Positions 1 through 47,709 of a stretch of DNA of 47,709 nucleotides are shown piece after piece (position 1 is the stretch's first letter; each line of letters opens with the position of its first letter). This DNA comes from a bacterium (GTDB taxonomy: Bacteria; Arandabacterota; Arandabacteria; Arandabacterales; JALGWA01): contig JASFEA010000005.1 of NCBI GenBank assembly GCA_050125095.1, positions 1-47,709 of the forward strand, read 5' to 3'. Both the position numbers and the translations under genes were made by a program. Below the pieces are notes generated by a model. That model searched no databases. It saw only the letters and a list, made by a program, of their open reading frames with translations, and was not told the origin of the DNA.

Positions 1-767
1 TTCTCGCCCGTGCGCGGGTCGGTCATGAGGAAGTCTATTATGCCGTGCGTCTCGGGCTCGACGCCCGTGGCCATGGTCGTCCATATCATGGGTGAGACCG
101 GCGGCTCCATGGAGAGGAGGTCGCCGGTCGCGCCTTCCGCCCGGAGTCGCTCGATGTTGGGCATGGGGATGTCGCGCCTTACCTCCTCGTAGATCTCCCA
201 GTCCATGGCGTCGATGCCGAGGATGACGACTCCGGTGCCGTGCTTTCTCGCCAGGTCGGCGATGCGCCTGTCCTCCTCGCTTGCCGCCGACTCGAGAGAA
301 GCTATTCCCACGGCGTGGAGAGTCATGCCGAATGTCTCGAGCACCGGCCCGAGCTCCGCCCGCAGGCTCTGCGCGAGGTCGTCCTTCCCCCGGGCGCCCG
401 CCCTGGCGGCCGCGTCCTCGACGAGGGGAGTAAGGAGTTTGTCGGCGTACTCGCCTGCATAGGAGCGGTGGAGGCGGGGGATGCTTTCCCTTGCGATGGA
501 GAGGGTGAGGCGGATGTCGGCCAGCCGCTCCCCCTCGGGCGTCAGCGGCTTAGCCCGGAGCGCGACTTCCGCCGGCTCAACAGGATACAGCGTGACCCTG
601 TGCCATCTGGGAAGCACGTGTATGCCGCTTTCGAGCATCTCCAGATCGCCGTCCTTCTCGACGACGCCGACCTTGCCGCCAGGGACATTGGTCGTGGCGA
701 TGCCGACTATGACGACGATTATGAGAAATGTGGTGATGAGAGCGACCAGTGCGGATTTCTTCCTCAA
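1..767 (-). CDS. Membrane-anchored protein with N-terminal SPFH/band-7-like region and alkaline phosphatase superfamily (nucleotide pyrophosphatase/phosphodiesterase-like) domain; 3' end outside window
   Basis: Manually translated (not in ORF track). TTG at 767, frame open to the window edge. LRKKSALVALITTFLIIVVIVGIA (TM), then VPGGKVGVV..GIHVLP...VTLYP (SPFH-like), then VVILGIDAMDW...PNIERLRAEG...PPVSPMIWTTMATGVEPETHGIIDF (AlkP/NPP-type motifs). Confidence 0.8.
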   Translation of the reverse strand, partial: MRKKSALVALITTFLIIVVIVGIATTNVPGGKVGVVEKDGDLEMLESGIHVLPRWHRVTLYPVEPAEVALRAKPLTPEGERLADIRLTLSIARESIPRLHRSYAGEYADKLLTPLVEDAAARAGARGKDDLAQSLRAELGPVLETFGMTLHAVGIASLESAASEEDRRIADLARKHGTGVVILGIDAMDWEIYEEVRRDIPMPNIERLRAEGATGDLLSMEPPVSPMIWTTMATGVEPETHGIIDFLMTDPRTGE

Positions 768-880
768 ACTTGTGCCTAACCCCTTGCGGCAGAGATGGTC
801 ACGACTTACCTTATCTTATGGTAATAATATCGGCGGGTGCTGTCGAGTAGTTGGGCAAAAAACGCAGCGTGGGAGCAGCA

Positions 881-1627
881 ATGCCAGAGTGGTGGCAATC
901 CTTCTTTGACGAGTATTTCCTAGAGTACGCCTTCCCCAGGATAAAGCGCAGCCGGACACTGAGGGACGTGCGTTTCATCGTGAAGGCCCTGGCGCCGAAG
1001 AAGCGTGCGAAGATACTGGACGTCTGCTGCGGCATTGGCCGCCACTCCATCGAGCTCGCCGCCAGGGGCTATCGCGTTACGGGTGTCGATGTCAGCCGCA
1101 CTTATCTTAAGATGGCCGCGGCGCGCGCGAAGCGGAGGAAGCTCAGGCTGGAGCTAAGGGAATGCGACATGAGGAAGATGCCATACCGCGGCGAATTCGA
1201 CGCGGCGCTGCTCATGTGGACGAGTTTCGGCTATTTCGAGAACGAGAAGGACGACATCGCGGCCCTTCGCGCGATCTCAAGAGCCTTGCGCCCGGGAGGC
1301 AAGTTCATTATCGATTTGATTAACAGGGACTGGCTCATCAAGAACTTCCAGCCTCACAGCTGGATGGAGCTGAAGGACGGTTTCATGCTCGAGCGGAGGC
1401 AGTTCGACCCAGCCTCGAGCAGGATGAACTCGGAGTGGCTGTTCGTGCACAAGGGAGGGAATAAGATCGAACGCAAAGCGATCACCCTGCGCATCTACTC
1501 TCTGCACGAGCTCCTTGACGTTCTCGGGCGTGCAGGATTCGCGGTTGCGGCGATATTCGGCGACAAAGAGAACGTGATGCCCATGCCGGACCATCGCATG
1601 CTCAGCATACTGGCGCGCAAGAGATGA
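881..1627 (+). CDS. Class I SAM-dependent methyltransferase
   Basis: Motif I ILDVCCGIGRH, VTGVDVS, CDMR, FDAALLMWTSFGYF, LRPGGKFIID. ATG 881 follows GGGAG. Confidence 0.92.
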   Translation: MPEWWQSFFDEYFLEYAFPRIKRSRTLRDVRFIVKALAPKKRAKILDVCCGIGRHSIELAARGYRVTGVDVSRTYLKMAAARAKRRKLRLELRECDMRKMPYRGEFDAALLMWTSFGYFENEKDDIAALRAISRALRPGGKFIIDLINRDWLIKNFQPHSWMELKDGFMLERRQFDPASSRMNSEWLFVHKGGNKIERKAITLRIYSLHELLDVLGRAGFAVAAIFGDKENVMPMPDHRMLSILARKR

Positions 1628-1715
1628 AAGTGAAGAGGAAAAACACCGCTAAAGGCGGCTTGAATATCAGGCGATTTACTCAATATGTCCCTAAATGTCG
1701 AGGAGTAAGGCACAA

Positions 1716-1904
1716 GTGAGTTGCCCTTATTGCGAAAACTGCAAGGCGTTCGAGCTCATCCGGTCGAATCCCGAACTCGACTACCTGAGGTGGGCCTTCT
1801 GCCACGGCGAGCACTGCGACTGCGAGCGCTACAAGAAGATGCACGCCGGTGAGCAGGTGGCCGAGAGCTTCATGCCGACCGGCGAACGTTTGACCGTCAG
1901 CTAG
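1716..1904 (+). CDS. Small Cys-rich hypothetical protein, possible metal binder
   Basis: CPYCENC...FCHGEHCDCERY...FMPTG. AGGAG upstream; start GTG 1716 or 1695. Confidence 0.6.
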   Translation: MSCPYCENCKAFELIRSNPELDYLRWAFCHGEHCDCERYKKMHAGEQVAESFMPTGERLTVS

Positions 1905-2128
1905 TAGCGCATAACCGCCCGTGCGCTGTTGAATTCAATCCCGCCGCAATGCCCTCATAAAGCCTTTGCATGGGCTCATGATATGATAGGCTGAACCATG
2001 TGTCCGGGTATGTTGCGGCCAGGGTCGCGTGGGGCGCGTGTCGTCCGCCGGATTCTCCGTGCCGGTATTCAGGAGATGTCTTTCGTTGCGGAGATGTTGG
2101 GATTCGATCACAGCCGGAGGTGATACAG

Positions 2129-2515
2129 GTGAACTATTGTTACAGCAAGGTGGTCGCCCTGTCTTTCGATGAGGCCATAGCCAGGGTGACCGAGGAGCTC
2201 GGGAAGGAGGGCTTCGGCGTCCTCACGGAGATCGACGTCAAGGCGACCTTGAGGAAGAAACTGGACGTGGATTTCAGAGACTACAGGATTCTCGGTGCCT
2301 GCAATCCTCCCTATGCTTATGAGGCGCTCAAGGCCGAGGAGAGAATAGGGCTCATGCTGCCGTGCAACGTTATCGTGCGCGTGACAGCCGAGGGAGAGAC
2401 CGAGGTCGCGGCCATAAATCCGGCGGCCTCGATGGCCGCCGTGGGAAATCCCGCGCTCGAGCCCATGGGACTTGAGGTTGGGGAGAAACTTAAGAAAGTG
2501 ATAGGGGCCGTCTGA
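2129..2515 (+). CDS. DUF302 domain protein
   Basis: GFGVLTEIDVKATLRKKL...YRILGACNP...IGLMLPCNVIV, typical of DUF302. GGAGG then GTG 2129. Confidence 0.9.
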   Translation: MNYCYSKVVALSFDEAIARVTEELGKEGFGVLTEIDVKATLRKKLDVDFRDYRILGACNPPYAYEALKAEERIGLMLPCNVIVRVTAEGETEVAAINPAASMAAVGNPALEPMGLEVGEKLKKVIGAV

Positions 2516-2550
2516 GATAGCGGCCATCTTGATAGAAAGGCGGCGAGCGC

Positions 2551-2940
2551 ATGATACAACTTGAGACCGGCTCTCTGAGCGCGGGGCAGCTCGAATGCCT
2601 GTTCGGCGCGCTTCCTTTTGAGATAACATTTGCGGACGGGGAGGGAATCGTCCGGTATTACAACCGCCCCAGGGACATGGTTTTCACGAGGTCGCCGGAC
2701 ATCCTCGGCGGCAGCGTCATCGACTGCCATCCCGAGAAAAGCCGCCCCGCCGTGAAGCGCGTTCTGGACGATCTCAAGAGCGGCAGAATCGATGTCGCCG
2801 AGTTCGTGAAGCAGGTGGACGGCCGGGTCCTGCACATCCGGTACATAGCGGCGCGCGATGCTGCCGGATCTTATGCGGGATGCCTCGAGGTCGCTCAGGA
2901 CATAACGCGGATCAAGATGTTCGAACCCGGGGACGCTTGA
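2551..2940 (+). CDS. Stand-alone PAS domain protein (PAS_10/DUF438-associated type)
   Basis: LPFEITFAD..GIVRYYN...FTRSP.ILG.SV.DCHP.KS...V...YIAARD..GSY.GCLEVAQDI. Confidence 0.85.
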   Translation: MIQLETGSLSAGQLECLFGALPFEITFADGEGIVRYYNRPRDMVFTRSPDILGGSVIDCHPEKSRPAVKRVLDDLKSGRIDVAEFVKQVDGRVLHIRYIAARDAAGSYAGCLEVAQDITRIKMFEPGDA

Positions 2941-2979
2941 TCGCGCCCCCGGGTCCCGCTGTCCTTTAATCGAGCGGCC

Positions 2980-3609
2980 TCAGTTATAGGTGGCCGAGAA
3001 CCTGACGGCAAAGCTCGGTCCTGACCACTTTTCAGTGATTGCCTCCTCGCCTATCCAGTGGTATCCGAATGCTCCTGCCACCCCCAGGCCCCAGCTACTA
3101 CTGACCCACCATTCTTTGCCTGCGGTTATGTCTATGGCAGGGCCGTATTCGCTCTCCGCGGTGGCGCCCTGGTAGGTCAGGCTCAGGTTGGCGACGCAAA
3201 TCGATCCGGATATGTAGAAGTTGGACGGCATGAAGTAATAGGTGACGCCGCCACCGAAGCCTGTAAGGCCGAAGTCAACCTCCTCAACCGTCCCGGACTC
3301 GCAATGCCCGGATTCGCAGACTTCCAGCTCGGGGTCGCTCGTGGTCCAGCCCCACAGCGTGGCATGCAGCGCCAGGTTGGGCGTCACGATTCCGCCGATT
3401 GCGAAATTGACGTCACCGGTCAGACCCGAGAGCTGGAAGCTGATGTCGTCGATTTCGACCTTCGAGCTGGCGTAGCCGAAGCCACCGGAGAGTCTCAAGA
3501 AGAACCCGCCGTCATGATCGTTGGGGCCCGCCCCGGCCTCCGCGGCGAATACGAGCACCGCTGCGGTAAGCAGGAGCACTGCGGCCGGTTTACAGAATAG
3601 ACTTCTCAC
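2980..3609 (-). CDS. Outer-membrane beta-barrel protein
   Basis: Signal peptide, alternating amphipathic Gly/aromatic strands, C-terminal FAVRFSATYN. AGGAGG upstream. Confidence 0.75.
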   Translation of the reverse strand: MRSLFCKPAAVLLLTAAVLVFAAEAGAGPNDHDGGFFLRLSGGFGYASSKVEIDDISFQLSGLTGDVNFAIGGIVTPNLALHATLWGWTTSDPELEVCESGHCESGTVEEVDFGLTGFGGGVTYYFMPSNFYISGSICVANLSLTYQGATAESEYGPAIDITAGKEWWVSSSWGLGVAGAFGYHWIGEEAITEKWSGPSFAVRFSATYN

Positions 3610-3870
3610 AGCCTGCCTCCTTCCCTGGAGTAATACGTCTCCAGCTCCAGACTCAGGGTCCTTCGGTCGAGGACCCCTGATGCAGAGTTACCAGACGCCC
3701 GCAGCCCCGTCAATTATTATCCGGTGGCGCGGTATGCCTCAAGATCACACAGGATATCGCATGGATTTATGAGGTATCGATGGAATCGACGTACTGGGTG
3801 GCGGGGCGGCGGCAAAGGCCCGATTCGGGTTTCGGCGCGATTGGAGTGGCGCGCCCGGCGCCGCGGGGGC

Positions 3871-3923
3871 TGTGCGTTTTCAGACCTGACCCCTGGTTTT
3901 TGTGCATTTTCAGACCTGACCCC
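3871..3923. repeat. REP-like 23-bp repeat pair (TGTGCRTTTTCAGACCTGACCCC x2)
   Basis: Copies at 3871-3893 and 3901-3923. Same family as 41179-41236 and 42685-42910. Confidence 0.85.
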
Positions 3924-3940
3924 ATAATATGGGAATTATG

Positions 3941-3969
3941 TTGACATGTCTCAAAGCCGGTGCTAAACT
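3941..3969 (+). promoter_or_regulatory. Sigma70-type promoter for 4283 gene
   Basis: TTGACA-N17-TAAACT with TG at the extended -10 position. Confidence 0.65.
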
Positions 3970-4282
3970 GTCCCCGCCTGCGAGCAATATGCAGTTGGGG
4001 CGCTATAGCAGCGTAGTCTACGGAAACGGAAGCACATGGAGGTGCGAAAAAGGGGGCTATGTTTTGTATCCCCTGCAATCTTGTTATGAACACAGGATTT
4101 CGTACTTCAAGAGGATCCTACCTGACCTGGTAATCCGAATGGGGACCTGTATATCCAAGGATGGAGCTCTGTATCCAGAACTAAAGTCCACTTTGTGAAA
4201 GGAGGTGGTGTGGAGCAGTTGCATGCGGCCGTCCGCATGCAGTGGTAAACCAATAACGCTTTACCAACCATAAGGAGGAGTG

Positions 4283-7198
4283 ATGAGCATGGAAGTTCGC
4301 AGCATCAAGCTTATCTGCGTGATGCTCGTGATGGCCGGGTTGTTGGGGGCGCTTCCCTTGGTCGCAGGCGATATTCCGGGCCTGGAAGACAATATGAACA
4401 CCACGGAACACGTGGGCTACCGGGCCATAGTGCCCGAAAGGGATTTCCCGCCCTATAACCCGCCTGAAGCGGCATTCAACGGCACGCCCGAGCTCACGCC
4501 CGCGGAGATTCATGTGACTCTCCAGGCCGGCGAGTCATTCACGGAGAACAAGAATCTCTACATGCCGGAGTACCCCGTTCCCCCGAAGGCGGACATCGTA
4601 TTCATTCTGGATTTGACGGGGAGCATGACGGATGAGATCGACAGCATCAAGGTCCAGGTCATTGACATAATGACTGAGATCAGGGCGTTGGTCCCCGACT
4701 CCTACTTCGCCGTGATTTCCCACATGGACTACGACGGGGCATTCAGCTTCTGTCAGTACGCCGATACGTACGGCATGACAGGCGACTACCCTTACAGCCT
4801 CGACCAGGCCCTTACTTCTGACCTGACCAGCGTACAGACCGCTGTCAACGCGCTGACGATGGGCTCGGGCGTGGACGATCCCGAGTCCTATGCCAGATGC
4901 CTCGACGAGTGCATCAGCGACGGCGCAAACATCGGCTGGCGCGGCGGGGCCAAGAAATTCGTGGTGCAGTTCGGCGACAACGTCCCGCATGACTGCGACG
5001 TCTATGACTGCACCGGCGGCACCAGGACCACGGGGCGCGACCCGGGCAGGAACGAGACTTTGGATGACGCCGACGATGTCTTTATCATGGACGCCGTAAA
5101 TCAGCTCGCCGCCAACAATGTCTGTCTCATTCCCGTCTACAGCGGCATCAGCGACAACGAGTTCAATGAGTGGGACTGCTGGGCGGCCTTGACAGGCTGC
5201 CAGGCCTTCAGGCTCAACCCGGACGGCAGCGTGCCGGGCGAGTTCAACCTGGCGGAGTATATAGCAGACGCAATAGGCCAGGAGTTCGGCCACATCGACA
5301 TGCTAACGCTCATTGCCTGCGATCCGGCCTATGACGGCTGGCTCATCAGCGTTGTCCCGCCGTCCTATACGGATCTCGAACTCGACACTCCCCAGAACTT
5401 CGCGTTCACGATCGAGATCAAAGTGCCCGAGGGCACGCCGGAAGGGGAGTACTGCTTCGATATCTGCGCCGACGGCGACGGCGTGACCTACGCCACGCAG
5501 CAGGTATGTATAACGGTCAGGGAGTATGAGGACTGCATACATATCAATGTCGGCGAGGTCTGGGGCGAAGCAGGGGATGACATCCAGGTGCCCGTGTATA
5601 TCGAGGACATTACGGGCTGGGACATCATGGCCTTCGAGATGACGATTTGCTGGTGCGACGTCCCCGTGGGCCTCATCCAGTACGAGGGCTGCGAGGCCGG
5701 CGAGGTCATGGTGAATTCATATTGGATGGACCCCGCTTGCGGCGAATGCGCGCCGTTCTGCATAAGCGTTGCAGGGGCGGGCGGAATGCCGCTACAGGGC
5801 GGAGGCGTCCTGTTCTACCTCAATTTCCACATCAGCGACAACGCCAAGCCGGGCATGTGTTGCGAGATCTGCATCGAAGAGGCCCTTATTTACGATCCCG
5901 AAACGCCGCTCGAGGTCTGCACCGAATGCGGCTGGGTCTGCATCGAGAACTGCAGCATAGGCGGCTCGGTGTACTTCTGGTACTGCAGGTACGACCCGTG
6001 CTGCGGCTGGGAGCGCTACTGGCCGGTTCAGGGCGCGAGGATGCACCTTTCGGACTGCAATGGCGCGCTCATGACCCAGTACACGGGCGGCGACGGCAGA
6101 TACAGCTTCGGCCCGCTTGAGCCGCTTGAAGATTGCTTCTATTGCGTGGACATAGACTACTGCCCTATACCGATCCGCGCGATTACTGCATTCGACGCCT
6201 CGCTCATTCTGCAGTACGTGGTGTGCGAGTACCCGCTCGACATGTGCGCGTTCGATATCTGCGTCGACCAGGGCCTGCTTAGCGCGCAGACGGTCTACCC
6301 GCAGAAGATTGCGGCCAACACGAGCTGCTCGGGTGACATTACGGCTTACGACGCCTCGCTCATTCTGCAGTACGTCATCGGCGCGATACCCGCGTTCCCT
6401 TGCCCCGATCCGTGGGCATGGTTCTTACTCGACGACTGCAGCAATTGCACGGAGGAGTGCCCGCATGACTTCGACTGGGTCGGAGTACTGATCGGGGACG
6501 TGTCCGGGCCGATGGCCTCGACGCTCGAGGCGGCCGACGCGGCTAAGGCGAAGGTCGGAATCCCGAGGCATTATGACGACAAGGTCGAAGTGCCCATCCG
6601 TGTTGAGGGAGCGACCAATGTGTTCTCAATTGAGCTGGACCTCCAGTTCAACTCAAACGAGTTCCTGGTGGTAGATGTGGCCCCGGCCGGTATAGCAAGC
6701 GGCTTCATGGCCGGCTTCAACGTTCAGGGCAACGACCTCCTGATCGCCATGGCCGGCGCGTCGCCCATAAACGGCACGGGCAGAGTGTGCATGATCACCC
6801 TGCAGAAGCTGCGGCCGCACGTTCCGACGGCCAGCCCGCGCGTGGAGCTCGTGGACGGCATGTTCAACGAGGGCAATCCCGAGATGACCATCGTGCAGCA
6901 CAGCACGGGCAGGGAGATCTGGGGCATCGGGCTCGCTCCGGCGACGCCCAACCCGTTCACGAAGCAGACGGCTCTCAACTTCAGCCTGCCCCAGGAGGCG
7001 AACGTATCGCTGGCCATATATAATGTAAGCGGTCAGCGCGTGCGCACGCTCCACAGCGGCATGGCGTCGGCCGGCGACCACCAGGTAACCTGGGACGGTC
7101 TCGACGATGCAGGCGCAAGGGTGGCGAGAGGTGTCTACTTCGCCAGGATGGAATCGATGGGCTTCTCGGCCACTGAGAAGGTCGTCCTCTTGAATTAG
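4283..7198 (+). CDS. Secreted Cys-rich protein: integrin-beta-like VWA + cohesin + Ig-like/dockerin-like + cohesin + FlgD/T9SS-like C-terminal domain
   Basis: Signal peptide; DLTGSM MIDAS-like, DDPE, IGWR; cohesin-like [32 protein letters not shown] and [12 protein letters not shown] dockerin-like helices; PNPF...TWDGLDDAGARVARGVYF...KVVLL. Start 4280, 4283 or 4289. Confidence 0.85.
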   Translation: MSMEVRSIKLICVMLVMAGLLGALPLVAGDIPGLEDNMNTTEHVGYRAIVPERDFPPYNPPEAAFNGTPELTPAEIHVTLQAGESFTENKNLYMPEYPVPPKADIVFILDLTGSMTDEIDSIKVQVIDIMTEIRALVPDSYFAVISHMDYDGAFSFCQYADTYGMTGDYPYSLDQALTSDLTSVQTAVNALTMGSGVDDPESYARCLDECISDGANIGWRGGAKKFVVQFGDNVPHDCDVYDCTGGTRTTGRDPGRNETLDDADDVFIMDAVNQLAANNVCLIPVYSGISDNEFNEWDCWAALTGCQAFRLNPDGSVPGEFNLAEYIADAIGQEFGHIDMLTLIACDPAYDGWLISVVPPSYTDLELDTPQNFAFTIEIKVPEGTPEGEYCFDICADGDGVTYATQQVCITVREYEDCIHINVGEVWGEAGDDIQVPVYIEDITGWDIMAFEMTICWCDVPVGLIQYEGCEAGEVMVNSYWMDPACGECAPFCISVAGAGGMPLQGGGVLFYLNFHISDNAKPGMCCEICIEEALIYDPETPLEVCTECGWVCIENCSIGGSVYFWYCRYDPCCGWERYWPVQGARMHLSDCNGALMTQYTGGDGRYSFGPLEPLEDCFYCVDIDYCPIPIRAITAFDASLILQYVVCEYPLDMCAFDICVDQGLLSAQTVYPQKIAANTSCSGDITAYDASLILQYVIGAIPAFPCPDPWAWFLLDDCSNCTEECPHDFDWVGVLIGDVSGPMASTLEAADAAKAKVGIPRHYDDKVEVPIRVEGATNVFSIELDLQFNSNEFLVVDVAPAGIASGFMAGFNVQGNDLLIAMAGASPINGTGRVCMITLQKLRPHVPTASPRVELVDGMFNEGNPEMTIVQHSTGREIWGIGLAPATPNPFTKQTALNFSLPQEANVSLAIYNVSGQRVRTLHSGMASAGDHQVTWDGLDDAGARVARGVYFARMESMGFSATEKVVLLN

Positions 7199-7243
7199 TT
7201 TTGAAGTGGATTTGAAGTAGCAACAAGGAAGTTGCACTTTGGT

Positions 7244-7289
7244 GGACCGGGGTTCTAAGGGTAAGACCTGGAGCCCCGGTTCCGCTTTT
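7244..7289 (+). terminator. Intrinsic terminator
   Basis: GGACCGGGGTTCT...GGAGCCCCGGTTCC stem followed by GCTTTT. Confidence 0.65.
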
Positions 7290-7395
7290 CCCCTATTTCT
7301 GGCCTAATTCGTTGCCCCGTAGTGGATTATGAATATATCGCCCCGCCCGGGGTGAATTATTTTATATCCCATGCTTTTTGATATACCCCATTCAG

Positions 7396-7424
7396 TTGAC
7401 ATATCTCAATGCTTGTGATAAAAT
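7396..7424 (+). promoter_or_regulatory. Sigma70-type promoter for 7682 gene
   Basis: TTGACA-N17-TAAAAT with TG extension, AT-rich upstream. Confidence 0.7.
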
Positions 7425-7681
7425 TTATTTGTTGGAAGTAGTGGAGCAGGATTTCCGCTGCGAGCGGTACCCCACACGGAAGTGCCGAAAATCGAATAGA
7501 TTATGAGATTTTTGCATATTCTGGCGAAGTGAGAAGTCAGGTCAGCAAAGCGGGAACTGCCGACAATTTCACGAACGAGGAGGTGTAACGATCGGAAGTT
7601 GCTAATGACGGCGTGTACTGACCACATGCCGCTTGCGCTTCGGTCGGCTAACCACCTGTGTTGTGGAAAGGAGAAGGGACA

Positions 7682-10609
7682 ATGAAGCGGAGTACTTTTG
7701 GCAGGGTATACCTGTATACCCTGGTCGTGCTCTCGGTCGTGGCGGTCTCCGCGATAGGGATACTCGCCACTGAGGCTACCAATGACCAGGTAGCGGAGTA
7801 CCAGCCGGATGGAAACGGGTTCTGCCCGACGGTGCCCATGAGGGCTTATCCGGACTACCGGCCCGCGCCCGTGCTCGGGGGCGTTCCTCTGGGGGCGACC
7901 CTCACTCCCGAGTCACTGGACGTATGGCTGAGTCCGGGCGAGACATTCGTAGAGCAGAAGCTGCTGTGCATCCCCAAGGACGAGCTCCCCACGAAGGCGG
8001 ACATACTTATATGCTTCGACCTCACCGGGAGCATGGGGGGCGAGCTTGAAGAGGTCAAGAAGAACGCCATCGAAATAATGGAAGGCGTGAGGGCGATGGT
8101 GCCCGACACCTACTTCGGGGTGATCTCGCATAAGGACTATCCGGGCTCATACAGCGGTTGCGGCTATGGCGCCCAGTACGGCGATCCGGCGGACGGCGAT
8201 ACGCCATACTCGCTCAATATACCGCTGACGTCGAGCCTCTCCTCCGTGCACGGCACCATCAACGGGCTGTCGCTGGGCGACGGCTCGGACGCCCCGGAAT
8301 CCTACAGCCGGGCGCTTCACGCGGCCTGCACCGACGAAGGGATCGGCTGGCGCCGTGACGCCAAGAAGATCGTGCTGCAGTGGGGAGACAATGTTCCCCA
8401 TGACTGCAACTACGGCGACTGCAATGGGCTTCCCGGCACGACGGGCCCCGATCCGGGCCCCGACGGCATTGCGGGCAATGGCGACGATCTCGAGATCCTC
8501 GACGTCATCAATGCAATGGATGACGCCAGGATAACGCTGATCTCGATGTACAGCGGTCTTTCCATGAACAAGCTCAAGCTGTGGAACTGCCTGGCCAAGA
8601 GAACAGGCGGCGCGGCATTCGAGCTCAATACCGACGGCACGGTCGTGGGCGACGCCGACATTGCCGATTTCGTCGTCGACGTGATCGGCCAGCAGTTCAG
8701 GGAGATCCACTACCTCACTCTCGAGGCATGCGATCCCGACTTCGACGAATGGCTGGTCGACGTGGACCCGGATGCGTATGAAGACGTGGTGCTGGACGAT
8801 GACAAGTGTTTCGAGTTCACCATAACGCTTCAGGTGCCTGAGTTCACCGAGCCCGGCGACTACTGCTTCGAGATATGCGCGGTGGGCGATGCCGCCGTCT
8901 ACGCCAAGCAGAACGTGTGCATTCACGTGAGGCCGGACGAGTGCTTTGACATAGGCATCGGAGACGCGACGGGCAACGCCGGCGAGATCGTCCGCGTCCC
9001 CGTCACCATGCAGGAGACCGACGGCTGGGGGATTCACCTTGTCGACATAGACATATGCTGGTGCGCCGAGAAGGAATCGGCAATTTCGCTTGCGGGCTTC
9101 GCCCCGGGTTCGATGATGAGCGAGAACGACCTCGAAGTCAACGCGACCGGAACGGGGAGAAACTGCCTGAGCTTCGTGGCCAAGTCCGAGAAGGCGCTCA
9201 TAGGAAGCGGAACGCTCTTCTTCATCGACTTCCTCATAGCTCAGGACGCCGACCCGTGCGACTGCTGCGACGTCATTTTCGCGTCGGTCAACTTCGATAA
9301 TTCCCAATTCATTGAGATATGCCCCGTGGACGGCTCTGTCTGTCTCGAGAATTGCGCGATTGACGGCTATGTCCACAACTGGTACTGCACTGAAGGCCCT
9401 GTTCTCACAGACCCGCTGTTGGATGTCGAGCTCATCATCGATATGTGGTGCGGGATTCCCGAACTCGGCGATCCGCTTGCAACGGCCTATACCGACGAGA
9501 CGGGCTACTACCAGTTCGACTGCCTGGCGCCTCTCAACAACATCGACAATTCGCTGGACAGGGAATGGTGTGAGTACTGCGTCACCCCGGTTGACGTCGA
9601 GATGCCGGAAGGCTGGATAACGGCCTATGACGCGTCGCTCGTTCTCAGGTATCTAAACAGCGTTCACAATCTGGACAAGTGCCCATTCGCGCACCGCTAC
9701 GGCACGTCCTACCCGCAGAGGATCGCGGGCGACGTCAACTGCACGGAAACTCTGCAGGAGATGGACGCCACCCTGATTCTGCAGTATGTCGTCGGCCTTA
9801 TTACCGACTTCGCGTGCTGCGACGAGTTTGTCTTCGTGCCGGATATGATCTGCACGCCGGGCTGCCCGGACGCCCTCGACTTCATCGCGGTCTTGAAGGG
9901 CGATGTTTCGGGCCCGATGCCCGACCCGGTGCTGGAGGACGCGCACATCAAGGTCGGAATACCGAGGCATTACTACAATGGCGATGTCGGCTATGTCGAA
10001 GTGCCAATCAAGGTGAGAAACGCTCTCGAGATATTCTCGATAGAGTTCATGCTCGCCTACGACGAATCGAAGCTCACGGTGGAGTCTGTGGTCCCGGCAG
10101 GCATGGCCGGTTCGTATAGCTGCGTCTACAATGACCTGGGCGGCTCCATAAAAGTAGCGCTCGCGGGCTTCATGAGCTTCAGCGGCAGCGGCAGGATCGC
10201 GCTGGTGACGTTCAAGAAGAAGGACCATCGCGTGCCGATAGCGCATACCGAACTTACGCTCAACGAGGCCCTGTTCAACGAGGGCGATCCGCCGGCCGTC
10301 ATCGACGGGCATTCCTATGACGGCGAGATCGTGCGATTCTCGCTCGGCCCCGTGGCGCCCAATCCGTTTGCGGACGGGACGGTGATCGGTTTCAGCGCTC
10401 CGCAGGCTTCGCGCGTTGCGATCAAGATCTTCAACGTGAACGGCCAGGCCGTGCGGACGGTGATGAACGGCGGTGTCGAAGCGGGCTATCACCAGATAGG
10501 CTGGGACGGCCGCGACGACTCCGGCGCCAGGGTGGCCCGCGGAGTCTACTTCTGCAGAATGGAAGCAGGCGCGTTCTCGGCCACCGAGAAGCTCGTGTTC
10601 ATTAAATAG
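7682..10609 (+). CDS. Secreted Cys-rich VWA-cohesin-dockerin-cohesin-FlgD protein (paralog of 4283)
   Basis: [76 protein letters not shown]. Confidence 0.85.
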   Translation: MKRSTFGRVYLYTLVVLSVVAVSAIGILATEATNDQVAEYQPDGNGFCPTVPMRAYPDYRPAPVLGGVPLGATLTPESLDVWLSPGETFVEQKLLCIPKDELPTKADILICFDLTGSMGGELEEVKKNAIEIMEGVRAMVPDTYFGVISHKDYPGSYSGCGYGAQYGDPADGDTPYSLNIPLTSSLSSVHGTINGLSLGDGSDAPESYSRALHAACTDEGIGWRRDAKKIVLQWGDNVPHDCNYGDCNGLPGTTGPDPGPDGIAGNGDDLEILDVINAMDDARITLISMYSGLSMNKLKLWNCLAKRTGGAAFELNTDGTVVGDADIADFVVDVIGQQFREIHYLTLEACDPDFDEWLVDVDPDAYEDVVLDDDKCFEFTITLQVPEFTEPGDYCFEICAVGDAAVYAKQNVCIHVRPDECFDIGIGDATGNAGEIVRVPVTMQETDGWGIHLVDIDICWCAEKESAISLAGFAPGSMMSENDLEVNATGTGRNCLSFVAKSEKALIGSGTLFFIDFLIAQDADPCDCCDVIFASVNFDNSQFIEICPVDGSVCLENCAIDGYVHNWYCTEGPVLTDPLLDVELIIDMWCGIPELGDPLATAYTDETGYYQFDCLAPLNNIDNSLDREWCEYCVTPVDVEMPEGWITAYDASLVLRYLNSVHNLDKCPFAHRYGTSYPQRIAGDVNCTETLQEMDATLILQYVVGLITDFACCDEFVFVPDMICTPGCPDALDFIAVLKGDVSGPMPDPVLEDAHIKVGIPRHYYNGDVGYVEVPIKVRNALEIFSIEFMLAYDESKLTVESVVPAGMAGSYSCVYNDLGGSIKVALAGFMSFSGSGRIALVTFKKKDHRVPIAHTELTLNEALFNEGDPPAVIDGHSYDGEIVRFSLGPVAPNPFADGTVIGFSAPQASRVAIKIFNVNGQAVRTVMNGGVEAGYHQIGWDGRDDSGARVARGVYFCRMEAGAFSATEKLVFIK

Positions 10610-10631
10610 CTGGCTCTGTTCGTAGACCCCT

Positions 10632-10669
10632 GGGGGCAGGTTCCTGAGGGACCTGCCCCCCTTGCTTTT
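10632..10669 (+). terminator. Intrinsic terminator
   Basis: GGGGGCAGGT...ACCTGCCCCC stem followed by CTTGCTTTT. Confidence 0.65.
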
Positions 10670-10804
10670 CCCCGGAGCCTTCTTCCCGAGTCCGCCATAT
10701 GAGTTGATTTGCTGCGGGTTTTCTGGTAACCTTGATGAGAAATGAAGAGAGCCGCATTGAACGACCGGGCGGGGCGCTGGAGGGCCGTACACGGGAGGAT
10801 GCAT

Positions 10805-11581
10805 ATGTCTTTGAGAAAAGAAGTTCTAGCGGGTTTGTTTGCGGCAGGATTGCTTGTCGCTGCCACAGGGGCAGGCGCGATAGAGATGTCAATGCCCGAT
10901 ACTACGGCCGCCCGGGGCGAAACGCTGTATATTCCCGTATGGTCATCCGACCTGACGGACTCCAATGTCTATTCCTACCAGTTCATCATGTCCTATGATT
11001 CAGCGTTCGTGAAGATAGTCGACGTGTCAAACGACGGCTCGATCACGGACGTGCCCCCATGGCTGGGCCCGGCTTGGCATATAAGAGAGGGAGAGGACTC
11101 CCTCAGGGTTGCGTCGGCCGGGGTTGAGCCGCTCTCAGGCGAGGGGCTGTTCGTTCTCATAGGCCTGGAAGTGCTGGCCACGGCGCCTGCCGACTCGGGC
11201 ATATACCTCGACCTGCATGACTTCGTGTTGAATGAGGGCGTGCCCGGCGCGGTCCCCGACGGCGGGTGGCTATTCATCGGCTCCGCCGGTGTCGAGCCGG
11301 TCCGCGGAGACTCGGGCGGCCCGGTGAGACTTGAAAGGCTGTCCTCCACTTCCGTGCGCTGGCATCTGGCTGACGCGGATACGCATGACTCGCGCCTCGA
11401 GATATACGATGCTTTCGGCAGGTTCGTGGCCTCGGTGCGGCCCGCCGCGGCGGACGACGCCGTAGCTTTCACCTGGGAAGGCAGGAACTCTGGAGGCGGC
11501 GCCGTCTCCGGCGGGGTTTACTTCTACAAGCTGACGTCGGGCGAGAAGCAATACAGCGGTAAAGTCTGCATCCTGAAGTAA
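10805..11581 (+). CDS. Secreted single-cohesin protein with FlgD-like C-terminal domain
   Basis: Signal peptide; GETLYIPV..DL...VYSYQF.MSYD...LRVASAG..PLSGEG (cohesin-like); IYDAFGRFV...FTWEGRN..G.AVSGGVYFYKL. GGAGG RBS. Confidence 0.75.
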   Translation: MSLRKEVLAGLFAAGLLVAATGAGAIEMSMPDTTAARGETLYIPVWSSDLTDSNVYSYQFIMSYDSAFVKIVDVSNDGSITDVPPWLGPAWHIREGEDSLRVASAGVEPLSGEGLFVLIGLEVLATAPADSGIYLDLHDFVLNEGVPGAVPDGGWLFIGSAGVEPVRGDSGGPVRLERLSSTSVRWHLADADTHDSRLEIYDAFGRFVASVRPAAADDAVAFTWEGRNSGGGAVSGGVYFYKLTSGEKQYSGKVCILK

Positions 11582-11764
11582 AGGGCGGGCTTTCGCTTGC
11601 GTCCGCATGGATTACGTTCTCATCGCCATAATTCCACTTTCCCATAAGGAAACGGCATCAATTGCTGCCTGCACCCCTGCCGCCTTATTTTCAATGGACT
11701 TAGCTGGGTCATGGCAGTCCGGAAATGGGCCGAATTATTATATTGTTAGGTTTCGTACAATATA

Positions 11765-11794
11765 TTGACATCCTCATCTCAATCATGATACAAT
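11765..11794 (+). promoter_or_regulatory. Sigma70-type promoter for 11932 gene
   Basis: TTGACA-N18-TACAAT with TG extension. Confidence 0.6.
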
Positions 11795-11931
11795 ACGCTG
11801 CCAATATGGGGGTCGTATGCCCCTGTGCATACGATTTCTGCTACTTCGCAATCGGGGCGCATGAGACGGTGGGAGGAGCTGCTGCGCGATCCAGTTTTCC
11901 TGCGTTCCGGAACAGGAAAGGAGCGCTCTCC

Positions 11932-14817
11932 ATGAGACGCCACGCCTTGGTTATAGCCCTGCTTCTTTTAGCTCTTGTGGCGACGGTGCCGTCCGGCACT
12001 TCCGCCATCGAGGGCAAAAAGGACTTCGTGGACGAGGACAGTTACGGCCAGGGGGAATTCGTCGGTTACCGGGCCAATTTGCCCGCCCGCCAGTATCACG
12101 AACACGCCTACCTCCCGAGCCAGGTCGCCGACCAGGCGACCCTGACGCCCGACACATTGAGGGCGACGCTTCAGGCCGGGCAGTCGGTGGAGGAGCACAA
12201 GATCCTCCACCTGCCGCCGGATGTGGCTCCGGCTAAAGGTGACATTATATTCTCCTTCGACGTCACCGGCAGCATGGGGAACGCTATCGCAGAGGTTAAG
12301 AACAACGCGTCCGCCATCATGGATTCGGTGAGGGCTCTCATTCCCGACACTTATTTCGGTGTCATGTCGCATCAGGACTACCCGGCATTCTACGACTACT
12401 GCGGCTACGCCGAGGCTTATGGCAACCCCGATGTCGGAGATTCGCCCTACAGGCTCAACCAGCCGCTAACGGGCGACCTAATGGCCGTGCATGGCGCGAT
12501 AAACGGCCTGACCCTGGGCGACGGGGCCGACGGGCCCGAATCATACGCCCGGGTGCTTTACGAGGCCACGGCTGACGCCACCGTGGGCTGGCGTGACGGC
12601 TCCACCAAGATGGTGATCCTCTGGGGAGACAATGTGCCGCATGACTGCGACTACAGGCGCTGCATCGGGGGCAGCGGCACCACGGGTATAGATCCCGGCC
12701 GCGACGAGGTCGCCGGAACGGCGGACGACCTGGAGATCCTGGATGTCATCACCGATATGGCCCTCCAGGACATTTTACTACTTGCCATGTACAACGGTCT
12801 CTCTCCGACCACCCTGAACCTCTGGAACTGCTGGGCCAAGAGGACCGGCGGAGCGTCCTTTGAAGTCAACCCTGACGGCACGGTTCCCGGCGGCGAGGAC
12901 CTGCCTTCCTATATAGCGGGTATCATCAGCGAGCAGTTCAGCGAGATAGACGTCATGACCCTGGAGGTCTGCCAGCCCGAGTACGCCGCCTGGCTTACCG
13001 ACGTCAATCCGGCAGCCTATTATGACATCACGCTGGACGTGGCGCATGATCTTCACTTCGACATAACCATAACGGTCCCGCCGGGAACGCTCGCCGGGCT
13101 CTATTGCTTCGATATCTGCGCGGTGGGTGACGGCGCAATATACGCCACGCAGAACGTCTGCATAAGGGTGCTGCCCGGCGGCTGCATCGACCTCGAGATC
13201 GGTTGCGTGTATGACGCCGACCCGTTCGCCATGATCAGCGTTCCCGTGTTCGCGGGCGACTTCGACGACTGGGGGATCGACGGCGTGGACGTCGAGGTCT
13301 GCTGGTGCGACGAGCCCGCGGGCTTCATGACCTTCTATGACTGCACACCGGGCCCGGTGCTCAACAACGCCGGCTGGACGGGTTTCTACTGCGAGTCCAC
13401 CGGTCCGAACTGCATAACGTTCCACGCGAGCGATGGCACTACGCTCAGCGGTTCGGATACGCTCTTTACGCTTCACTTCATGCCTGACGAGGGTGCGGCT
13501 CCTTGCGAATGCTGCAGCCTCACCTTCGGAGACATTTCGCTCACCGCCGGCCAGTTCGAGGCGCCGGTGTGCTCGGTCGAGTGCGAGGTATGCATAGCCG
13601 CATGCAGCGTCGAGGGCTATGTCTTCAACTGGTACTGCGAGGAGAACGGCGAAGTCGTGCGCACGCATCCAATCGAAGGCGCCGACGTGATTCTCGACTG
13701 GTGCGGGACTCCGCAGGGAGGGCGCGTCACCGACTCGGACGGCTACTATCTCTTCGACTGCCTGCCGCCGGAGTATGAGTGCCCGTGGTGCGTGACGGCC
13801 CAGCACCCGCCCATCCCGGGGAATATCCGCGCGTATGACGCCTCGCTCATCCTGCAGTACACCGTTGGGGCGCTGGATCTCATGGACTGCCCGTTCGAAA
13901 CCGACGGCGGCACGGTCTATCCTCAGAGGGTGGCCGGCGACGTCAGCTGCGCGGGCGGACTCGGCGCGTACGACGCTTCCATAATTCTCCAGTTCGTGGT
14001 AATGTACATAGACTCGTGGCCCTGCGGCTACTTCTGGGAGTTCATCCCCAGCCAGGACTGCGACTGGGAATGCAACAAGCAGATAGACTTCATGGGAGTG
14101 CTTCTCGGCGACGTCTCGGGCCCTATGCCCCCGCCGCCGGCTGATCCCGACCAGGTGCCCGTGTGGCTCGACGTTCCCACGCATTACAGCGACAAAGTCG
14201 AGCTCGTCATAAAGATAAAGAACGGCGCTGCGATCTGCGCGGGCGAGTTCGTGGTCACGTTCGATTCGGACGCGCTGAATTTCAATGTGGCCGAAGCCGT
14301 TGGGGTCGCGGACGGCTTCATGGTGGCGACATTTGAGCCCTCTCCCGGCACGCTCAACGTAGCGATAGCCGGCAACGAATGCGTGGACGGTTCCGGCAGG
14401 CTCGTGAAGCTGACTTTCGATAAGAAGTACATGTCCATGCCTGTCGTGGAGCCCATGGTGGAGCTCTACTCGGCGCTCTTCAATGAGGGCGTGCCCGAAG
14501 CCGCCATAAAGGACAGGGACTGGGAGGAAGAGGTGCACGGTCTCGTATCGCTCGGACCGGTGTCGCCCAATCCGTTCGCGACGGGCACCGACATCAGGTT
14601 CAGTCTTCCTTCCACGGCGGCGGTCAAGATCGACATCTACGACGTGACGGGGCAGCTCGTCCGGACGCTTGTGGATGAGGACATCTCGGCCGGGGCGCAT
14701 AACGTGGGCTGGGACGGCACGGATTCCTCCGGCGACAGGGTGGCCCGTGGAGTCTACTTCGTGCGCATGGCCGCCGGTGAATTCCGGGCCTCGGAGAAGA
14801 TCGTCCTTCTCAAGTAG
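11932..14817 (+). CDS. Secreted Cys-rich VWA-cohesin-dockerin-cohesin-FlgD protein (third VWA paralog)
   Basis: ATG 11932 after AAAGGAG; signal peptide; [54 protein letters not shown]; FlgD-like tail. Confidence 0.85.
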   Translation: MRRHALVIALLLLALVATVPSGTSAIEGKKDFVDEDSYGQGEFVGYRANLPARQYHEHAYLPSQVADQATLTPDTLRATLQAGQSVEEHKILHLPPDVAPAKGDIIFSFDVTGSMGNAIAEVKNNASAIMDSVRALIPDTYFGVMSHQDYPAFYDYCGYAEAYGNPDVGDSPYRLNQPLTGDLMAVHGAINGLTLGDGADGPESYARVLYEATADATVGWRDGSTKMVILWGDNVPHDCDYRRCIGGSGTTGIDPGRDEVAGTADDLEILDVITDMALQDILLLAMYNGLSPTTLNLWNCWAKRTGGASFEVNPDGTVPGGEDLPSYIAGIISEQFSEIDVMTLEVCQPEYAAWLTDVNPAAYYDITLDVAHDLHFDITITVPPGTLAGLYCFDICAVGDGAIYATQNVCIRVLPGGCIDLEIGCVYDADPFAMISVPVFAGDFDDWGIDGVDVEVCWCDEPAGFMTFYDCTPGPVLNNAGWTGFYCESTGPNCITFHASDGTTLSGSDTLFTLHFMPDEGAAPCECCSLTFGDISLTAGQFEAPVCSVECEVCIAACSVEGYVFNWYCEENGEVVRTHPIEGADVILDWCGTPQGGRVTDSDGYYLFDCLPPEYECPWCVTAQHPPIPGNIRAYDASLILQYTVGALDLMDCPFETDGGTVYPQRVAGDVSCAGGLGAYDASIILQFVVMYIDSWPCGYFWEFIPSQDCDWECNKQIDFMGVLLGDVSGPMPPPPADPDQVPVWLDVPTHYSDKVELVIKIKNGAAICAGEFVVTFDSDALNFNVAEAVGVADGFMVATFEPSPGTLNVAIAGNECVDGSGRLVKLTFDKKYMSMPVVEPMVELYSALFNEGVPEAAIKDRDWEEEVHGLVSLGPVSPNPFATGTDIRFSLPSTAAVKIDIYDVTGQLVRTLVDEDISAGAHNVGWDGTDSSGDRVARGVYFVRMAAGEFRASEKIVLLK

Positions 14818-14844
14818 GCGGAGCGTATAGATGGAGGTTAGTGG

Positions 14845-14917
14845 TCCCCCGGCACCCAGGTGCCGGGGGATTCATCGGGGGGCATGCAACCCACGCGCAT
14901 GCCCCTCGCAGTCTTTT
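14845..14917 (+). terminator. Double hairpin 3' element / terminator
   Basis: TCCCCCGGCAC-CCAG-GTGCCGGGGGA, then GGGGCATGC...GCATGCCCC, then a T-rich tract. Confidence 0.65.
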
Positions 14918-14971
14918 CATTTTCCCACAGGAAACTTCTGGATTTTTTGCTAAATTACGTAAATATCCACT

Positions 14972-15000
14972 TTGACACAATTCACTATATCTGATATACT
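14972..15000 (+). promoter_or_regulatory. Sigma70-type promoter (conserved cassette promoter 1)
   Basis: TTGACA-N17-TATACT; context TTTGACA...TCTGRTATACTGC shared by five genes. Confidence 0.8.
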
Positions 15001-15091
15001 GCCGCCGCTGTTTTAAAGGACCGGGCTTGGGGTCAAAGGACGGGTCTACTTCCCGGTCATAAGAGCAGACTCAGACTCACTCCTCATTTGC

Positions 15092-15110
15092 GTGGGGCAA
15101 AGAAAGGAGG
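15092..15110 (+). promoter_or_regulatory. Conserved 5'-leader motif copy 1 (orphan SD-containing)
   Basis: GTGGGGCAAAGAAAGGAGG, 82 nt upstream of ATG 15193. Confidence 0.75.
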
Positions 15111-15192
15111 GGATGCGGCACCCCCGCGGGAAGCACATGCCAACCAAAGTCTGTCTAATCAGTAGTTAGAACAAGGAGGAGGTAGAAAGACA

Positions 15193-16953
15193 ATGCTGCG
15201 CAGATCAGCGCTTATCTTTGCCGCGGTTCTTCTCGCCGTCGGTCTGGCTGCGCCCGCGTTCTCGGCTGAGACCGGCGGCAAGCTGGATGATTGCATTTCC
15301 ATACGTATAGGCGACATCATCGCCGACCCGGGCGAGGACATCTCCGTGCCGGTTTACCTTTCGGACGTGACCGGCTGGGGCGTAATGGCCTTCGAGCTGG
15401 AGATATGCTGGTGCGAACTCCCGGCGGGGCTTCTCCAGTACGTGCGATGCAGGCCCGGCGAAATTCTTACCAATGCTGTGGGCTGGGGGCCGCCCGTCTG
15501 CGGTCAATGCGGGCCCAACTGTGTGGATATTGCGGACGCCGGCGCTTTTGCCCTGGAAGGCAGCGGCGTGCTGTTATATCTCGACTTCCATATAAGCGCC
15601 AACGCCAAGCCGTGCATGTGTTGTGAACTGTGGTTCGAGGAGGTCAACCTGTACGATCCGGAAGACCCGCTCAATGTCTGTGGCAGCGGAGGCGAGGTCT
15701 GCATAGACTGGTGCGACATCAGCGGGACCATCATGGCCTGGTACTGCGCCTACGATGGCTGCGGCGACCTGTTCCGCACTACGCCGCTCCCCGGGGTCCG
15801 CGTGCACCTGTACCAGTGTGATGAACCCGTCGCCACTACTTACACCGACGATGCGGGCAAGTTCCTGTTCGAATGCATGCCGCCCCTTCCCATCCCGGGC
15901 GAGAAAGAAGTCTGTCCCTACTGCGTCGAGATAGACTACTGCGCGGTGCCGCGCGGCCTGATTACGGCATTCGACGCCGCCATCGTACTCAAGTATCTCG
16001 TGTGCTTGGACGACCTCATGTGCTGCCCCATCTTCCAGTGCGGCGACTGGGTGTACCCGCAGATGGTGGCTGCGGACGTGAACTGCACGGATGTTATCAC
16101 CGCCTATGACGCGTCCCTCATTCTGCAGTATGTAGTGGGCCTCATCCCGGCATTCCCGTGCCCGGACATGTGGAGCTGGTACTTCGCGCTCTGCCGGAAT
16201 TGCGAGCATTACTGCCCGGCCGGCTTTGGAATAACAGGGGTCCTCAAGGGCGACGTATCGGGATACTGCTATCGTGATGCCCCGGTTCTCACGGGAGCCT
16301 CGCCCGAGATCGAGCTGGGGATTCCGAGGCACTTCGGCGATTATGTCGACGTGCCCGTCAGCGTGAAAAACGCGACTGACATTCACTCGGCGCAGTTCGA
16401 AGTGACTTATAATGAAAGGGACTTCGCCGTCATAAGCGTCGAGACGGCGGGGCCCGCCAGCGGCTTCCTGTCGGCGTTCAACGCCGACGGCGGCAGCCTG
16501 CTCGTGGCCATGGCTAGCTCATCGAGCTTCAGCGGAAACGGCGACATAGCCGTGATACGGCTCAAGAAGAAGCATGCGCCCATACCGACGGCCTCCACGC
16601 GCATGGAGATGGCAAGCGCTCTCTTGAATGAGACGGCGCCAGCCATCGACAAGAAGCCGCGCGACGCGGAAATCGTGCGGTTCGGGCTCGGGCCTATATC
16701 GCCCAACCCGTTCACCGACGACGCCGTTATCGCCTACAGCGCGCCTTCGAGCTCGGGCCTCTCAATCGGTATCTACGATGTGAATGGCCGCCTCATACGC
16801 GCCCTGCGAAGCGGCGGGGTCAGCGCCGGCACCCATCAGGTGACCTGGGACGGCCGGGACGAAAACGGCGTCAGGGTGGCCAGGGGCGTCTACTTCTGTC
16901 GCATGAACGCCGGCGAGTTCAGCGCCACCGAGAAGGTGGTATTGCTTAAATAG
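15193..16953 (+). CDS. Secreted Cys-rich cohesin-dockerin-cohesin-FlgD protein
   Basis: Signal peptide; [80 protein letters not shown]. Confidence 0.85.
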   Translation: MLRRSALIFAAVLLAVGLAAPAFSAETGGKLDDCISIRIGDIIADPGEDISVPVYLSDVTGWGVMAFELEICWCELPAGLLQYVRCRPGEILTNAVGWGPPVCGQCGPNCVDIADAGAFALEGSGVLLYLDFHISANAKPCMCCELWFEEVNLYDPEDPLNVCGSGGEVCIDWCDISGTIMAWYCAYDGCGDLFRTTPLPGVRVHLYQCDEPVATTYTDDAGKFLFECMPPLPIPGEKEVCPYCVEIDYCAVPRGLITAFDAAIVLKYLVCLDDLMCCPIFQCGDWVYPQMVAADVNCTDVITAYDASLILQYVVGLIPAFPCPDMWSWYFALCRNCEHYCPAGFGITGVLKGDVSGYCYRDAPVLTGASPEIELGIPRHFGDYVDVPVSVKNATDIHSAQFEVTYNERDFAVISVETAGPASGFLSAFNADGGSLLVAMASSSSFSGNGDIAVIRLKKKHAPIPTASTRMEMASALLNETAPAIDKKPRDAEIVRFGLGPISPNPFTDDAVIAYSAPSSSGLSIGIYDVNGRLIRALRSGGVSAGTHQVTWDGRDENGVRVARGVYFCRMNAGEFSATEKVVLLK

Positions 16954-16985
16954 GACATTTCCAAGCGTGCCGTTACGGCGCGTCC

Positions 16986-17023
16986 GAGGGGGCATGGTCC
17001 CAGGGGGCATGCCCCCCTCTTTT
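16986..17023 (+). terminator. Intrinsic terminator (GGGGCATG family)
   Basis: GAGGGGGCATG...CATGCCCCCCTC-TTTT. Confidence 0.75.
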
Positions 17024-17075
17024 GTCCGCGCATCCCATGTGGTAAATCTCATGAAAGCAGCCTATATCAAATAAT

Positions 17076-17104
17076 TTGACAAAGTTTATAGTTTCTGATA
17101 TACT
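17076..17104 (+). promoter_or_regulatory. Sigma70-type promoter (cassette promoter 2)
   Basis: TTGACA-N17-TATACT. Confidence 0.8.
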
Positions 17105-17193
17105 GCAATTCGTTGCGAGAGCCGGAGATATGGGACTGCGGCAGTCCCGTATTGCCCGGTCTCGCAAAAGACACTCAATAACTCCTCAATCGT

Positions 17194-17212
17194 GTGGGGC
17201 AAAGAAAGGAGG
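17194..17212 (+). promoter_or_regulatory. Conserved 5'-leader motif copy 2
   Basis: GTGGGGCAAAGAAAGGAGG, preceded by a long hairpin at about 17113-17167. Confidence 0.75.
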
Positions 17213-17285
17213 CGAGTCACTCAGCAGTATCCCCCTGGGGAGTACACGCCGACGGTATTCTGTTTAAGTAGGAGGTTTGACAACA

Positions 17286-19067
17286 ATGCAAAGGAGATCA
17301 GCCCTTCTGCTCGCTGCGGTGGTAATCGCGGTGAGCTTTGCTCTGCCCGCGTACTCCGCCGAGAGCGGCGGGACGCTGGATGACTGTCTCCATATGAACA
17401 TCCCGTCTCTGACGGCCAATCCCGGCGAGGACATAACCGTCCCGGTGTACATCTCTGATGTGACCGGATGGGGCGTGATGGCGTTTGAAGTGGAGATATG
17501 CTGGTGCGAGCTGCCTGCGGGCCTTCTCCAGTATGTGGGATGCAAGCCCGGTATGATGATGCACGACGCCAACTGGTCCATTTCATGCGGGGCCTGCGGC
17601 CCGAATTGCATCAGCGTGGCCGGCGCCGGCGCCGTCCCGCTCAACGGATCGGGACCGCTCTTCTATCTCTATTTCCACGTGAGCGCCAACGCCAAGCCTT
17701 GCATGTGCTGCGACATATGGTTCACCGAGATCAATTTGTATGATCCCGAGGACCCGCTCAATGTCTGCTGGAGGGACGGCGAGATCTGCATCGAGCACTG
17801 CGACGTCTACGGGGCCACCTTCACATGGTGGTGCACTTACGGCGACTGCGGCGAAGTCCGCTTCGAATACCCGCTTCCGGGTGTGAGGGCCCATGTCTCG
17901 CGCTGCGGCGAGCCCATCGCCACCGATTACACCGACGCGCGGGGCCTTGTCGCGTTTGAGTGCCTCGAGCCACTGCACAACAACGACGGCGGCCTTATCG
18001 ATTGCGGCTACTGCATGACCGTGGACTACTGCCCCATTCCGCGTGAATGGATCAACCCGTTCGACGCGGCCCTCATTCTCCAGTACCTGGTGTGCACCGA
18101 ACAGCTCGACTGCTGCGCCTTCCCGTACTGCAATGACCCGAGTCTGGGGGGAGGCATGGTGTACCCGCAGAGGATCGCGGCCGACGTCAACTGCACTAGC
18201 GTGATCACGGCGTATGACGCGTCGCTCATCCTCCAGTATGTAGTCGGCCTGATTCCCGCGTTCCCGTGCCCCGACCCGTGGGTCTGGGAACCCATAATCT
18301 TCTGCGATGAGTGCCAGGAAGTCTGCCCGGCGTATTTCTTCTTCTTGGGCATACTCAAGGGCGACGTATCGGGCATGTGTTACCGCCCGGACGAGACCCC
18401 CACGCTGGCTGCGACCTCGACGGTCAAGCTGGGCGTGCCCAAGCACTTCGACGGCTACGTGGAAGTTCCCGTCAAGGTCAAACATGCGGACAATGTCTAC
18501 TCGACCCAGTTCGAGGTCACCTACAATGCGGGTGACTTCGACGTGACGCAGGTGCGCGGCTCGGGCCTCGGAGCGGGCATGATGACGGCTTACAACGCCG
18601 ACAACGGCAATTTGCTGATCGCCATGGCGGGCTCCACGCCCTTCAGCGGCAACGGCACGGTTGCCACGGTCACGCTTCAGAAGAAGCACACGCCGATACC
18701 CGTGGCGTCTACGCGCTTGGAGCTGACGAGCGCGCTCCTCAACGAGACCGCTCCGGTGATCGAGGGCCATGAGTACGATGGCGAGGTGGTTCGTTTCGCG
18801 CTGGGCCCGGTATCGCCTAACCCGTTCAGGGACGCTGCTGTCATAAGTTACAGCGCTCCGAAGGCGGCGAGCGTATCGATCGGCGTCTATGACGTGAACG
18901 GGCGGCTGGTACAGACGGTATACAGCGGCCAGGTGGAAGCCGGCGCGCATCAGGTTACCTGGGACGGTAAAGACACCTCCGGATCCAGGGTAGCCAGAGG
19001 CGTGTACTTCTGCCGCATGAGTGCTGGAGAGTTCAGCGCCACCGAGAAGATGGTGTTACTCCAGTAG
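17286..19067 (+). CDS. Secreted Cys-rich cohesin-dockerin-cohesin-FlgD protein
   Basis: Same motifs as the 15193 gene; AGGAGG RBS; about 30 Cys in the N-terminal ~365 aa. Confidence 0.85.
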   Translation: MQRRSALLLAAVVIAVSFALPAYSAESGGTLDDCLHMNIPSLTANPGEDITVPVYISDVTGWGVMAFEVEICWCELPAGLLQYVGCKPGMMMHDANWSISCGACGPNCISVAGAGAVPLNGSGPLFYLYFHVSANAKPCMCCDIWFTEINLYDPEDPLNVCWRDGEICIEHCDVYGATFTWWCTYGDCGEVRFEYPLPGVRAHVSRCGEPIATDYTDARGLVAFECLEPLHNNDGGLIDCGYCMTVDYCPIPREWINPFDAALILQYLVCTEQLDCCAFPYCNDPSLGGGMVYPQRIAADVNCTSVITAYDASLILQYVVGLIPAFPCPDPWVWEPIIFCDECQEVCPAYFFFLGILKGDVSGMCYRPDETPTLAATSTVKLGVPKHFDGYVEVPVKVKHADNVYSTQFEVTYNAGDFDVTQVRGSGLGAGMMTAYNADNGNLLIAMAGSTPFSGNGTVATVTLQKKHTPIPVASTRLELTSALLNETAPVIEGHEYDGEVVRFALGPVSPNPFRDAAVISYSAPKAASVSIGVYDVNGRLVQTVYSGQVEAGAHQVTWDGKDTSGSRVARGVYFCRMSAGEFSATEKMVLLQ

Positions 19068-19101
19068 ATAGAGGATTCAACGCGCCTAGTGGGGCGTTTA
19101 T

Positions 19102-19136
19102 AAGGGGCATGTTCCCAGGGGCATGCCCCTTCCTTT
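19102..19136 (+). terminator. Intrinsic terminator (GGGGCATG family)
   Basis: AAGGGGCATG...CATGCCCCTT-CCTTT. Confidence 0.7.
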
Positions 19137-19238
19137 ATATCTTCGTAATTATCTCGCTCGGCATGTGCCGGCCGGAAGTGCCCGCGAACGCGGGCCCGGG
19201 ACGGATTCAGCTATACTGCGTTTCTTATCAGAAGACAT

Positions 19239-19267
19239 TTGACAAGGAAACATTCTTCTGATATACT
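19239..19267 (+). promoter_or_regulatory. Sigma70-type promoter (cassette promoter 3)
   Basis: TTGACA-N17-TATACT. Confidence 0.8.
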
Positions 19268-19381
19268 GCACGCGCAAGTTGCGAGAGGCAACCGGGGCAA
19301 GATACGGGGCGATTTAGCGGGGCTTCCAGTTCGCTGCTGGTGGTAAAGCCTCATAGAGGCGTTTAATATATTCCACTGCGC

Positions 19382-19400
19382 GTGGGGCAAAGAAAGGAGG
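19382..19400 (+). promoter_or_regulatory. Conserved 5'-leader motif copy 3
   Basis: GTGGGGCAAAGAAAGGAGG. Confidence 0.75.
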
Positions 19401-19467
19401 CGAGATGAACTACTTCCCCATGTCATTCTCAAGAGGAGCTTCATTTCCACAGGAGGTAAATACAACA

Positions 19468-21237
19468 ATGAGACGAATTCTGGTTCTTATGGCAGCCGTG
19501 CTCGTGGCGGGTGGCGTTGCCATACCTGCCTTTGCGGCTGAAACGGGGGGCCAGCTCGACGACTGCATCCATGTCCACATCGGCAACGTCATCGCCAACC
19601 CTGGTGAGGATATACAGGTGCCGGTCACTATCTCCAATGTCACCGGCTGGGGTGTAATGGCTTTCGATATGGAGATATGCTGGTGCGAACTTCCCGCAGG
19701 GCTCCTGCAGTTCACGGACTGCTCCCCTGGCGAGGTCGTCCTTAGCTCCGGCTGGATGCTGGGAGCCTGCGGCATGTGCGGTCCCAACTGCGTGACGGCG
19801 GTGGCTGCCGGCGCAACTCCACTGATTGGTGAGGGCGTTCTCTTCTATCTCAACTTCCACGTGAGCGCAAATGCCAAGCCCTGCATGTGCTGCCAGCTGT
19901 GTTTCGAGGAAGTCAATCTCTACGATCCTGAAGAGCCGCTCAACGTATGCGCGTATTGCGGCGAGGTCTGCATAGACTACTGCTCGGTCAAGGGCCAGAT
20001 CACCGCCTGGTACTGCAGGGAGGGCCCCTGTGAGGATGTCCATTACATGCCTCAGGAGGGTGTGAGGGTCCACCTTTCGCAGTGCGATGAGGCCATAGCC
20101 AGCACATATACGGACTCTGACGGCTTGTTCATGTTCGACTGCCTCGATCCTCTGGACGGCGTCCAGACCTTGCAGCCCTGCCCTTACTGCCTCGAACTCG
20201 ATGATTGCGCGGTTCCTCGCGCTCTGATCAATGCGTTCGACGCGTCGCTTATCTTGAGGTACCTGGTGTGCATGGACTATCTGACCTGCTGCGCCTTCGA
20301 CTACTGCGACGATTGCGACAAGCCAGGCATGGTCTACCCCCAGCAGGTAGCAGCCGATGTCAACTGCACCGGCATGATCACGGCGTATGACGCGTCGCTC
20401 ATACTGCAGTTCGTGGTGGGGTTGATTCCGGCATTCCCGTGCCCGACCAATTGGGTATGGTACTGGATGGACTGCTTCGATGGGTGCACATATGACTGCC
20501 ATACCTCGGTATGGGCCATCGGCGTTCCCAAGGGCGACGTCTCGGGTTACTGCTACGCCGGAGGCGGGAAACTTGCGTTGACCACGCCCACGGTCAAGCT
20601 GGGTATTCCAGAGCACTTCGACGGTTACGTGGAAGTCCCCGTGATGGTTAAGAATGCGGAGAACATATACTCCACGCAGTTCGAAGTCGAATACAACGCA
20701 GGCGACTTCGACGTGACGCAGGTGACTGGCGTCGGTCTGGGTAGCGGCATGATGACCGCATACAACGCCGACAACGGCAACCTCCTGATCGCCATGGCGG
20801 GCTCATCGCCCTTCAGCGGCAGCGGCAAGGTGGCGAAAGTAACGCTTCAGAAGAAGCACACGCCTATACCTGTCGCTTCAACGCGCATGGAGATCACGGG
20901 CGCGCTTCTCAATGAGGCCGAGCCCGTGATAGAGGGCCATCAGTACGATGGTGAGGTCGTTCGCTTCGCGCTGGGCCCGGTATCGCCCAACCCGTTCAGG
21001 GACGCTGCAGTGATCAGCTACAGCGCTCCCCAGGCGGCCAGCGTGACGATCGACGTCTATGACGTTAACGGCAGGCTGGTACAGACGGTGTACAACGGCC
21101 AGGTGGAAGCCGGCGCGCATCAGGTAACCTGGGACGGCCGCGACAGCGCGGGCGACAAGGTTGCCAGGGGCGTGTACTTCTGCCGCATGAGTGCTGGAGA
21201 GTTCAGCGCGACCGAGAAGATGGTGCTGCTCCAGTAG
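19468..21237 (+). CDS. Secreted Cys-rich cohesin-dockerin-cohesin-FlgD protein
   Basis: Same motifs as paralogs; AGGAGGT RBS before ATG 19468 (in-frame ATG 19405 also exists). Confidence 0.85.
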   Translation: MRRILVLMAAVLVAGGVAIPAFAAETGGQLDDCIHVHIGNVIANPGEDIQVPVTISNVTGWGVMAFDMEICWCELPAGLLQFTDCSPGEVVLSSGWMLGACGMCGPNCVTAVAAGATPLIGEGVLFYLNFHVSANAKPCMCCQLCFEEVNLYDPEEPLNVCAYCGEVCIDYCSVKGQITAWYCREGPCEDVHYMPQEGVRVHLSQCDEAIASTYTDSDGLFMFDCLDPLDGVQTLQPCPYCLELDDCAVPRALINAFDASLILRYLVCMDYLTCCAFDYCDDCDKPGMVYPQQVAADVNCTGMITAYDASLILQFVVGLIPAFPCPTNWVWYWMDCFDGCTYDCHTSVWAIGVPKGDVSGYCYAGGGKLALTTPTVKLGIPEHFDGYVEVPVMVKNAENIYSTQFEVEYNAGDFDVTQVTGVGLGSGMMTAYNADNGNLLIAMAGSSPFSGSGKVAKVTLQKKHTPIPVASTRMEITGALLNEAEPVIEGHQYDGEVVRFALGPVSPNPFRDAAVISYSAPQAASVTIDVYDVNGRLVQTVYNGQVEAGAHQVTWDGRDSAGDKVARGVYFCRMSAGEFSATEKMVLLQ

Positions 21238-21271
21238 GTTTATGATTAAATGCGCTCATTTGGGGCGCCTT

Positions 21272-21305
21272 AAGGGGGCATGTTCTCGGGGCATGCCCCC
21301 TTCTT
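21272..21305 (+). terminator. Intrinsic terminator (GGGGCATG family)
   Basis: AAGGGGGCATG...CATGCCCCCTT-CTT. Confidence 0.7.
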
Positions 21306-21435
21306 CTGTCTTGCTCCTTCCTCTGTAGGGCCGGATCCACGTCGTGCCTGCTCCAGGGACCCGGCCGCGAAGCCGGGCGGGGCGGAACCACACTTATTTT
21401 GATAAACCTTATTTTTAGCACTATATCTATTGCGT

Positions 21436-21464
21436 TTGACAAAGCGCATAAATTCTGATATACT
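21436..21464 (+). promoter_or_regulatory. Sigma70-type promoter (cassette promoter 4)
   Basis: TTGACA-N17-TATACT. Confidence 0.8.
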
Positions 21465-21547
21465 GCAAACCTGGTGCGAAAGTATTTCGGCGCCGGGGGC
21501 GCTCACACGCCCTCCGGGCACCGTAAGACTAGTATCTCCTTTTTTAC

Positions 21548-21566
21548 GTGGGGCTTGGAAAGGAGG
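21548..21566 (+). promoter_or_regulatory. Conserved 5'-leader motif copy 4 (variant)
   Basis: GTGGGGCTTGGAAAGGAGG(TGA). Confidence 0.7.
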
Positions 21567-21645
21567 TGACCCACACCGTCTTGTGCTTAACCCTGCCTTT
21601 GAGAGATGCAAATCGATCCATAGTCGCCTGAGGAGGACCAGAACA

Positions 21646-23421
21646 ATGATACGGAGACTGGGTTTACTGTTTATTGTCTCCGTTCTCGCGATGTCGGCCA
21701 TGGGAGCGCCGGCCTATTCGAGTGAGAACGGCGGACAACTCGATGATTGTATTCATGTCTCGGTTTACAGTGTCAAGGACGCGAGGCCGGGTACCGACAT
21801 CTTCGTGCCGGTCGTGATCTCAGAAGTCACGGGCTGGGGCATCCTCGCCTTTGAAATGGAGATCTGCTGGTGCGATATCCCGGCCGGGCTTCTCCAGTAC
21901 GTGGAGTGCGCGCCGGGCCCGGTGATGGAGAACTCGGGCTGGATGCCGCCCATCTGCAATCCATGCGCCCCAAATTGCATAAGCATCGCTGCCGCAAGCC
22001 CCATGCCGCTTATGGGTAACGGTCCGCTTTTCTACCTTAAGTTCCATGTAAGCGCAAACGCAAAGCCCTGCATGTGCTGCGACATCATGTTCGAGGACGT
22101 CAAGCTCTATGACCCCGAGGACCCGCTGAATGCATGCGTACAGAACGGGGTGGTCTGCATAGATTATTGCGATGTAATAGGCGTGCTGAAGCACTGGCTT
22201 TGCTTCTACGACCCCTGCGAGGGCTGGTACCGCGGGCTCGGGCTCCCGGGCGCCAGAGTGCACCTCTGGGATTGCCACGGTCCGGTGGCCAGCGAATACA
22301 CTGACAATATGGGATACTTCAGTTTCCAGTGCCTCGACCCGCTTGACGTCCAGGCTGCAGAGGGCGGGCAGGACTGCTACTACTGCGTCGGCATCGACTA
22401 CTGCGCTATTCCGCGCGGCTGGATAACCGCGTATGACGCCTCGCTGATCCTGCAGTATCTTGTTTGCGCCGACGGCCTGCAGGATTGCTACTTCACGCTC
22501 AACGGCGGCGGCATTTACCCGCAGCAGGTCGCGGCTGACGTTAACTGCACCGGCGTGATAACCGCCTACGACGCCGCGCTTATACTGCAGTACATCGTAG
22601 GCATGCTGCCGACGTTCCCGTGCCCCGATATGTGGGTCTACTATGTGATGGACCCGGGAAGCTGCACGTTCACCTGTCCGGCATTCATTGAGTTTGTCGG
22701 GATTCTCAAGGGCGACGTGTCGGGTCCGCCGGTCGGGGGCGGCGAGTTGCTGGCGGTGCCTACGGCGTACATGAAACTCGGCGCAGCCATACCGCAGGGA
22801 GACTATATCGACATACCGGTCCTCGTTGAGGACGCCACAGACGTGTTCGCGGCCGAGTTCGAGATGACTTTCGACAATGAGCGCTATTCCTTTGTCGATG
22901 TCATACCCGTGGGCTTGGGAAGCGGCTTCTTCCTGAGCGCGCGCGAAGAGGACGGCCATGTCTTCACCGCGATGGCCAGGGCTACGAGCTTCACCGGGAG
23001 CGGCAGACTTGCCAAAATCAGGCTGGAGAGGATTCCGGGGTCGATGCCCGGGGCGACGCTGCGGCCCAGCCTGGCGGCCGCCATGTTGAATGAGGGCATA
23101 CCGGAGGTCGAGATCATAACGCGGGGGACCATTCCCATCGCCGAGGAATTCCGGCTCGGACCGGTTTCGCCCAATCCGTTCAGCCAGGGCACTATGATTA
23201 CATTCAGCGCGCCCGGGGCGACCGAGGTGGCCATAGATATATATAATGTGCACGGCCAGGTCGTGCGCTCGGTCTTCAGCGGCACCGCCGACGCAGGCCG
23301 GCATGAAGTGGCCTGGGACGGCACCGACAGCCGCGGGTCAAGAGTGGCGAGAGGCGTCTATTTCTGCCGCATGCACACGGGCAATTTCAGCGCCACAGAG
23401 AAGATAGTGGTACTTCAGTAA
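21646..23421 (+). CDS. Secreted Cys-rich cohesin-dockerin-cohesin-FlgD protein (divergent C-terminal half)
   Basis: Same N-terminal and dockerin-like motifs; second cohesin more diverged; GAGGAGG RBS. Confidence 0.85.
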   Translation: MIRRLGLLFIVSVLAMSAMGAPAYSSENGGQLDDCIHVSVYSVKDARPGTDIFVPVVISEVTGWGILAFEMEICWCDIPAGLLQYVECAPGPVMENSGWMPPICNPCAPNCISIAAASPMPLMGNGPLFYLKFHVSANAKPCMCCDIMFEDVKLYDPEDPLNACVQNGVVCIDYCDVIGVLKHWLCFYDPCEGWYRGLGLPGARVHLWDCHGPVASEYTDNMGYFSFQCLDPLDVQAAEGGQDCYYCVGIDYCAIPRGWITAYDASLILQYLVCADGLQDCYFTLNGGGIYPQQVAADVNCTGVITAYDAALILQYIVGMLPTFPCPDMWVYYVMDPGSCTFTCPAFIEFVGILKGDVSGPPVGGGELLAVPTAYMKLGAAIPQGDYIDIPVLVEDATDVFAAEFEMTFDNERYSFVDVIPVGLGSGFFLSAREEDGHVFTAMARATSFTGSGRLAKIRLERIPGSMPGATLRPSLAAAMLNEGIPEVEIITRGTIPIAEEFRLGPVSPNPFSQGTMITFSAPGATEVAIDIYNVHGQVVRSVFSGTADAGRHEVAWDGTDSRGSRVARGVYFCRMHTGNFSATEKIVVLQ

Positions 23422-23446
23422 GAAACAGTGTATTCGGAGTGATGCC

Positions 23447-23472
23447 GGGGCCGCCGGGAAGCCGGCGGCCCC
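23447..23472 (+). terminator. GC-rich 3' hairpin (no clear U-tract)
   Basis: GGGGCCGCCGG-GAAG-CCGGCGGCCCC, 25 nt after the stop codon. Confidence 0.5.
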
Positions 23473-23556
23473 ACACCTGGCCTAAGGCATGGTTTATGAC
23501 GGGATTAGGGCCGATCGTGGACAGCATTCGCCCGGACAAAAAGATTGACACCCTGT

Positions 23557-23585
23557 TTGACAAAGGTTGATAATTCTGGTATACT
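23557..23585 (+). promoter_or_regulatory. Sigma70-type promoter (cassette promoter 5)
   Basis: TTGACA-N17-TATACT; extra TTGACA at 23545-23550. Confidence 0.8.
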
Positions 23586-23673
23586 GCATTCCCGGTGCGA
23601 TACGGGGTATGGCTGCAAGGCTCAATAACCCGAGGAGACACCTGTAATATAGGCTCTTAGCAACCTCCACAGC

Positions 23674-23692
23674 GTGGGGCAAAGGAAGGAGG
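23674..23692 (+). promoter_or_regulatory. Conserved 5'-leader motif copy 5
   Basis: GTGGGGCAAAGGAAGGAGG(TGA). Confidence 0.75.
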
Positions 23693-23784
23693 TGAAGTGG
23701 GAATTGCGATGCTATCCCGCCTGGAGGTCGATTCTAAACCTTTGTCTTTTGAAAGAACGTAGAATTAAGGGAGGGGGAGTAAAC

Positions 23785-25557
23785 ATGTCTAAAGGACTAA
23801 TGACAACTCTTCTTGCCGGGCTCATCGTGGTGAGCTTCCTCTTCGCCCCGGGTGCTTATGCTGCTGAAAGCGGCGGCACACTGGATGATTGCATTCACAT
23901 GTCCATAGGGAATGTGAAGGGGATGCCCGGCGAAGACATTATGGTTCCGGTCCTGATATCCGACGTTACGGGCTGGGGCGTAATGGCAATGGAAATGACC
24001 ATCTGCTGGTGCGAGCTGCCCGCAGGGCTCATTCAGTTCGAGGGCTGTGAAGGCGGCGAGGTCGTCGAGAACTCACAATGGTTCCTGGGCGAGTGCGGAA
24101 CATGCGGTCCCAACTGCGTTACGGCAGCTGCGGCCGGCGCGACGCCGCTCGTGGGCGGGGGCGTTCTCTTCTACCTCAAGTTCCACGTAAGCGCCAATGC
24201 CAAGCCCTGCATGTGCTGCGAAATCCGGTTCGAGGAAGTCTATCTCTACGACCCGGAAGATCCGCTCAACGTGTGCATCACGAACGGCGAGGTCTGCGTG
24301 CCCCACTGCGACATCTACGGCCGGGTGGTGCACTGGTGGTGCGAGCAGGAGCCGTGCGGAGACTGGATAATGCCGTATCCCATCCCGGGCGCGCGCGTCC
24401 ATCTCTGGGATTGCCACGGTTCGGTGGCGACTGACATCACCGATACCGACGGCCTGTTCGCCTTCGAGTGCCTGTATCCGCTTCTCGACAATAACGGCCA
24501 GCCCGTCACGCCCGACTGCTACTATTGTTTCGACGTGGAGCATTGCGCGCTTCCGAGCAGGCTGGTTACGCCGTACGACGCGTCGCTGATTCTGCAGTAT
24601 CTTGTCTGCACGAACGGCCTCAGCAATTGCGTGTTCAATCACTGCGGATACAACGTTTACCCGCAGCAGGTGGCGGCCGATGTCAACTGTACGGGCATGA
24701 TCACGGCTTATGACGCCTCGCTCATACTGCAATACGTAGTCGGCCTGATTCCTGCATTCCCGTGCCCGGATCCCTGGGTCTGGTACAGGTTCCCGTGCGG
24801 CGGGTGCCTGGTAGACTGCTCGCCGAACATGAAAGTCGGCATTGTCGGCCTGATCAAGGGCAACGTGTCGGGCAAGCCCGTTCTGACCACCACCCTCGTT
24901 CCCACGGCGACGGTCAAGCTGGGTGTGCCCAAGCACTTCGACGGCTACGTTGAAGTTCCCGTCAAGGTCAGGAACGCCGACGCCGTCTACTCGACCCAGT
25001 TCGAGGTCGCCTACAACGCCAGCGACTTCGACGTGACACAGGTGGTCGGCTCCGGTCTCGGAGCGGGCATGATGACCGCCTATAACGCCGAAAGCGGCAA
25101 CCTCCTGATCGCAATGGCGGGCTCGTCGCCCTTCAGCGGCGACGGCACGGTTGCCGTGGTCACGCTTCAGAAGAAGCATACGCCGCTGCCTGTGGCTTCC
25201 ACACGCGTGGAGCTGACGAGCGCGCTCCTGAACGAGACCGAACCGGCCATAGAGGGTCATCACTACGAAGCGGAAATCGTGCGCTTCGCCCTCGGCCCGG
25301 TATCGCCCAATCCGTTCAGGGACGCCGCGGTCATAAGTTACAGCGCCCCCCAGGCGGCCAGCGTATCGATAGATATCTATGATGTAAACGGCCGGCTGGT
25401 ACAGACGGTCTACAGCGGCCAGGCGGAAGCCGGCGCGCATCAGGTAACCTGGGACGGCCGCGACAGCGCGGGCGACAAGGTTGCCAGGGGCGTGTACTTC
25501 TGCCGCATGAGCGCCGGGGAGTTCAGCGCCACCGAGAAGATGGTGATGCTGCAGTAG
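23785..25557 (+). CDS. Secreted Cys-rich cohesin-dockerin-cohesin-FlgD protein
   Basis: Same motifs as paralogs; GGAGGGGGAG RBS. Confidence 0.85.
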
Positions 25558-25581
25558 GCTCCCGGGCCGGACAGCCTTAAG

Positions 25582-25617
25582 TGAAGGGGACCGTTCGCCC
25601 TGAACGGTCCCCTTTTC
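25582..25617 (+). terminator. Intrinsic terminator
   Basis: AAGGGGACCGTTC...GAACGGTCCCCTT-TT. Confidence 0.75.
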
Positions 25618-25885
25618 ATCTGTCTGTTTCGGCTTGTCTGTTTTCGGTGGTTTACAGCACATGGCGGGGGCTTATGGCAGGCTCCTTCGCCGTTGGGCCT
25701 CGTGGCCGGGCCCCGTCGCCGCGTTTCGCGGCCGTTTCCCATTGGCTTCCCTTTTCAGCTTGATTAAAAATCAGTGTTCTGGTATCTTTTCATGGTTTCG
25801 TTGCCAAACCGGGGTCGGCCGCCTGAGGGAACCCGGTGCCCATCGAATCAGGCGGATACAGAGGTTTTGCCTCAGGATTTTTCAG

Positions 25886-25914
25886 TTGACAAGGGGACCC
25901 GGACTGTATATCCT
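25886..25914 (+). promoter_or_regulatory. Probable promoter of hydrogenase operon
   Basis: TTGACA-N17-TATCCT, 86 nt upstream of ATG 26001. Confidence 0.5.
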
Positions 25915-26000
25915 AACCGTCCGTATGCTTTAGAATCCTTTCAATCACGTGTGGATTGGTGCGCTATAACTATGCGCATGTCCAGAGGGGATAGCTAAGT

Positions 26001-27023
26001 ATGGAAGCCTTCTTTATCACTGATTCCGACTTCGTTTCCTTCCTCTCCTGGCTCGAAAAGCGCGGCGACCTGTTCGTCGCCACCAGGGACGAAGAAGACT
26101 GTGTGAAGATCAAGCCCTATGCCGAAGCCGGTGAGTTCAATTATCCCGGCGTCCGGGCCATCCAGCCGCTCAAGCCCTTCTTCTTTGCCATACTGGAGGA
26201 GGTGGCGGAATACCCGTCGGCAGAGGCGAAGACCTACGAGGCCAGGCCATTTACCATTCTGGGAGCGGCCGCCTGCGACCTCAGGGCCATAGAGGCCCTC
26301 GACAGGGTGTTCCTCGAGGGCGATTTCAAGGACCCGTTCTACGAGGAGAAGAGGTCCAAGAGCCTCGTGATCAGTTTCGACTGCACCGAGCCGTATGATA
26401 CCTGTTTCTGCACGCTTATGGGCGTCAAGCCGTATGGCGAGAAGGGGTTCGACATCAACCTCACCAGGCTTGAAGGCGGCTATGTCGCCGAAGTGGGCAC
26501 GGACAAGGGCAAGGAAGTCATAGAGGGCAACAAGAGCCTCTTCAAGCCGGCCACCGACAATCACCTGTCCCAGCGCGAGTCCATCCGCAAGGAAGCCCAG
26601 GCCAAAGTCGAAGGGCAGTCGAAGCAATTCAAGCCCTCCGCCTCCTGGCAGGAGTGCCTGGCCAAGACCTTCGAGGACCCGGGCTGGGAGCGCAATGTAG
26701 AGACATGCGTAGAGTGCGGGGCGTGCCTCTTCATATGCCCCACGTGCCAGTGCTTCCTTCTCTATGACGAGAAGGCCAAGGACAAATACAAGAGACTCAA
26801 AATGTGGGACACCTGTGCCTACAAGAACTTCGCCAGGGTGGGCGGCGGGGCCAACCCGCGGCCGAGGCTCGTGGAGAGGTTCAGGCATCGCTATTATCAT
26901 AAGCTGGATTATTTCCCCAAGACCTATGGTTTTGAGGGCTGTACGGGTTGTGGAAGGTGTATCGTGGCTTGTCCGGGCAAGATTGATATGAGAGAGGTTC
27001 TGAAGGAAATATGCAAAGTATGA
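26001..27023 (+). CDS. AsrA / sulfhydrogenase beta (HydB)-like 4Fe-4S protein
   Basis: ACDL.AI..LD..F, CFC, CVECGACLFICPTCQC, CTGCGRCIVACP. Confidence 0.85.
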   Translation: MEAFFITDSDFVSFLSWLEKRGDLFVATRDEEDCVKIKPYAEAGEFNYPGVRAIQPLKPFFFAILEEVAEYPSAEAKTYEARPFTILGAAACDLRAIEALDRVFLEGDFKDPFYEEKRSKSLVISFDCTEPYDTCFCTLMGVKPYGEKGFDINLTRLEGGYVAEVGTDKGKEVIEGNKSLFKPATDNHLSQRESIRKEAQAKVEGQSKQFKPSASWQECLAKTFEDPGWERNVETCVECGACLFICPTCQCFLLYDEKAKDKYKRLKMWDTCAYKNFARVGGGANPRPRLVERFRHRYYHKLDYFPKTYGFEGCTGCGRCIVACPGKIDMREVLKEICKV

Positions 27024-27844
27024 AGAACGTTTATACGCCCATTGAAGCCGAGATTCTCGAGGTCATCGACGAGACCCCTACGATCAAGACGTTCGTGGTG
27101 GCGCCCAAAGAGGAGATCCCGTTCAAGGCCGGCCAGTTCATGGAGATGACGGTCCCGGGTCTCGGAGAGGCTCCGTTCACTCCCTCATCCTCACCGAGCC
27201 AGAAGGGCAAGATCGACTTCACCGTCATGAAGGTCGGCAAGGTGACGGATGCGCTTCACGAGATGACAAAAGGGCAGACGGTCGGCCTGAGAGGACCATT
27301 CGGCGCGGAGTACCCCCTGGACAAATGGAAAGGCAAAGAGATTCTGATAGTAGGCGGCGGCGTGGGAGGCGCGCCCCTCAGGGCCCTCTTCCTTGCGCTT
27401 ACCGAGAGGCTCGGGGATTTCAAGAAGATCCTCTACTGCTACGGCGCCCGGACGCCGGCCGACATCGTCTACAAGGATGCCATTCAGAAGGAATGGCCCG
27501 GGATCGATCCCAACAAGGTGGAGATCCGCCTTACCGTGGATGAGGGCGACGCCAGCTGGAAGGGCAACGTCGGCGTTGTGACCACCGTTGTCGAGAACAT
27601 CGGTCTCGACATGAAGAACACGGTCGGCGTGGTCTGCGGCCCTCCCATAATGATGAAGTTCGCGACTTTCAGATTGATCGAGATAGGCTATCCCGACGAG
27701 GCCATATACCTGTCAATGGAAAAGAACATGAGCTGTGGTATAGGTAAGTGCGGCCACTGCATGCTCGGCGAATACATGGTCTGCAAGGATGGCCCGGTAC
27801 TTACCTACGACCTTATTAAAGACAAACCCGCACTCTGGGACTGA
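27020..27844 (+). CDS. AsrB / sulfhydrogenase gamma (HydG)-like FAD/NAD(P)-binding [2Fe-2S] subunit
   Basis: AGQF, RGPFG, VGGGVG, VCGPPIMM, MSCGIGKCGHC..CKDGP; ATGA overlap with the upstream stop. Confidence 0.9.
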   Translation: MKNVYTPIEAEILEVIDETPTIKTFVVAPKEEIPFKAGQFMEMTVPGLGEAPFTPSSSPSQKGKIDFTVMKVGKVTDALHEMTKGQTVGLRGPFGAEYPLDKWKGKEILIVGGGVGGAPLRALFLALTERLGDFKKILYCYGARTPADIVYKDAIQKEWPGIDPNKVEIRLTVDEGDASWKGNVGVVTTVVENIGLDMKNTVGVVCGPPIMMKFATFRLIEIGYPDEAIYLSMEKNMSCGIGKCGHCMLGEYMVCKDGPVLTYDLIKDKPALWD

Positions 27845-27860
27845 ACCGTGAGGCAGTGAG

Positions 27861-28346
27861 TTGAAGAAGCTATTCATTGACCTTGACGTCTGTGGAAGTA
27901 GTGAGAACGAGGGGAAGTGCACGGCTGAGTGTTCCTACCCCTTCCACCCCGGAAACGATGGGGTGATTTCCTTGCTGGAACTTGCGGCGTACGCAGTTGT
28001 CTGCCGGCAGTGCGAGTCGGGCAACTGCATTGCGGCCTGCCCCAAGGACGCGCTCGAGAAGGACTCGACCGGTGTGCTCCGCAGGTACAACATGCGCTGC
28101 GTAAGCTGCAAGTCCTGCGCTATTGCATGTCCTTTCGGCACCATATATCCGGAGGCCATACCATACGGCCTCTCGATGTGCGATTACTGCGTTCACAGGC
28201 TCAAGGGGGGCGAGGAGCCCCTCTGCGTGAGGACCTGTAAGCCGGAAGGGGCCATCAAGTACATTGAAATTGAGCCGGATGAGTCAAAGAACTTGTACGC
28301 AATCGGAGACAATCTTGTCGTAAAGGCCGAGGTCTGGAAGAGGTAA
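27861..28346 (+). CDS. Multi-[4Fe-4S] electron transfer subunit (HycB/DmsB-like)
   Basis: CRQC...CIAACP, CVSCKSCAIACP, CDYC...CVRTC. Confidence 0.85.
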   Translation: MKKLFIDLDVCGSSENEGKCTAECSYPFHPGNDGVISLLELAAYAVVCRQCESGNCIAACPKDALEKDSTGVLRRYNMRCVSCKSCAIACPFGTIYPEAIPYGLSMCDYCVHRLKGGEEPLCVRTCKPEGAIKYIEIEPDESKNLYAIGDNLVVKAEVWKR

Positions 28347-28355
28347 CAGAAAGAT

Positions 28356-29294
28356 ATGACTACTGTACTCCAAGGTGTGGTTTTCCTAGGCGTAGGTTTT
28401 TTGGTTGCCGCTGTGGTGGGCATGTTCGCCCACTGGTTCGACAGGAAGATTACCGCGCGGGTGCAATGGCGTGTTGGGCCCCCGTTTTTTCAGCCGTGGT
28501 ACGACTTCCTTAAGCTCCTCATCAAGGAAGTCATCATACCGGAGGGAGCCCAGAAGTTCACGTTTCTTGCGGCCCCCCTTGTCTCGCTGGCATCCGTTAC
28601 CGTGGTCGCCGCCCTGCTCATACGGACGATCGTGTTCCCCGCGGAGACGTTCGTCGGTGACCTTATCGTGGTCATATACCTTGTGACCATTCCTTCGCAG
28701 GCCCTGATACTGGGCGCTTTCTCTTCAGGCAACCCGCTCGCGTCGCTCGGCGGTTCGAGAGAGATGAAGCTCATCCTCTCCTACGAGCTCCCGTTCGTAC
28801 TGGCGATCCTGGTTCCCGTGGTCAAGGCGGGAAACTCGATCCGGCTCGGCGAGATCCTCGCGTACCAGGGGACGGAAGGAGCCGTGATCGCGTCCATCTC
28901 GGGGGTCATCTCCTTCGTTGTGGCCTTCCTGTGCATGCAGGCCAAGCTCGCGAAGGTGCCGTTCGACGCCCCCGAAGCCGAGACGGAGATTATGGCGGGG
29001 GCCTATATCGAATACTCGGGAGCGGCCCTGGCGCTCTTTAAACTCAGCCAGTGGATGATGATGTTCGTCATGCCGCTCTTCCTCATGATGCTGTGGGTCG
29101 GCGCGGTGAACTGGCGGCAGACCTGGCTTAACCTCTTCTTCGCCGCACTTATCTATATCGCCATGATTCTGTTCATGACGCTTATTCGAAATACAAACGT
29201 GAGGCTCAGAATCGACCAGATCATGAAATTCTTCTGGGCAAGGATTACACCGATCGCCGTGATCGCCTTGATCCTGGCGTTTCTTGGATTATGA
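28356..29294 (+). CDS. Group 4 hydrogenase membrane subunit (NuoH/HycD/MbhM-like)
   Basis: DRKITARVQWRVGPP.FQP.YD.LKL..KE, PFDAPEAETEIMAG..IEYSG. Confidence 0.92.
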   Translation: MTTVLQGVVFLGVGFLVAAVVGMFAHWFDRKITARVQWRVGPPFFQPWYDFLKLLIKEVIIPEGAQKFTFLAAPLVSLASVTVVAALLIRTIVFPAETFVGDLIVVIYLVTIPSQALILGAFSSGNPLASLGGSREMKLILSYELPFVLAILVPVVKAGNSIRLGEILAYQGTEGAVIASISGVISFVVAFLCMQAKLAKVPFDAPEAETEIMAGAYIEYSGAALALFKLSQWMMMFVMPLFLMMLWVGAVNWRQTWLNLFFAALIYIAMILFMTLIRNTNVRLRIDQIMKFFWARITPIAVIALILAFLGL

Positions 29295-29304
29295 GGGGTG
29301 AGGC

Positions 29305-29736
29305 ATGAGTCTAAAGCTTAAGGCGCTTACCAAGTCAATCTGGGTCTTTCATCTCGCCGCAAGTCCCTGCAATAACTGCGACATCGAGATTCTCGATCTC
29401 CTCACACCGCGGTTTGACGTCGAGCGCTTCGGCATCCAGCTGGTCGGCAGCGTGCGCCACGCTGATGCCATACTCGTTACAGGATCTATGAACAGGAAGG
29501 CGAGAATCAGGCTGAAGAGAGTGATAGAGCAGGCGCCAAAGCCCTGCTTCGTGATAGCTCTGGGGAACTGCGCGTGCACATGCGAAATGTTCGCACCTTC
29601 ATACAATCAGATGATGCCACTCGATGAGGTCGTTCCGGTCAACGCCTATATAGCGGGCTGCCCACCGAAACCGGAGGCGATGATCATGGGTGTGGTCGCG
29701 CTCATCGAGGCAACGCTGGCCGCGGCCAAGAAATAG
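29305..29736 (+). CDS. Group 4 [NiFe]-hydrogenase small subunit (NuoB/HycG/MbhJ-like)
   Basis: CNNCDIE, RHAD.ILVTG, GNCA, GCPPKP. Confidence 0.92.
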   Translation: MSLKLKALTKSIWVFHLAASPCNNCDIEILDLLTPRFDVERFGIQLVGSVRHADAILVTGSMNRKARIRLKRVIEQAPKPCFVIALGNCACTCEMFAPSYNQMMPLDEVVPVNAYIAGCPPKPEAMIMGVVALIEATLAAAKK

Positions 29737-29746
29737 GAGAACGGTC

Positions 29747-30196
29747 ATGGGTGAGGTAGTTGACGGGTTAAAGTCCAAGTTCGGGGACGCCATCGTCGAC
29801 GTTTACGAGAAGAGCCCCAGGCGCACTTACGTAACCGTCGACCCGGGGAAGTTCCCGGATATCGCAGAGCACGTTTACAAGGGCCTTGGGGCAAGGCTCG
29901 CGATTGCCACCGGAATGGACATGGAGACCAACTTCGAAATCCTGTGGCACTTCTGCTTCGACGACGCTAATCACATCCTTAACCTTAGGGTAGTCCTGGA
30001 CCACGACAGGCCGTCGCTGGAGTCCATAGCAGTGCGGGTTCCCGCCGCCGAGTGGATCGAGCGCGAGATGTGGGAGCTTCTCGGCATCGAGTTCAGGAAT
30101 CATCCCGACATGAGACATCTGCTGCTTACCGACGACTGGCCTGAGGGCAAGTTCCCGCTCAGGCGCGACTATGAGGGGTTGGGGGAAAATGAGTGA
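29747..30196 (+). CDS. NuoC/MbhK-like subunit
   Basis: AEWIEREMWELLGIEF.NHPD.R.LLL..DWP.G.FPLRRD. Confidence 0.9.
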   Translation: MGEVVDGLKSKFGDAIVDVYEKSPRRTYVTVDPGKFPDIAEHVYKGLGARLAIATGMDMETNFEILWHFCFDDANHILNLRVVLDHDRPSLESIAVRVPAAEWIEREMWELLGIEFRNHPDMRHLLLTDDWPEGKFPLRRDYEGLGENE

Positions 30197-31418
30197 TAAA
30201 GCTGCCGCTAAGACGACCATAATTCCGATCGGGCCGTATCATCCGCTGCAGGAAGAGCCCGAGTTCTTCAAGCTTCACGTGCAGGGCGAGAGGGTCGTGA
30301 AGCTCGAGATCGAAATAGGCTACAACCACAGGGGCATAGAGAGGCTCGCTGAGGATCTTACCTACGACCAGGTGCCGTTCCTGGTCGAGAGGATTTGCGG
30401 GATCTGCTCAACGTCACACCCCTTCGCCAGCGTCAACGCAATTGAGGACGTGGGCGGCGTGGACGTTCCCGAGAGGGCGAAGTACATAAGGACGTTCGTG
30501 GGAGAACTCGAGAGGATTCACTCGCACCTTCTCTGGCTGGGGCTGGCGGGCCACTTCCTCGGATACAACACGGTGTGGATGTGGGCCTGGAAGTACCGCG
30601 AGCCGGTGCTCGATCTCTTCGAGCTCATGACCGGCAACAGGAATCACTACGCCATGTTCAAGCCCGGCGGTGTGAGAAGGGACTTCTACGAAGAGGACTT
30701 CCCCGGAGCGATGCGGATGCTCGACGACCTTACGACGAAGCTCATCATGTTCAGGGATGTCGCTCTCGATGACCCCGTGCTTCAGGCGAGGACCAAGGAC
30801 GTCGGCGTGCTCACCAGGCAGGATTGCGTGGACCTCGGGGCGCTGGGCCCCACTGCCAGGGCCTCCGACTACTGCATAGACGTGAGAAGAGATCACCCCT
30901 ATGCCGCCTACGACAAGGTGGACTGGGAAGTCATTTGCACGCCTAACGGCGACGTATTCGACAAGGTCGTCGTCCGCGTGCTCGAGATGGTCGAGTCGGT
31001 CAATATCTGCAAGCAGTGCCTCGATAAACTTAGGGAAGTGAATGACGGCATCGACTGCGACCTCAAGGAAATACCCCCGGGAGAGGGCATGGGGCATCAC
31101 GAGGCCCCGAGGGGAGAGGTGTTCCATTATACCAGGTCGGACGGAACCAACAAACCGATCAGGTACAAGGTGAGGGCCCCCAGCTTCATGAACGTCCCCA
31201 CCAACTACAGGGCCTGCGTCGGCTACACCGTTTCGGACGCTACAATCACGCTGGCCGCCATCGACCCGTGCTACTGCTGCACCGAGAGGGCGGCGGTAAT
31301 CGACGCCGACAGCGGAAAGAAGATAATGACAGGGAAGGATCTTCTGAAGCTTTCAAGGCAGAAGACTGAGAGGCTTTTGGAGAAATATAACTCGAGGATG
31401 GACAGAATATGGACTTAA
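30189..31418 (+). CDS. Group 4 [NiFe]-hydrogenase large subunit
   Basis: IGPYHP; L1 ERICGICS; EAPRGE; L2 DPCYCCTER followed by a C-terminal extension. Confidence 0.93.
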   Translation: MSDKAAAKTTIIPIGPYHPLQEEPEFFKLHVQGERVVKLEIEIGYNHRGIERLAEDLTYDQVPFLVERICGICSTSHPFASVNAIEDVGGVDVPERAKYIRTFVGELERIHSHLLWLGLAGHFLGYNTVWMWAWKYREPVLDLFELMTGNRNHYAMFKPGGVRRDFYEEDFPGAMRMLDDLTTKLIMFRDVALDDPVLQARTKDVGVLTRQDCVDLGALGPTARASDYCIDVRRDHPYAAYDKVDWEVICTPNGDVFDKVVVRVLEMVESVNICKQCLDKLREVNDGIDCDLKEIPPGEGMGHHEAPRGEVFHYTRSDGTNKPIRYKVRAPSFMNVPTNYRACVGYTVSDATITLAAIDPCYCCTERAAVIDADSGKKIMTGKDLLKLSRQKTERLLEKYNSRMDRIWT

Positions 31419-33223
31419 TGGTCTACACCGTTCTTATTCCCCTAGTGGTCGGTGTGATCGTAAAGATCATCCCCGATATGATGAAGGGCGTGAAGGAGGG
31501 GCTGTCACTGGTAGTCGCTCTCGTCACGTTCTGGTTTACGATCGACCTTTTCCGCCAGGGGTTTATGGAAACGCGGTGGTACGGGTACACTATCTTCAGG
31601 CTCGATACCCTTTCGTCCTTCATTCTTCTCTGGGTGGGCTTCTTCGGGGTCGTCATGATTCTCTACTCCCTCGGATTCATGAGGGGCAAGATGGATCTCA
31701 AGCCCTATTACGGGTACATGCTCATGACCCTCGGCGCCGCCTACGGAGCGGTGCTCGCCAATGACATGGTGCTCCTGCTCGCTTTCTGGGGCTTCCTGGC
31801 GTTTACCCTCTACATGCTCATCCAGGTCGCAGGCGCCCCGGCGTCCCCGGCCGCCAAGAAGACCATGATAGTGGTCGGCGGAACGGATGCCCTCATGGTG
31901 CTTGCCGTCGCCATCGTATGGATGATGACGGGCTCGACGAGCCTCACGCAGATGCAGATTCCGACGATCACCGGCCTCAGCGCTTTCGCCTTCATACTCT
32001 TCGCCTGCGCGGCTTTCGCGAAGGCCGGGGCGATGCCTTTCCACTCGTGGATACCGGATGCGGCGGAATACGCTCACGTGCCGGTTGTCGCGTACCTCCC
32101 CGCGTCTGTAGACAAGCTCCTCGGGATATATCTTCTCGCCCGCATTTCGCTTACGCTTTTCAATCTCACGCCCGGCATGCAGCTAGTTCTGCTTATCGTC
32201 GGGGCATTTACCATAATCGCGGCCGTTCTGATGGCCCTCGTTCAGCACAACCTGAAGAGGCTCCTGGGCTATCACGCCGTCTCCCAGGTCGGCTACATGG
32301 TCCTGGGGATAGGGACCTTGAATCCCATAGGCGTGGCCGGCGGGCTCTTCCATATGCTGAACCACGCCATTTACAAGGGCTGTCTCTTCCTATGCGCGGG
32401 TTCGGTGGAGAACCGCGAGAAGACGATGGAACTGGACGATCTCGGCGGGCTCGCCAAGTTCATGCCGGTCACCTTCCTCGCCTTCCTCGTCGCGGCGCTC
32501 GCGATTTCCGGCATCCCGCCTTTTAACGGTTTCGTTTCCAAGTGGATGGTCTACCAGGGCGTCATCGAGATGGGCAAGGCCGGGGGCTGGCTCTGGGTCG
32601 TATGGCTCGCCGCGGCGATGTTCGGCTCGGCTCTCACGCTGGCGAGCTTCATGAAGGCCCTGCACGCCGTATTCCTCGGGGCGAGGGCAAGGAAAGACAA
32701 GCCCGCGGAGTCGGGCGGCGCGATGCTCATACCCATGATCGTGCTCTCGCTTCTCTGCCTCATATTCGGTATATTCGCCTATGCCATTCCCTTGAGGATC
32801 TGGGTGCTGCCGGCGGTGAGCAAGGTGCTGCCGATCGGAGACCCGGCCGAATGGCTCGGCTTGTGGAGCCCGGTCGCGGCCACGCTGCTCATATTGCTCG
32901 GCGTGCTCATAGGTTTCGTCATCTACCTCGCCGGCACCTTCAGGACGCCGAGGACCAGCGCGGCGTATATCGGCGGCGAGGTGATCGGAGAGGAAGTCCG
33001 CGTCACGGGCGTAGACTTCTACGAAACCGTGGAGAGCATGGGTTTCTTCAGCACCATGTACAGATGGGCCATGAAAAAGGCCTTCGACGCATATGATATC
33101 GGCCAGCGCATTTCCTTCTACTTCGTTAAAGCACTTAGAGCGATACACAGCGGTGTTCTCCCGGAGTATCTCACATGGGTGCTTGCCGGATTACTGGTAC
33201 TCTTAGTCATTATGCTGAGGTGA
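31409..33223 (+). CDS. Antiporter-like proton-pumping subunit (MrpA/NuoL/HyfB-like)
   Basis: Multi-TM; KAGAMPFHSWIPDA, LKRLLGYHAVSQVGY, FHMLNHAIYKG.LFL, SGIPPFNGFVSKW. Confidence 0.9.
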   Translation: MDLMVYTVLIPLVVGVIVKIIPDMMKGVKEGLSLVVALVTFWFTIDLFRQGFMETRWYGYTIFRLDTLSSFILLWVGFFGVVMILYSLGFMRGKMDLKPYYGYMLMTLGAAYGAVLANDMVLLLAFWGFLAFTLYMLIQVAGAPASPAAKKTMIVVGGTDALMVLAVAIVWMMTGSTSLTQMQIPTITGLSAFAFILFACAAFAKAGAMPFHSWIPDAAEYAHVPVVAYLPASVDKLLGIYLLARISLTLFNLTPGMQLVLLIVGAFTIIAAVLMALVQHNLKRLLGYHAVSQVGYMVLGIGTLNPIGVAGGLFHMLNHAIYKGCLFLCAGSVENREKTMELDDLGGLAKFMPVTFLAFLVAALAISGIPPFNGFVSKWMVYQGVIEMGKAGGWLWVVWLAAAMFGSALTLASFMKALHAVFLGARARKDKPAESGGAMLIPMIVLSLLCLIFGIFAYAIPLRIWVLPAVSKVLPIGDPAEWLGLWSPVAATLLILLGVLIGFVIYLAGTFRTPRTSAAYIGGEVIGEEVRVTGVDFYETVESMGFFSTMYRWAMKKAFDAYDIGQRISFYFVKALRAIHSGVLPEYLTWVLAGLLVLLVIMLR

Positions 33224-33227
33224 ACGT

Positions 33228-33791
33228 ATGCTTGAGTTGCAAGGCGTCTTACTGCTGTTCATGGTAATGGGGGCGATTATCGCCATCGAAACCAGGGACC
33301 TCCTGGCCGCAGTTATCTCGGTGACCGCGGTCGGCTTCGGCAGCATCATCGCGTTCTTTTACCTTCGCGCGCCTGATGTCGCGGTCGTGCCCATCGTGGT
33401 CGAAGTCCTGGTGCTCGTGATCCTGATCAGGGCCACGCTCAGAGTCGGCCTGAAGACGTTCATCGGAAACCGGGCGTTCTTCGGCTATCTGGTCACGATG
33501 GCGCTCCTGGTCGTCATTTTCCTAGCCGCGATAAGGGTATTCGACGGGCTGCCGTCATTCGGCGACCCGGTCATCGCCAGAATCGCGGATGCGCCTTCCA
33601 GGATCTATCTCGAGAGCGGCCTTAAGGACACGGGCGCCACCAACATCGTGGCGGCTGTGCTCCTCGATTACAGGGCCTATGACACCCTCGGCGAGGCCAC
33701 CGTGCTCTTCACCTCGATCGTGGGCGCCGTTGCCATACTCAGGAAGAAAGCTCGCAAGAAACCCTCTGATCCGGAGGCTGACGAATGGTAG
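33228..33791 (+). CDS. MrpA C-terminal/DUF4040 + MbhE-like membrane subunit
   Basis: RDLLAAVI...LRAPDVA; GATNIVAAVLLDYRAYDTLGEATVLF. Confidence 0.85.
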   Translation: MLELQGVLLLFMVMGAIIAIETRDLLAAVISVTAVGFGSIIAFFYLRAPDVAVVPIVVEVLVLVILIRATLRVGLKTFIGNRAFFGYLVTMALLVVIFLAAIRVFDGLPSFGDPVIARIADAPSRIYLESGLKDTGATNIVAAVLLDYRAYDTLGEATVLFTSIVGAVAILRKKARKKPSDPEADEW

Positions 33792-34258
33792 ACCTTACGC
33801 CCAACAGGGGGATGACCCCGATAGTGACGACCATCGCGAGATGGCTCAGGGGAATCGTTTTCCTCTTCGGTATTTACATTATACTGTTCGGACATATCAC
33901 ACCGGGCGGGGGTTTTGCGGGCGGTGTCATATTGGCGCTCACTTACGTCCTGATGACGCTTTGCTGCGGCAAGGAGACGTCGCTGGCAAAGATGCCGCTT
34001 CACCTGGCCGGGGAGCTCGACAGCCTGGGCGCGCTCATGTTCCTCGTAATCGCCTGGCTTGGTGTCTGGAGCGTGCTGGGCGGCGGATTCTTCACGAACT
34101 ATATAGCCAGGTACAATACGGGGCTCCCGTATCATCTGTTCAGTTCCGGGATAATCCCGCTTTGCAATATCGCCATCGCCATCAAGGTAGCGGCGTCGCT
34201 GTTCTTGATTTTCATGCTTCTTGTGATGACCAAGGTCATCCACAAGCCGAACGAATAA
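33785..34258 (+). CDS. mnhB: MrpB/MnhB-like subunit
   Basis: YIILFGHITPGGGFAGGVI. Confidence 0.85.
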   Translation: MVDLTPNRGMTPIVTTIARWLRGIVFLFGIYIILFGHITPGGGFAGGVILALTYVLMTLCCGKETSLAKMPLHLAGELDSLGALMFLVIAWLGVWSVLGGGFFTNYIARYNTGLPYHLFSSGIIPLCNIAIAIKVAASLFLIFMLLVMTKVIHKPNE

Positions 34259-34277
34259 ACTCGAGAAGGAGAGGGTT

Positions 34278-34625
34278 ATGCATTACGCGCTGGTCCTCAT
34301 GCTCTTCATGATCGGCCTCTACGGAGTAGTGGTGAAACGCAATCTCATCAAGATCATCATCAGCCTGGTCATCATGGAGACGGCGATTAACGTATTCATA
34401 ATCATGGTCGGGTACAGGAGCGGCGGCATGGCTCCCATCATGGAGCAGACGATGGCCACCGAGACCTTCATCCGCAATTCCGTGGACCCGCTTCCGCAGG
34501 CGCTCGTGCTCACGGCAATCGTGATCGGCCTCGGCGTTACCGCCATGACGGTATCTATCGCTATGAGGCTGTATGAGAGATACGGCACTTACGACGTTAG
34601 GGAAATTAGAAGGCTGAGAGGTTAG
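34278..34625 (+). CDS. mnhC: MrpC/MnhC-like subunit
   Basis: RNLIKIII.L; DPLPQALVLTAIVIG. Confidence 0.9.
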   Translation: MHYALVLMLFMIGLYGVVVKRNLIKIIISLVIMETAINVFIIMVGYRSGGMAPIMEQTMATETFIRNSVDPLPQALVLTAIVIGLGVTAMTVSIAMRLYERYGTYDVREIRRLRG

Positions 34626-34633
34626 GGAAGGCT

Positions 34634-36115
34634 ATGCAGATTATTCCTCTATTTGTGGCGATTCCCCTGGGTGCAGCGTTCTTCATCCCCATGGTGGGAA
34701 GGAAGAACCCACGGCTTTCTGACACCCTGGCGAATCTGGTAACGCTCGCGTTGCTCGTCATGGCGATCTCAGTCATCGGTAAGAGCGGCGTTTACTGGAT
34801 GGGCGGATGGGTACCGAGACTGGGGATACCGCTGGGCATCAACCTCGTGCTGGACGGGGTTTCGATATTTATGCTCGTCACGGTTACGCTGATCTCGTTC
34901 ATGGCGACGCTCTACTCGATCCAGTACATGGATAAGTTCACTTCGAAGGCCCGCTTCTACAGCCTGTTCCTCCTTATGGAGGCCGGCATGCTGGGAGTGT
35001 CGCTGACGGGCGACCTCTTTAACCTCTACGTCTTCCTGGAGATCGCTTCGATCGCCTCCTATGCGCTGGTCGCCTTCGGCTGCCAGCATGAAGAGCTCGA
35101 AGCTTCGTTCAAGTATCTCGTCCTGGGCAGCGTCGGATCGTCCCTGATCCTCTTCGCCATAGCCATCATGTACTCCCTCACCGGGAGCCTCAACATGGCG
35201 CAGATGTCGATGCATATCGGGGGCAATTTCGAGCCCATTCACATGTTCGCCATAGCCCTCTTCGTGACCGGCTTCGGACTCAAGGCGGCGCTGGTGCCGT
35301 TCCACGCATGGCTGCCCGACGCGCATCCTTCGGCGCCGGCCCCGATTTCGGCCATGCTATCGGGCCTCGTGATCAAGACCATCGGTATATACGCGATGGC
35401 TAGAATACTGCTTAACGTGATCGGGCTTACGCCATTGATTTCCAATGTCCTGCTCGTACTCGGGACGATTTCCATGGTGATTGGGGTGCTGCTCTGCCTC
35501 GGACAGGACGATATCAAGCGCTTCCTGGCCTATTCCAGTATCAGCCAGGTGGGTTATATAGTGCTGGGCATCGGGCTGGGCACGAGGCTGGGAATCGCGG
35601 CGGCCCTGTTCCACCTCCTCAACCACGCCGTGTTCAAGTCGCTTCTCTTCTTGAACGCGGGCGCGGTCGAGTACGCGACGGGGACCAGGGACCTCAACAA
35701 GATGGGCGCGCTTAGGGAAAAGATGCCCGTAACGAGCGCCACGTCCATGATGGGCTCGATGTCGATCGCCGGCATCCCGCCCTTCGCCGGTTTCTGGAGC
35801 AAGCTATTCATCATAGTGGCCTGTGTCCAGGCCGAGCGTTACGGTTTCGCGACCTGGGCGGCCGCCGTGAGCGTGCTCACGCTCGCCGCATACATGAGGC
35901 TCCAGCGGAGGACGTTCTTCGGGGAGCCCAAAGAGGCATATGCCAACGCCAAGGAAGTGCCGGGTTTCATGCAGGCTTCGATGCTGGGCCTGGCCGTTCT
36001 GACTCTGTTTATGGGTTTACTGTGGATCCCCCAGGCAAGAGACGTTCTCTTGATTCCGGCGGCCAAAGTGCTGCAAGAGGGGCTTAATTACGCTTCCGGC
36101 ATTCTGGGTATGTAA
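34634..36115 (+). CDS. mnhD: MrpD/MnhD-like antiporter subunit
   Basis: TGDLFNLYVFLEI, EASFKY, KAALVPFHAWLPDAH.SAPAPISAMLSG, NHAVFKSLLFL. Confidence 0.9.
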   Translation: MQIIPLFVAIPLGAAFFIPMVGRKNPRLSDTLANLVTLALLVMAISVIGKSGVYWMGGWVPRLGIPLGINLVLDGVSIFMLVTVTLISFMATLYSIQYMDKFTSKARFYSLFLLMEAGMLGVSLTGDLFNLYVFLEIASIASYALVAFGCQHEELEASFKYLVLGSVGSSLILFAIAIMYSLTGSLNMAQMSMHIGGNFEPIHMFAIALFVTGFGLKAALVPFHAWLPDAHPSAPAPISAMLSGLVIKTIGIYAMARILLNVIGLTPLISNVLLVLGTISMVIGVLLCLGQDDIKRFLAYSSISQVGYIVLGIGLGTRLGIAAALFHLLNHAVFKSLLFLNAGAVEYATGTRDLNKMGALREKMPVTSATSMMGSMSIAGIPPFAGFWSKLFIIVACVQAERYGFATWAAAVSVLTLAAYMRLQRRTFFGEPKEAYANAKEVPGFMQASMLGLAVLTLFMGLLWIPQARDVLLIPAAKVLQEGLNYASGILGM

Positions 36116-36126
36116 GGAGGGCTGGT

Positions 36127-36636
36127 TTGAGAAAGCTAACCCTGACAATTATCTCGTACTTAGTATGGTTCCTCCTGGTGTGGCCGTTCGATCCCGTCAC
36201 CGGCCAGCTCAAGATGCAGAGCACGGTGGTGGGTATCTTCGTCGCGCTTTTCGTGGGCCTATATCTGGGGGAGAAGATTCCGACGCAGATCGGCGTTGGG
36301 ACGGTATTCCGCAGGATCTTCTGGATCCTCATCTACATTCCCTACTTCTCGTACTACGTGATCCTGGCCAACTTCGACGTCGTCTACAGGGTAATCCATC
36401 CCGAGATGCCGATTCATCCGGGAATCGTTAAAGTAAGGACCAACCTGAAGAGCCCTGCGGGACGGACGATGCTCGCCAACTCGATCACCCTTACGCCTGG
36501 AACGCTGACCGTCGACATCACCGACGACGGTTATCTTTACATCCACTGGATCAATGTGCAGGCCCAGGATGTCGAGGGTGCCACGAAACGCATCGTGGGC
36601 AAATTCGAGAGGATGATAAGGAGGATGTTTGAATGA
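36127..36636 (+). CDS. mnhE: MrpE/MnhE-like subunit
   Basis: ANFDV..RV, PGIVKV, LANSITLTPGTLTVD, LYIHW. Confidence 0.9.
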   Translation: MRKLTLTIISYLVWFLLVWPFDPVTGQLKMQSTVVGIFVALFVGLYLGEKIPTQIGVGTVFRRIFWILIYIPYFSYYVILANFDVVYRVIHPEMPIHPGIVKVRTNLKSPAGRTMLANSITLTPGTLTVDITDDGYLYIHWINVQAQDVEGATKRIVGKFERMIRRMFE

Positions 36637-36896
36637 CGTTCATCTATTTCATCGCGGCCATTCTGTCGGTCTCGAGCTTCCTGTGCCTGTACAGAATCGG
36701 TCAAGGCCCCACGGCCCCGGATCGAAGCGTTGCGATTGATATTCTCGGAACGGTTGTTGTCGGCTTCGTATGCCTCTCGGCGATTACCATGAGGAGAGAC
36801 TTCTACATCAACCTGGCGATCGCCTGGGCGCTCGTCAGCTACGTGGGAACACTCGCCCTCTCCAAGCATCTGGAAGGGAGGCGCTTCGATGACTAG
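36633..36896 (+). CDS. mnhF: MrpF/MnhF-like subunit
   Basis: YRIGQGPTAPDRSVAID; three TM segments. Confidence 0.88.
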   Translation: MTFIYFIAAILSVSSFLCLYRIGQGPTAPDRSVAIDILGTVVVGFVCLSAITMRRDFYINLAIAWALVSYVGTLALSKHLEGRRFDD

Positions 36897-37251
36897 CAAC
36901 GTGATTATAGGATACGTGTTCATTACGATAGGGGCGTTCTTCGACCTCTTCGGCTGCGTGGGGCTCGTGAGGTTTCCGGACGTATATAACAGGCTGCAGG
37001 CGGCGACGAAGTGCGTCACGCTCGGGACGATTATGATTCTTGTCGGCACGGCCATAGTGGCCGCCGAGCCCACGATATCCATAAAGGCGATTCTATGCGC
37101 CACATTCATCGCCCTGACCTCGCCGACGGGGGCGCATGCGCTCGCGCGCGGCTCATACCTTTCGGGCGTAGGTCTCTGGGAGAAGAGCGTTGTTGACCAA
37201 TTCAAAGAACGTGCAGAAAAGATCAAGGCTCAGCATGGAGACAAGAGATGA
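36889..37251 (+). CDS. mnhG: MrpG/MnhG-like subunit
   Basis: GLVRFPDVYNRLQAATK..TLG; LTSPTGAHALAR. Confidence 0.9.
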   Translation: MTSNVIIGYVFITIGAFFDLFGCVGLVRFPDVYNRLQAATKCVTLGTIMILVGTAIVAAEPTISIKAILCATFIALTSPTGAHALARGSYLSGVGLWEKSVVDQFKERAEKIKAQHGDKR

Positions 37252-37856
37252 AGTTACCAGGAATCCTGCAGGTTAGAGTTCTTAAAGAAGCACTGACCGC
37301 GCTGTTTACTGGACCTTATACGCATCCGTTTCCGCATCAGCCTTCTGAACCGCAGAAGCGTTACAGAGGCATGCCGAAGTTCGACGAGGAGGGGTGTGTG
37401 GGCTGTGGTGCATGTGCTGAAACGTGTCCGGCGGACGACATACAGATAGTCGACGACCCTGAAAAGAAGAAGAGGACAATCTCGCTTCGCTATGACAAGT
37501 GCATTTACTGCGGCACGTGCGAGGCGACGTGCATAACTCAGAAGGGTGTGAAGCTGAGCAAGGACTACGCCACCGTCTATCTCGACAGGAACGACGCCGT
37601 CACCAAGATCGAGAAAGACCTCGTTCTCTGCGAGAAATGCGGCGCCATAGTCGGGACTCCCGACCACATCAGGTGGGTGGCGGACAGGCTCGGCCCGCTC
37701 GCCTACTCCAATCCCACGCTCCTTCTATCGACGATGAGGGACTCCAACATGCTCGGCGAAGTGCCTGATCGCCAGGACGATCTGGAAGCCGGGAGACAGG
37801 ATGTCGTGAGGATCCTCTGTCCGGCTTGCAGGCGGGAGATTCAGCTCAAGGCCTAG
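37248..37856 (+). CDS. 2[4Fe-4S] subunit (NuoI/HycF/MbhN-like) with C-terminal CxxC pair
   Basis: YRGMP, CVGCGACAETCP, CIYCGTCEATC, CEKC...CPAC. Confidence 0.88.
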   Translation: MKLPGILQVRVLKEALTALFTGPYTHPFPHQPSEPQKRYRGMPKFDEEGCVGCGACAETCPADDIQIVDDPEKKKRTISLRYDKCIYCGTCEATCITQKGVKLSKDYATVYLDRNDAVTKIEKDLVLCEKCGAIVGTPDHIRWVADRLGPLAYSNPTLLLSTMRDSNMLGEVPDRQDDLEAGRQDVVRILCPACRREIQLKA

Positions 37857-37927
37857 GCAAGCCAGGGACCGATTGGAGGAACCCAGCCAGGATCCGGCCT
37901 CATATGGCCCGTTGACTTTGCAAACCT

Positions 37928-38407
37928 ATGCTATATGACTGTCTTCTCAAAGAAATGCTCGCGGGCAGGGTAGTCATCGCCTGCGTCGGCAACGAGCTTC
38001 GCGCCGATGACGGGGTGGGGCCGCTTATGGCGGGCCTGATAGCCGAGACGCCCGGTCTCAAGGTCGTAAACTGCGGCGAGACCCCCGAGAACTACCTCGG
38101 CGTGATCATCAGGGAGAGACCGGAGAAGGTCGTGGTGATTGACGCCGTGTATATGGGCGCCGAGGCAGGAGAGGTCAGGGCCATACGCAAGGAGGACCTG
38201 GCCGAGGGCGGCTACTCCACCCATATGCCCACGCTCTCTCTCTTCACCGACTTCATCGAGAGCCAGGCCGATACCATGGTCTATTTCATAGGCATTCAGC
38301 CCGAGACCATTGCCTTCGGCGGGAAGATGACCCCCGCGGTTCGGAAGGCCGCCGGCGACCTTGCCGGGCGGATAAACGCTTTGACGGGCGCGGCAGGGAC
38401 CGGCTGA
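37928..38407 (+). CDS. hycI: Hydrogenase maturation endopeptidase (HycI-like)
   Basis: VGNELRADDGVG, GETPEN, VIDAV, STH, GIQP. Confidence 0.88.
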   Translation: MLYDCLLKEMLAGRVVIACVGNELRADDGVGPLMAGLIAETPGLKVVNCGETPENYLGVIIRERPEKVVVIDAVYMGAEAGEVRAIRKEDLAEGGYSTHMPTLSLFTDFIESQADTMVYFIGIQPETIAFGGKMTPAVRKAAGDLAGRINALTGAAGTG

Positions 38408-38502
38408 CAGGGGGAGCCGGGAAGGCCTGACCCCTGTAGCCTATTGACAACGGCGTGCGGCCTCGTGATTATTAGGGTGTTGAAGCAATAGCAGCAAAGG
38501 AG

Positions 38503-39687
38503 ATGAGCATGAAAAAGATCGCCCGCTGTGCGGTCACTCTGACCCTTGTCGCCCTGGCCGCCCTTCTGTTCGCGGCGCCCGAAGCCGGTGCTGAGGCGGA
38601 AGCCAGGAGTATTATTCTCCTCATAGGCGACGGGATGGGGCCCCAGATACTGACCATAGGCAAGATGTACTCCGAGATGGAACTCGGCGCCGTCCTGAGC
38701 ATGGAGCGGCTCGCCGACGCGGGCACGTCTGGCTACATGAGCACCCATTCGGCCAACAAGCTGGTCACGGATTCGGCTGCTTCGGGAACTGCCATAGCCT
38801 GCGGGCAGAAGACCGACAACGGCAGGGTCGGGGTAATGCCGGACACCACGGAGATCGACAACATCTTCGACATAGCCGTGCGAAACGGCAAGGCGGTGGG
38901 GGCCGTGACCACGACGGCCGTCACGCATGCCACCCCCGCGTCTTTCCTTGCTCATCACAAATACCGCTCATGGGAGTGGGACATAGCCGCCCAGATAGCC
39001 GAGACGGAGGCTTCAGTCGTGATGGGCGGCGGATTCAAGTTCTTCCTGCCACCCGAGCGCGGAGGCGGCCGCCGCGGCGGGGACCTCACGGAGGCCATGG
39101 CCGCGAGGGGCTTCGACGTCGTCTACGACCGGGAGGGCCTGCTGGCTTCGGATGCCGACCGCATAATGGGGCTCTTCGCCGAGGAGAACGTCCCCTATGA
39201 GCTCGACCGCGACATGGAGACCGTGCCTTCGCTTACCGAGATGACGGCCAAAGCCATAGAAATCCTCTCGCGCGACGAGGACGGGTTCATGCTCATGGTA
39301 GAGGGCGGGAGAATTGACCATGCCGAGCATGAAAACAACATAGTGGACGCGCTCGGCGAGTTCATCGCCTTCGACGCCGTCGTCGGGTATGCGCTGGAGT
39401 ACCAGCGGAAGCACCCTGATGTCACCGTGATCGTGACCTCCGACCATGACTGCGGCGGGCCCGCCATCACGGCCATGAAGGGCGGTTATGCGGGCTATCC
39501 GGACATAGACCAGTATCATCAGCTGGACGATGAGGACAGTCCGGTTGTCAGGTGGGTCTCGGGGGACCATACTGCGACACTGGTCCCCGTGTTCGCAATC
39601 GGACCCGGCCAGGAGAAGTTCTCGGGCATCATAGACAACACGGACATCTTCAATTACTCAATGGAAATACTCGGCCTCGAGGATTAG
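38503..39687 (+). CDS. phoA: Alkaline phosphatase (secreted)
   Basis: Signal peptide; LIGDGMG, VTDSAASGTA (catalytic Ser), HATPA, VEGGRIDHAEH, TSDH. Confidence 0.92.
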   Translation: MSMKKIARCAVTLTLVALAALLFAAPEAGAEAEARSIILLIGDGMGPQILTIGKMYSEMELGAVLSMERLADAGTSGYMSTHSANKLVTDSAASGTAIACGQKTDNGRVGVMPDTTEIDNIFDIAVRNGKAVGAVTTTAVTHATPASFLAHHKYRSWEWDIAAQIAETEASVVMGGGFKFFLPPERGGGRRGGDLTEAMAARGFDVVYDREGLLASDADRIMGLFAEENVPYELDRDMETVPSLTEMTAKAIEILSRDEDGFMLMVEGGRIDHAEHENNIVDALGEFIAFDAVVGYALEYQRKHPDVTVIVTSDHDCGGPAITAMKGGYAGYPDIDQYHQLDDEDSPVVRWVSGDHTATLVPVFAIGPGQEKFSGIIDNTDIFNYSMEILGLED

Positions 39688-39728
39688 CGGGGCCGGATGG
39701 TCAGCAAGGCGCTGCGAGGAGGGCACCG

Positions 39729-41165
39729 ATGGCTCGGAAGACCGACGCTGTGGCCGGGGCGCTAGCCCGGATCAAGAAGGCCGGAGTCGAAGGGGTGAAC
39801 TTCAGGTTCACCGACCTCATGGGTAGCTGGCATCAGGTTACGTTGCCGGTCAGCAATGTCAACGCCGTCACGTTTAGAGACGGCGTGGGTTTCGACGGTT
39901 CGAGCGTTAAGGGTTTCACGCATATGAGAAGCGGCGACCTTTCGCTCATCCCCGACCCGGACGCATCCTACATTGACGAGTTCGGCGGCGTCAGGAACAT
40001 GACCTTCATCTGTTACATCGCCGAGGCCAATACCAAGGACTATTTCAAGCGCGACCCGCGGCACGTTTCCGAGAAGGCCCTCGCCTATCTCAAGAAGACC
40101 GGAATCGCCGACCGGGTATTCCTCATACCCGAGCTCGAGTTCAACCTCTTCGACAGCGTCACGCTTATAGGGCCGCCTCACGGGCACGGCTACTTCGTCG
40201 AGTCCATGGAGGGGGGATTCGGGCCCGACACCATCGAGACGGAGCTTCCCCATATCGGCTCGCGAAGCGGCTATCACACCGTTCCGCCGGTGGACACCTT
40301 CATGAAGGTGCGGGCTAATATGGTCCAGGAGATAGAGCGGGCGGGCATCCCGGTCAAATACTCCCATCACGAAGTCGGCTCAGCCGGACAGTGCGAGGTC
40401 GAGCTCAAATGGGTGGACTTCGCCGAGGCCGGCGACCACGTAATGCTCGCGCGCTACATCATCAAGAACGTAGCAGCCGAGCACGACCTGGTGGCGACGT
40501 TTATTCCCAAGATCCTGAGGGAGCAGCCCGGGAACGGGCTTCACGTTCACCAGTGCCTCTGGAAAGCCGGCAGGAACCTCTTCTTCAAGAAGGGGGGGTA
40601 CGGCAACCTGAGCCAGCTCGGACTCAACTATATCGGCGGCATTCTAAGGCACGGCAAGGCCCTGCTGGCGCTGGCCTGCCCCAGCACCAACTCCTACCGG
40701 CGCCTGGTTCCCGGCTATGAGGCGCCGACATGCTTCTTCTTCTCCATCGGCAACCGCAGCGCGGCCATCCGCATTCCCATGGATATAATGAGGGCGGAGC
40801 AGGCGCGCATCGAGTACAGGCCTTCGGACGCGACCTCCAATATTTACCTCTCGCTCTCGGCAGTGCTCATGGCGGGGCTGGACGGCATAAAGAACGAGAT
40901 CGACCCCGTGAAGGCGGGCTACGGGCCGCTGGACGTTGATATCACCGATCTCAGCGAGATCGAGGCCCGTGGCATCGAGGCCGTTCCGTACTCGCTTCCT
41001 GAGGCCCTGGAGGCTCTCAAGGCCGATCATGACTTCCTCCTGGAGGGCGGCGTCTTCACGGAGGACGTCATAAGCGCCTGGATCGACGCCAAGTACAAGA
41101 GCGAGATCCTGCCCATAAGCAGGCTACCGCACCCCCATGAGATAGAGCTTTACCTCGACTGCTGA
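39729..41165 (+). CDS. glnA: Glutamine synthetase type I
   Basis: FDGSS, PELEF, HHEV, GLHVH, SYRRLVPGYEAP, NRSAAIRIP, RIEYR; GAGGAGG RBS before ATG 39729. Confidence 0.93.
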   Translation: MARKTDAVAGALARIKKAGVEGVNFRFTDLMGSWHQVTLPVSNVNAVTFRDGVGFDGSSVKGFTHMRSGDLSLIPDPDASYIDEFGGVRNMTFICYIAEANTKDYFKRDPRHVSEKALAYLKKTGIADRVFLIPELEFNLFDSVTLIGPPHGHGYFVESMEGGFGPDTIETELPHIGSRSGYHTVPPVDTFMKVRANMVQEIERAGIPVKYSHHEVGSAGQCEVELKWVDFAEAGDHVMLARYIIKNVAAEHDLVATFIPKILREQPGNGLHVHQCLWKAGRNLFFKKGGYGNLSQLGLNYIGGILRHGKALLALACPSTNSYRRLVPGYEAPTCFFFSIGNRSAAIRIPMDIMRAEQARIEYRPSDATSNIYLSLSAVLMAGLDGIKNEIDPVKAGYGPLDVDITDLSEIEARGIEAVPYSLPEALEALKADHDFLLEGGVFTEDVISAWIDAKYKSEILPISRLPHPHEIELYLDC

Positions 41166-41178
41166 TGGGTTCAGTTCC

Positions 41179-41236
41179 GGGGTCAGGTCTTGAAATGCAC
41201 AATGTGCATAAGAGGGGTCAGGTCTTATATTGCACA
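41179..41236. repeat. REP-like 23-bp repeat pair (GGGGTCAGGTCTNNNNNTGCACA x2)
   Basis: Copies at 41179-41201 and 41214-41236, between convergent glnA and DUF364 genes. Confidence 0.85.
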
Positions 41237-41244
41237 GCCGGACC

Positions 41245-41964
41245 CTAATCCTCTTCGCGCGGTGCCTCAAGCATGATGGGGGCGATCCCGGTCGAATCCG
41301 AAACGTCCTTCGCCCCGGTTGCCACCACCGTGGCGACCCGGCCCTCATTGATGATCTTGATCCCGCCTATCTGGTCGGCCCCGTATTCGAAGAGAACGGG
41401 GGAGAGCGGCGTGGTGGGTCCGAAGACTATTGTGTAGCTGGGCTCGGCCCACTTGAGGTACCGCTCGAGCGAGTGGTCGACTATGGCCGCTCCCTCGATA
41501 ATGGAAATGTCAGCTACATGCAGGATGTTCTCGGCCTTCTCCGCGGCGTAGTCGCCCTTGCCCACACCGCTGGAGATCGTCCACACCTCTCCCGCCAGTT
41601 CCCTCAGGCGCCCTGTGAAGGGGAAGTCGCCGACGACTGCCACCTTTTTGTCGCGGGCCCGCGGCAGCACTCCCCGCCGGGCCTTTCCGGGCTCCATGTA
41701 CCTGCTTAAGATGGAATTGAGGGTCGCGATGCCGACGGATGCCTCAGCCAGGTCATCCGAGAAGGCGAGGTCCAGAAGGGCCGGGGTTCTCGACCTTAAT
41801 ATTGTTTCCTTGAGAGCCGCCCCGCATTCGGGCTGGTAACCGAGCGTGGAGGCCAGGCCCGGGGCGCCCGATGTCACGAGCGTCCAGTACGGGCTCATGA
41901 TGATGTTTGAGATCTCCTCATCATGGGCGCGGGCGCCGTCAATGAGGTCTTCGAGAAGTCCCAT
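41245..41964 (-). CDS. DUF364 (Rossmann-like) family protein
   Basis: GLAST, EASVGIATLNS, KKVAVVGDFPF, FGPTTPLSPVLFEYG. Confidence 0.8.
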   Translation of the reverse strand: MGLLEDLIDGARAHDEEISNIIMSPYWTLVTSGAPGLASTLGYQPECGAALKETILRSRTPALLDLAFSDDLAEASVGIATLNSILSRYMEPGKARRGVLPRARDKKVAVVGDFPFTGRLRELAGEVWTISSGVGKGDYAAEKAENILHVADISIIEGAAIVDHSLERYLKWAEPSYTIVFGPTTPLSPVLFEYGADQIGGIKIINEGRVATVVATGAKDVSDSTGIAPIMLEAPREED

Positions 41965-42025
41965 ACGCCTATTTTACATCAAGCAGGACCCGGTAGTCCA
42001 ATTTTGAAATAGGTATAATAACCGG

Positions 42026-42631
42026 CTAGAGGGGGTAACCCAGGCCCAGCATGATCCCGACCATGTTCACCGACTCAAGCGGGGGCTGGTAATTCCCCGC
42101 CTTCTCGAACGTTCCTTCCATGTAGGAATAGTATGCCTCGGCGGCGAAGAACAACTCCTGGAACATCCTTATACGGCGTTCGTAGCGTATCAGGCCTCCG
42201 AGACCCAGCCGGGTATCCCTCGCGCCGATCGATGTCCTGGCTGTAAAGATGGACTGCGATGCATTGACGAAATGGATCTGAGGTCCCGCACCGATTAGTA
42301 ACTGATTGTCCGGCTTCCCCCTGAAGACGTCGAAATATGCATAGGGAGATACGGAGAAGAGGCGGTACTTCTCCTCGGCCCAATATGTCCCGGGATTGGC
42401 TTCACTCTCGAGCATCGCTGAGGCCTCGAAGAAGCGAACCGCCACGCCAAAAGTCAGCCTCTGGTCGCCGCGGATGGTTGCGCCCCAGAGGAAACCCGAT
42501 CCGTAACTGTCGCTATTGGTGTTGAGATAGCCGAACTCGATTGAAACGGGAGTTCCGCCATAGACTAACGGGGCATTGGCTGCCCCCAGCAACGCGATAA
42601 GCAATAATGACCTGGAAATCCTGCGCATCAC
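42026..42631 (-). CDS. Outer-membrane beta-barrel protein
   Basis: Signal peptide, amphipathic strands (IGAGPQIHF, LGLGGLIRY, AAEAYYSY), C-terminal LGLGYPL. Confidence 0.65.
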   Translation of the reverse strand: MMRRISRSLLLIALLGAANAPLVYGGTPVSIEFGYLNTNSDSYGSGFLWGATIRGDQRLTFGVAVRFFEASAMLESEANPGTYWAEEKYRLFSVSPYAYFDVFRGKPDNQLLIGAGPQIHFVNASQSIFTARTSIGARDTRLGLGGLIRYERRIRMFQELFFAAEAYYSYMEGTFEKAGNYQPPLESVNMVGIMLGLGYPL

Positions 42632-42684
42632 CTAGACTATACCCAATCCCCCGGCGCCCCAAAAGCTCAATTGTTTCGCCCCAT

Positions 42685-42916
42685 GGGGTCAGGTCTCGAG
42701 ATGCACAAAAGCCCGGGGTCAGGTCTTAGAATGCACAACGCACTCAGCGCGGGTGTGAAGGCATTCCGACGAGGCTTCGTCTCGAAAAAAACCGCCTCTG
42801 GCGCGCCTGGCAACCGGCGGCAGGCCGGCCGATGTGCATTTTCAGACCTGACCCCAGGAAACTGGCAACCGGCGGCAGGCCGGCCGATGTGCATTTTCAG
42901 ACCTGACCCCAGGAAA
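42685..42916. repeat. REP-like cluster: two direct plus two inverted 23-bp copies, including a 55-bp tandem duplication
   Basis: Forward copies 42685-42707 and 42715-42737; reverse copies 42833-42855 and 42888-42910; 42807-42861 repeated at 42862-42916. Confidence 0.85.
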
Positions 42917-42940
42917 AAGGGCACCCCAGAGGGTGCCCTT
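42914..42940 (-). terminator. Intrinsic terminator of 42985-46215 gene
   Basis: On the minus strand: AAGGGCACCC-TCTG-GGGTGCCCTT-TTT. Confidence 0.75.
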
Positions 42941-42984
42941 ATATAAACCGCAGCTCTACCCCGCCTCCACCGGCTGCTATATCC

Positions 42985-45900
42985 TCAGTTCACCACCAGC
43001 AGCTTCCTTGTGGTAGTGAAATCCCCCGCCTGCATTCTGTAGAAATATACCCCGCTCGATACGCGCCGGCCGTCTGCGTTGCGCCCGTCCCAGGCCACGC
43101 TGTGCACGCCGGGCTCAAGATTCTCGCTCACCAGGACTCGTACTCTCCGGCCGAGCGTATTGTAAACCGTGATGTTCACGTCGGCCCTCCGCGGTATCTC
43201 AAATGCGATGCGGGTGGAGGACACGAATGGGTTGGGCGCGTTCTGGGCCAGCATATAGGTGCGCGCGCGGCCGGGCTGATCCGGATCGCCCGCCATGCCG
43301 CCTCCCGAGGGCGGGAGGCCGAAGATGTCCTCCAGGATCAGGCGCATGAGCTCGACGCGGCCCTCGTAGACTCCGGTATCGTAGGCCGGCGCGAGCGGCG
43401 CGCCCCCCGTGCAATAAGTCGATGTATGGTTGACCGCCCCGCACAGGTCGAAGTTGACGAATGCCGATTGGCCCACGTTCTGGTACTCCGAATAGGTTAC
43501 CATGGCTGCCCCTGCAATGTAGGGATCTACCACGTCAACCAGCGACTGCGCGAAGTACCCGTTGGGGGGCGAGGCCTCCGGCCTTATCCAGCTCATGTCC
43601 TTGAGATATGGACACTCGCGGTACACGAGCAGGGTGTCGAAATCGATCGCGGTAGGAGTCCCGAGTACCAGAAGCGACTCCACGCCGGCGCAGTAGACAT
43701 AAGGCCGGACAAAAGGCGAAGTCATGTCCTCGAGATAGTCGGCTCCCAGGACTCCGCTGAGGAATATCCCGCCCATCGAATCTTCCCCTGCTCCGCCCTC
43801 CGCCTCGGGAGCGACACAGCAGGCGACCCTGTCGCCCAGGATCACGAGCTTCCCGCCGAGGCCGAGGTAGTCCTGCATTGCATACTGAGCCTCGGCATCG
43901 AAGAGGTAGTTGGAGAAGTAGGGCCCTGTAAACCACACGACGGCGTCATAGTCCGTGTTCCATGTGCAGAGATAGTGTACATGGACGTTGCTTCCCGCGC
44001 CGCTTATGTCGTATTTATCGAAGCAGTAGCCCGCGTCCGTGAGGGTCTTACTATATATGTCTTCTAACGGCGTCGTGCAGTCCACGCGGCTCAAACACGG
44101 CGCGTAGTCGTAATAGGTCCTGTTATTCCCGTCTACCAGCAGTATCCTGGTATCGGTGTAGTCCGACGGGTAAAGCGGCAGAATTGAGAACTCGAAATAG
44201 TCGTCCTGTGACCCGGTGTGGTACGGGCTCGCAGGGTCAGCCGTCCCCGGGTAGTATTCCTCATTGCTGAGCTGGTCGGTGCACTTCACGCAGTACCAGA
44301 CCACAGTCCCGGTATCCCACTCAGCGAGACTGAAATCGGACGGACACAGCGTGCCGTAGTACTCCCCGCCGCGGTCTGGTTCACCCGGGTAATACGGCTG
44401 GTATTGGTGCATGGCGACTGACACCCAGGATGCGCCCTCGTTCAGCGAGCCCAGGAGCTCCACGGACTGGATGAGGTCATTGTCTCTGATGTCCACGTAC
44501 AGCTGTTTGAACGCCGGCAGGAGATGCGCCCCGTTGGCGTAATAGTCCAGCGTGTCCTCGTCATAGGCGTCGAAATTCGAGTTGAACGCGCAGAGGTCGG
44601 CGAAGAACATGTCCTGAAGCACATCTATACCGCGGGCGCTGAACATGGTGGCGCTCGCGTCGTAGAAGCCTATCGACACGTTGTCGATCTGGTAGTCGGT
44701 TCCCTTGTGCTTGCCCCAGCAGAAGTCGCCGGGGTTGCCAACGTCCTCGATGTCCCAGCTGTACTGGACGGACTCGGCGTCTGCAGGCGCATACCAGGTC
44801 CAGTCCTCCTCGGCGTCAATCTGCCAGAAGAAGCAGCCGCTCGGTATGTAATAGGGTATTACCACCCACGGGCACCATGTCCCGTATGTGCCGCTGTAGA
44901 ACCTCGCCCTGTGCCGGGGATAATCACAGGTAAACTCGAAAGAGCAGATAAAGGCGTCGTACTGGACGACGCAGCCCGAGTTGAGCATGGGAAGGGATGG
45001 GCTCACAAGCCGGTAATACCAACCGTTCCGCCAGTAGGTACCCGCCGGGTAGCCGCTCTCGGGTCTTGCCCGGAATACATACGACGAGTCCAGCCGACAG
45101 GATAATTGATCGCCGCCGTCGCCGCCTTCATACGGCGGGTCGGGATCGCGCGTGATATGCCACTGGTCGATAAGCCCCGGAGCGTCGGGCGTTGACCAGT
45201 ATGCCGTGTCGAAGACACCGCTCTCGAAGTCCTCCTCGTAGCGATTGCCGTTTCCCCAGACCCATACATTGTCAATCCATGCGCCGCCGTCGAAATTACC
45301 CCGCCCGTCGGCGTCGCTGAAGGCGCCATCCGAGACGAAGCGCCACCTGAACATGGGTCCGGTCTCGTAGGAGTAGAGACTTGTGTCTATTCCGGCGGCA
45401 AACGCCGGCCAGGAAGGGTTGGAGCGCTCCTGCCAGTCCACGTTGATGAGGTTGTCGATATCGGTATTTCCCCAGAAGTCGGGGTTGCCGCCGCTGCCCC
45501 CGCCGCACTCCGGCCCCGGGTTGTTGCTGGTGGCGTTGAATGTGGCAAGTGTCACCCACTCGGAACCGTCCCACAAATCGACGTAGAAATAGTCGTACTT
45601 GCACTCGGTGTCGTACCTCGGGTCGAAGAAGAGGGTGCAGCCGCCGGCCACGCTGAAGGAATCGGGAAGCGTGAGCAAGGCTGCGCAGTTCCACTCATCG
45701 CCGTAGCCCGGCGGGTTCCGCCAGGTGCCGCATTCGACGGGGTATCCGTCCCAGACTGAGTCCGACCCGCACCAGAGGGCGTAGTCGCCGCAGTAGTCGC
45801 GCTGGTCTGCCCTGTATCTATCGACGTGCCAGTAATTGATACCCATGGGAGAGGAGAGCTTGCGCACGTCGCAGTGGTCGAAGCACTTGACGTCCCACGG

Positions 45901-46215
45901 GGGATTGGTGCCGCATGAGTCTCCCGGCCCGCCCTCGAAGCACCAGGTCTCTGTAGGCCCGGGACCTCCTGTTGCTTCCCCGCCATGTCCCAGCGATGGG
46001 TCGCCGGGGCAGTAGGACGAATCGGTGTGCGCCTGTATCCAAAGCGTATCGCCCGAGGATGACAGGACGGGGGGCGCCAGCACGCTCTTGGCCGCCTTCA
46101 GGGTGGGGGGAGTGGGCGGACCCGGATCGACCGCGTAATCGGACATGCCGAATGCCGCCGTCCATGAGAGCGATAACACCACAACCAGACATACGTATGC
46201 GGCTGCATTTGTCAT
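42985..46215 (-). CDS. Large secreted acidic Trp/Cys-rich protein with FlgD/T9SS-like C-terminal domain
   Basis: Signal peptide; jelly-roll-like motifs YDTECKYDYFYV...FRWRFVSDG...GAWIDNV; alpha/beta region ILLVDG...YDAVVWFTG...GGKLVILGD; LAQNAPNPF...WDGRNADGRRVSSGVYFYRM. Confidence 0.85.
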   Translation of the reverse strand: MTNAAAYVCLVVVLSLSWTAAFGMSDYAVDPGPPTPPTLKAAKSVLAPPVLSSSGDTLWIQAHTDSSYCPGDPSLGHGGEATGGPGPTETWCFEGGPGDSCGTNPPWDVKCFDHCDVRKLSSPMGINYWHVDRYRADQRDYCGDYALWCGSDSVWDGYPVECGTWRNPPGYGDEWNCAALLTLPDSFSVAGGCTLFFDPRYDTECKYDYFYVDLWDGSEWVTLATFNATSNNPGPECGGGSGGNPDFWGNTDIDNLINVDWQERSNPSWPAFAAGIDTSLYSYETGPMFRWRFVSDGAFSDADGRGNFDGGAWIDNVWVWGNGNRYEEDFESGVFDTAYWSTPDAPGLIDQWHITRDPDPPYEGGDGGDQLSCRLDSSYVFRARPESGYPAGTYWRNGWYYRLVSPSLPMLNSGCVVQYDAFICSFEFTCDYPRHRARFYSGTYGTWCPWVVIPYYIPSGCFFWQIDAEEDWTWYAPADAESVQYSWDIEDVGNPGDFCWGKHKGTDYQIDNVSIGFYDASATMFSARGIDVLQDMFFADLCAFNSNFDAYDEDTLDYYANGAHLLPAFKQLYVDIRDNDLIQSVELLGSLNEGASWVSVAMHQYQPYYPGEPDRGGEYYGTLCPSDFSLAEWDTGTVVWYCVKCTDQLSNEEYYPGTADPASPYHTGSQDDYFEFSILPLYPSDYTDTRILLVDGNNRTYYDYAPCLSRVDCTTPLEDIYSKTLTDAGYCFDKYDISGAGSNVHVHYLCTWNTDYDAVVWFTGPYFSNYLFDAEAQYAMQDYLGLGGKLVILGDRVACCVAPEAEGGAGEDSMGGIFLSGVLGADYLEDMTSPFVRPYVYCAGVESLLVLGTPTAIDFDTLLVYRECPYLKDMSWIRPEASPPNGYFAQSLVDVVDPYIAGAAMVTYSEYQNVGQSAFVNFDLCGAVNHTSTYCTGGAPLAPAYDTGVYEGRVELMRLILEDIFGLPPSGGGMAGDPDQPGRARTYMLAQNAPNPFVSSTRIAFEIPRRADVNITVYNTLGRRVRVLVSENLEPGVHSVAWDGRNADGRRVSSGVYFYRMQAGDFTTTRKLLVVN

Positions 46216-46384
46216 TCTAGATCACCTTCCTTGGAACTCGCTGAAATGCGTCTATTGGGTCAGGGGTACAGGCCGACATTTGAACACCACCCTATGCCGC
46301 ATTATACCACAGTTTTTGCGAATTGTTAAGCGGGCAGTAGTGAGCGGGGTGCTCAGCAGTTTCGCAGTATGCCGGAACGGCCCC

Positions 46385-47709
46385 TCAGTTGACCACGAGC
46401 AACTTCTTGTTAGCAAAGAAGTTACCGGCCTGCATCCGGTAGAAATAGACGCCGCTCGAGACGCGCCGGCCCGATGAGTTGCAGCCGTCCCAGAGCGCCG
46501 AGTATGCTCCGGGCATTGCTTCCTCGTCCACGAGCACCTGCACGGCCTGACCTAGCGTGTTGTAGACGGTGATTGTCACCCTCGCAGGCGTGGCGACCCG
46601 GTACCGTATCTCGGTCGATGCCACGCATGGATTGGGCGAGTTCTGCGCCAGGGCCCAGCCGTATGTGGCTCCCGGTTGTTTCGGGGTGCCCGCGGTGCCC
46701 CCGCCCGTGGGCGCGAGCCCGAAGATGTCTTCCAATATGAGACGCATGAGCTCCACCCTGCCTTCATACACACCCTGGGCGTAGGGGGGCGCGATCGGGT
46801 CGGGCGCCGTGCAGTATGTCCTGGTGTGATTTACGGATGCGGCCGGATCGAAGTTGAGGAAAACGCATTGGCCCACTGCCTGGTACTCAGTATAAATGGC
46901 GCTGTGCGCGAGCGCGACGTCCGGATTGAGAACCTCAAGCAGCGGCTGGGCCGTAAATCCCATCGGCGGCGCTGTCTCCCTCTTTACCCAGCTCATGTCC
47001 CTCAAGTGCGGGCACTCCCGGTAGACGAGCATGCTGTCGAAGTCCACCTGCATGGGGGTTCCGAACACCACAATCGAGTCCACAGCCTCGCTATAAATGT
47101 AGGGTTTGCTGAAAGGCTCCACCACCTCATCGATATAATCGCATCCCAGCAGGCCCAGGAAATTCTTCTCCGTCGAGTCGCAGCCTTCGCCGACCAATCT
47201 CACACACGCTGACGCGCAGTAAGCCAGCCTGTCACCCCCTATTACCAGTTTGCCTCCCCCACCCACATAGTCCGCCAGCGCCCACATGGCTTTGTAGTTC
47301 ACAAGAGTGTCGGGGTATCCGACCGGACCTGTTAGCCACACGACCGCGTCGTAGTCGTCGAACCAGATGGGGTGGATGCCATCGGAAGTGGCCGCGCCGC
47401 CGATGTCGTATATGTCGTAGCAATAGCCCGCGTCCGTGAGCGTCTCCTCGTATATCTCGACGTTGGGTTTCTTAAGACTGCTCTCGCCCAGACACTCTGA
47501 GAGATCATAGACCCAGGAGTACGGGTCCGTCCGGCACCCGTTTACGAGCAGAATGCGCGGCCCGCTGTAGGCGGGCGGGTACAGCGGCAGAACCGAGAAG
47601 GTAAGGTAATCAGCGACAGACCCCGTGTGGTCGGGAGAGTAGGGATCGGCCGCGCGCGGGAAGAAGGATGCGCTGTCGAGATCGTCCACTGCCTTGACGT
47701 AGTACCATA
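46385..47709 (-). CDS. Paralog of the 42985-46215 secreted protein; 5' end outside window
   Basis: Frame open to the window edge (WYYVKAVDDLD...); collinear with the paralog: FSVLPLYP, TLTDAGYC, YDAVVW.TG, LVYRECP.L.DMSW, YEGRVELMRLILEDIFGL, FlgD tail. Confidence 0.85.
   Translation of the reverse strand, partial: WYYVKAVDDLDSASFFPRAADPYSPDHTGSVADYLTFSVLPLYPPAYSGPRILLVNGCRTDPYSWVYDLSECLGESSLKKPNVEIYEETLTDAGYCYDIYDIGGAATSDGIHPIWFDDYDAVVWLTGPVGYPDTLVNYKAMWALADYVGGGGKLVIGGDRLAYCASACVRLVGEGCDSTEKNFLGLLGCDYIDEVVEPFSKPYIYSEAVDSIVVFGTPMQVDFDSMLVYRECPHLRDMSWVKRETAPPMGFTAQPLLEVLNPDVALAHSAIYTEYQAVGQCVFLNFDPAASVNHTRTYCTAPDPIAPPYAQGVYEGRVELMRLILEDIFGLAPTGGGTAGTPKQPGATYGWALAQNSPNPCVASTEIRYRVATPARVTITVYNTLGQAVQVLVDEEAMPGAYSALWDGCNSSGRRVSSGVYFYRMQAGNFFANKKLLVVN

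Follow-up and report, generated by a model that had tools for sequence, protein, structure and literature searches.

What do eight dockerins bind when they are encoded side by side with seventeen cohesins and no recognizable enzyme? This question is raised by segment 4283-25557 of the window, i.e., the whole stretch of 47,709 nucleotides that was analysed, where nine genes of an uncultured bacterium, all on the same strand, encode secreted, Cys-rich cohesin/dockerin proteins. The answer preferred here, tentatively and at somewhat less than even chances, is that the nine Sec-exported proteins would be held at the cell surface and would form a non-covalent scaffold, in which a dockerin and the cohesin-1-type cohesin bound by it belong to different molecules.

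Organization of the array

Positions 4280-25557 are filled by nine + strand ORFs (Table 1). Eight of the genes encode one and the same cassette, consisting of a signal peptide, a first cohesin (cohesin-1), an Ig module, a dockerin-like module, a second cohesin (cohesin-2) and a T9SS-type tail, and these paralogs align from end to end with 40-62% identity to g5. The small ninth gene, g3, encodes a signal peptide, a lone cohesin of the cohesin-1 type and the tail, which brings the tally to 17 cohesins vs. 8 dockerins. An integrin-β-like VWA head is found only in g1, g2 and g4; the other five of the eight are head-less. In g2, cohesin-1 and the dockerin are divergent. The signal peptides were called by eye from the printed N-termini. 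With pI values of 4.1-4.5, the nine proteins are all acidic. ORFs, alignment and Pfam together bear out the earlier note, which had described eight cassette paralogs and one single-cohesin gene; its module list stands for the cohesins, the dockerin-like module and the tail, but had missed the Ig-like module between cohesin-1 and the dockerin. A membrane-bound hydrogenase is encoded next to the array, and the organism is apparently anaerobic.

A GGAGG-type ribosome-binding site is present at each of the nine likely starts. The mechanically called ORFs begin upstream of the true starts, and those of g4 and g8 even contain near-consensus promoters. As judged from the sequence pattern, all eight large genes have such a promoter of their own, and hairpin terminators are found at five genes. 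Together with the acidic pI, these putative elements may be taken as signs of high expression.

Table 1. Positions in the window of the genes, their modules and putative expression signals
Feature	Position	Strand	Remarks
g1 promoter-like site	3941..3969	+	10/12 consensus matches, TG before -10 hexamer
g1	4283..7198	+	signal peptide, VWA-headed cassette protein
g1 VWA head	about 4370-5515	+	integrin-β-like
g1 cohesin-1	5516-5956	+	
g1 Ig	5957-6148	+	
g1 dockerin-like module	6149-6424	+	
g1 cohesin-2	6536-6919	+	
g1 tail	6929-7195	+	
g1 3' hairpin	7338-7355		similar to that of g2
g2 promoter-like site	7396..7424	+	11/12, TG
g2	7682..10609	+	VWA-headed, architecture as g1
g2 cohesin-1	8924-9358	+	
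g2 dockerin	9587-9838	+	
g2 cohesin-2	9935-10333	+	
g2 tail	10340-10606	+	
g2 3' hairpin	10632..10660	+	terminator-like
g3	10805..11581	+	signal peptide, one cohesin-1-type cohesin, tail
g3 cohesin	about 10871-11260	+	Cys-free
g3 tail	11318-11578	+	
g4 promoter-like site	11765..11794	+	11/12, TG; within mechanical ORF
g4	11932..14817	+	VWA-headed cassette protein
g4 cohesin-1	13174-13608	+	
g4 dockerin	13798-14046	+	
g4 cohesin-2	14149-14538	+	
g4 tail	14548-14814	+	
g5 promoter-like site	14972..15002	+	
g5 leader motif	15092..15110	+	19 nt, conserved in head-less genes
Other leader motif copies	17194, 19382, 21548, 23674		
g5	15193..16953	+	head-less cassette protein
g5 cohesin-1	15274-15717	+	
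g5 Ig	15718-15927	+	
g5 dockerin	15928-16182	+	
g5 cohesin-2	16297-16677	+	
g5 tail	16684-16950	+	
g5 3' hairpin	17002-17018		similar to that of g2
g6 promoter-like site	17076..17106	+	
g6	17286..19067	+	head-less cassette protein
g6 3' hairpin	19102-19131		similar to that of g2
g7 promoter-like site	19239..19269	+	
g7	19468..21237	+	head-less cassette protein
g7 3' hairpin	21272-21302		similar to that of g2
g8 promoter-like site	21436..21466	+	within mechanical ORF
g8	21646..23421	+	head-less cassette protein
g9 promoter-like site	23557..23587	+	1 mismatch vs. shared pattern
g9	23785..25557	+	head-less cassette protein

Identity of the modules

The Pfam Cohesin model exceeded its cut-off in eight of the nine proteins, the exception being g4 (20.7 vs. 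24.1 bits), and covered two stretches in seven. When profiles were compared with the PDB, all 15 matches of cohesin-1 (best 3ul4_A, E 3.9e-8) and all nine of cohesin-2 (best 2xdh_A, E 4.1e-11) were cohesins, which confirms the earlier assignment. The dockerin is a different case: none of the window paralogs reached the cut-off of Dockerin_1, the scores being 13.9-17.5 vs. 22.9 bits in four of the eight (g5, g7, g8 and g9), although the cut-off was reached at the same position in 15 of 50 more distant relatives scanned. The dockerin-only profile yielded 19 PDB matches at E ≤ 10, with 4uyq_B/4uyp_B as the best (E 4.5e-9); those named or aligned were dockerin modules or cellulosomal enzymes, and two "Serine protease" chains were also among the 19. 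In the alignment, repeat 1 has no Asp or Asn at loop positions 1, 3 and 5, which leaves at most one calcium site. Thus, the earlier identification holds by comparison with solved dockerins and not by Pfam, and the module, as judged from these profiles, is a real dockerin with only its second calcium loop predicted to be intact. The subthreshold Pfam scores and the degenerate loop of repeat 1 speak against a scaffold.

They would also fit modules that no longer bind each other, i.e., cohesin- and dockerin-like domains that serve as β-sandwich and helical spacers of variable surface adhesins or antigens. Cohesin-2 diverges fast (mean pairwise identity 0.44) and has undergone gene conversion among g6, g7 and g9, as is typical for families of variable surface proteins. 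However, dockerin repeat 2 (0.64) and cohesin-1 (0.62) are the most conserved of all parts, the calcium-loop and helix residues of the dockerin are invariant across 30 sequences, and five paralogs are made solely of these modules, so that mere spacers are unlikely.

For the heads of g1, g2 and g4, Pfam gave only Integrin_beta/VWA_4 scores below the cut-off, but their profile had 59 PDB matches at E ≤ 1, of which the best 29, all at E ≤ 1e-5, were integrin β chains; the three VWA heads reported earlier are, hence, integrin-β-I-like. The FlgD/T9SS-like tail was substantiated as well: FlgD_ig exceeded its cut-off in all nine proteins, and TIGR04183 (T9SS type A sorting domain; cut-off 23), for which three of the nine were scanned, did so in g1 (32.5 bits) and g5 (33.1 bits). 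Por_Secre_tail scored at least 27 bits in g5-g9 and 22-23.8 bits in g1, g2 and g4. T9SS core genes turned up neither in the window nor in about 10 kb of flanking sequence of relatives, which counts against the scaffold. As the earlier note had stated, no catalytic family was detected in any of the nine proteins (Pfam, E ≤ 0.1).

The cassette in related bacteria

The cassette is also present in seven related MAG species as well as in many proteins of greater divergence. Its module order is the same in 32 of 32 cassette ORFs from the window and these species, and it is invariant in distant relatives too. Six of the eight paralogs (g1, g2, g4, g5, g7 and g8) have a 1:1 orthologue in related MAGs, and the gene order of the array is kept in two of the loci (L022 and L005), which may be signs of distinct, maintained roles of the paralogs. 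On the same cassette, relatives carry Peptidase_C10, C1, M10, M43/M12-like, BNR, HYR, β-helix and other heads. Therefore, the cassette appears to be a general display module, and the description "enzyme-free" applies to the nine array proteins but not to their family. In Saprospiraceae, proteins related to the dockerin, cohesin and tail part bear redoxin heads.

The partner of the dockerin

A search with the dockerin alone, which uses shared 5-residue words and can miss divergent dockerins, gave 166 matches. Among the best 120, which were listed, all 106 with E ≤ 4e-10 were cassette proteins or contig-cut fragments, and a separate enzyme with this Cys-type dockerin was not present among these 120 of 166. 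The window and the flanks of loci L001-L023 did not contain a stand-alone dockerin ORF either. Since no carrier of this dockerin type other than the cassette proteins was found, binding from cassette to cassette is the simplest reading.

The cohesins tell a similar story. A g3-type gene for a cohesin plus tail lies directly 3' of a cassette gene in five further loci, and this cohesin matches cohesin-1 with an hhalign probability of 96.9%. P0145, a relative not tied to a genome of the array's lineage, consists of a signal peptide, eight Cys-rich cohesin-1-type repeats, which fall within the cohesin-1 clade (SH-aLRT 97), and a tail, and has no dockerin of its own. The pairwise divergence of the dockerin follows that of cohesin-1 (r 0.80, partial 0.70) more closely than that of the adjacent Ig module (r 0.62, partial 0.22) or cohesin-2 (r 0.56, partial 0.34); these values, from 6105 pairs of 111 sequences, are descriptive as the sequences are related, and gene conversion lowers the correlation for cohesin-2. 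Cohesin-1 and cohesin-2 are old, distinct types, and since only the former co-varies with the dockerin, two equivalent receptor sites are argued against. Carriers, co-variation and P0145 together point to probable binding between cassette proteins. The interpretation given in the earlier note, with AB2 monomers that could form a branched polymer, is supported only in part.

Co-variation within one polypeptide, however, cannot separate binding in cis from homotypic binding in trans. The dockerin may bind a cohesin of its own chain, or pack or be disulfide-stapled onto cohesin-1 and the Ig module, creating a rigid monomeric stalk and no scaffold. The co-variation with cohesin-1 of the same chain suits such a stalk, and a module order that stays rigid despite deep divergence is as compatible with cis as with trans. 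Yet, it would leave the cohesin-only proteins, i.e., g3, its five orthologous neighbours and P0145, without a ligand, and in five of the eight proteins there is no head for a stalk to carry. This possibility deserves attention but is doubtful.

In the preferred scaffold, the surplus of cohesins over dockerins would leave many cohesins unoccupied, which counts against it. The surplus would be accounted for if the cassette proteins and g3 were adaptor and anchoring scaffoldins of a cellulosome-like, probably proteolytic complex that recruit dockerin-bearing enzymes encoded elsewhere. Such systems were proposed for Planctomycetes (PMC6461901) and Cloacimonadota (PMC8542988), and proteases are attached to the cassette in relatives. 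These enzymes, however, form one chain with the cassette instead of docking onto it, secreted proteases adjoining cassette genes (L013, 5182-7242; L015, 15679-18324) carry the tail directly without a dockerin, and the best 120 of 166 matches include no separate carrier of this dockerin type. Enzyme recruitment is, therefore, improbable.

Role of the cysteines

The cassette has 26 conserved cysteines in about 310 residues. Without the tail, the mature protein has an even number in six of the eight paralogs, and cysteines were lost together in pairs that connect cohesin-1 with the Ig module (C141-C228 and C106-C190) or bracket the dockerin (C244-C337), with only two independent events behind each pair. 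This co-loss points to putative intramolecular pairs, and with the even counts it leaves a matrix cross-linked by intermolecular disulfides without support. Both features also agree with the stalk clasped in cis, for which two events per pair are few. Among 74 representatives with a dockerin between cohesins, 65 contain less than 3.3% Cys; therefore, the cysteines are an add-on to the cassette. The same low-Cys relatives, together with the loss in pairs and the mostly even counts, make it highly improbable that the CWC, CxCC and CxxxC clusters bind metal or perform extracellular thiol chemistry, even though the density of cysteines, the apparently anaerobic organism with its neighbouring hydrogenase, and the redoxin heads in Saprospiraceae would be in line with such a role.

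Comparison with known systems

Adaptor scaffoldin ScaB of Acetivibrio cellulolyticus resembles the cassette proteins in combining cohesins and a dockerin in one chain, and its dockerin is the best solved match mentioned above. In the case of ScaB, the system is a cellulolytic, Gram-positive one, with glycoside hydrolases and an anchor of the S-layer-homology type; neither is found in the array proteins or the window. The position of the Ig-like module, just before the dockerin, is reminiscent of the X-module-dockerin pair of type II systems.

In the "Planctosome" model for Nemodlikiaceae (Planctomycetes), a non-cellulolytic cohesin-dockerin system is predicted in a diderm, with an adaptor composed of a signal peptide, dockerin, HYR and cohesin, and with peptidases as activities (PMC6461901). 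HYR and peptidase heads also occur in relatives of the array family. As described, however, Planctosome enzymes have separate dockerins, and the anchor relies on a lamin-tail domain (PMC6461901), whereas in the array family, for which the best 120 of 166 matches included no separate dockerin carrier, the fixed cassette with its T9SS-type tail is continuous with the heads, and the array itself has no enzyme; both systems are predictions. For the uncultured Ca. Stygibacter (Cloacimonadota), a cellulosome-like surface complex for proteins and polysaccharides was inferred, and there, too, a conserved sorting domain is found at the C-terminus of a cohesin protein (PMC8542988). The account describes a single scaffoldin of 3755 aa, with tandem cohesins and CBMs, and enzymes whose dockerins are C-terminal, whereas the array has cohesins and dockerin in one chain and eight paralogs.

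Cohesin and dockerin also share one protein in Amy4 of the Ruminococcus bromii amylosome, whose dockerin was measured to bind its own protein's cohesin, from which the authors infer multimerisation (PMC4611034). Such self-recognition, and the aggregation that it leads to, favours the scaffold. Amy4 is, however, an amylase of a Gram-positive bacterium, with its dockerin at the C-terminus and a single cohesin; the array proteins, known from sequence alone, have two cohesins, an internal dockerin and no enzyme. ANME archaea, which do not degrade cellulose, have scaffoldin-like proteins in which one dockerin is combined with several cohesins; the published description gives them a variable architecture without a T9SS-type tail and, as far as it goes, reports no fixed cassette (PMC9012536). 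Thus, with non-cellulolytic cohesin-dockerin systems already proposed (PMC6461901; PMC8542988; PMC9012536), calling the array an undescribed system was too strong.

A possible surface scaffold

In the proposed scaffold, the tail would bring the proteins to the cell surface and hold them there. The Ig-dockerin unit of one molecule, with calcium in its single intact loop, would bind a cohesin of the cohesin-1 type, located either in g3 or in a second cassette protein. Internal disulfides of the roughly 26 conserved cysteines would stiffen cohesin-1, the Ig module, the dockerin and the linker without bridging subunits, and cohesin-2 would represent an older, separate and faster-changing cohesin type. 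Non-covalent chains or patches of cassette proteins would make up a coat or display scaffold, whose outer end would be occupied by the VWA heads in the array and by proteases or other heads in relatives. The array may, thus, represent a version of the cellulosome principle that has received little study and that, in this stretch, carries no enzymes.

Organization and genomic context of the array

Nine plus-strand open reading frames (ORFs) fill the window from 4280 to 25557. The nine-gene array proposed in the earlier note was located correctly, as position 4283 is the start of g1 and position 25557 the stop of g9 (see table). In g4 and g8, near-consensus promoters lie within the mechanically called ORFs and, therefore, the true starts of these genes are further downstream. 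A GGAGG-type ribosome-binding site precedes all of the proposed starts, and the N-termini encoded from there look, by eye, like typical signal peptides. Eight of the nine proteins align across their entire shared length, with 40-62% identity to g5. They have a cassette in common, which consists of a first cohesin (cohesin-1), an Ig-like module (with sub-cut-off matches to CarboxypepD_reg), a dockerin-like module, a second cohesin (cohesin-2) and a T9SS-type tail. The small protein g3 is alignable to the others only over the last cohesin and the tail. The earlier note had also seen no catalytic domain in the array, and this agrees with a Pfam scan, in which no catalytic family was found at E ≤ 0.1 in any of the nine proteins.

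The array is flanked by ordinary chromosomal genes, i.e., genes for a methyltransferase, a DUF302 protein and a PAS protein on the 5' side and, on the 3' side, a NiFe-hydrogenase/Mrp-type operon, genes for alkaline phosphatase and glutamine synthetase, and then genes for two more tail-bearing proteins. The operon, which directly follows the array, encodes a membrane-bound group-4-like NiFe hydrogenase, Mrp-type antiporter subunits and a HycI protease, and it points to an anaerobic, fermentative lifestyle. No Rfam family matched anywhere in the window. Several Atlas look-alike clusters of g5 are labeled 'Viruses 97-100%, Uroviricota'. A phage origin was dropped, given the chromosomal context and the absence of any PHROGs family in g1, g3, g5 and the two other tail-bearing proteins; the label probably stems from the way in which the contigs were classified.

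Of the eight cassette paralogs, six (g1, g2, g4, g5, g7, and g8) have a 1:1 orthologue in two related MAGs, where the gene order is conserved, which argues that the paralogs are old and have been maintained. The DNA of g6, g7, and g9 is 78-94% identical over cohesin-2 and the tail, but merely 46-81% over cohesin-1, the Ig module and the dockerin, with the switch at the linker between dockerin and cohesin-2. Thus, the 3' halves of these three genes look like products of gene conversion.

Positions of features in the window and in loci of related MAGs
Feature	Sequence	Positions	Strand	Remark
Array, g1 to g9	window	4283-25557	+	likely starts at 4283, 7682, 10805, 11932, 15193, 17286, 19468, 21646, 23785
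g5	window	15193-16950	+	query for the Atlas clusters
Post-dockerin linker motif	window	16237-16263	+	g5 residues 349-357
3' half of g6	window	18400-19067	+	cohesin-2 and tail
3' half of g7	window	20570-21237	+	cohesin-2 and tail
3' half of g9	window	24890-25557	+	cohesin-2 and tail
19-nt leader motif	window	15092-15110	+	head-less genes
19-nt leader motif	window	17194-17212	+	head-less genes
19-nt leader motif	window	19382-19400	+	head-less genes
19-nt leader motif	window	21548-21566	+	head-less genes
19-nt leader motif	window	23674-23692	+	head-less genes
NiFe hydrogenase operon	window	26001-38407	+	directly 3' of the array
Tail-bearing protein	window	42985-46215	-	array-type T9SS tail
Tail-bearing protein	window	46385-47689	-	array-type T9SS tail
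Neighborhood of cassette and g3-type genes	L008	3439-5878		followed by DNRLRE/CBM96 protein
Neighborhood of cassette and g3-type genes	L021	12793-15181		followed by DNRLRE/CBM96 protein
Tail-bearing Peptidase_C25	L015	15679-18324	-	4 kb from cassette gene

Cohesins

The Pfam family Cohesin (PF00963) scored above its cut-off of 24.1 bits in eight of the nine array proteins, with g4 at 20.7 bits, and two cohesin stretches were visible to Pfam in seven of the nine. A profile of each module was made from family members and matched against all solved structures. All 15 matches of the cohesin-1 profile at E ≤ 0.1 were cohesins (best match 3ul4_A, E = 3.9e-8), and the same held for the nine matches of the cohesin-2 profile (best match 2xdh_A, E = 4.1e-11). 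At the level of sequence profiles, the modules can therefore be taken as the cohesins that they had been proposed to be. In a quick tree of 56 modules, cohesin-1 and cohesin-2 form separate clades and represent old types, and the cohesins of the g3 type constitute a clade of their own on the cohesin-1 side, in agreement with a comparison of g3 with cohesin-1 (hhalign probability 96.9%). Conservation is highest in the dockerin and in cohesin-1 (mean pairwise identities of 0.64 and 0.62, respectively, vs. 0.44 for cohesin-2).

The dockerin-like module

Dockerin_1 (PF00404) remained below its cut-off of 22.9 bits in g5, g7, g8, and g9 (13.9-17.5 bits) and gave no match in g1, g2, g4, and g6 in the Pfam scan. 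A dockerin-only profile of 30 sequences had 19 matches at E ≤ 10 among the solved structures, with 4uyq_B/4uyp_B as the best ones (E = 4.5e-9). Those that were named or aligned are dockerin modules or cellulosomal enzymes, with two 'Serine protease' chains as possible exceptions. In an alignment of the family, both the loop and the helix of repeat 2 are conserved, while repeat 1 retains the helix and Asp12 and has residues other than Asp or Asn at loop positions 1, 3, and 5. Also the HMMER alignment to solved dockerins covers repeat 2 only. A canonical type I dockerin has two F-hand repeats, both with a calcium loop and with a helix, and this arrangement is not present. Considering the altered loop of repeat 1 and the restriction of the alignment to repeat 2, the module is related to dockerins and retains no more than one intact calcium site. 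The dockerin-like module proposed earlier stands on its match to solved dockerins, with Dockerin_1 below its cut-off. Among 50 distant relatives scanned, 15 did reach this cut-off at the homologous position. The idea that the loss of the first loop is unique to the Cys-rich clade was dropped, since eight inspected relatives with few Cys residues look similarly reduced; a regular expression confined to canonical calcium loops was too stringent to be informative about distant relatives.

In all paralogs, an invariant G-x-x-x-G-D-V-x-G is found at the same place in the linker that follows the dockerin. It looks like the start of an extra dockerin-type loop without a helix.

Heads of the array proteins and their close relatives

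The N-terminal heads on g1, g2, and g4, and no other array proteins, gave sub-cut-off Pfam matches to Integrin_beta/VWA_4. For Integrin_beta, the scores were 22.1, 21.8, and 13.9 bits for the proteins and 24.6 bits for the head alone, vs. a cut-off of 24.8 bits. A profile of eight heads matched solved structures 59 times at E ≤ 1, and the best 29 matches (E ≤ 1e-5) were all to integrin beta-8 or beta-3 chains (E = 6e-7 to 1e-5). The alignment spans the strand before the beta-I domain and the MIDAS region, and all aligned heads share D-x-T-G-S, D-x-P-E-S and, further on, G-D. These profile matches suggest that the heads of three paralogs, as proposed earlier, may be of the VWA type, with Pfam remaining below its cut-off.

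A word-based search revealed 111 close homologues at E ≤ 2e-89, with the next match at 1e-16; none of them is informatively named. Full-length relatives are present in 23 loci of seven MAG species, one of which is labeled Candidatus Eisenbacteria. The order of the modules is identical in all 32 cassette ORFs of the window and the loci, and it is the N-termini that vary: some are head-less, eight have a VWA head and seven another head. Among these seven, HYR was detected in five and DUF11 in one, with the remaining head matching no family; Peptidase_C10 accompanies HYR in one case, one of the seven has PKD along with sub-threshold M43/M12-like matches, and one a sub-threshold BNR match. A scan of 36 long members showed a weak VWA signal in seven, HYR in six, DUF11 in two, and Peptidase_C10 and BNR in one each. 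One family member is named M6-like in one source.

A g3-type gene is located 3' of a cassette gene in five additional loci. In two MAGs (L008 and L021), a DNRLRE/CBM96 protein comes after such a gene pair, in L008 together with a weakly BamG-like beta-barrel protein; a histidine kinase is encoded further along in the L008/L021 neighborhood, an arrangement missing from the window. In three loci of Saprospiraceae MAGs (L025, L026, and L030), an AhpC/TSA redoxin head precedes a dockerin-like segment and a Por_Secre_tail. The apparent display of a thiol peroxidase on such a C-terminal part is unexpected.

Sorting tail

FlgD_ig was above its cut-off in all nine array proteins, and Por_Secre_tail (PF18962) scored at least 27 bits in g5 to g9. 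Three of the nine proteins were scanned for TIGR04183, the NCBIfam T9SS type A sorting domain, and g1 (32.5) and g5 (33.1) exceeded the cut-off of 23, with g3 at 18.9. The FlgD/T9SS-like tail reported earlier is thus well recognizable in the sequences, and the proteins combine a C-terminal sorting domain with an N-terminal signal peptide (the latter assigned by eye), as T9SS type A cargo does. Because of the sorting tail, the organism is probably a diderm. Components of the T9SS machinery (SprA/Sov, PorV, PorU, GldKLMN) were found neither in the 47.7-kb window nor in the flanks of the relatives. Locus L015 of MAG GMC4.maxbin2.282 encodes a tail-bearing Peptidase_C25 of the gingipain/PorU family (194 bits), which, with 67.8 bits, is far below the 420-bit cut-off of the PorU model. 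Apart from the tail, the two other tail-bearing proteins of the window matched nothing in Pfam, PDB or PHROGs, and they contain no cohesin or dockerin.

Cysteines

Twenty-six conserved Cys residues are distributed over cohesin-1, the Ig module, the dockerin and the linker, and none is found in cohesin-2. They were lost in pairs (C86-C103, C141-C228, C244-C337, and C106-C190), each pair resting on just two independent events; C283 and C334 were lost together in five to six of six cases. As a disulfide map, this co-loss yields perfect pairs but is suggestive only. Leaving out the tail, the number of Cys residues is even in six of the eight paralogs. Paired losses and even numbers fit internal disulfides and not a cross-linked matrix; the disulfide-stabilised matrix envisaged in the earlier note is, therefore, not borne out.

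Expression and a conserved leader motif

Near-consensus TG-extended promoters precede all eight large genes. A scan gave 16 promoter-like sites, vs. 7.9 expected by chance; the best seven precede g1, g2, g4, g5, g6, g7, and g8, and the site of g9 was found separately. Hairpins are present 3' of five array genes, and all nine proteins are acidic (pI 4.1-4.5). These features suggest that the array products are abundant surface proteins.

In the head-less genes, the 5' leader is long and contains a 19-nt motif, which ends in a perfect Shine-Dalgarno-like AAAGGAGG and also occurs in L001-L005, L011, and L022. In the window and the loci together, 14 matches with up to three mismatches were found in three species, all on the gene strand and 164-199 nt upstream of the cohesin-1 coding start (chance expectation in the window, 0.01). 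The motif had no Rfam match and no supported structure. A riboswitch or attenuator was rejected in view of weak consensus energies (-3.1 and -1.56 kcal/mol) and almost zero covariation. The motif may be a standby site for ribosomes, a site of protein binding or an element that affects mRNA stability.

A wider class of cassette proteins

A profile running from cohesin-1 through cohesin-2 was searched against representatives of 1.84 billion proteins and had 12,844 matches at E ≤ 1e-3; at the stricter thresholds of 1e-10 and 1e-30, 3,881 and 299 matches, respectively, remained. Among the best 138 matches, which were parsed, 74 have a cohesin-flanked dockerin, and 65 of these 74 contain less than 3.3% Cys. 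The heads in a subset of 50 proteins include Peptidase_C1, Peptidase_M10, VWA, FG-GAP/ASPIC, CBM9, beta-helix, sortilin/BNR, PKD, and CARDB. Hence, 'enzyme-free', as the system was called at first, is true of the nine array proteins and does not extend to their relatives, some of which bear peptidase heads (Peptidase_C10, C1, and M10). According to source names and Atlas clusters, the relatives belong to Ca. Stahlbacteria, the 'FCB group', Bacteroidales, Bacteroidota, Latescibacterota, and Fidelibacterota.

Approximately 20 of the 138 best matches are poly-cohesin proteins, mostly with a tail. One relative from the representative protein library, P0145, consists of a signal peptide, eight tandem Cys-rich cohesins of the cohesin-1 type, ~150 amino acids without a match, and a tail. 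Its repeats are 36-41% identical to cohesin-1 of g5 and nest in the cohesin-1 clade of the quick 56-module tree (SH-aLRT 97). By its architecture, P0145 can be regarded as a scaffoldin-like relative.

Possible partners of the dockerin

Among the 120 matches listed in a search with the Cys-type dockerin, all 106 with E ≤ 4e-10 belong to the family, either as members or as fragments cut off by contig ends. Neither the listed matches nor the window or the relatives' flanking regions include a separate carrier of this dockerin, and the window and these flanks are also devoid of stand-alone dockerin ORFs. Neither the nine array proteins nor the rest of the window contain a glycoside hydrolase or CBM. 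A cellulosome is marked by glycoside hydrolases with dockerins together with a scaffoldin that bears a CBM, a combination that the window lacks. The divergence of the dockerin co-varies with that of cohesin-1 (r = 0.80, partial 0.70). The confinement of the dockerin to cassette proteins, the existence of the cohesin-only proteins g3 and P0145, and the conservation and co-variation of dockerin and cohesin-1 favor binding between cassette proteins. The 17 cohesins vs. eight dockerins encoded in the array count against such binding or are neutral to it. Binding in cis, i.e., of the dockerin to a cohesin of its own chain, fits equally well: the order of the modules is invariant, and the co-variation lies within one chain.

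If cassette proteins bind each other, the cassette could serve many uncultured diderms as a general, self-polymerising platform for display, a reading that, taken as a whole, we consider rather unlikely. The dockerin of one subunit would plug into cohesin-1 of the next, so that chains that depend on calcium, or a coat, would build up on the outer membrane. Small proteins of the g3 type, with a cohesin only, and poly-cohesin proteins of the P0145 type would serve as nucleators or anchors, and cohesin-2 would offer a second, variable docking site. In the present lineage, the head-less, highly expressed and disulfide-hardened paralogs would form an S-layer-like coat with integrin-like adhesive heads.

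Relation to known systems and significance

The cohesin-dockerin interaction is the best-known natural 'plug and socket' for extracellular protein complexes. To our knowledge, experimental work on such pairs has been done almost exclusively in cellulose-degrading Gram-positive bacteria. Genome-based proposals of non-cellulolytic complexes exist for Planctomycetes, where the 'planctosome' comprises a dockerin-HYR-cohesin adaptor and peptidases (PMC6461901), for Cloacimonadota, with a tandem-cohesin scaffoldin carrying a C-terminal sorting domain (PMC8542988), and for ANME archaea, with proteins of one dockerin and up to five cohesins (PMC9012536). With these precedents, the array does not qualify as the undescribed system that it had been thought to be. 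For Amy4 of R. bromii, self-recognition leading to aggregation was measured (PMC4611034), and in the passages retrieved from a 2025 cellulosome review, Gram-negative bacteria figure only in connection with engineered display (PMC12484212). No literature on this particular cassette was found in the searches; architectures of a similar kind might be listed in supplementary domain tables (e.g., S4 Data of PMC9012536). Searches for Eisenbacteria with cohesin/dockerin or T9SS, and for Latescibacteria with dockerin/cohesin, retrieved no literature either. A reported claim of cellulosome-like genes in Latescibacteria thus found no confirmation in these searches. The array is probably best called a self-contained family of cohesin-dockerin surface proteins on a T9SS-type tail, a variant of known, still hypothetical systems.

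It is part of a large, unnamed protein class, as exemplified by the 299 cassette-profile matches at E ≤ 1e-30, in which each chain has a plug and two sockets ahead of an outer-membrane sorting tail, with highly diverse heads. If the dockerin binds in trans, this layout would represent a widespread route by which diderms build coats and present adhesins and proteases on them or at the surface, and protein engineering would gain a compact scaffold that assembles by itself and is stabilized by disulfides. If the dockerin binds in cis, the cassette would be a novel type of rigid stalk.

Follow-up and report, generated by a model that had tools for sequence, protein, structure and literature searches.

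Small RNAs of the RsaE/RoxS type are Hfq-independent and carry a loop-exposed C-rich sequence that pairs with G-rich Shine-Dalgarno (SD) regions, with short CCCC seeds acting at true ribosome binding sites (RBSs). In Bacillus thuringiensis, the long 5' untranslated region (UTR) of cry3A contains a STAB-SD (Agaisse and Lereclus 1996), an SD-like element beside a processed 5' end, where it blocks RNase J1, as outlined in PMC4113751. In Staphylococcus aureus, a C/U-rich motif of the icaR 3' UTR pairs with the SD and competes with the ribosome, the resulting anti-SD duplex forming a substrate for RNase III (PMC3868564), and in Listeria monocytogenes the 3' UTR of hly acts in trans on the prsA2 5' UTR, pairing with it and altering stability (PMC8722363).

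The DNA analysed here (the window, 47,709 nucleotides in full) carries five tandem cohesin/T9SS genes for paralogous surface proteins, whose mRNAs have leaders of approximately 180-200 nt containing a 19-base motif. A pattern search of the window for GTGGGGCWWRGRAAGGAGG returned exact matches at the five positions given in the initial annotation, those at 15092, 17194 and 19382 all reading GTGGGGCAAAGAAAGGAGG and those at 21548 and 23674 reading GTGGGGCTTGGAAAGGAGG and GTGGGGCAAAGGAAGGAGG, respectively. A sixth match, at 2192, had three mismatches. The chance expectation of the pattern was approximately 0.1 (mean of 0.10 over 100 dinucleotide shuffles of the window), with none of the 100 shuffles containing six matches. 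Recomputed spacings for copies 1-5 were 91, 89, 114, 83 and 88 nt from the end of the -10 box to the motif and 82, 73, 67, 79 and 92 nt from the end of the motif to the ATG, which reproduced the ranges of 83-114 and 67-92 nt described earlier (the latter distance being about 67-93 nt across leaders). The promoter upstream of the motif is a conserved TTGACA-N17-TATACT, from which the transcript start is predicted to lie 76-107 nt 5' of the motif, placing the motif away from the predicted 5' end. When aligned, the five intergenic regions showed a mean column identity of only 54%, with the -35 and -10 boxes and the motif as the invariant columns, and each gene was found to possess its own AGGAGG-type SD 6-10 nt 5' of the ATG. 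The initial annotation was thus borne out in its description of leaders that otherwise do not align and of a separate true RBS for each gene; the pyrimidine tracts 5' of the motif and the hairpin at 17113-17167 that it had listed are likewise both present.

In four of the five leaders, contigs from an RNA library (at least 99% identity) were found to run from the motif to the ATG and so to join the motif to the coding sequence (CDS), with coordinates given for copies 2, 3 and 4 (Table 1). Their starts lie 71 nt 5' of the motif in copy 2 and 25-30 nt 5' of it in copies 3 and 4, starts of contigs being unable to show true ends.

Table 1. Positions of promoters, leader elements, coding sequences and RNA-library contigs, counted from the first letter of the window
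Feature	Position	Strand	Remarks
Orphan SD GAAAGGAGGTGG	4197..4208	+	Leader of larger paralog starting near 4280
Orphan SD-like GAGGAGGTGTAAC	7577..7589	+	~95 nt 5' of ATG 7682, next larger paralog
Promoter, paralog 1	14972..15000	+	TTGACA-N17-TATACT, TG extended -10
Leader motif copy 1, GTGGGGCAAAGAAAGGAGG	15092..15110	+	16S duplex -20.3, C19-loop duplex -36.4 kcal/mol
Paralog 1	15193..16953	+	586 aa, Cohesin + FlgD_ig + Por_Secre_tail
Promoter, paralog 2	17076..17104	+	
Box 1, leader 2 (GTTGCGAGAG)	17112..17121	+	Predicted 5' end of leader 2, opens 5' hairpin
Leader motif copy 2	17194..17212	+	RNA-library contig 17123-17398 spans motif to ATG
Paralog 2	17286..19067	+	593 aa
Promoter, paralog 3	19239..19267	+	
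Box 1, leader 3	19278..19287	+	
Leader motif copy 3	19382..19400	+	In-frame ATG 4 nt past GGAGG
RNA-library contigs at motif copy 3	19352-21107 and 19357-19578		
Paralog 3	19468..21237	+	589 aa
Promoter, paralog 4	21436..21464	+	
Box 1, leader 4 (GGTGCGAAAG)	21473..21482	+	
Leader motif copy 4	21548..21566	+	CTTGG variant, then TGA; strongest 16S duplex, -25.3 kcal/mol
RNA-library contig at motif copy 4	21522-21730		
Paralog 4	21646..23421	+	591 aa
Promoter, paralog 5	23557..23585	+	
Box 1, leader 5 (GGTGCGATAC)	23594..23603	+	
Leader motif copy 5	23674..23692	+	A12G variant, then TGA
RNA-library contig at motif copy 5	23677-23982		Start within motif copy 5
Paralog 5	23785..25557	+	590 aa

A genome-wide search identified the motif in the leaders of all six paralogs of approximately 590 aa in the genome (G000), the sixth being situated on a different contig from the five tandem genes, and in nine orthologous leaders of two further genomes of the genus (G014 and G015). 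The host phylum is small and uncultured, with 18 species genomes. Between orthologs the motif was the best-kept segment of the leader, with an identity of 97%; the corresponding figures were 63% (5' leader), 71% (3' leader), 73% (region of the true SD) and 78% (CDS, first 30 nt). Its GTGGGGC portion was invariant in 15 of 15 leaders of the genus, and so conserved to the same degree as GGAGG. An orphan SD was also present approximately 100-125 nt 5' of the ATG in all five readable ortholog leaders of three other genera (tAGAAAGGAGGTGA, AGAAAGGGGGTGA and GAAAGGAGGTGA), and GTGGGGC was absent from these. The Rfam comparison called for earlier matched no family, whether the entire window was searched at gathering score or 14800-24000, L006, L007 and L018 were searched at E values up to 1. 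The view that the 19-base site is a real, selected 5'-leader element outside Rfam is supported by these comparisons.

The 16S rRNA 3' end of this genome reads GGATCACCTCCTTTCT, and the 3' half of the motif was found to be a 10-13-nt complement of this tail (10 contiguous pairs, with 12-13 in copies 4 and 5), in agreement with the complementarity first proposed for it. Predicted duplexes with the 16S rRNA ranged from -19.0 to -25.3 kcal/mol for the motif versus -11.5 to -15.4 kcal/mol for the true SDs, the motif out-pairing the true SD in all 14 leaders compared. Length alone does not make the SD special, since this genome also uses extended SDs of 10-13 nt as ordinary RBSs and many of the orphans are intragenic. 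GTGGGGC is accounted for by neither 16S pairing nor a fold.

The leaders resemble cry3A, as described in PMC4113751, in carrying an SD-like element within a long 5' UTR that complements the 16S rRNA and, judged here from sequence, is not the initiation site of the gene; the position of the cry3A element more than 100 nt before the start codon, in very highly expressed genes, was also counted as a likeness. The leaders differ from cry3A as described there in that an invariant GUGGGGC is joined to the SD, that a matching antisense loop exists (see below) and that RNase J was not found, the profile TIGR00649 having no match in this 91%-complete genome, so that the mechanism, if the element is stabilising, must differ from that of STAB-SD. 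RNase Y, RNase E/G and RNase III are present. The standby or stabiliser role suggested in the initial annotation therefore stands in part, upheld by a conserved orphan SD that complements the 16S rRNA and is joined to the CDS in RNA, but weakened with respect to RNase J. A role of STAB-SD or standby type is the best fit for the leader element, because of its absence from Rfam, its 16S complementarity, the orphan SD in three other genera and the RNA contigs.

The sole non-leader match to the motif in the 3.35-Mb genome (a reversed-pattern control gave none) was found on contig C19, where a predicted hairpin (6545-6606, minus strand) bears the exact antisense of the 19-mer in its loop. This conserved hairpin on another contig, with a loop antisense to the leader motif, is the new element reported here; the initial annotation had been correct on the SD and its 16S pairing, but it left GTGGGGC unexplained and missed the antisense loop. 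The hairpin sits downstream of a rubrerythrin-desulfoferrodoxin-ferritin cluster, and it adjoins the 3' end of ferritin in three of three genomes of the genus, the copy of G014 ending at a contig edge. Over approximately 77 nt, G000 and G015 share the hairpin with its loop without a single difference, while the flanks are 74% and 47% identical. The 37-nt loop is invariant in the available sequences, so that no covariation with the leaders is visible. Within the loop, 10 nt of the 16S tail are joined by nine specific nucleotides, such that the loop mimics the tail (CCUCCUUUCU) and lengthens it (UUGCCCCAA). Loop and leader would form an unbroken run of 19 pairs in 12 of 14 cases and of 18 in one, the copy-4 type leader giving 11+6 pairs, with predicted duplexes of -32 to -40 kcal/mol; the A-to-G variants of the leaders all lie opposite U in the loop, and G-U pairing is kept.

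The minus strand gives a stem of 13 bp in which two pairs are G-U (the plus strand has C-A mismatches there); a U/C-rich tail resembling other terminators of the organism comes next. Owing to these G-U pairs, the tail and the synteny, we infer that the putative partner RNA is made from the minus strand. No promoter of the element passed the promoter scan, no conserved promoter was found on the plus strand, the fold had no significant advantage over shuffles (z -0.97), and a matching antisense partner was not found in the other genera that retain the orphan SD. The plus strand resembles a miniature leader (box 1, motif and CCCCAC) and may, read in this way, be a same-sense decoy.

The 19-mer would, in the explanation proposed here, be a single-stranded docking site in the leader that is read through base pairing at two levels, and probably gives the six messages a common point at which their stability or translation is controlled. 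At the ancestral level, common to the other genera, the 3' half, (A)AGAAAGGAGG(TGA), would be an untranslated extended SD that grips the 16S tail more tightly than the RBS of the gene itself, with the 30S subunit held on the leader either as a STAB-SD-like guard against 5'-end-dependent decay or, alternatively, at a standby site supplying a partly structured true RBS. At the second level, which only this genus has, the site in its entirety, UGGGGCAAAGAAAGGAGG(C), is the exact complement of the loop of the terminator-type hairpin of C19. If the RNA of that hairpin paired with the site, the 30S subunit would be driven off and a duplex of 19 bp, possibly open to RNase III, would form, coupling the six surface-protein genes to an oxidative-stress/iron cluster. 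From sequence we infer that the 30S subunit binds, that loop and leader pair in vivo and which way the effect would run. The balance tips slightly towards an orphan SD that captures 30S subunits, whereas targeting of the site by the C19 RNA is given somewhat less than an even chance; it is likely that at least one of the two holds, and the combined explanation is evenly poised. More doubtful is the specific proposal that the 3' end of a transcript of the rubrerythrin-desulfoferrodoxin-ferritin cluster, or a small RNA derived from it, competes with the 30S subunit for an untranslated stabiliser SD on six T9SS cohesin mRNAs. If true, redox/iron status would switch a surface-protein family through ribosome mimicry at a non-initiating site.

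Such an arrangement would resemble icaR in placing a C/U-rich anti-SD sequence in a putative 3' UTR and in possibly forming a substrate for RNase III; icaR, as given in PMC3868564, acts in cis on the true RBS of the same mRNA through a 7-nt motif, in contrast to the trans pairing of 19 nt with an untranslated SD on six mRNAs proposed here. The proposed trans pairing between the 3' end of one mRNA and the 5' UTR of another is shared with hly/prsA2, where the pairing guards against RNase J1 and is not described as involving an SD mimic (PMC8722363), unlike the C19 loop with its SD-complementary copy of the 16S tail. Small RNAs with C-rich loops such as RsaE/RoxS (PMC4409812) provide a further comparison. 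They share with C19 a C-rich loop directed at a G-rich SD, and Hfq was not found in G000; the C19 loop differs in copying 10 nt of the 16S tail and adding its nine specific nucleotides.

The initial annotation had also raised a two-state switch. In the version considered here, a switch or thermometer, the upstream CU tract would alternate between the orphan SD, UGGGG and the true SD. CU-rich tracts do precede the motif in most copies, an 8-bp ACUCCUCA/UGGGGAGU helix encloses the motif of the copy-2 type (p 0.05-0.09 versus shuffles), and the predicted accessibility of the true SD falls in four of 14 leaders when the motif is blocked. Blocking has little predicted effect in the other 10, however, and L017 is without a CU tract. 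RNAalifold returned four pairs at -1.95 kcal/mol with no compensatory changes, candidate helices were not above shuffles, single-sequence folds of the leaders were no more stable than shuffles (z -0.62 to +1.76) and Rfam was silent; the switch is unsupported and very improbable. The lack of a conserved fold fits a site that is read as sequence. Against such a site, poor accessibility of the motif is predicted for several leaders (unpaired probability, 0.06-0.78). Still less credence is given to the SD driving translation of a short ORF in the leader or, for copy 3, of an N-terminal extension, with ribosome traffic as the signal. Start codons do occur 2-6 nt past GGAGG in copies 1, 3 and 5, in L010, L014 and L017 and in the g2, g5 and g6 leaders, with the ATG of the copy-3 group in frame with the gene in three of three orthologs, but seven of the 15 genus leaders (copy-2, C111 and copy-4 types) have no ATG, GTG or TTG near the SD, the peptides lack conservation and the reading frame differs from ortholog to ortholog, consistent with the earlier observation that no conserved uORF follows the motif.

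A protein site, for example a CsrA-type dimer bridging the motif, a GGAG approximately 45 nt downstream and the true SD, with the C19 plus strand as a small decoy carrying the same site, is quite improbable. Two CsrA homologs score above the Pfam cut-off, each leader has three GGA/GGAG elements, and the C19 plus strand possesses AGGAGC, AAGGAGG and leader-like flanks; against this, a CsrA site is much shorter than the conserved GUGGGGCAAAGAAAGGAGG, which matches the 16S rRNA perfectly, the GGA is presented by no conserved hairpin, and the strand evidence at C19 favours the minus strand, the plus-strand promoter not being conserved. It is also unlikely, if less so, that only the SD half acts, through 16S pairing, leaving GTGGGGC as genus-specific context (a spacer or weak local helix) and the C19 hairpin as a mere ferritin terminator descended from a leader fragment. 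The three genera that keep the orphan SD without GTGGGGC agree with this, as do the 16S duplexes that beat the true RBS in every leader compared, but GTGGGGC would then be invariant while in no supported helix, a plain terminator would be unlikely to hold a 37-nt loop identical between such divergent flanks, and the failure to find RNase J again tells against it. The leader-like box 1 and CCCCAC at C19 fit descent from a leader; under the more doubtful proposal of ribosome mimicry, the regulator would have arisen from a leader fragment captured in inverted orientation, as the C19 RNA also keeps antisense to box 1 of the leaders.

The pattern GTGGGGCWWRGRAAGGAGG was found on the forward strand of the window without mismatch at positions 15092, 17194, 19382, 21548 and 23674 (copies 1 to 5), exactly as initially annotated, with a sixth match carrying three mismatches at 2192. 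Shuffled sequences gave a mean of 0.10 matches, and none of 100 shuffles reached the six observed. One copy lies in the leader of each of five tandem genes (starting at 15193, 17286, 19468, 21646 and 23785) encoding products of 586-593 aa, which look like secreted surface proteins of the T9SS type, given that Cohesin, FlgD_ig and Por_Secre_tail domains (Pfam) were identified in all five. Each gene possesses a consensus promoter, TTGACA-N17-TATACT with a TG extended -10, that ends 83-114 nt before the motif, and an AGGAGG-type SD of its own, with the motif 67-92 nt before the ATG; both the spacing and the separate ribosome binding sites had been described correctly. Alignment of the five intergenic regions gave a mean column identity of only 54%, with invariant columns clustering in the promoter boxes and the motif, in agreement with the earlier statement that the leaders otherwise do not align. 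The first description of the sequence features was correct in all details checked, and the leader element is a real finding. As it is coupled to consensus promoters, it represents a compact candidate leader for high-level expression. A near-identical palindromic terminator ending in a U/C-rich tail (GGGGCATG...CATGCCCC) was observed after four of the paralogs, being kept while the surrounding spacer is not conserved. Ahead of the array (window 4280-14817) lie three paralogs of larger size, 972-1030 aa, whose N-terminal parts are VWA-like.

Contigs from RNA libraries (≥99% identity), originating from four wetland metatranscriptome runs of three samples and three studies, were found to link the motif to coding sequence. 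These fit a location of the motif in the 5' UTR, with the provisos that DNA carry-over is possible and that contigs do not give true transcript ends. For copies 3 and 4 the contigs begin 25-30 nt before the motif (19352, 19357 and 21522) and for copy 5 within it (23677), rather than where transcription is predicted to start. Either processing of the 5' end or thin coverage could account for this; ahead of copies 3 and 4, the contig starts hint only weakly at processing. Stretches lacking RNA-contig cover between terminators and leaders were not counted as evidence.

The genome-wide motif search proposed in the initial annotation identified seven matches with at most one mismatch in the genome of origin (G000; 3.35 Mb, 91% complete), all on the forward strand, with none for a reversed control pattern. 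These comprise the five window copies, one match in the leader of a further (sixth) paralog of ~590 aa on contig C111, and one match on contig C19. The other two genomes of the genus hold 3 and 7 matches, nine of these ten lying ~100 nt ahead of orthologs from the same gene family and the tenth being the homolog of the C19 match. The same promoter was found 82-114 nt ahead of the motif in all 14 leaders with enough upstream sequence. Comparison of orthologs gave 97% identity for the motif, which is the most constrained segment of the leader; identity was 63% in the 5' leader, 71% in the 3' leader, 73% in the region of the true SD and 78% across the first 30 nt of coding sequence. A scan with a 22-nt form across 185,579 species (one genome each) returned only six stretches, from two assemblies whose contig positions correspond to G015 and G014, with no members outside the genus. 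The full motif is thus restricted to a single genus, within a phylum of only 18 species genomes. Matches with one mismatch in genomes G003 and G011 were taken as chance, the stretch inspected containing no promoter or gene context. A metagenome scan with GTGGGGCNNNGNAAGGAGG, which proved too loose a pattern, gave at least 118 stretches, with leader context in none among the matches listed.

The C19 match lies in a convergent intergenic region, ~110 nt past the stop codon of a ferritin gene that comes after desulfoferrodoxin and rubrerythrin genes on the minus strand. Read on that strand, it forms a hairpin with a 13-bp stem (GUGGGGUGGGAGC/GCUCCUGCCCCAC) in which two pairs are G-U and would be C-A mismatches in the plus-strand reading. 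The stem closes a loop of ~37 nt, and after it comes UUCUCUAUUUUGU, a U/C-rich tail of the kind seen at other terminators of this organism. Predicted fold energies were -35 kcal/mol for the minus and -27 kcal/mol for the plus strand, neither significantly different from shuffles. G000 and G015 share the hairpin and its loop without a difference over ~77 nt, with 74% identity in the 89 nt upstream and 47% in the 72 nt downstream. The element adjoins ferritin in all three genomes of the genus, with a differing gene on its other side (the G014 copy ends at a contig end); synteny is of no use outside the genus, since ferritin was found in only 4 of the 18 genomes. No promoter passed the scan of this locus, and a weak TTGCGC-N17-TATGTT, seen by eye, is conserved in all three genus genomes. 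On its far side, the loop is antisense to GGTGCGAAA, a sequence similar to box 1 (GKTGCGA), a short element at the predicted 5' end of the leaders that is exact in 9 of 14, variant in four and absent from copy 1; this similarity suggests that the C19 element probably derives from a leader fragment. Box 1 lies ~8-12 nt past the -10 box and usually opens the 5' hairpin of the leader. Directly 5' of the C19 hairpin, and extending into the 5' arm, RNA of the minus strand (L007:1522-1546, L007 being the stretch that holds the locus) reads GGG-UUA-GGG-AUGUGU-GGGG-U-GGG, a canonical four-tract G-quadruplex pattern whose G tracts are kept in G014 with different loops (AUA, UUGUGU). Such a quadruplex could be an alternative structure that frees the C19 loop.

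Coordinates and sequences of leader features, RNA-library contigs and related elements
Feature	Location	Sequence	Remark
RNA-library contigs	window 17123-17398; 19352-21107; 19357-19578; 21522-21730		
RNA-library contig	window 23677-23982		begins inside copy-5 motif
Palindromic terminators	window 14879-14905; 16989-17015; 19104-19129; 21275-21299		
Box 1	window 17112-17121; 19278-19287; 21473-21482; 23594-23603		
Similar orphan SDs, larger paralogs	window 4197-4208; 7577-7589		
Orphan SD	G005 and G006 (other genera)	tAGAAAGGAGGTGA	
Orphan SD	G001 and G002 (other genera)	AGAAAGGGGGTGA	
Orphan SD	G008 (another genus)	GAAAGGAGGTGA	
C19 match	G000, contig C19	TTGGGGCAAAGAAAGGAGG	
C19 hairpin	L007:1470-1531 = G000 C19:6545-6606		minus strand reading; homologs in L018 and L170; outside window
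Second SD-like leader motif	G000 C3:14720(+); C3:13497(-); C35:21320(+); C90:1051(-)	GGGGGTGRTGCC	

Untranslated SD sequences that stabilise mRNA have been documented mainly in Bacillus and its relatives, where their action is explained by RNase J1. The 16S rRNA gene of G000 ends GGATCACCTCCTTTCT, so that AGAAAGGAGG within the motif is a perfect 10-nt complement of this organism's own 16S 3' end, bearing out the complementarity initially noted; copies 4 and 5 lengthen the pairing with TGA. Predicted duplexes with the 16S tail were -19.0 to -25.3 kcal/mol for the motif versus -11.5 to -15.4 kcal/mol for the true SDs in all 14 leaders. An untranslated extended SD ~100-125 nt before the start, lacking GTGGGGC, was identified in all five readable leaders of ~600-aa orthologs from three other genera, and this orphan SD (separate from the gene's true SD) predates the full motif. 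The leaders of two larger window paralogs also carry an orphan SD in the absence of GTGGGGC, which suggests that the orphan SD is a trait of the family and the 19-mer a trait of a subfamily.

The STAB-SD of the cry3A 5' UTR is described (PMC4113751) as an SD-like sequence which pairs with the 3' end of 16S rRNA and stabilises the mRNA without serving as an initiation site, a description that the candidate SD half matches. As a caveat, extended SDs also serve as ordinary ribosome binding sites in this genome. In Bacillus a STAB-SD blocks RNase J, whereas RNase J was not found in the 91% complete G000, so that one defining feature fails; RNase Y and a homolog of RNase E/G were identified. The element would work most like a STAB-SD, yet is not classed as a member because RNase J was not found. 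The ribosome-standby or stabiliser role put forward initially is thus favoured by a STAB-SD-like orphan SD kept in other genera and weakened on the side of the nuclease. We infer that a stabilising element would have to obstruct a 5'-end-dependent endonuclease, or else act as a standby site, and lean slightly towards the SD half acting through capture of the 30S subunit. Four genera of this small uncultured phylum, where RNase J was not found, appear to have kept a STAB-SD-type device; should it be functional, holding 30S subunits on leaders would be a more general means of protecting or loading mRNAs.

The C19 loop starts CUCCUUUCUUUGCCCCAA and, with the closing GC, is the exact complement of UGGGGCAAAGAAAGGAGGC. 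Pairing with the leaders extends over 19 contiguous positions in 12 of 14, over 18 with copy 1 and, with copy 4, over 11+6 pairs separated by a 2x2 internal loop; predicted duplex energies were -32 to -40 kcal/mol. All A-to-G variants of the leaders (positions 8, 9, 10 and 12) face a loop U, and pairs are broken only in the copy-4 type (AAA to UUG); the loop itself is invariant, and consequently no covariation with the leaders is visible. GGAGGC, matching the loop, occurs in 10 of 15 genus leaders, and GGAGGT, matching 16S, in all other genera. A seeded RNAduplex scan of G000 did not discriminate (shuffled loops -42 to -54, leaders -40 to -45 kcal/mol), leaving contiguous complementarity as the only informative measure. 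When antisense partners of the orphan SD were sought in three other genera (g5, g2 and g6), only the leaders themselves or control-level matches came up. The 3' end of the ferritin transcript, or a small RNA from it, would pair with the leaders at the orphan SD; pairing of the C19 RNA with this site in vivo is possible, and is proposed tentatively from the complementarity. For the GUGGGGC half, which is specific to the genus, the antisense loop offers the best explanation. RNase III is present in G000, and Hfq was not found there. [quoted passage not shown] An RNA that mimics the 16S tail and thereby competes for a site of this kind would, if real, follow a new regulatory logic; the 19-nt site and its 19-nt antisense loop form a simple pair that lends itself to testing.

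Other explanations of the element draw on structure, translation or protein binding. It is not a known Rfam family, in keeping with its proposal as a new candidate: no match was found at gathering score over the whole window, nor at E up to 1 over 14800-24000 and the C111 and C19 loci. The two-state switch with the pyrimidine tract, also proposed initially, found no support. Pyrimidine-tract/purine-tract and GGGG/CCCC helices can be drawn by eye and are not above shuffles (p 0.05-1.0); RNAalifold on 15 leaders gave four pairs at -1.95 kcal/mol with no compensatory changes, six single-sequence folds had z-scores of -0.62 to +1.76, and only 4 of 14 leaders showed a change in predicted true-SD accessibility when the motif was forced open. 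With no conserved secondary structure, the switch is a very unlikely explanation, and the element behaves as a sequence that is read rather than folded. Translation of a leader ORF from the orphan SD is likewise very unlikely. Start codons (ATG, GTG or TTG) do occur 2-6 nt past GGAGG in several lineages, with peptides that are not conserved, and none is near the orphan SD in the copy-2, C111 and copy-4 types (7 of 15 leaders), consistent with the absence of a conserved uORF noted at the outset. In the copy-3 group, all three orthologs (window 19405-19467 and leaders L017 and L014) have an ATG 2-4 nt past the orphan SD in the reading frame of the gene; it would add ~21 residues, not conserved, ahead of the signal peptide.

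A protein-binding site is an unlikely explanation of the element. The plus strand at C19 resembles a miniature leader and could act as a same-sense decoy for a shared factor, for example one of the two CsrA homologs present. What was observed concerns sequence, complementarity, conservation and position, and any function beyond these is what we infer.

Another SD-like leader motif, GGGGGTGRTGCC, was observed after strong promoters in G000. Its copies on contigs C35 and C90 are followed by ~100 nt of near-identical sequence, and these loci may be two copies of a putative structured RNA.
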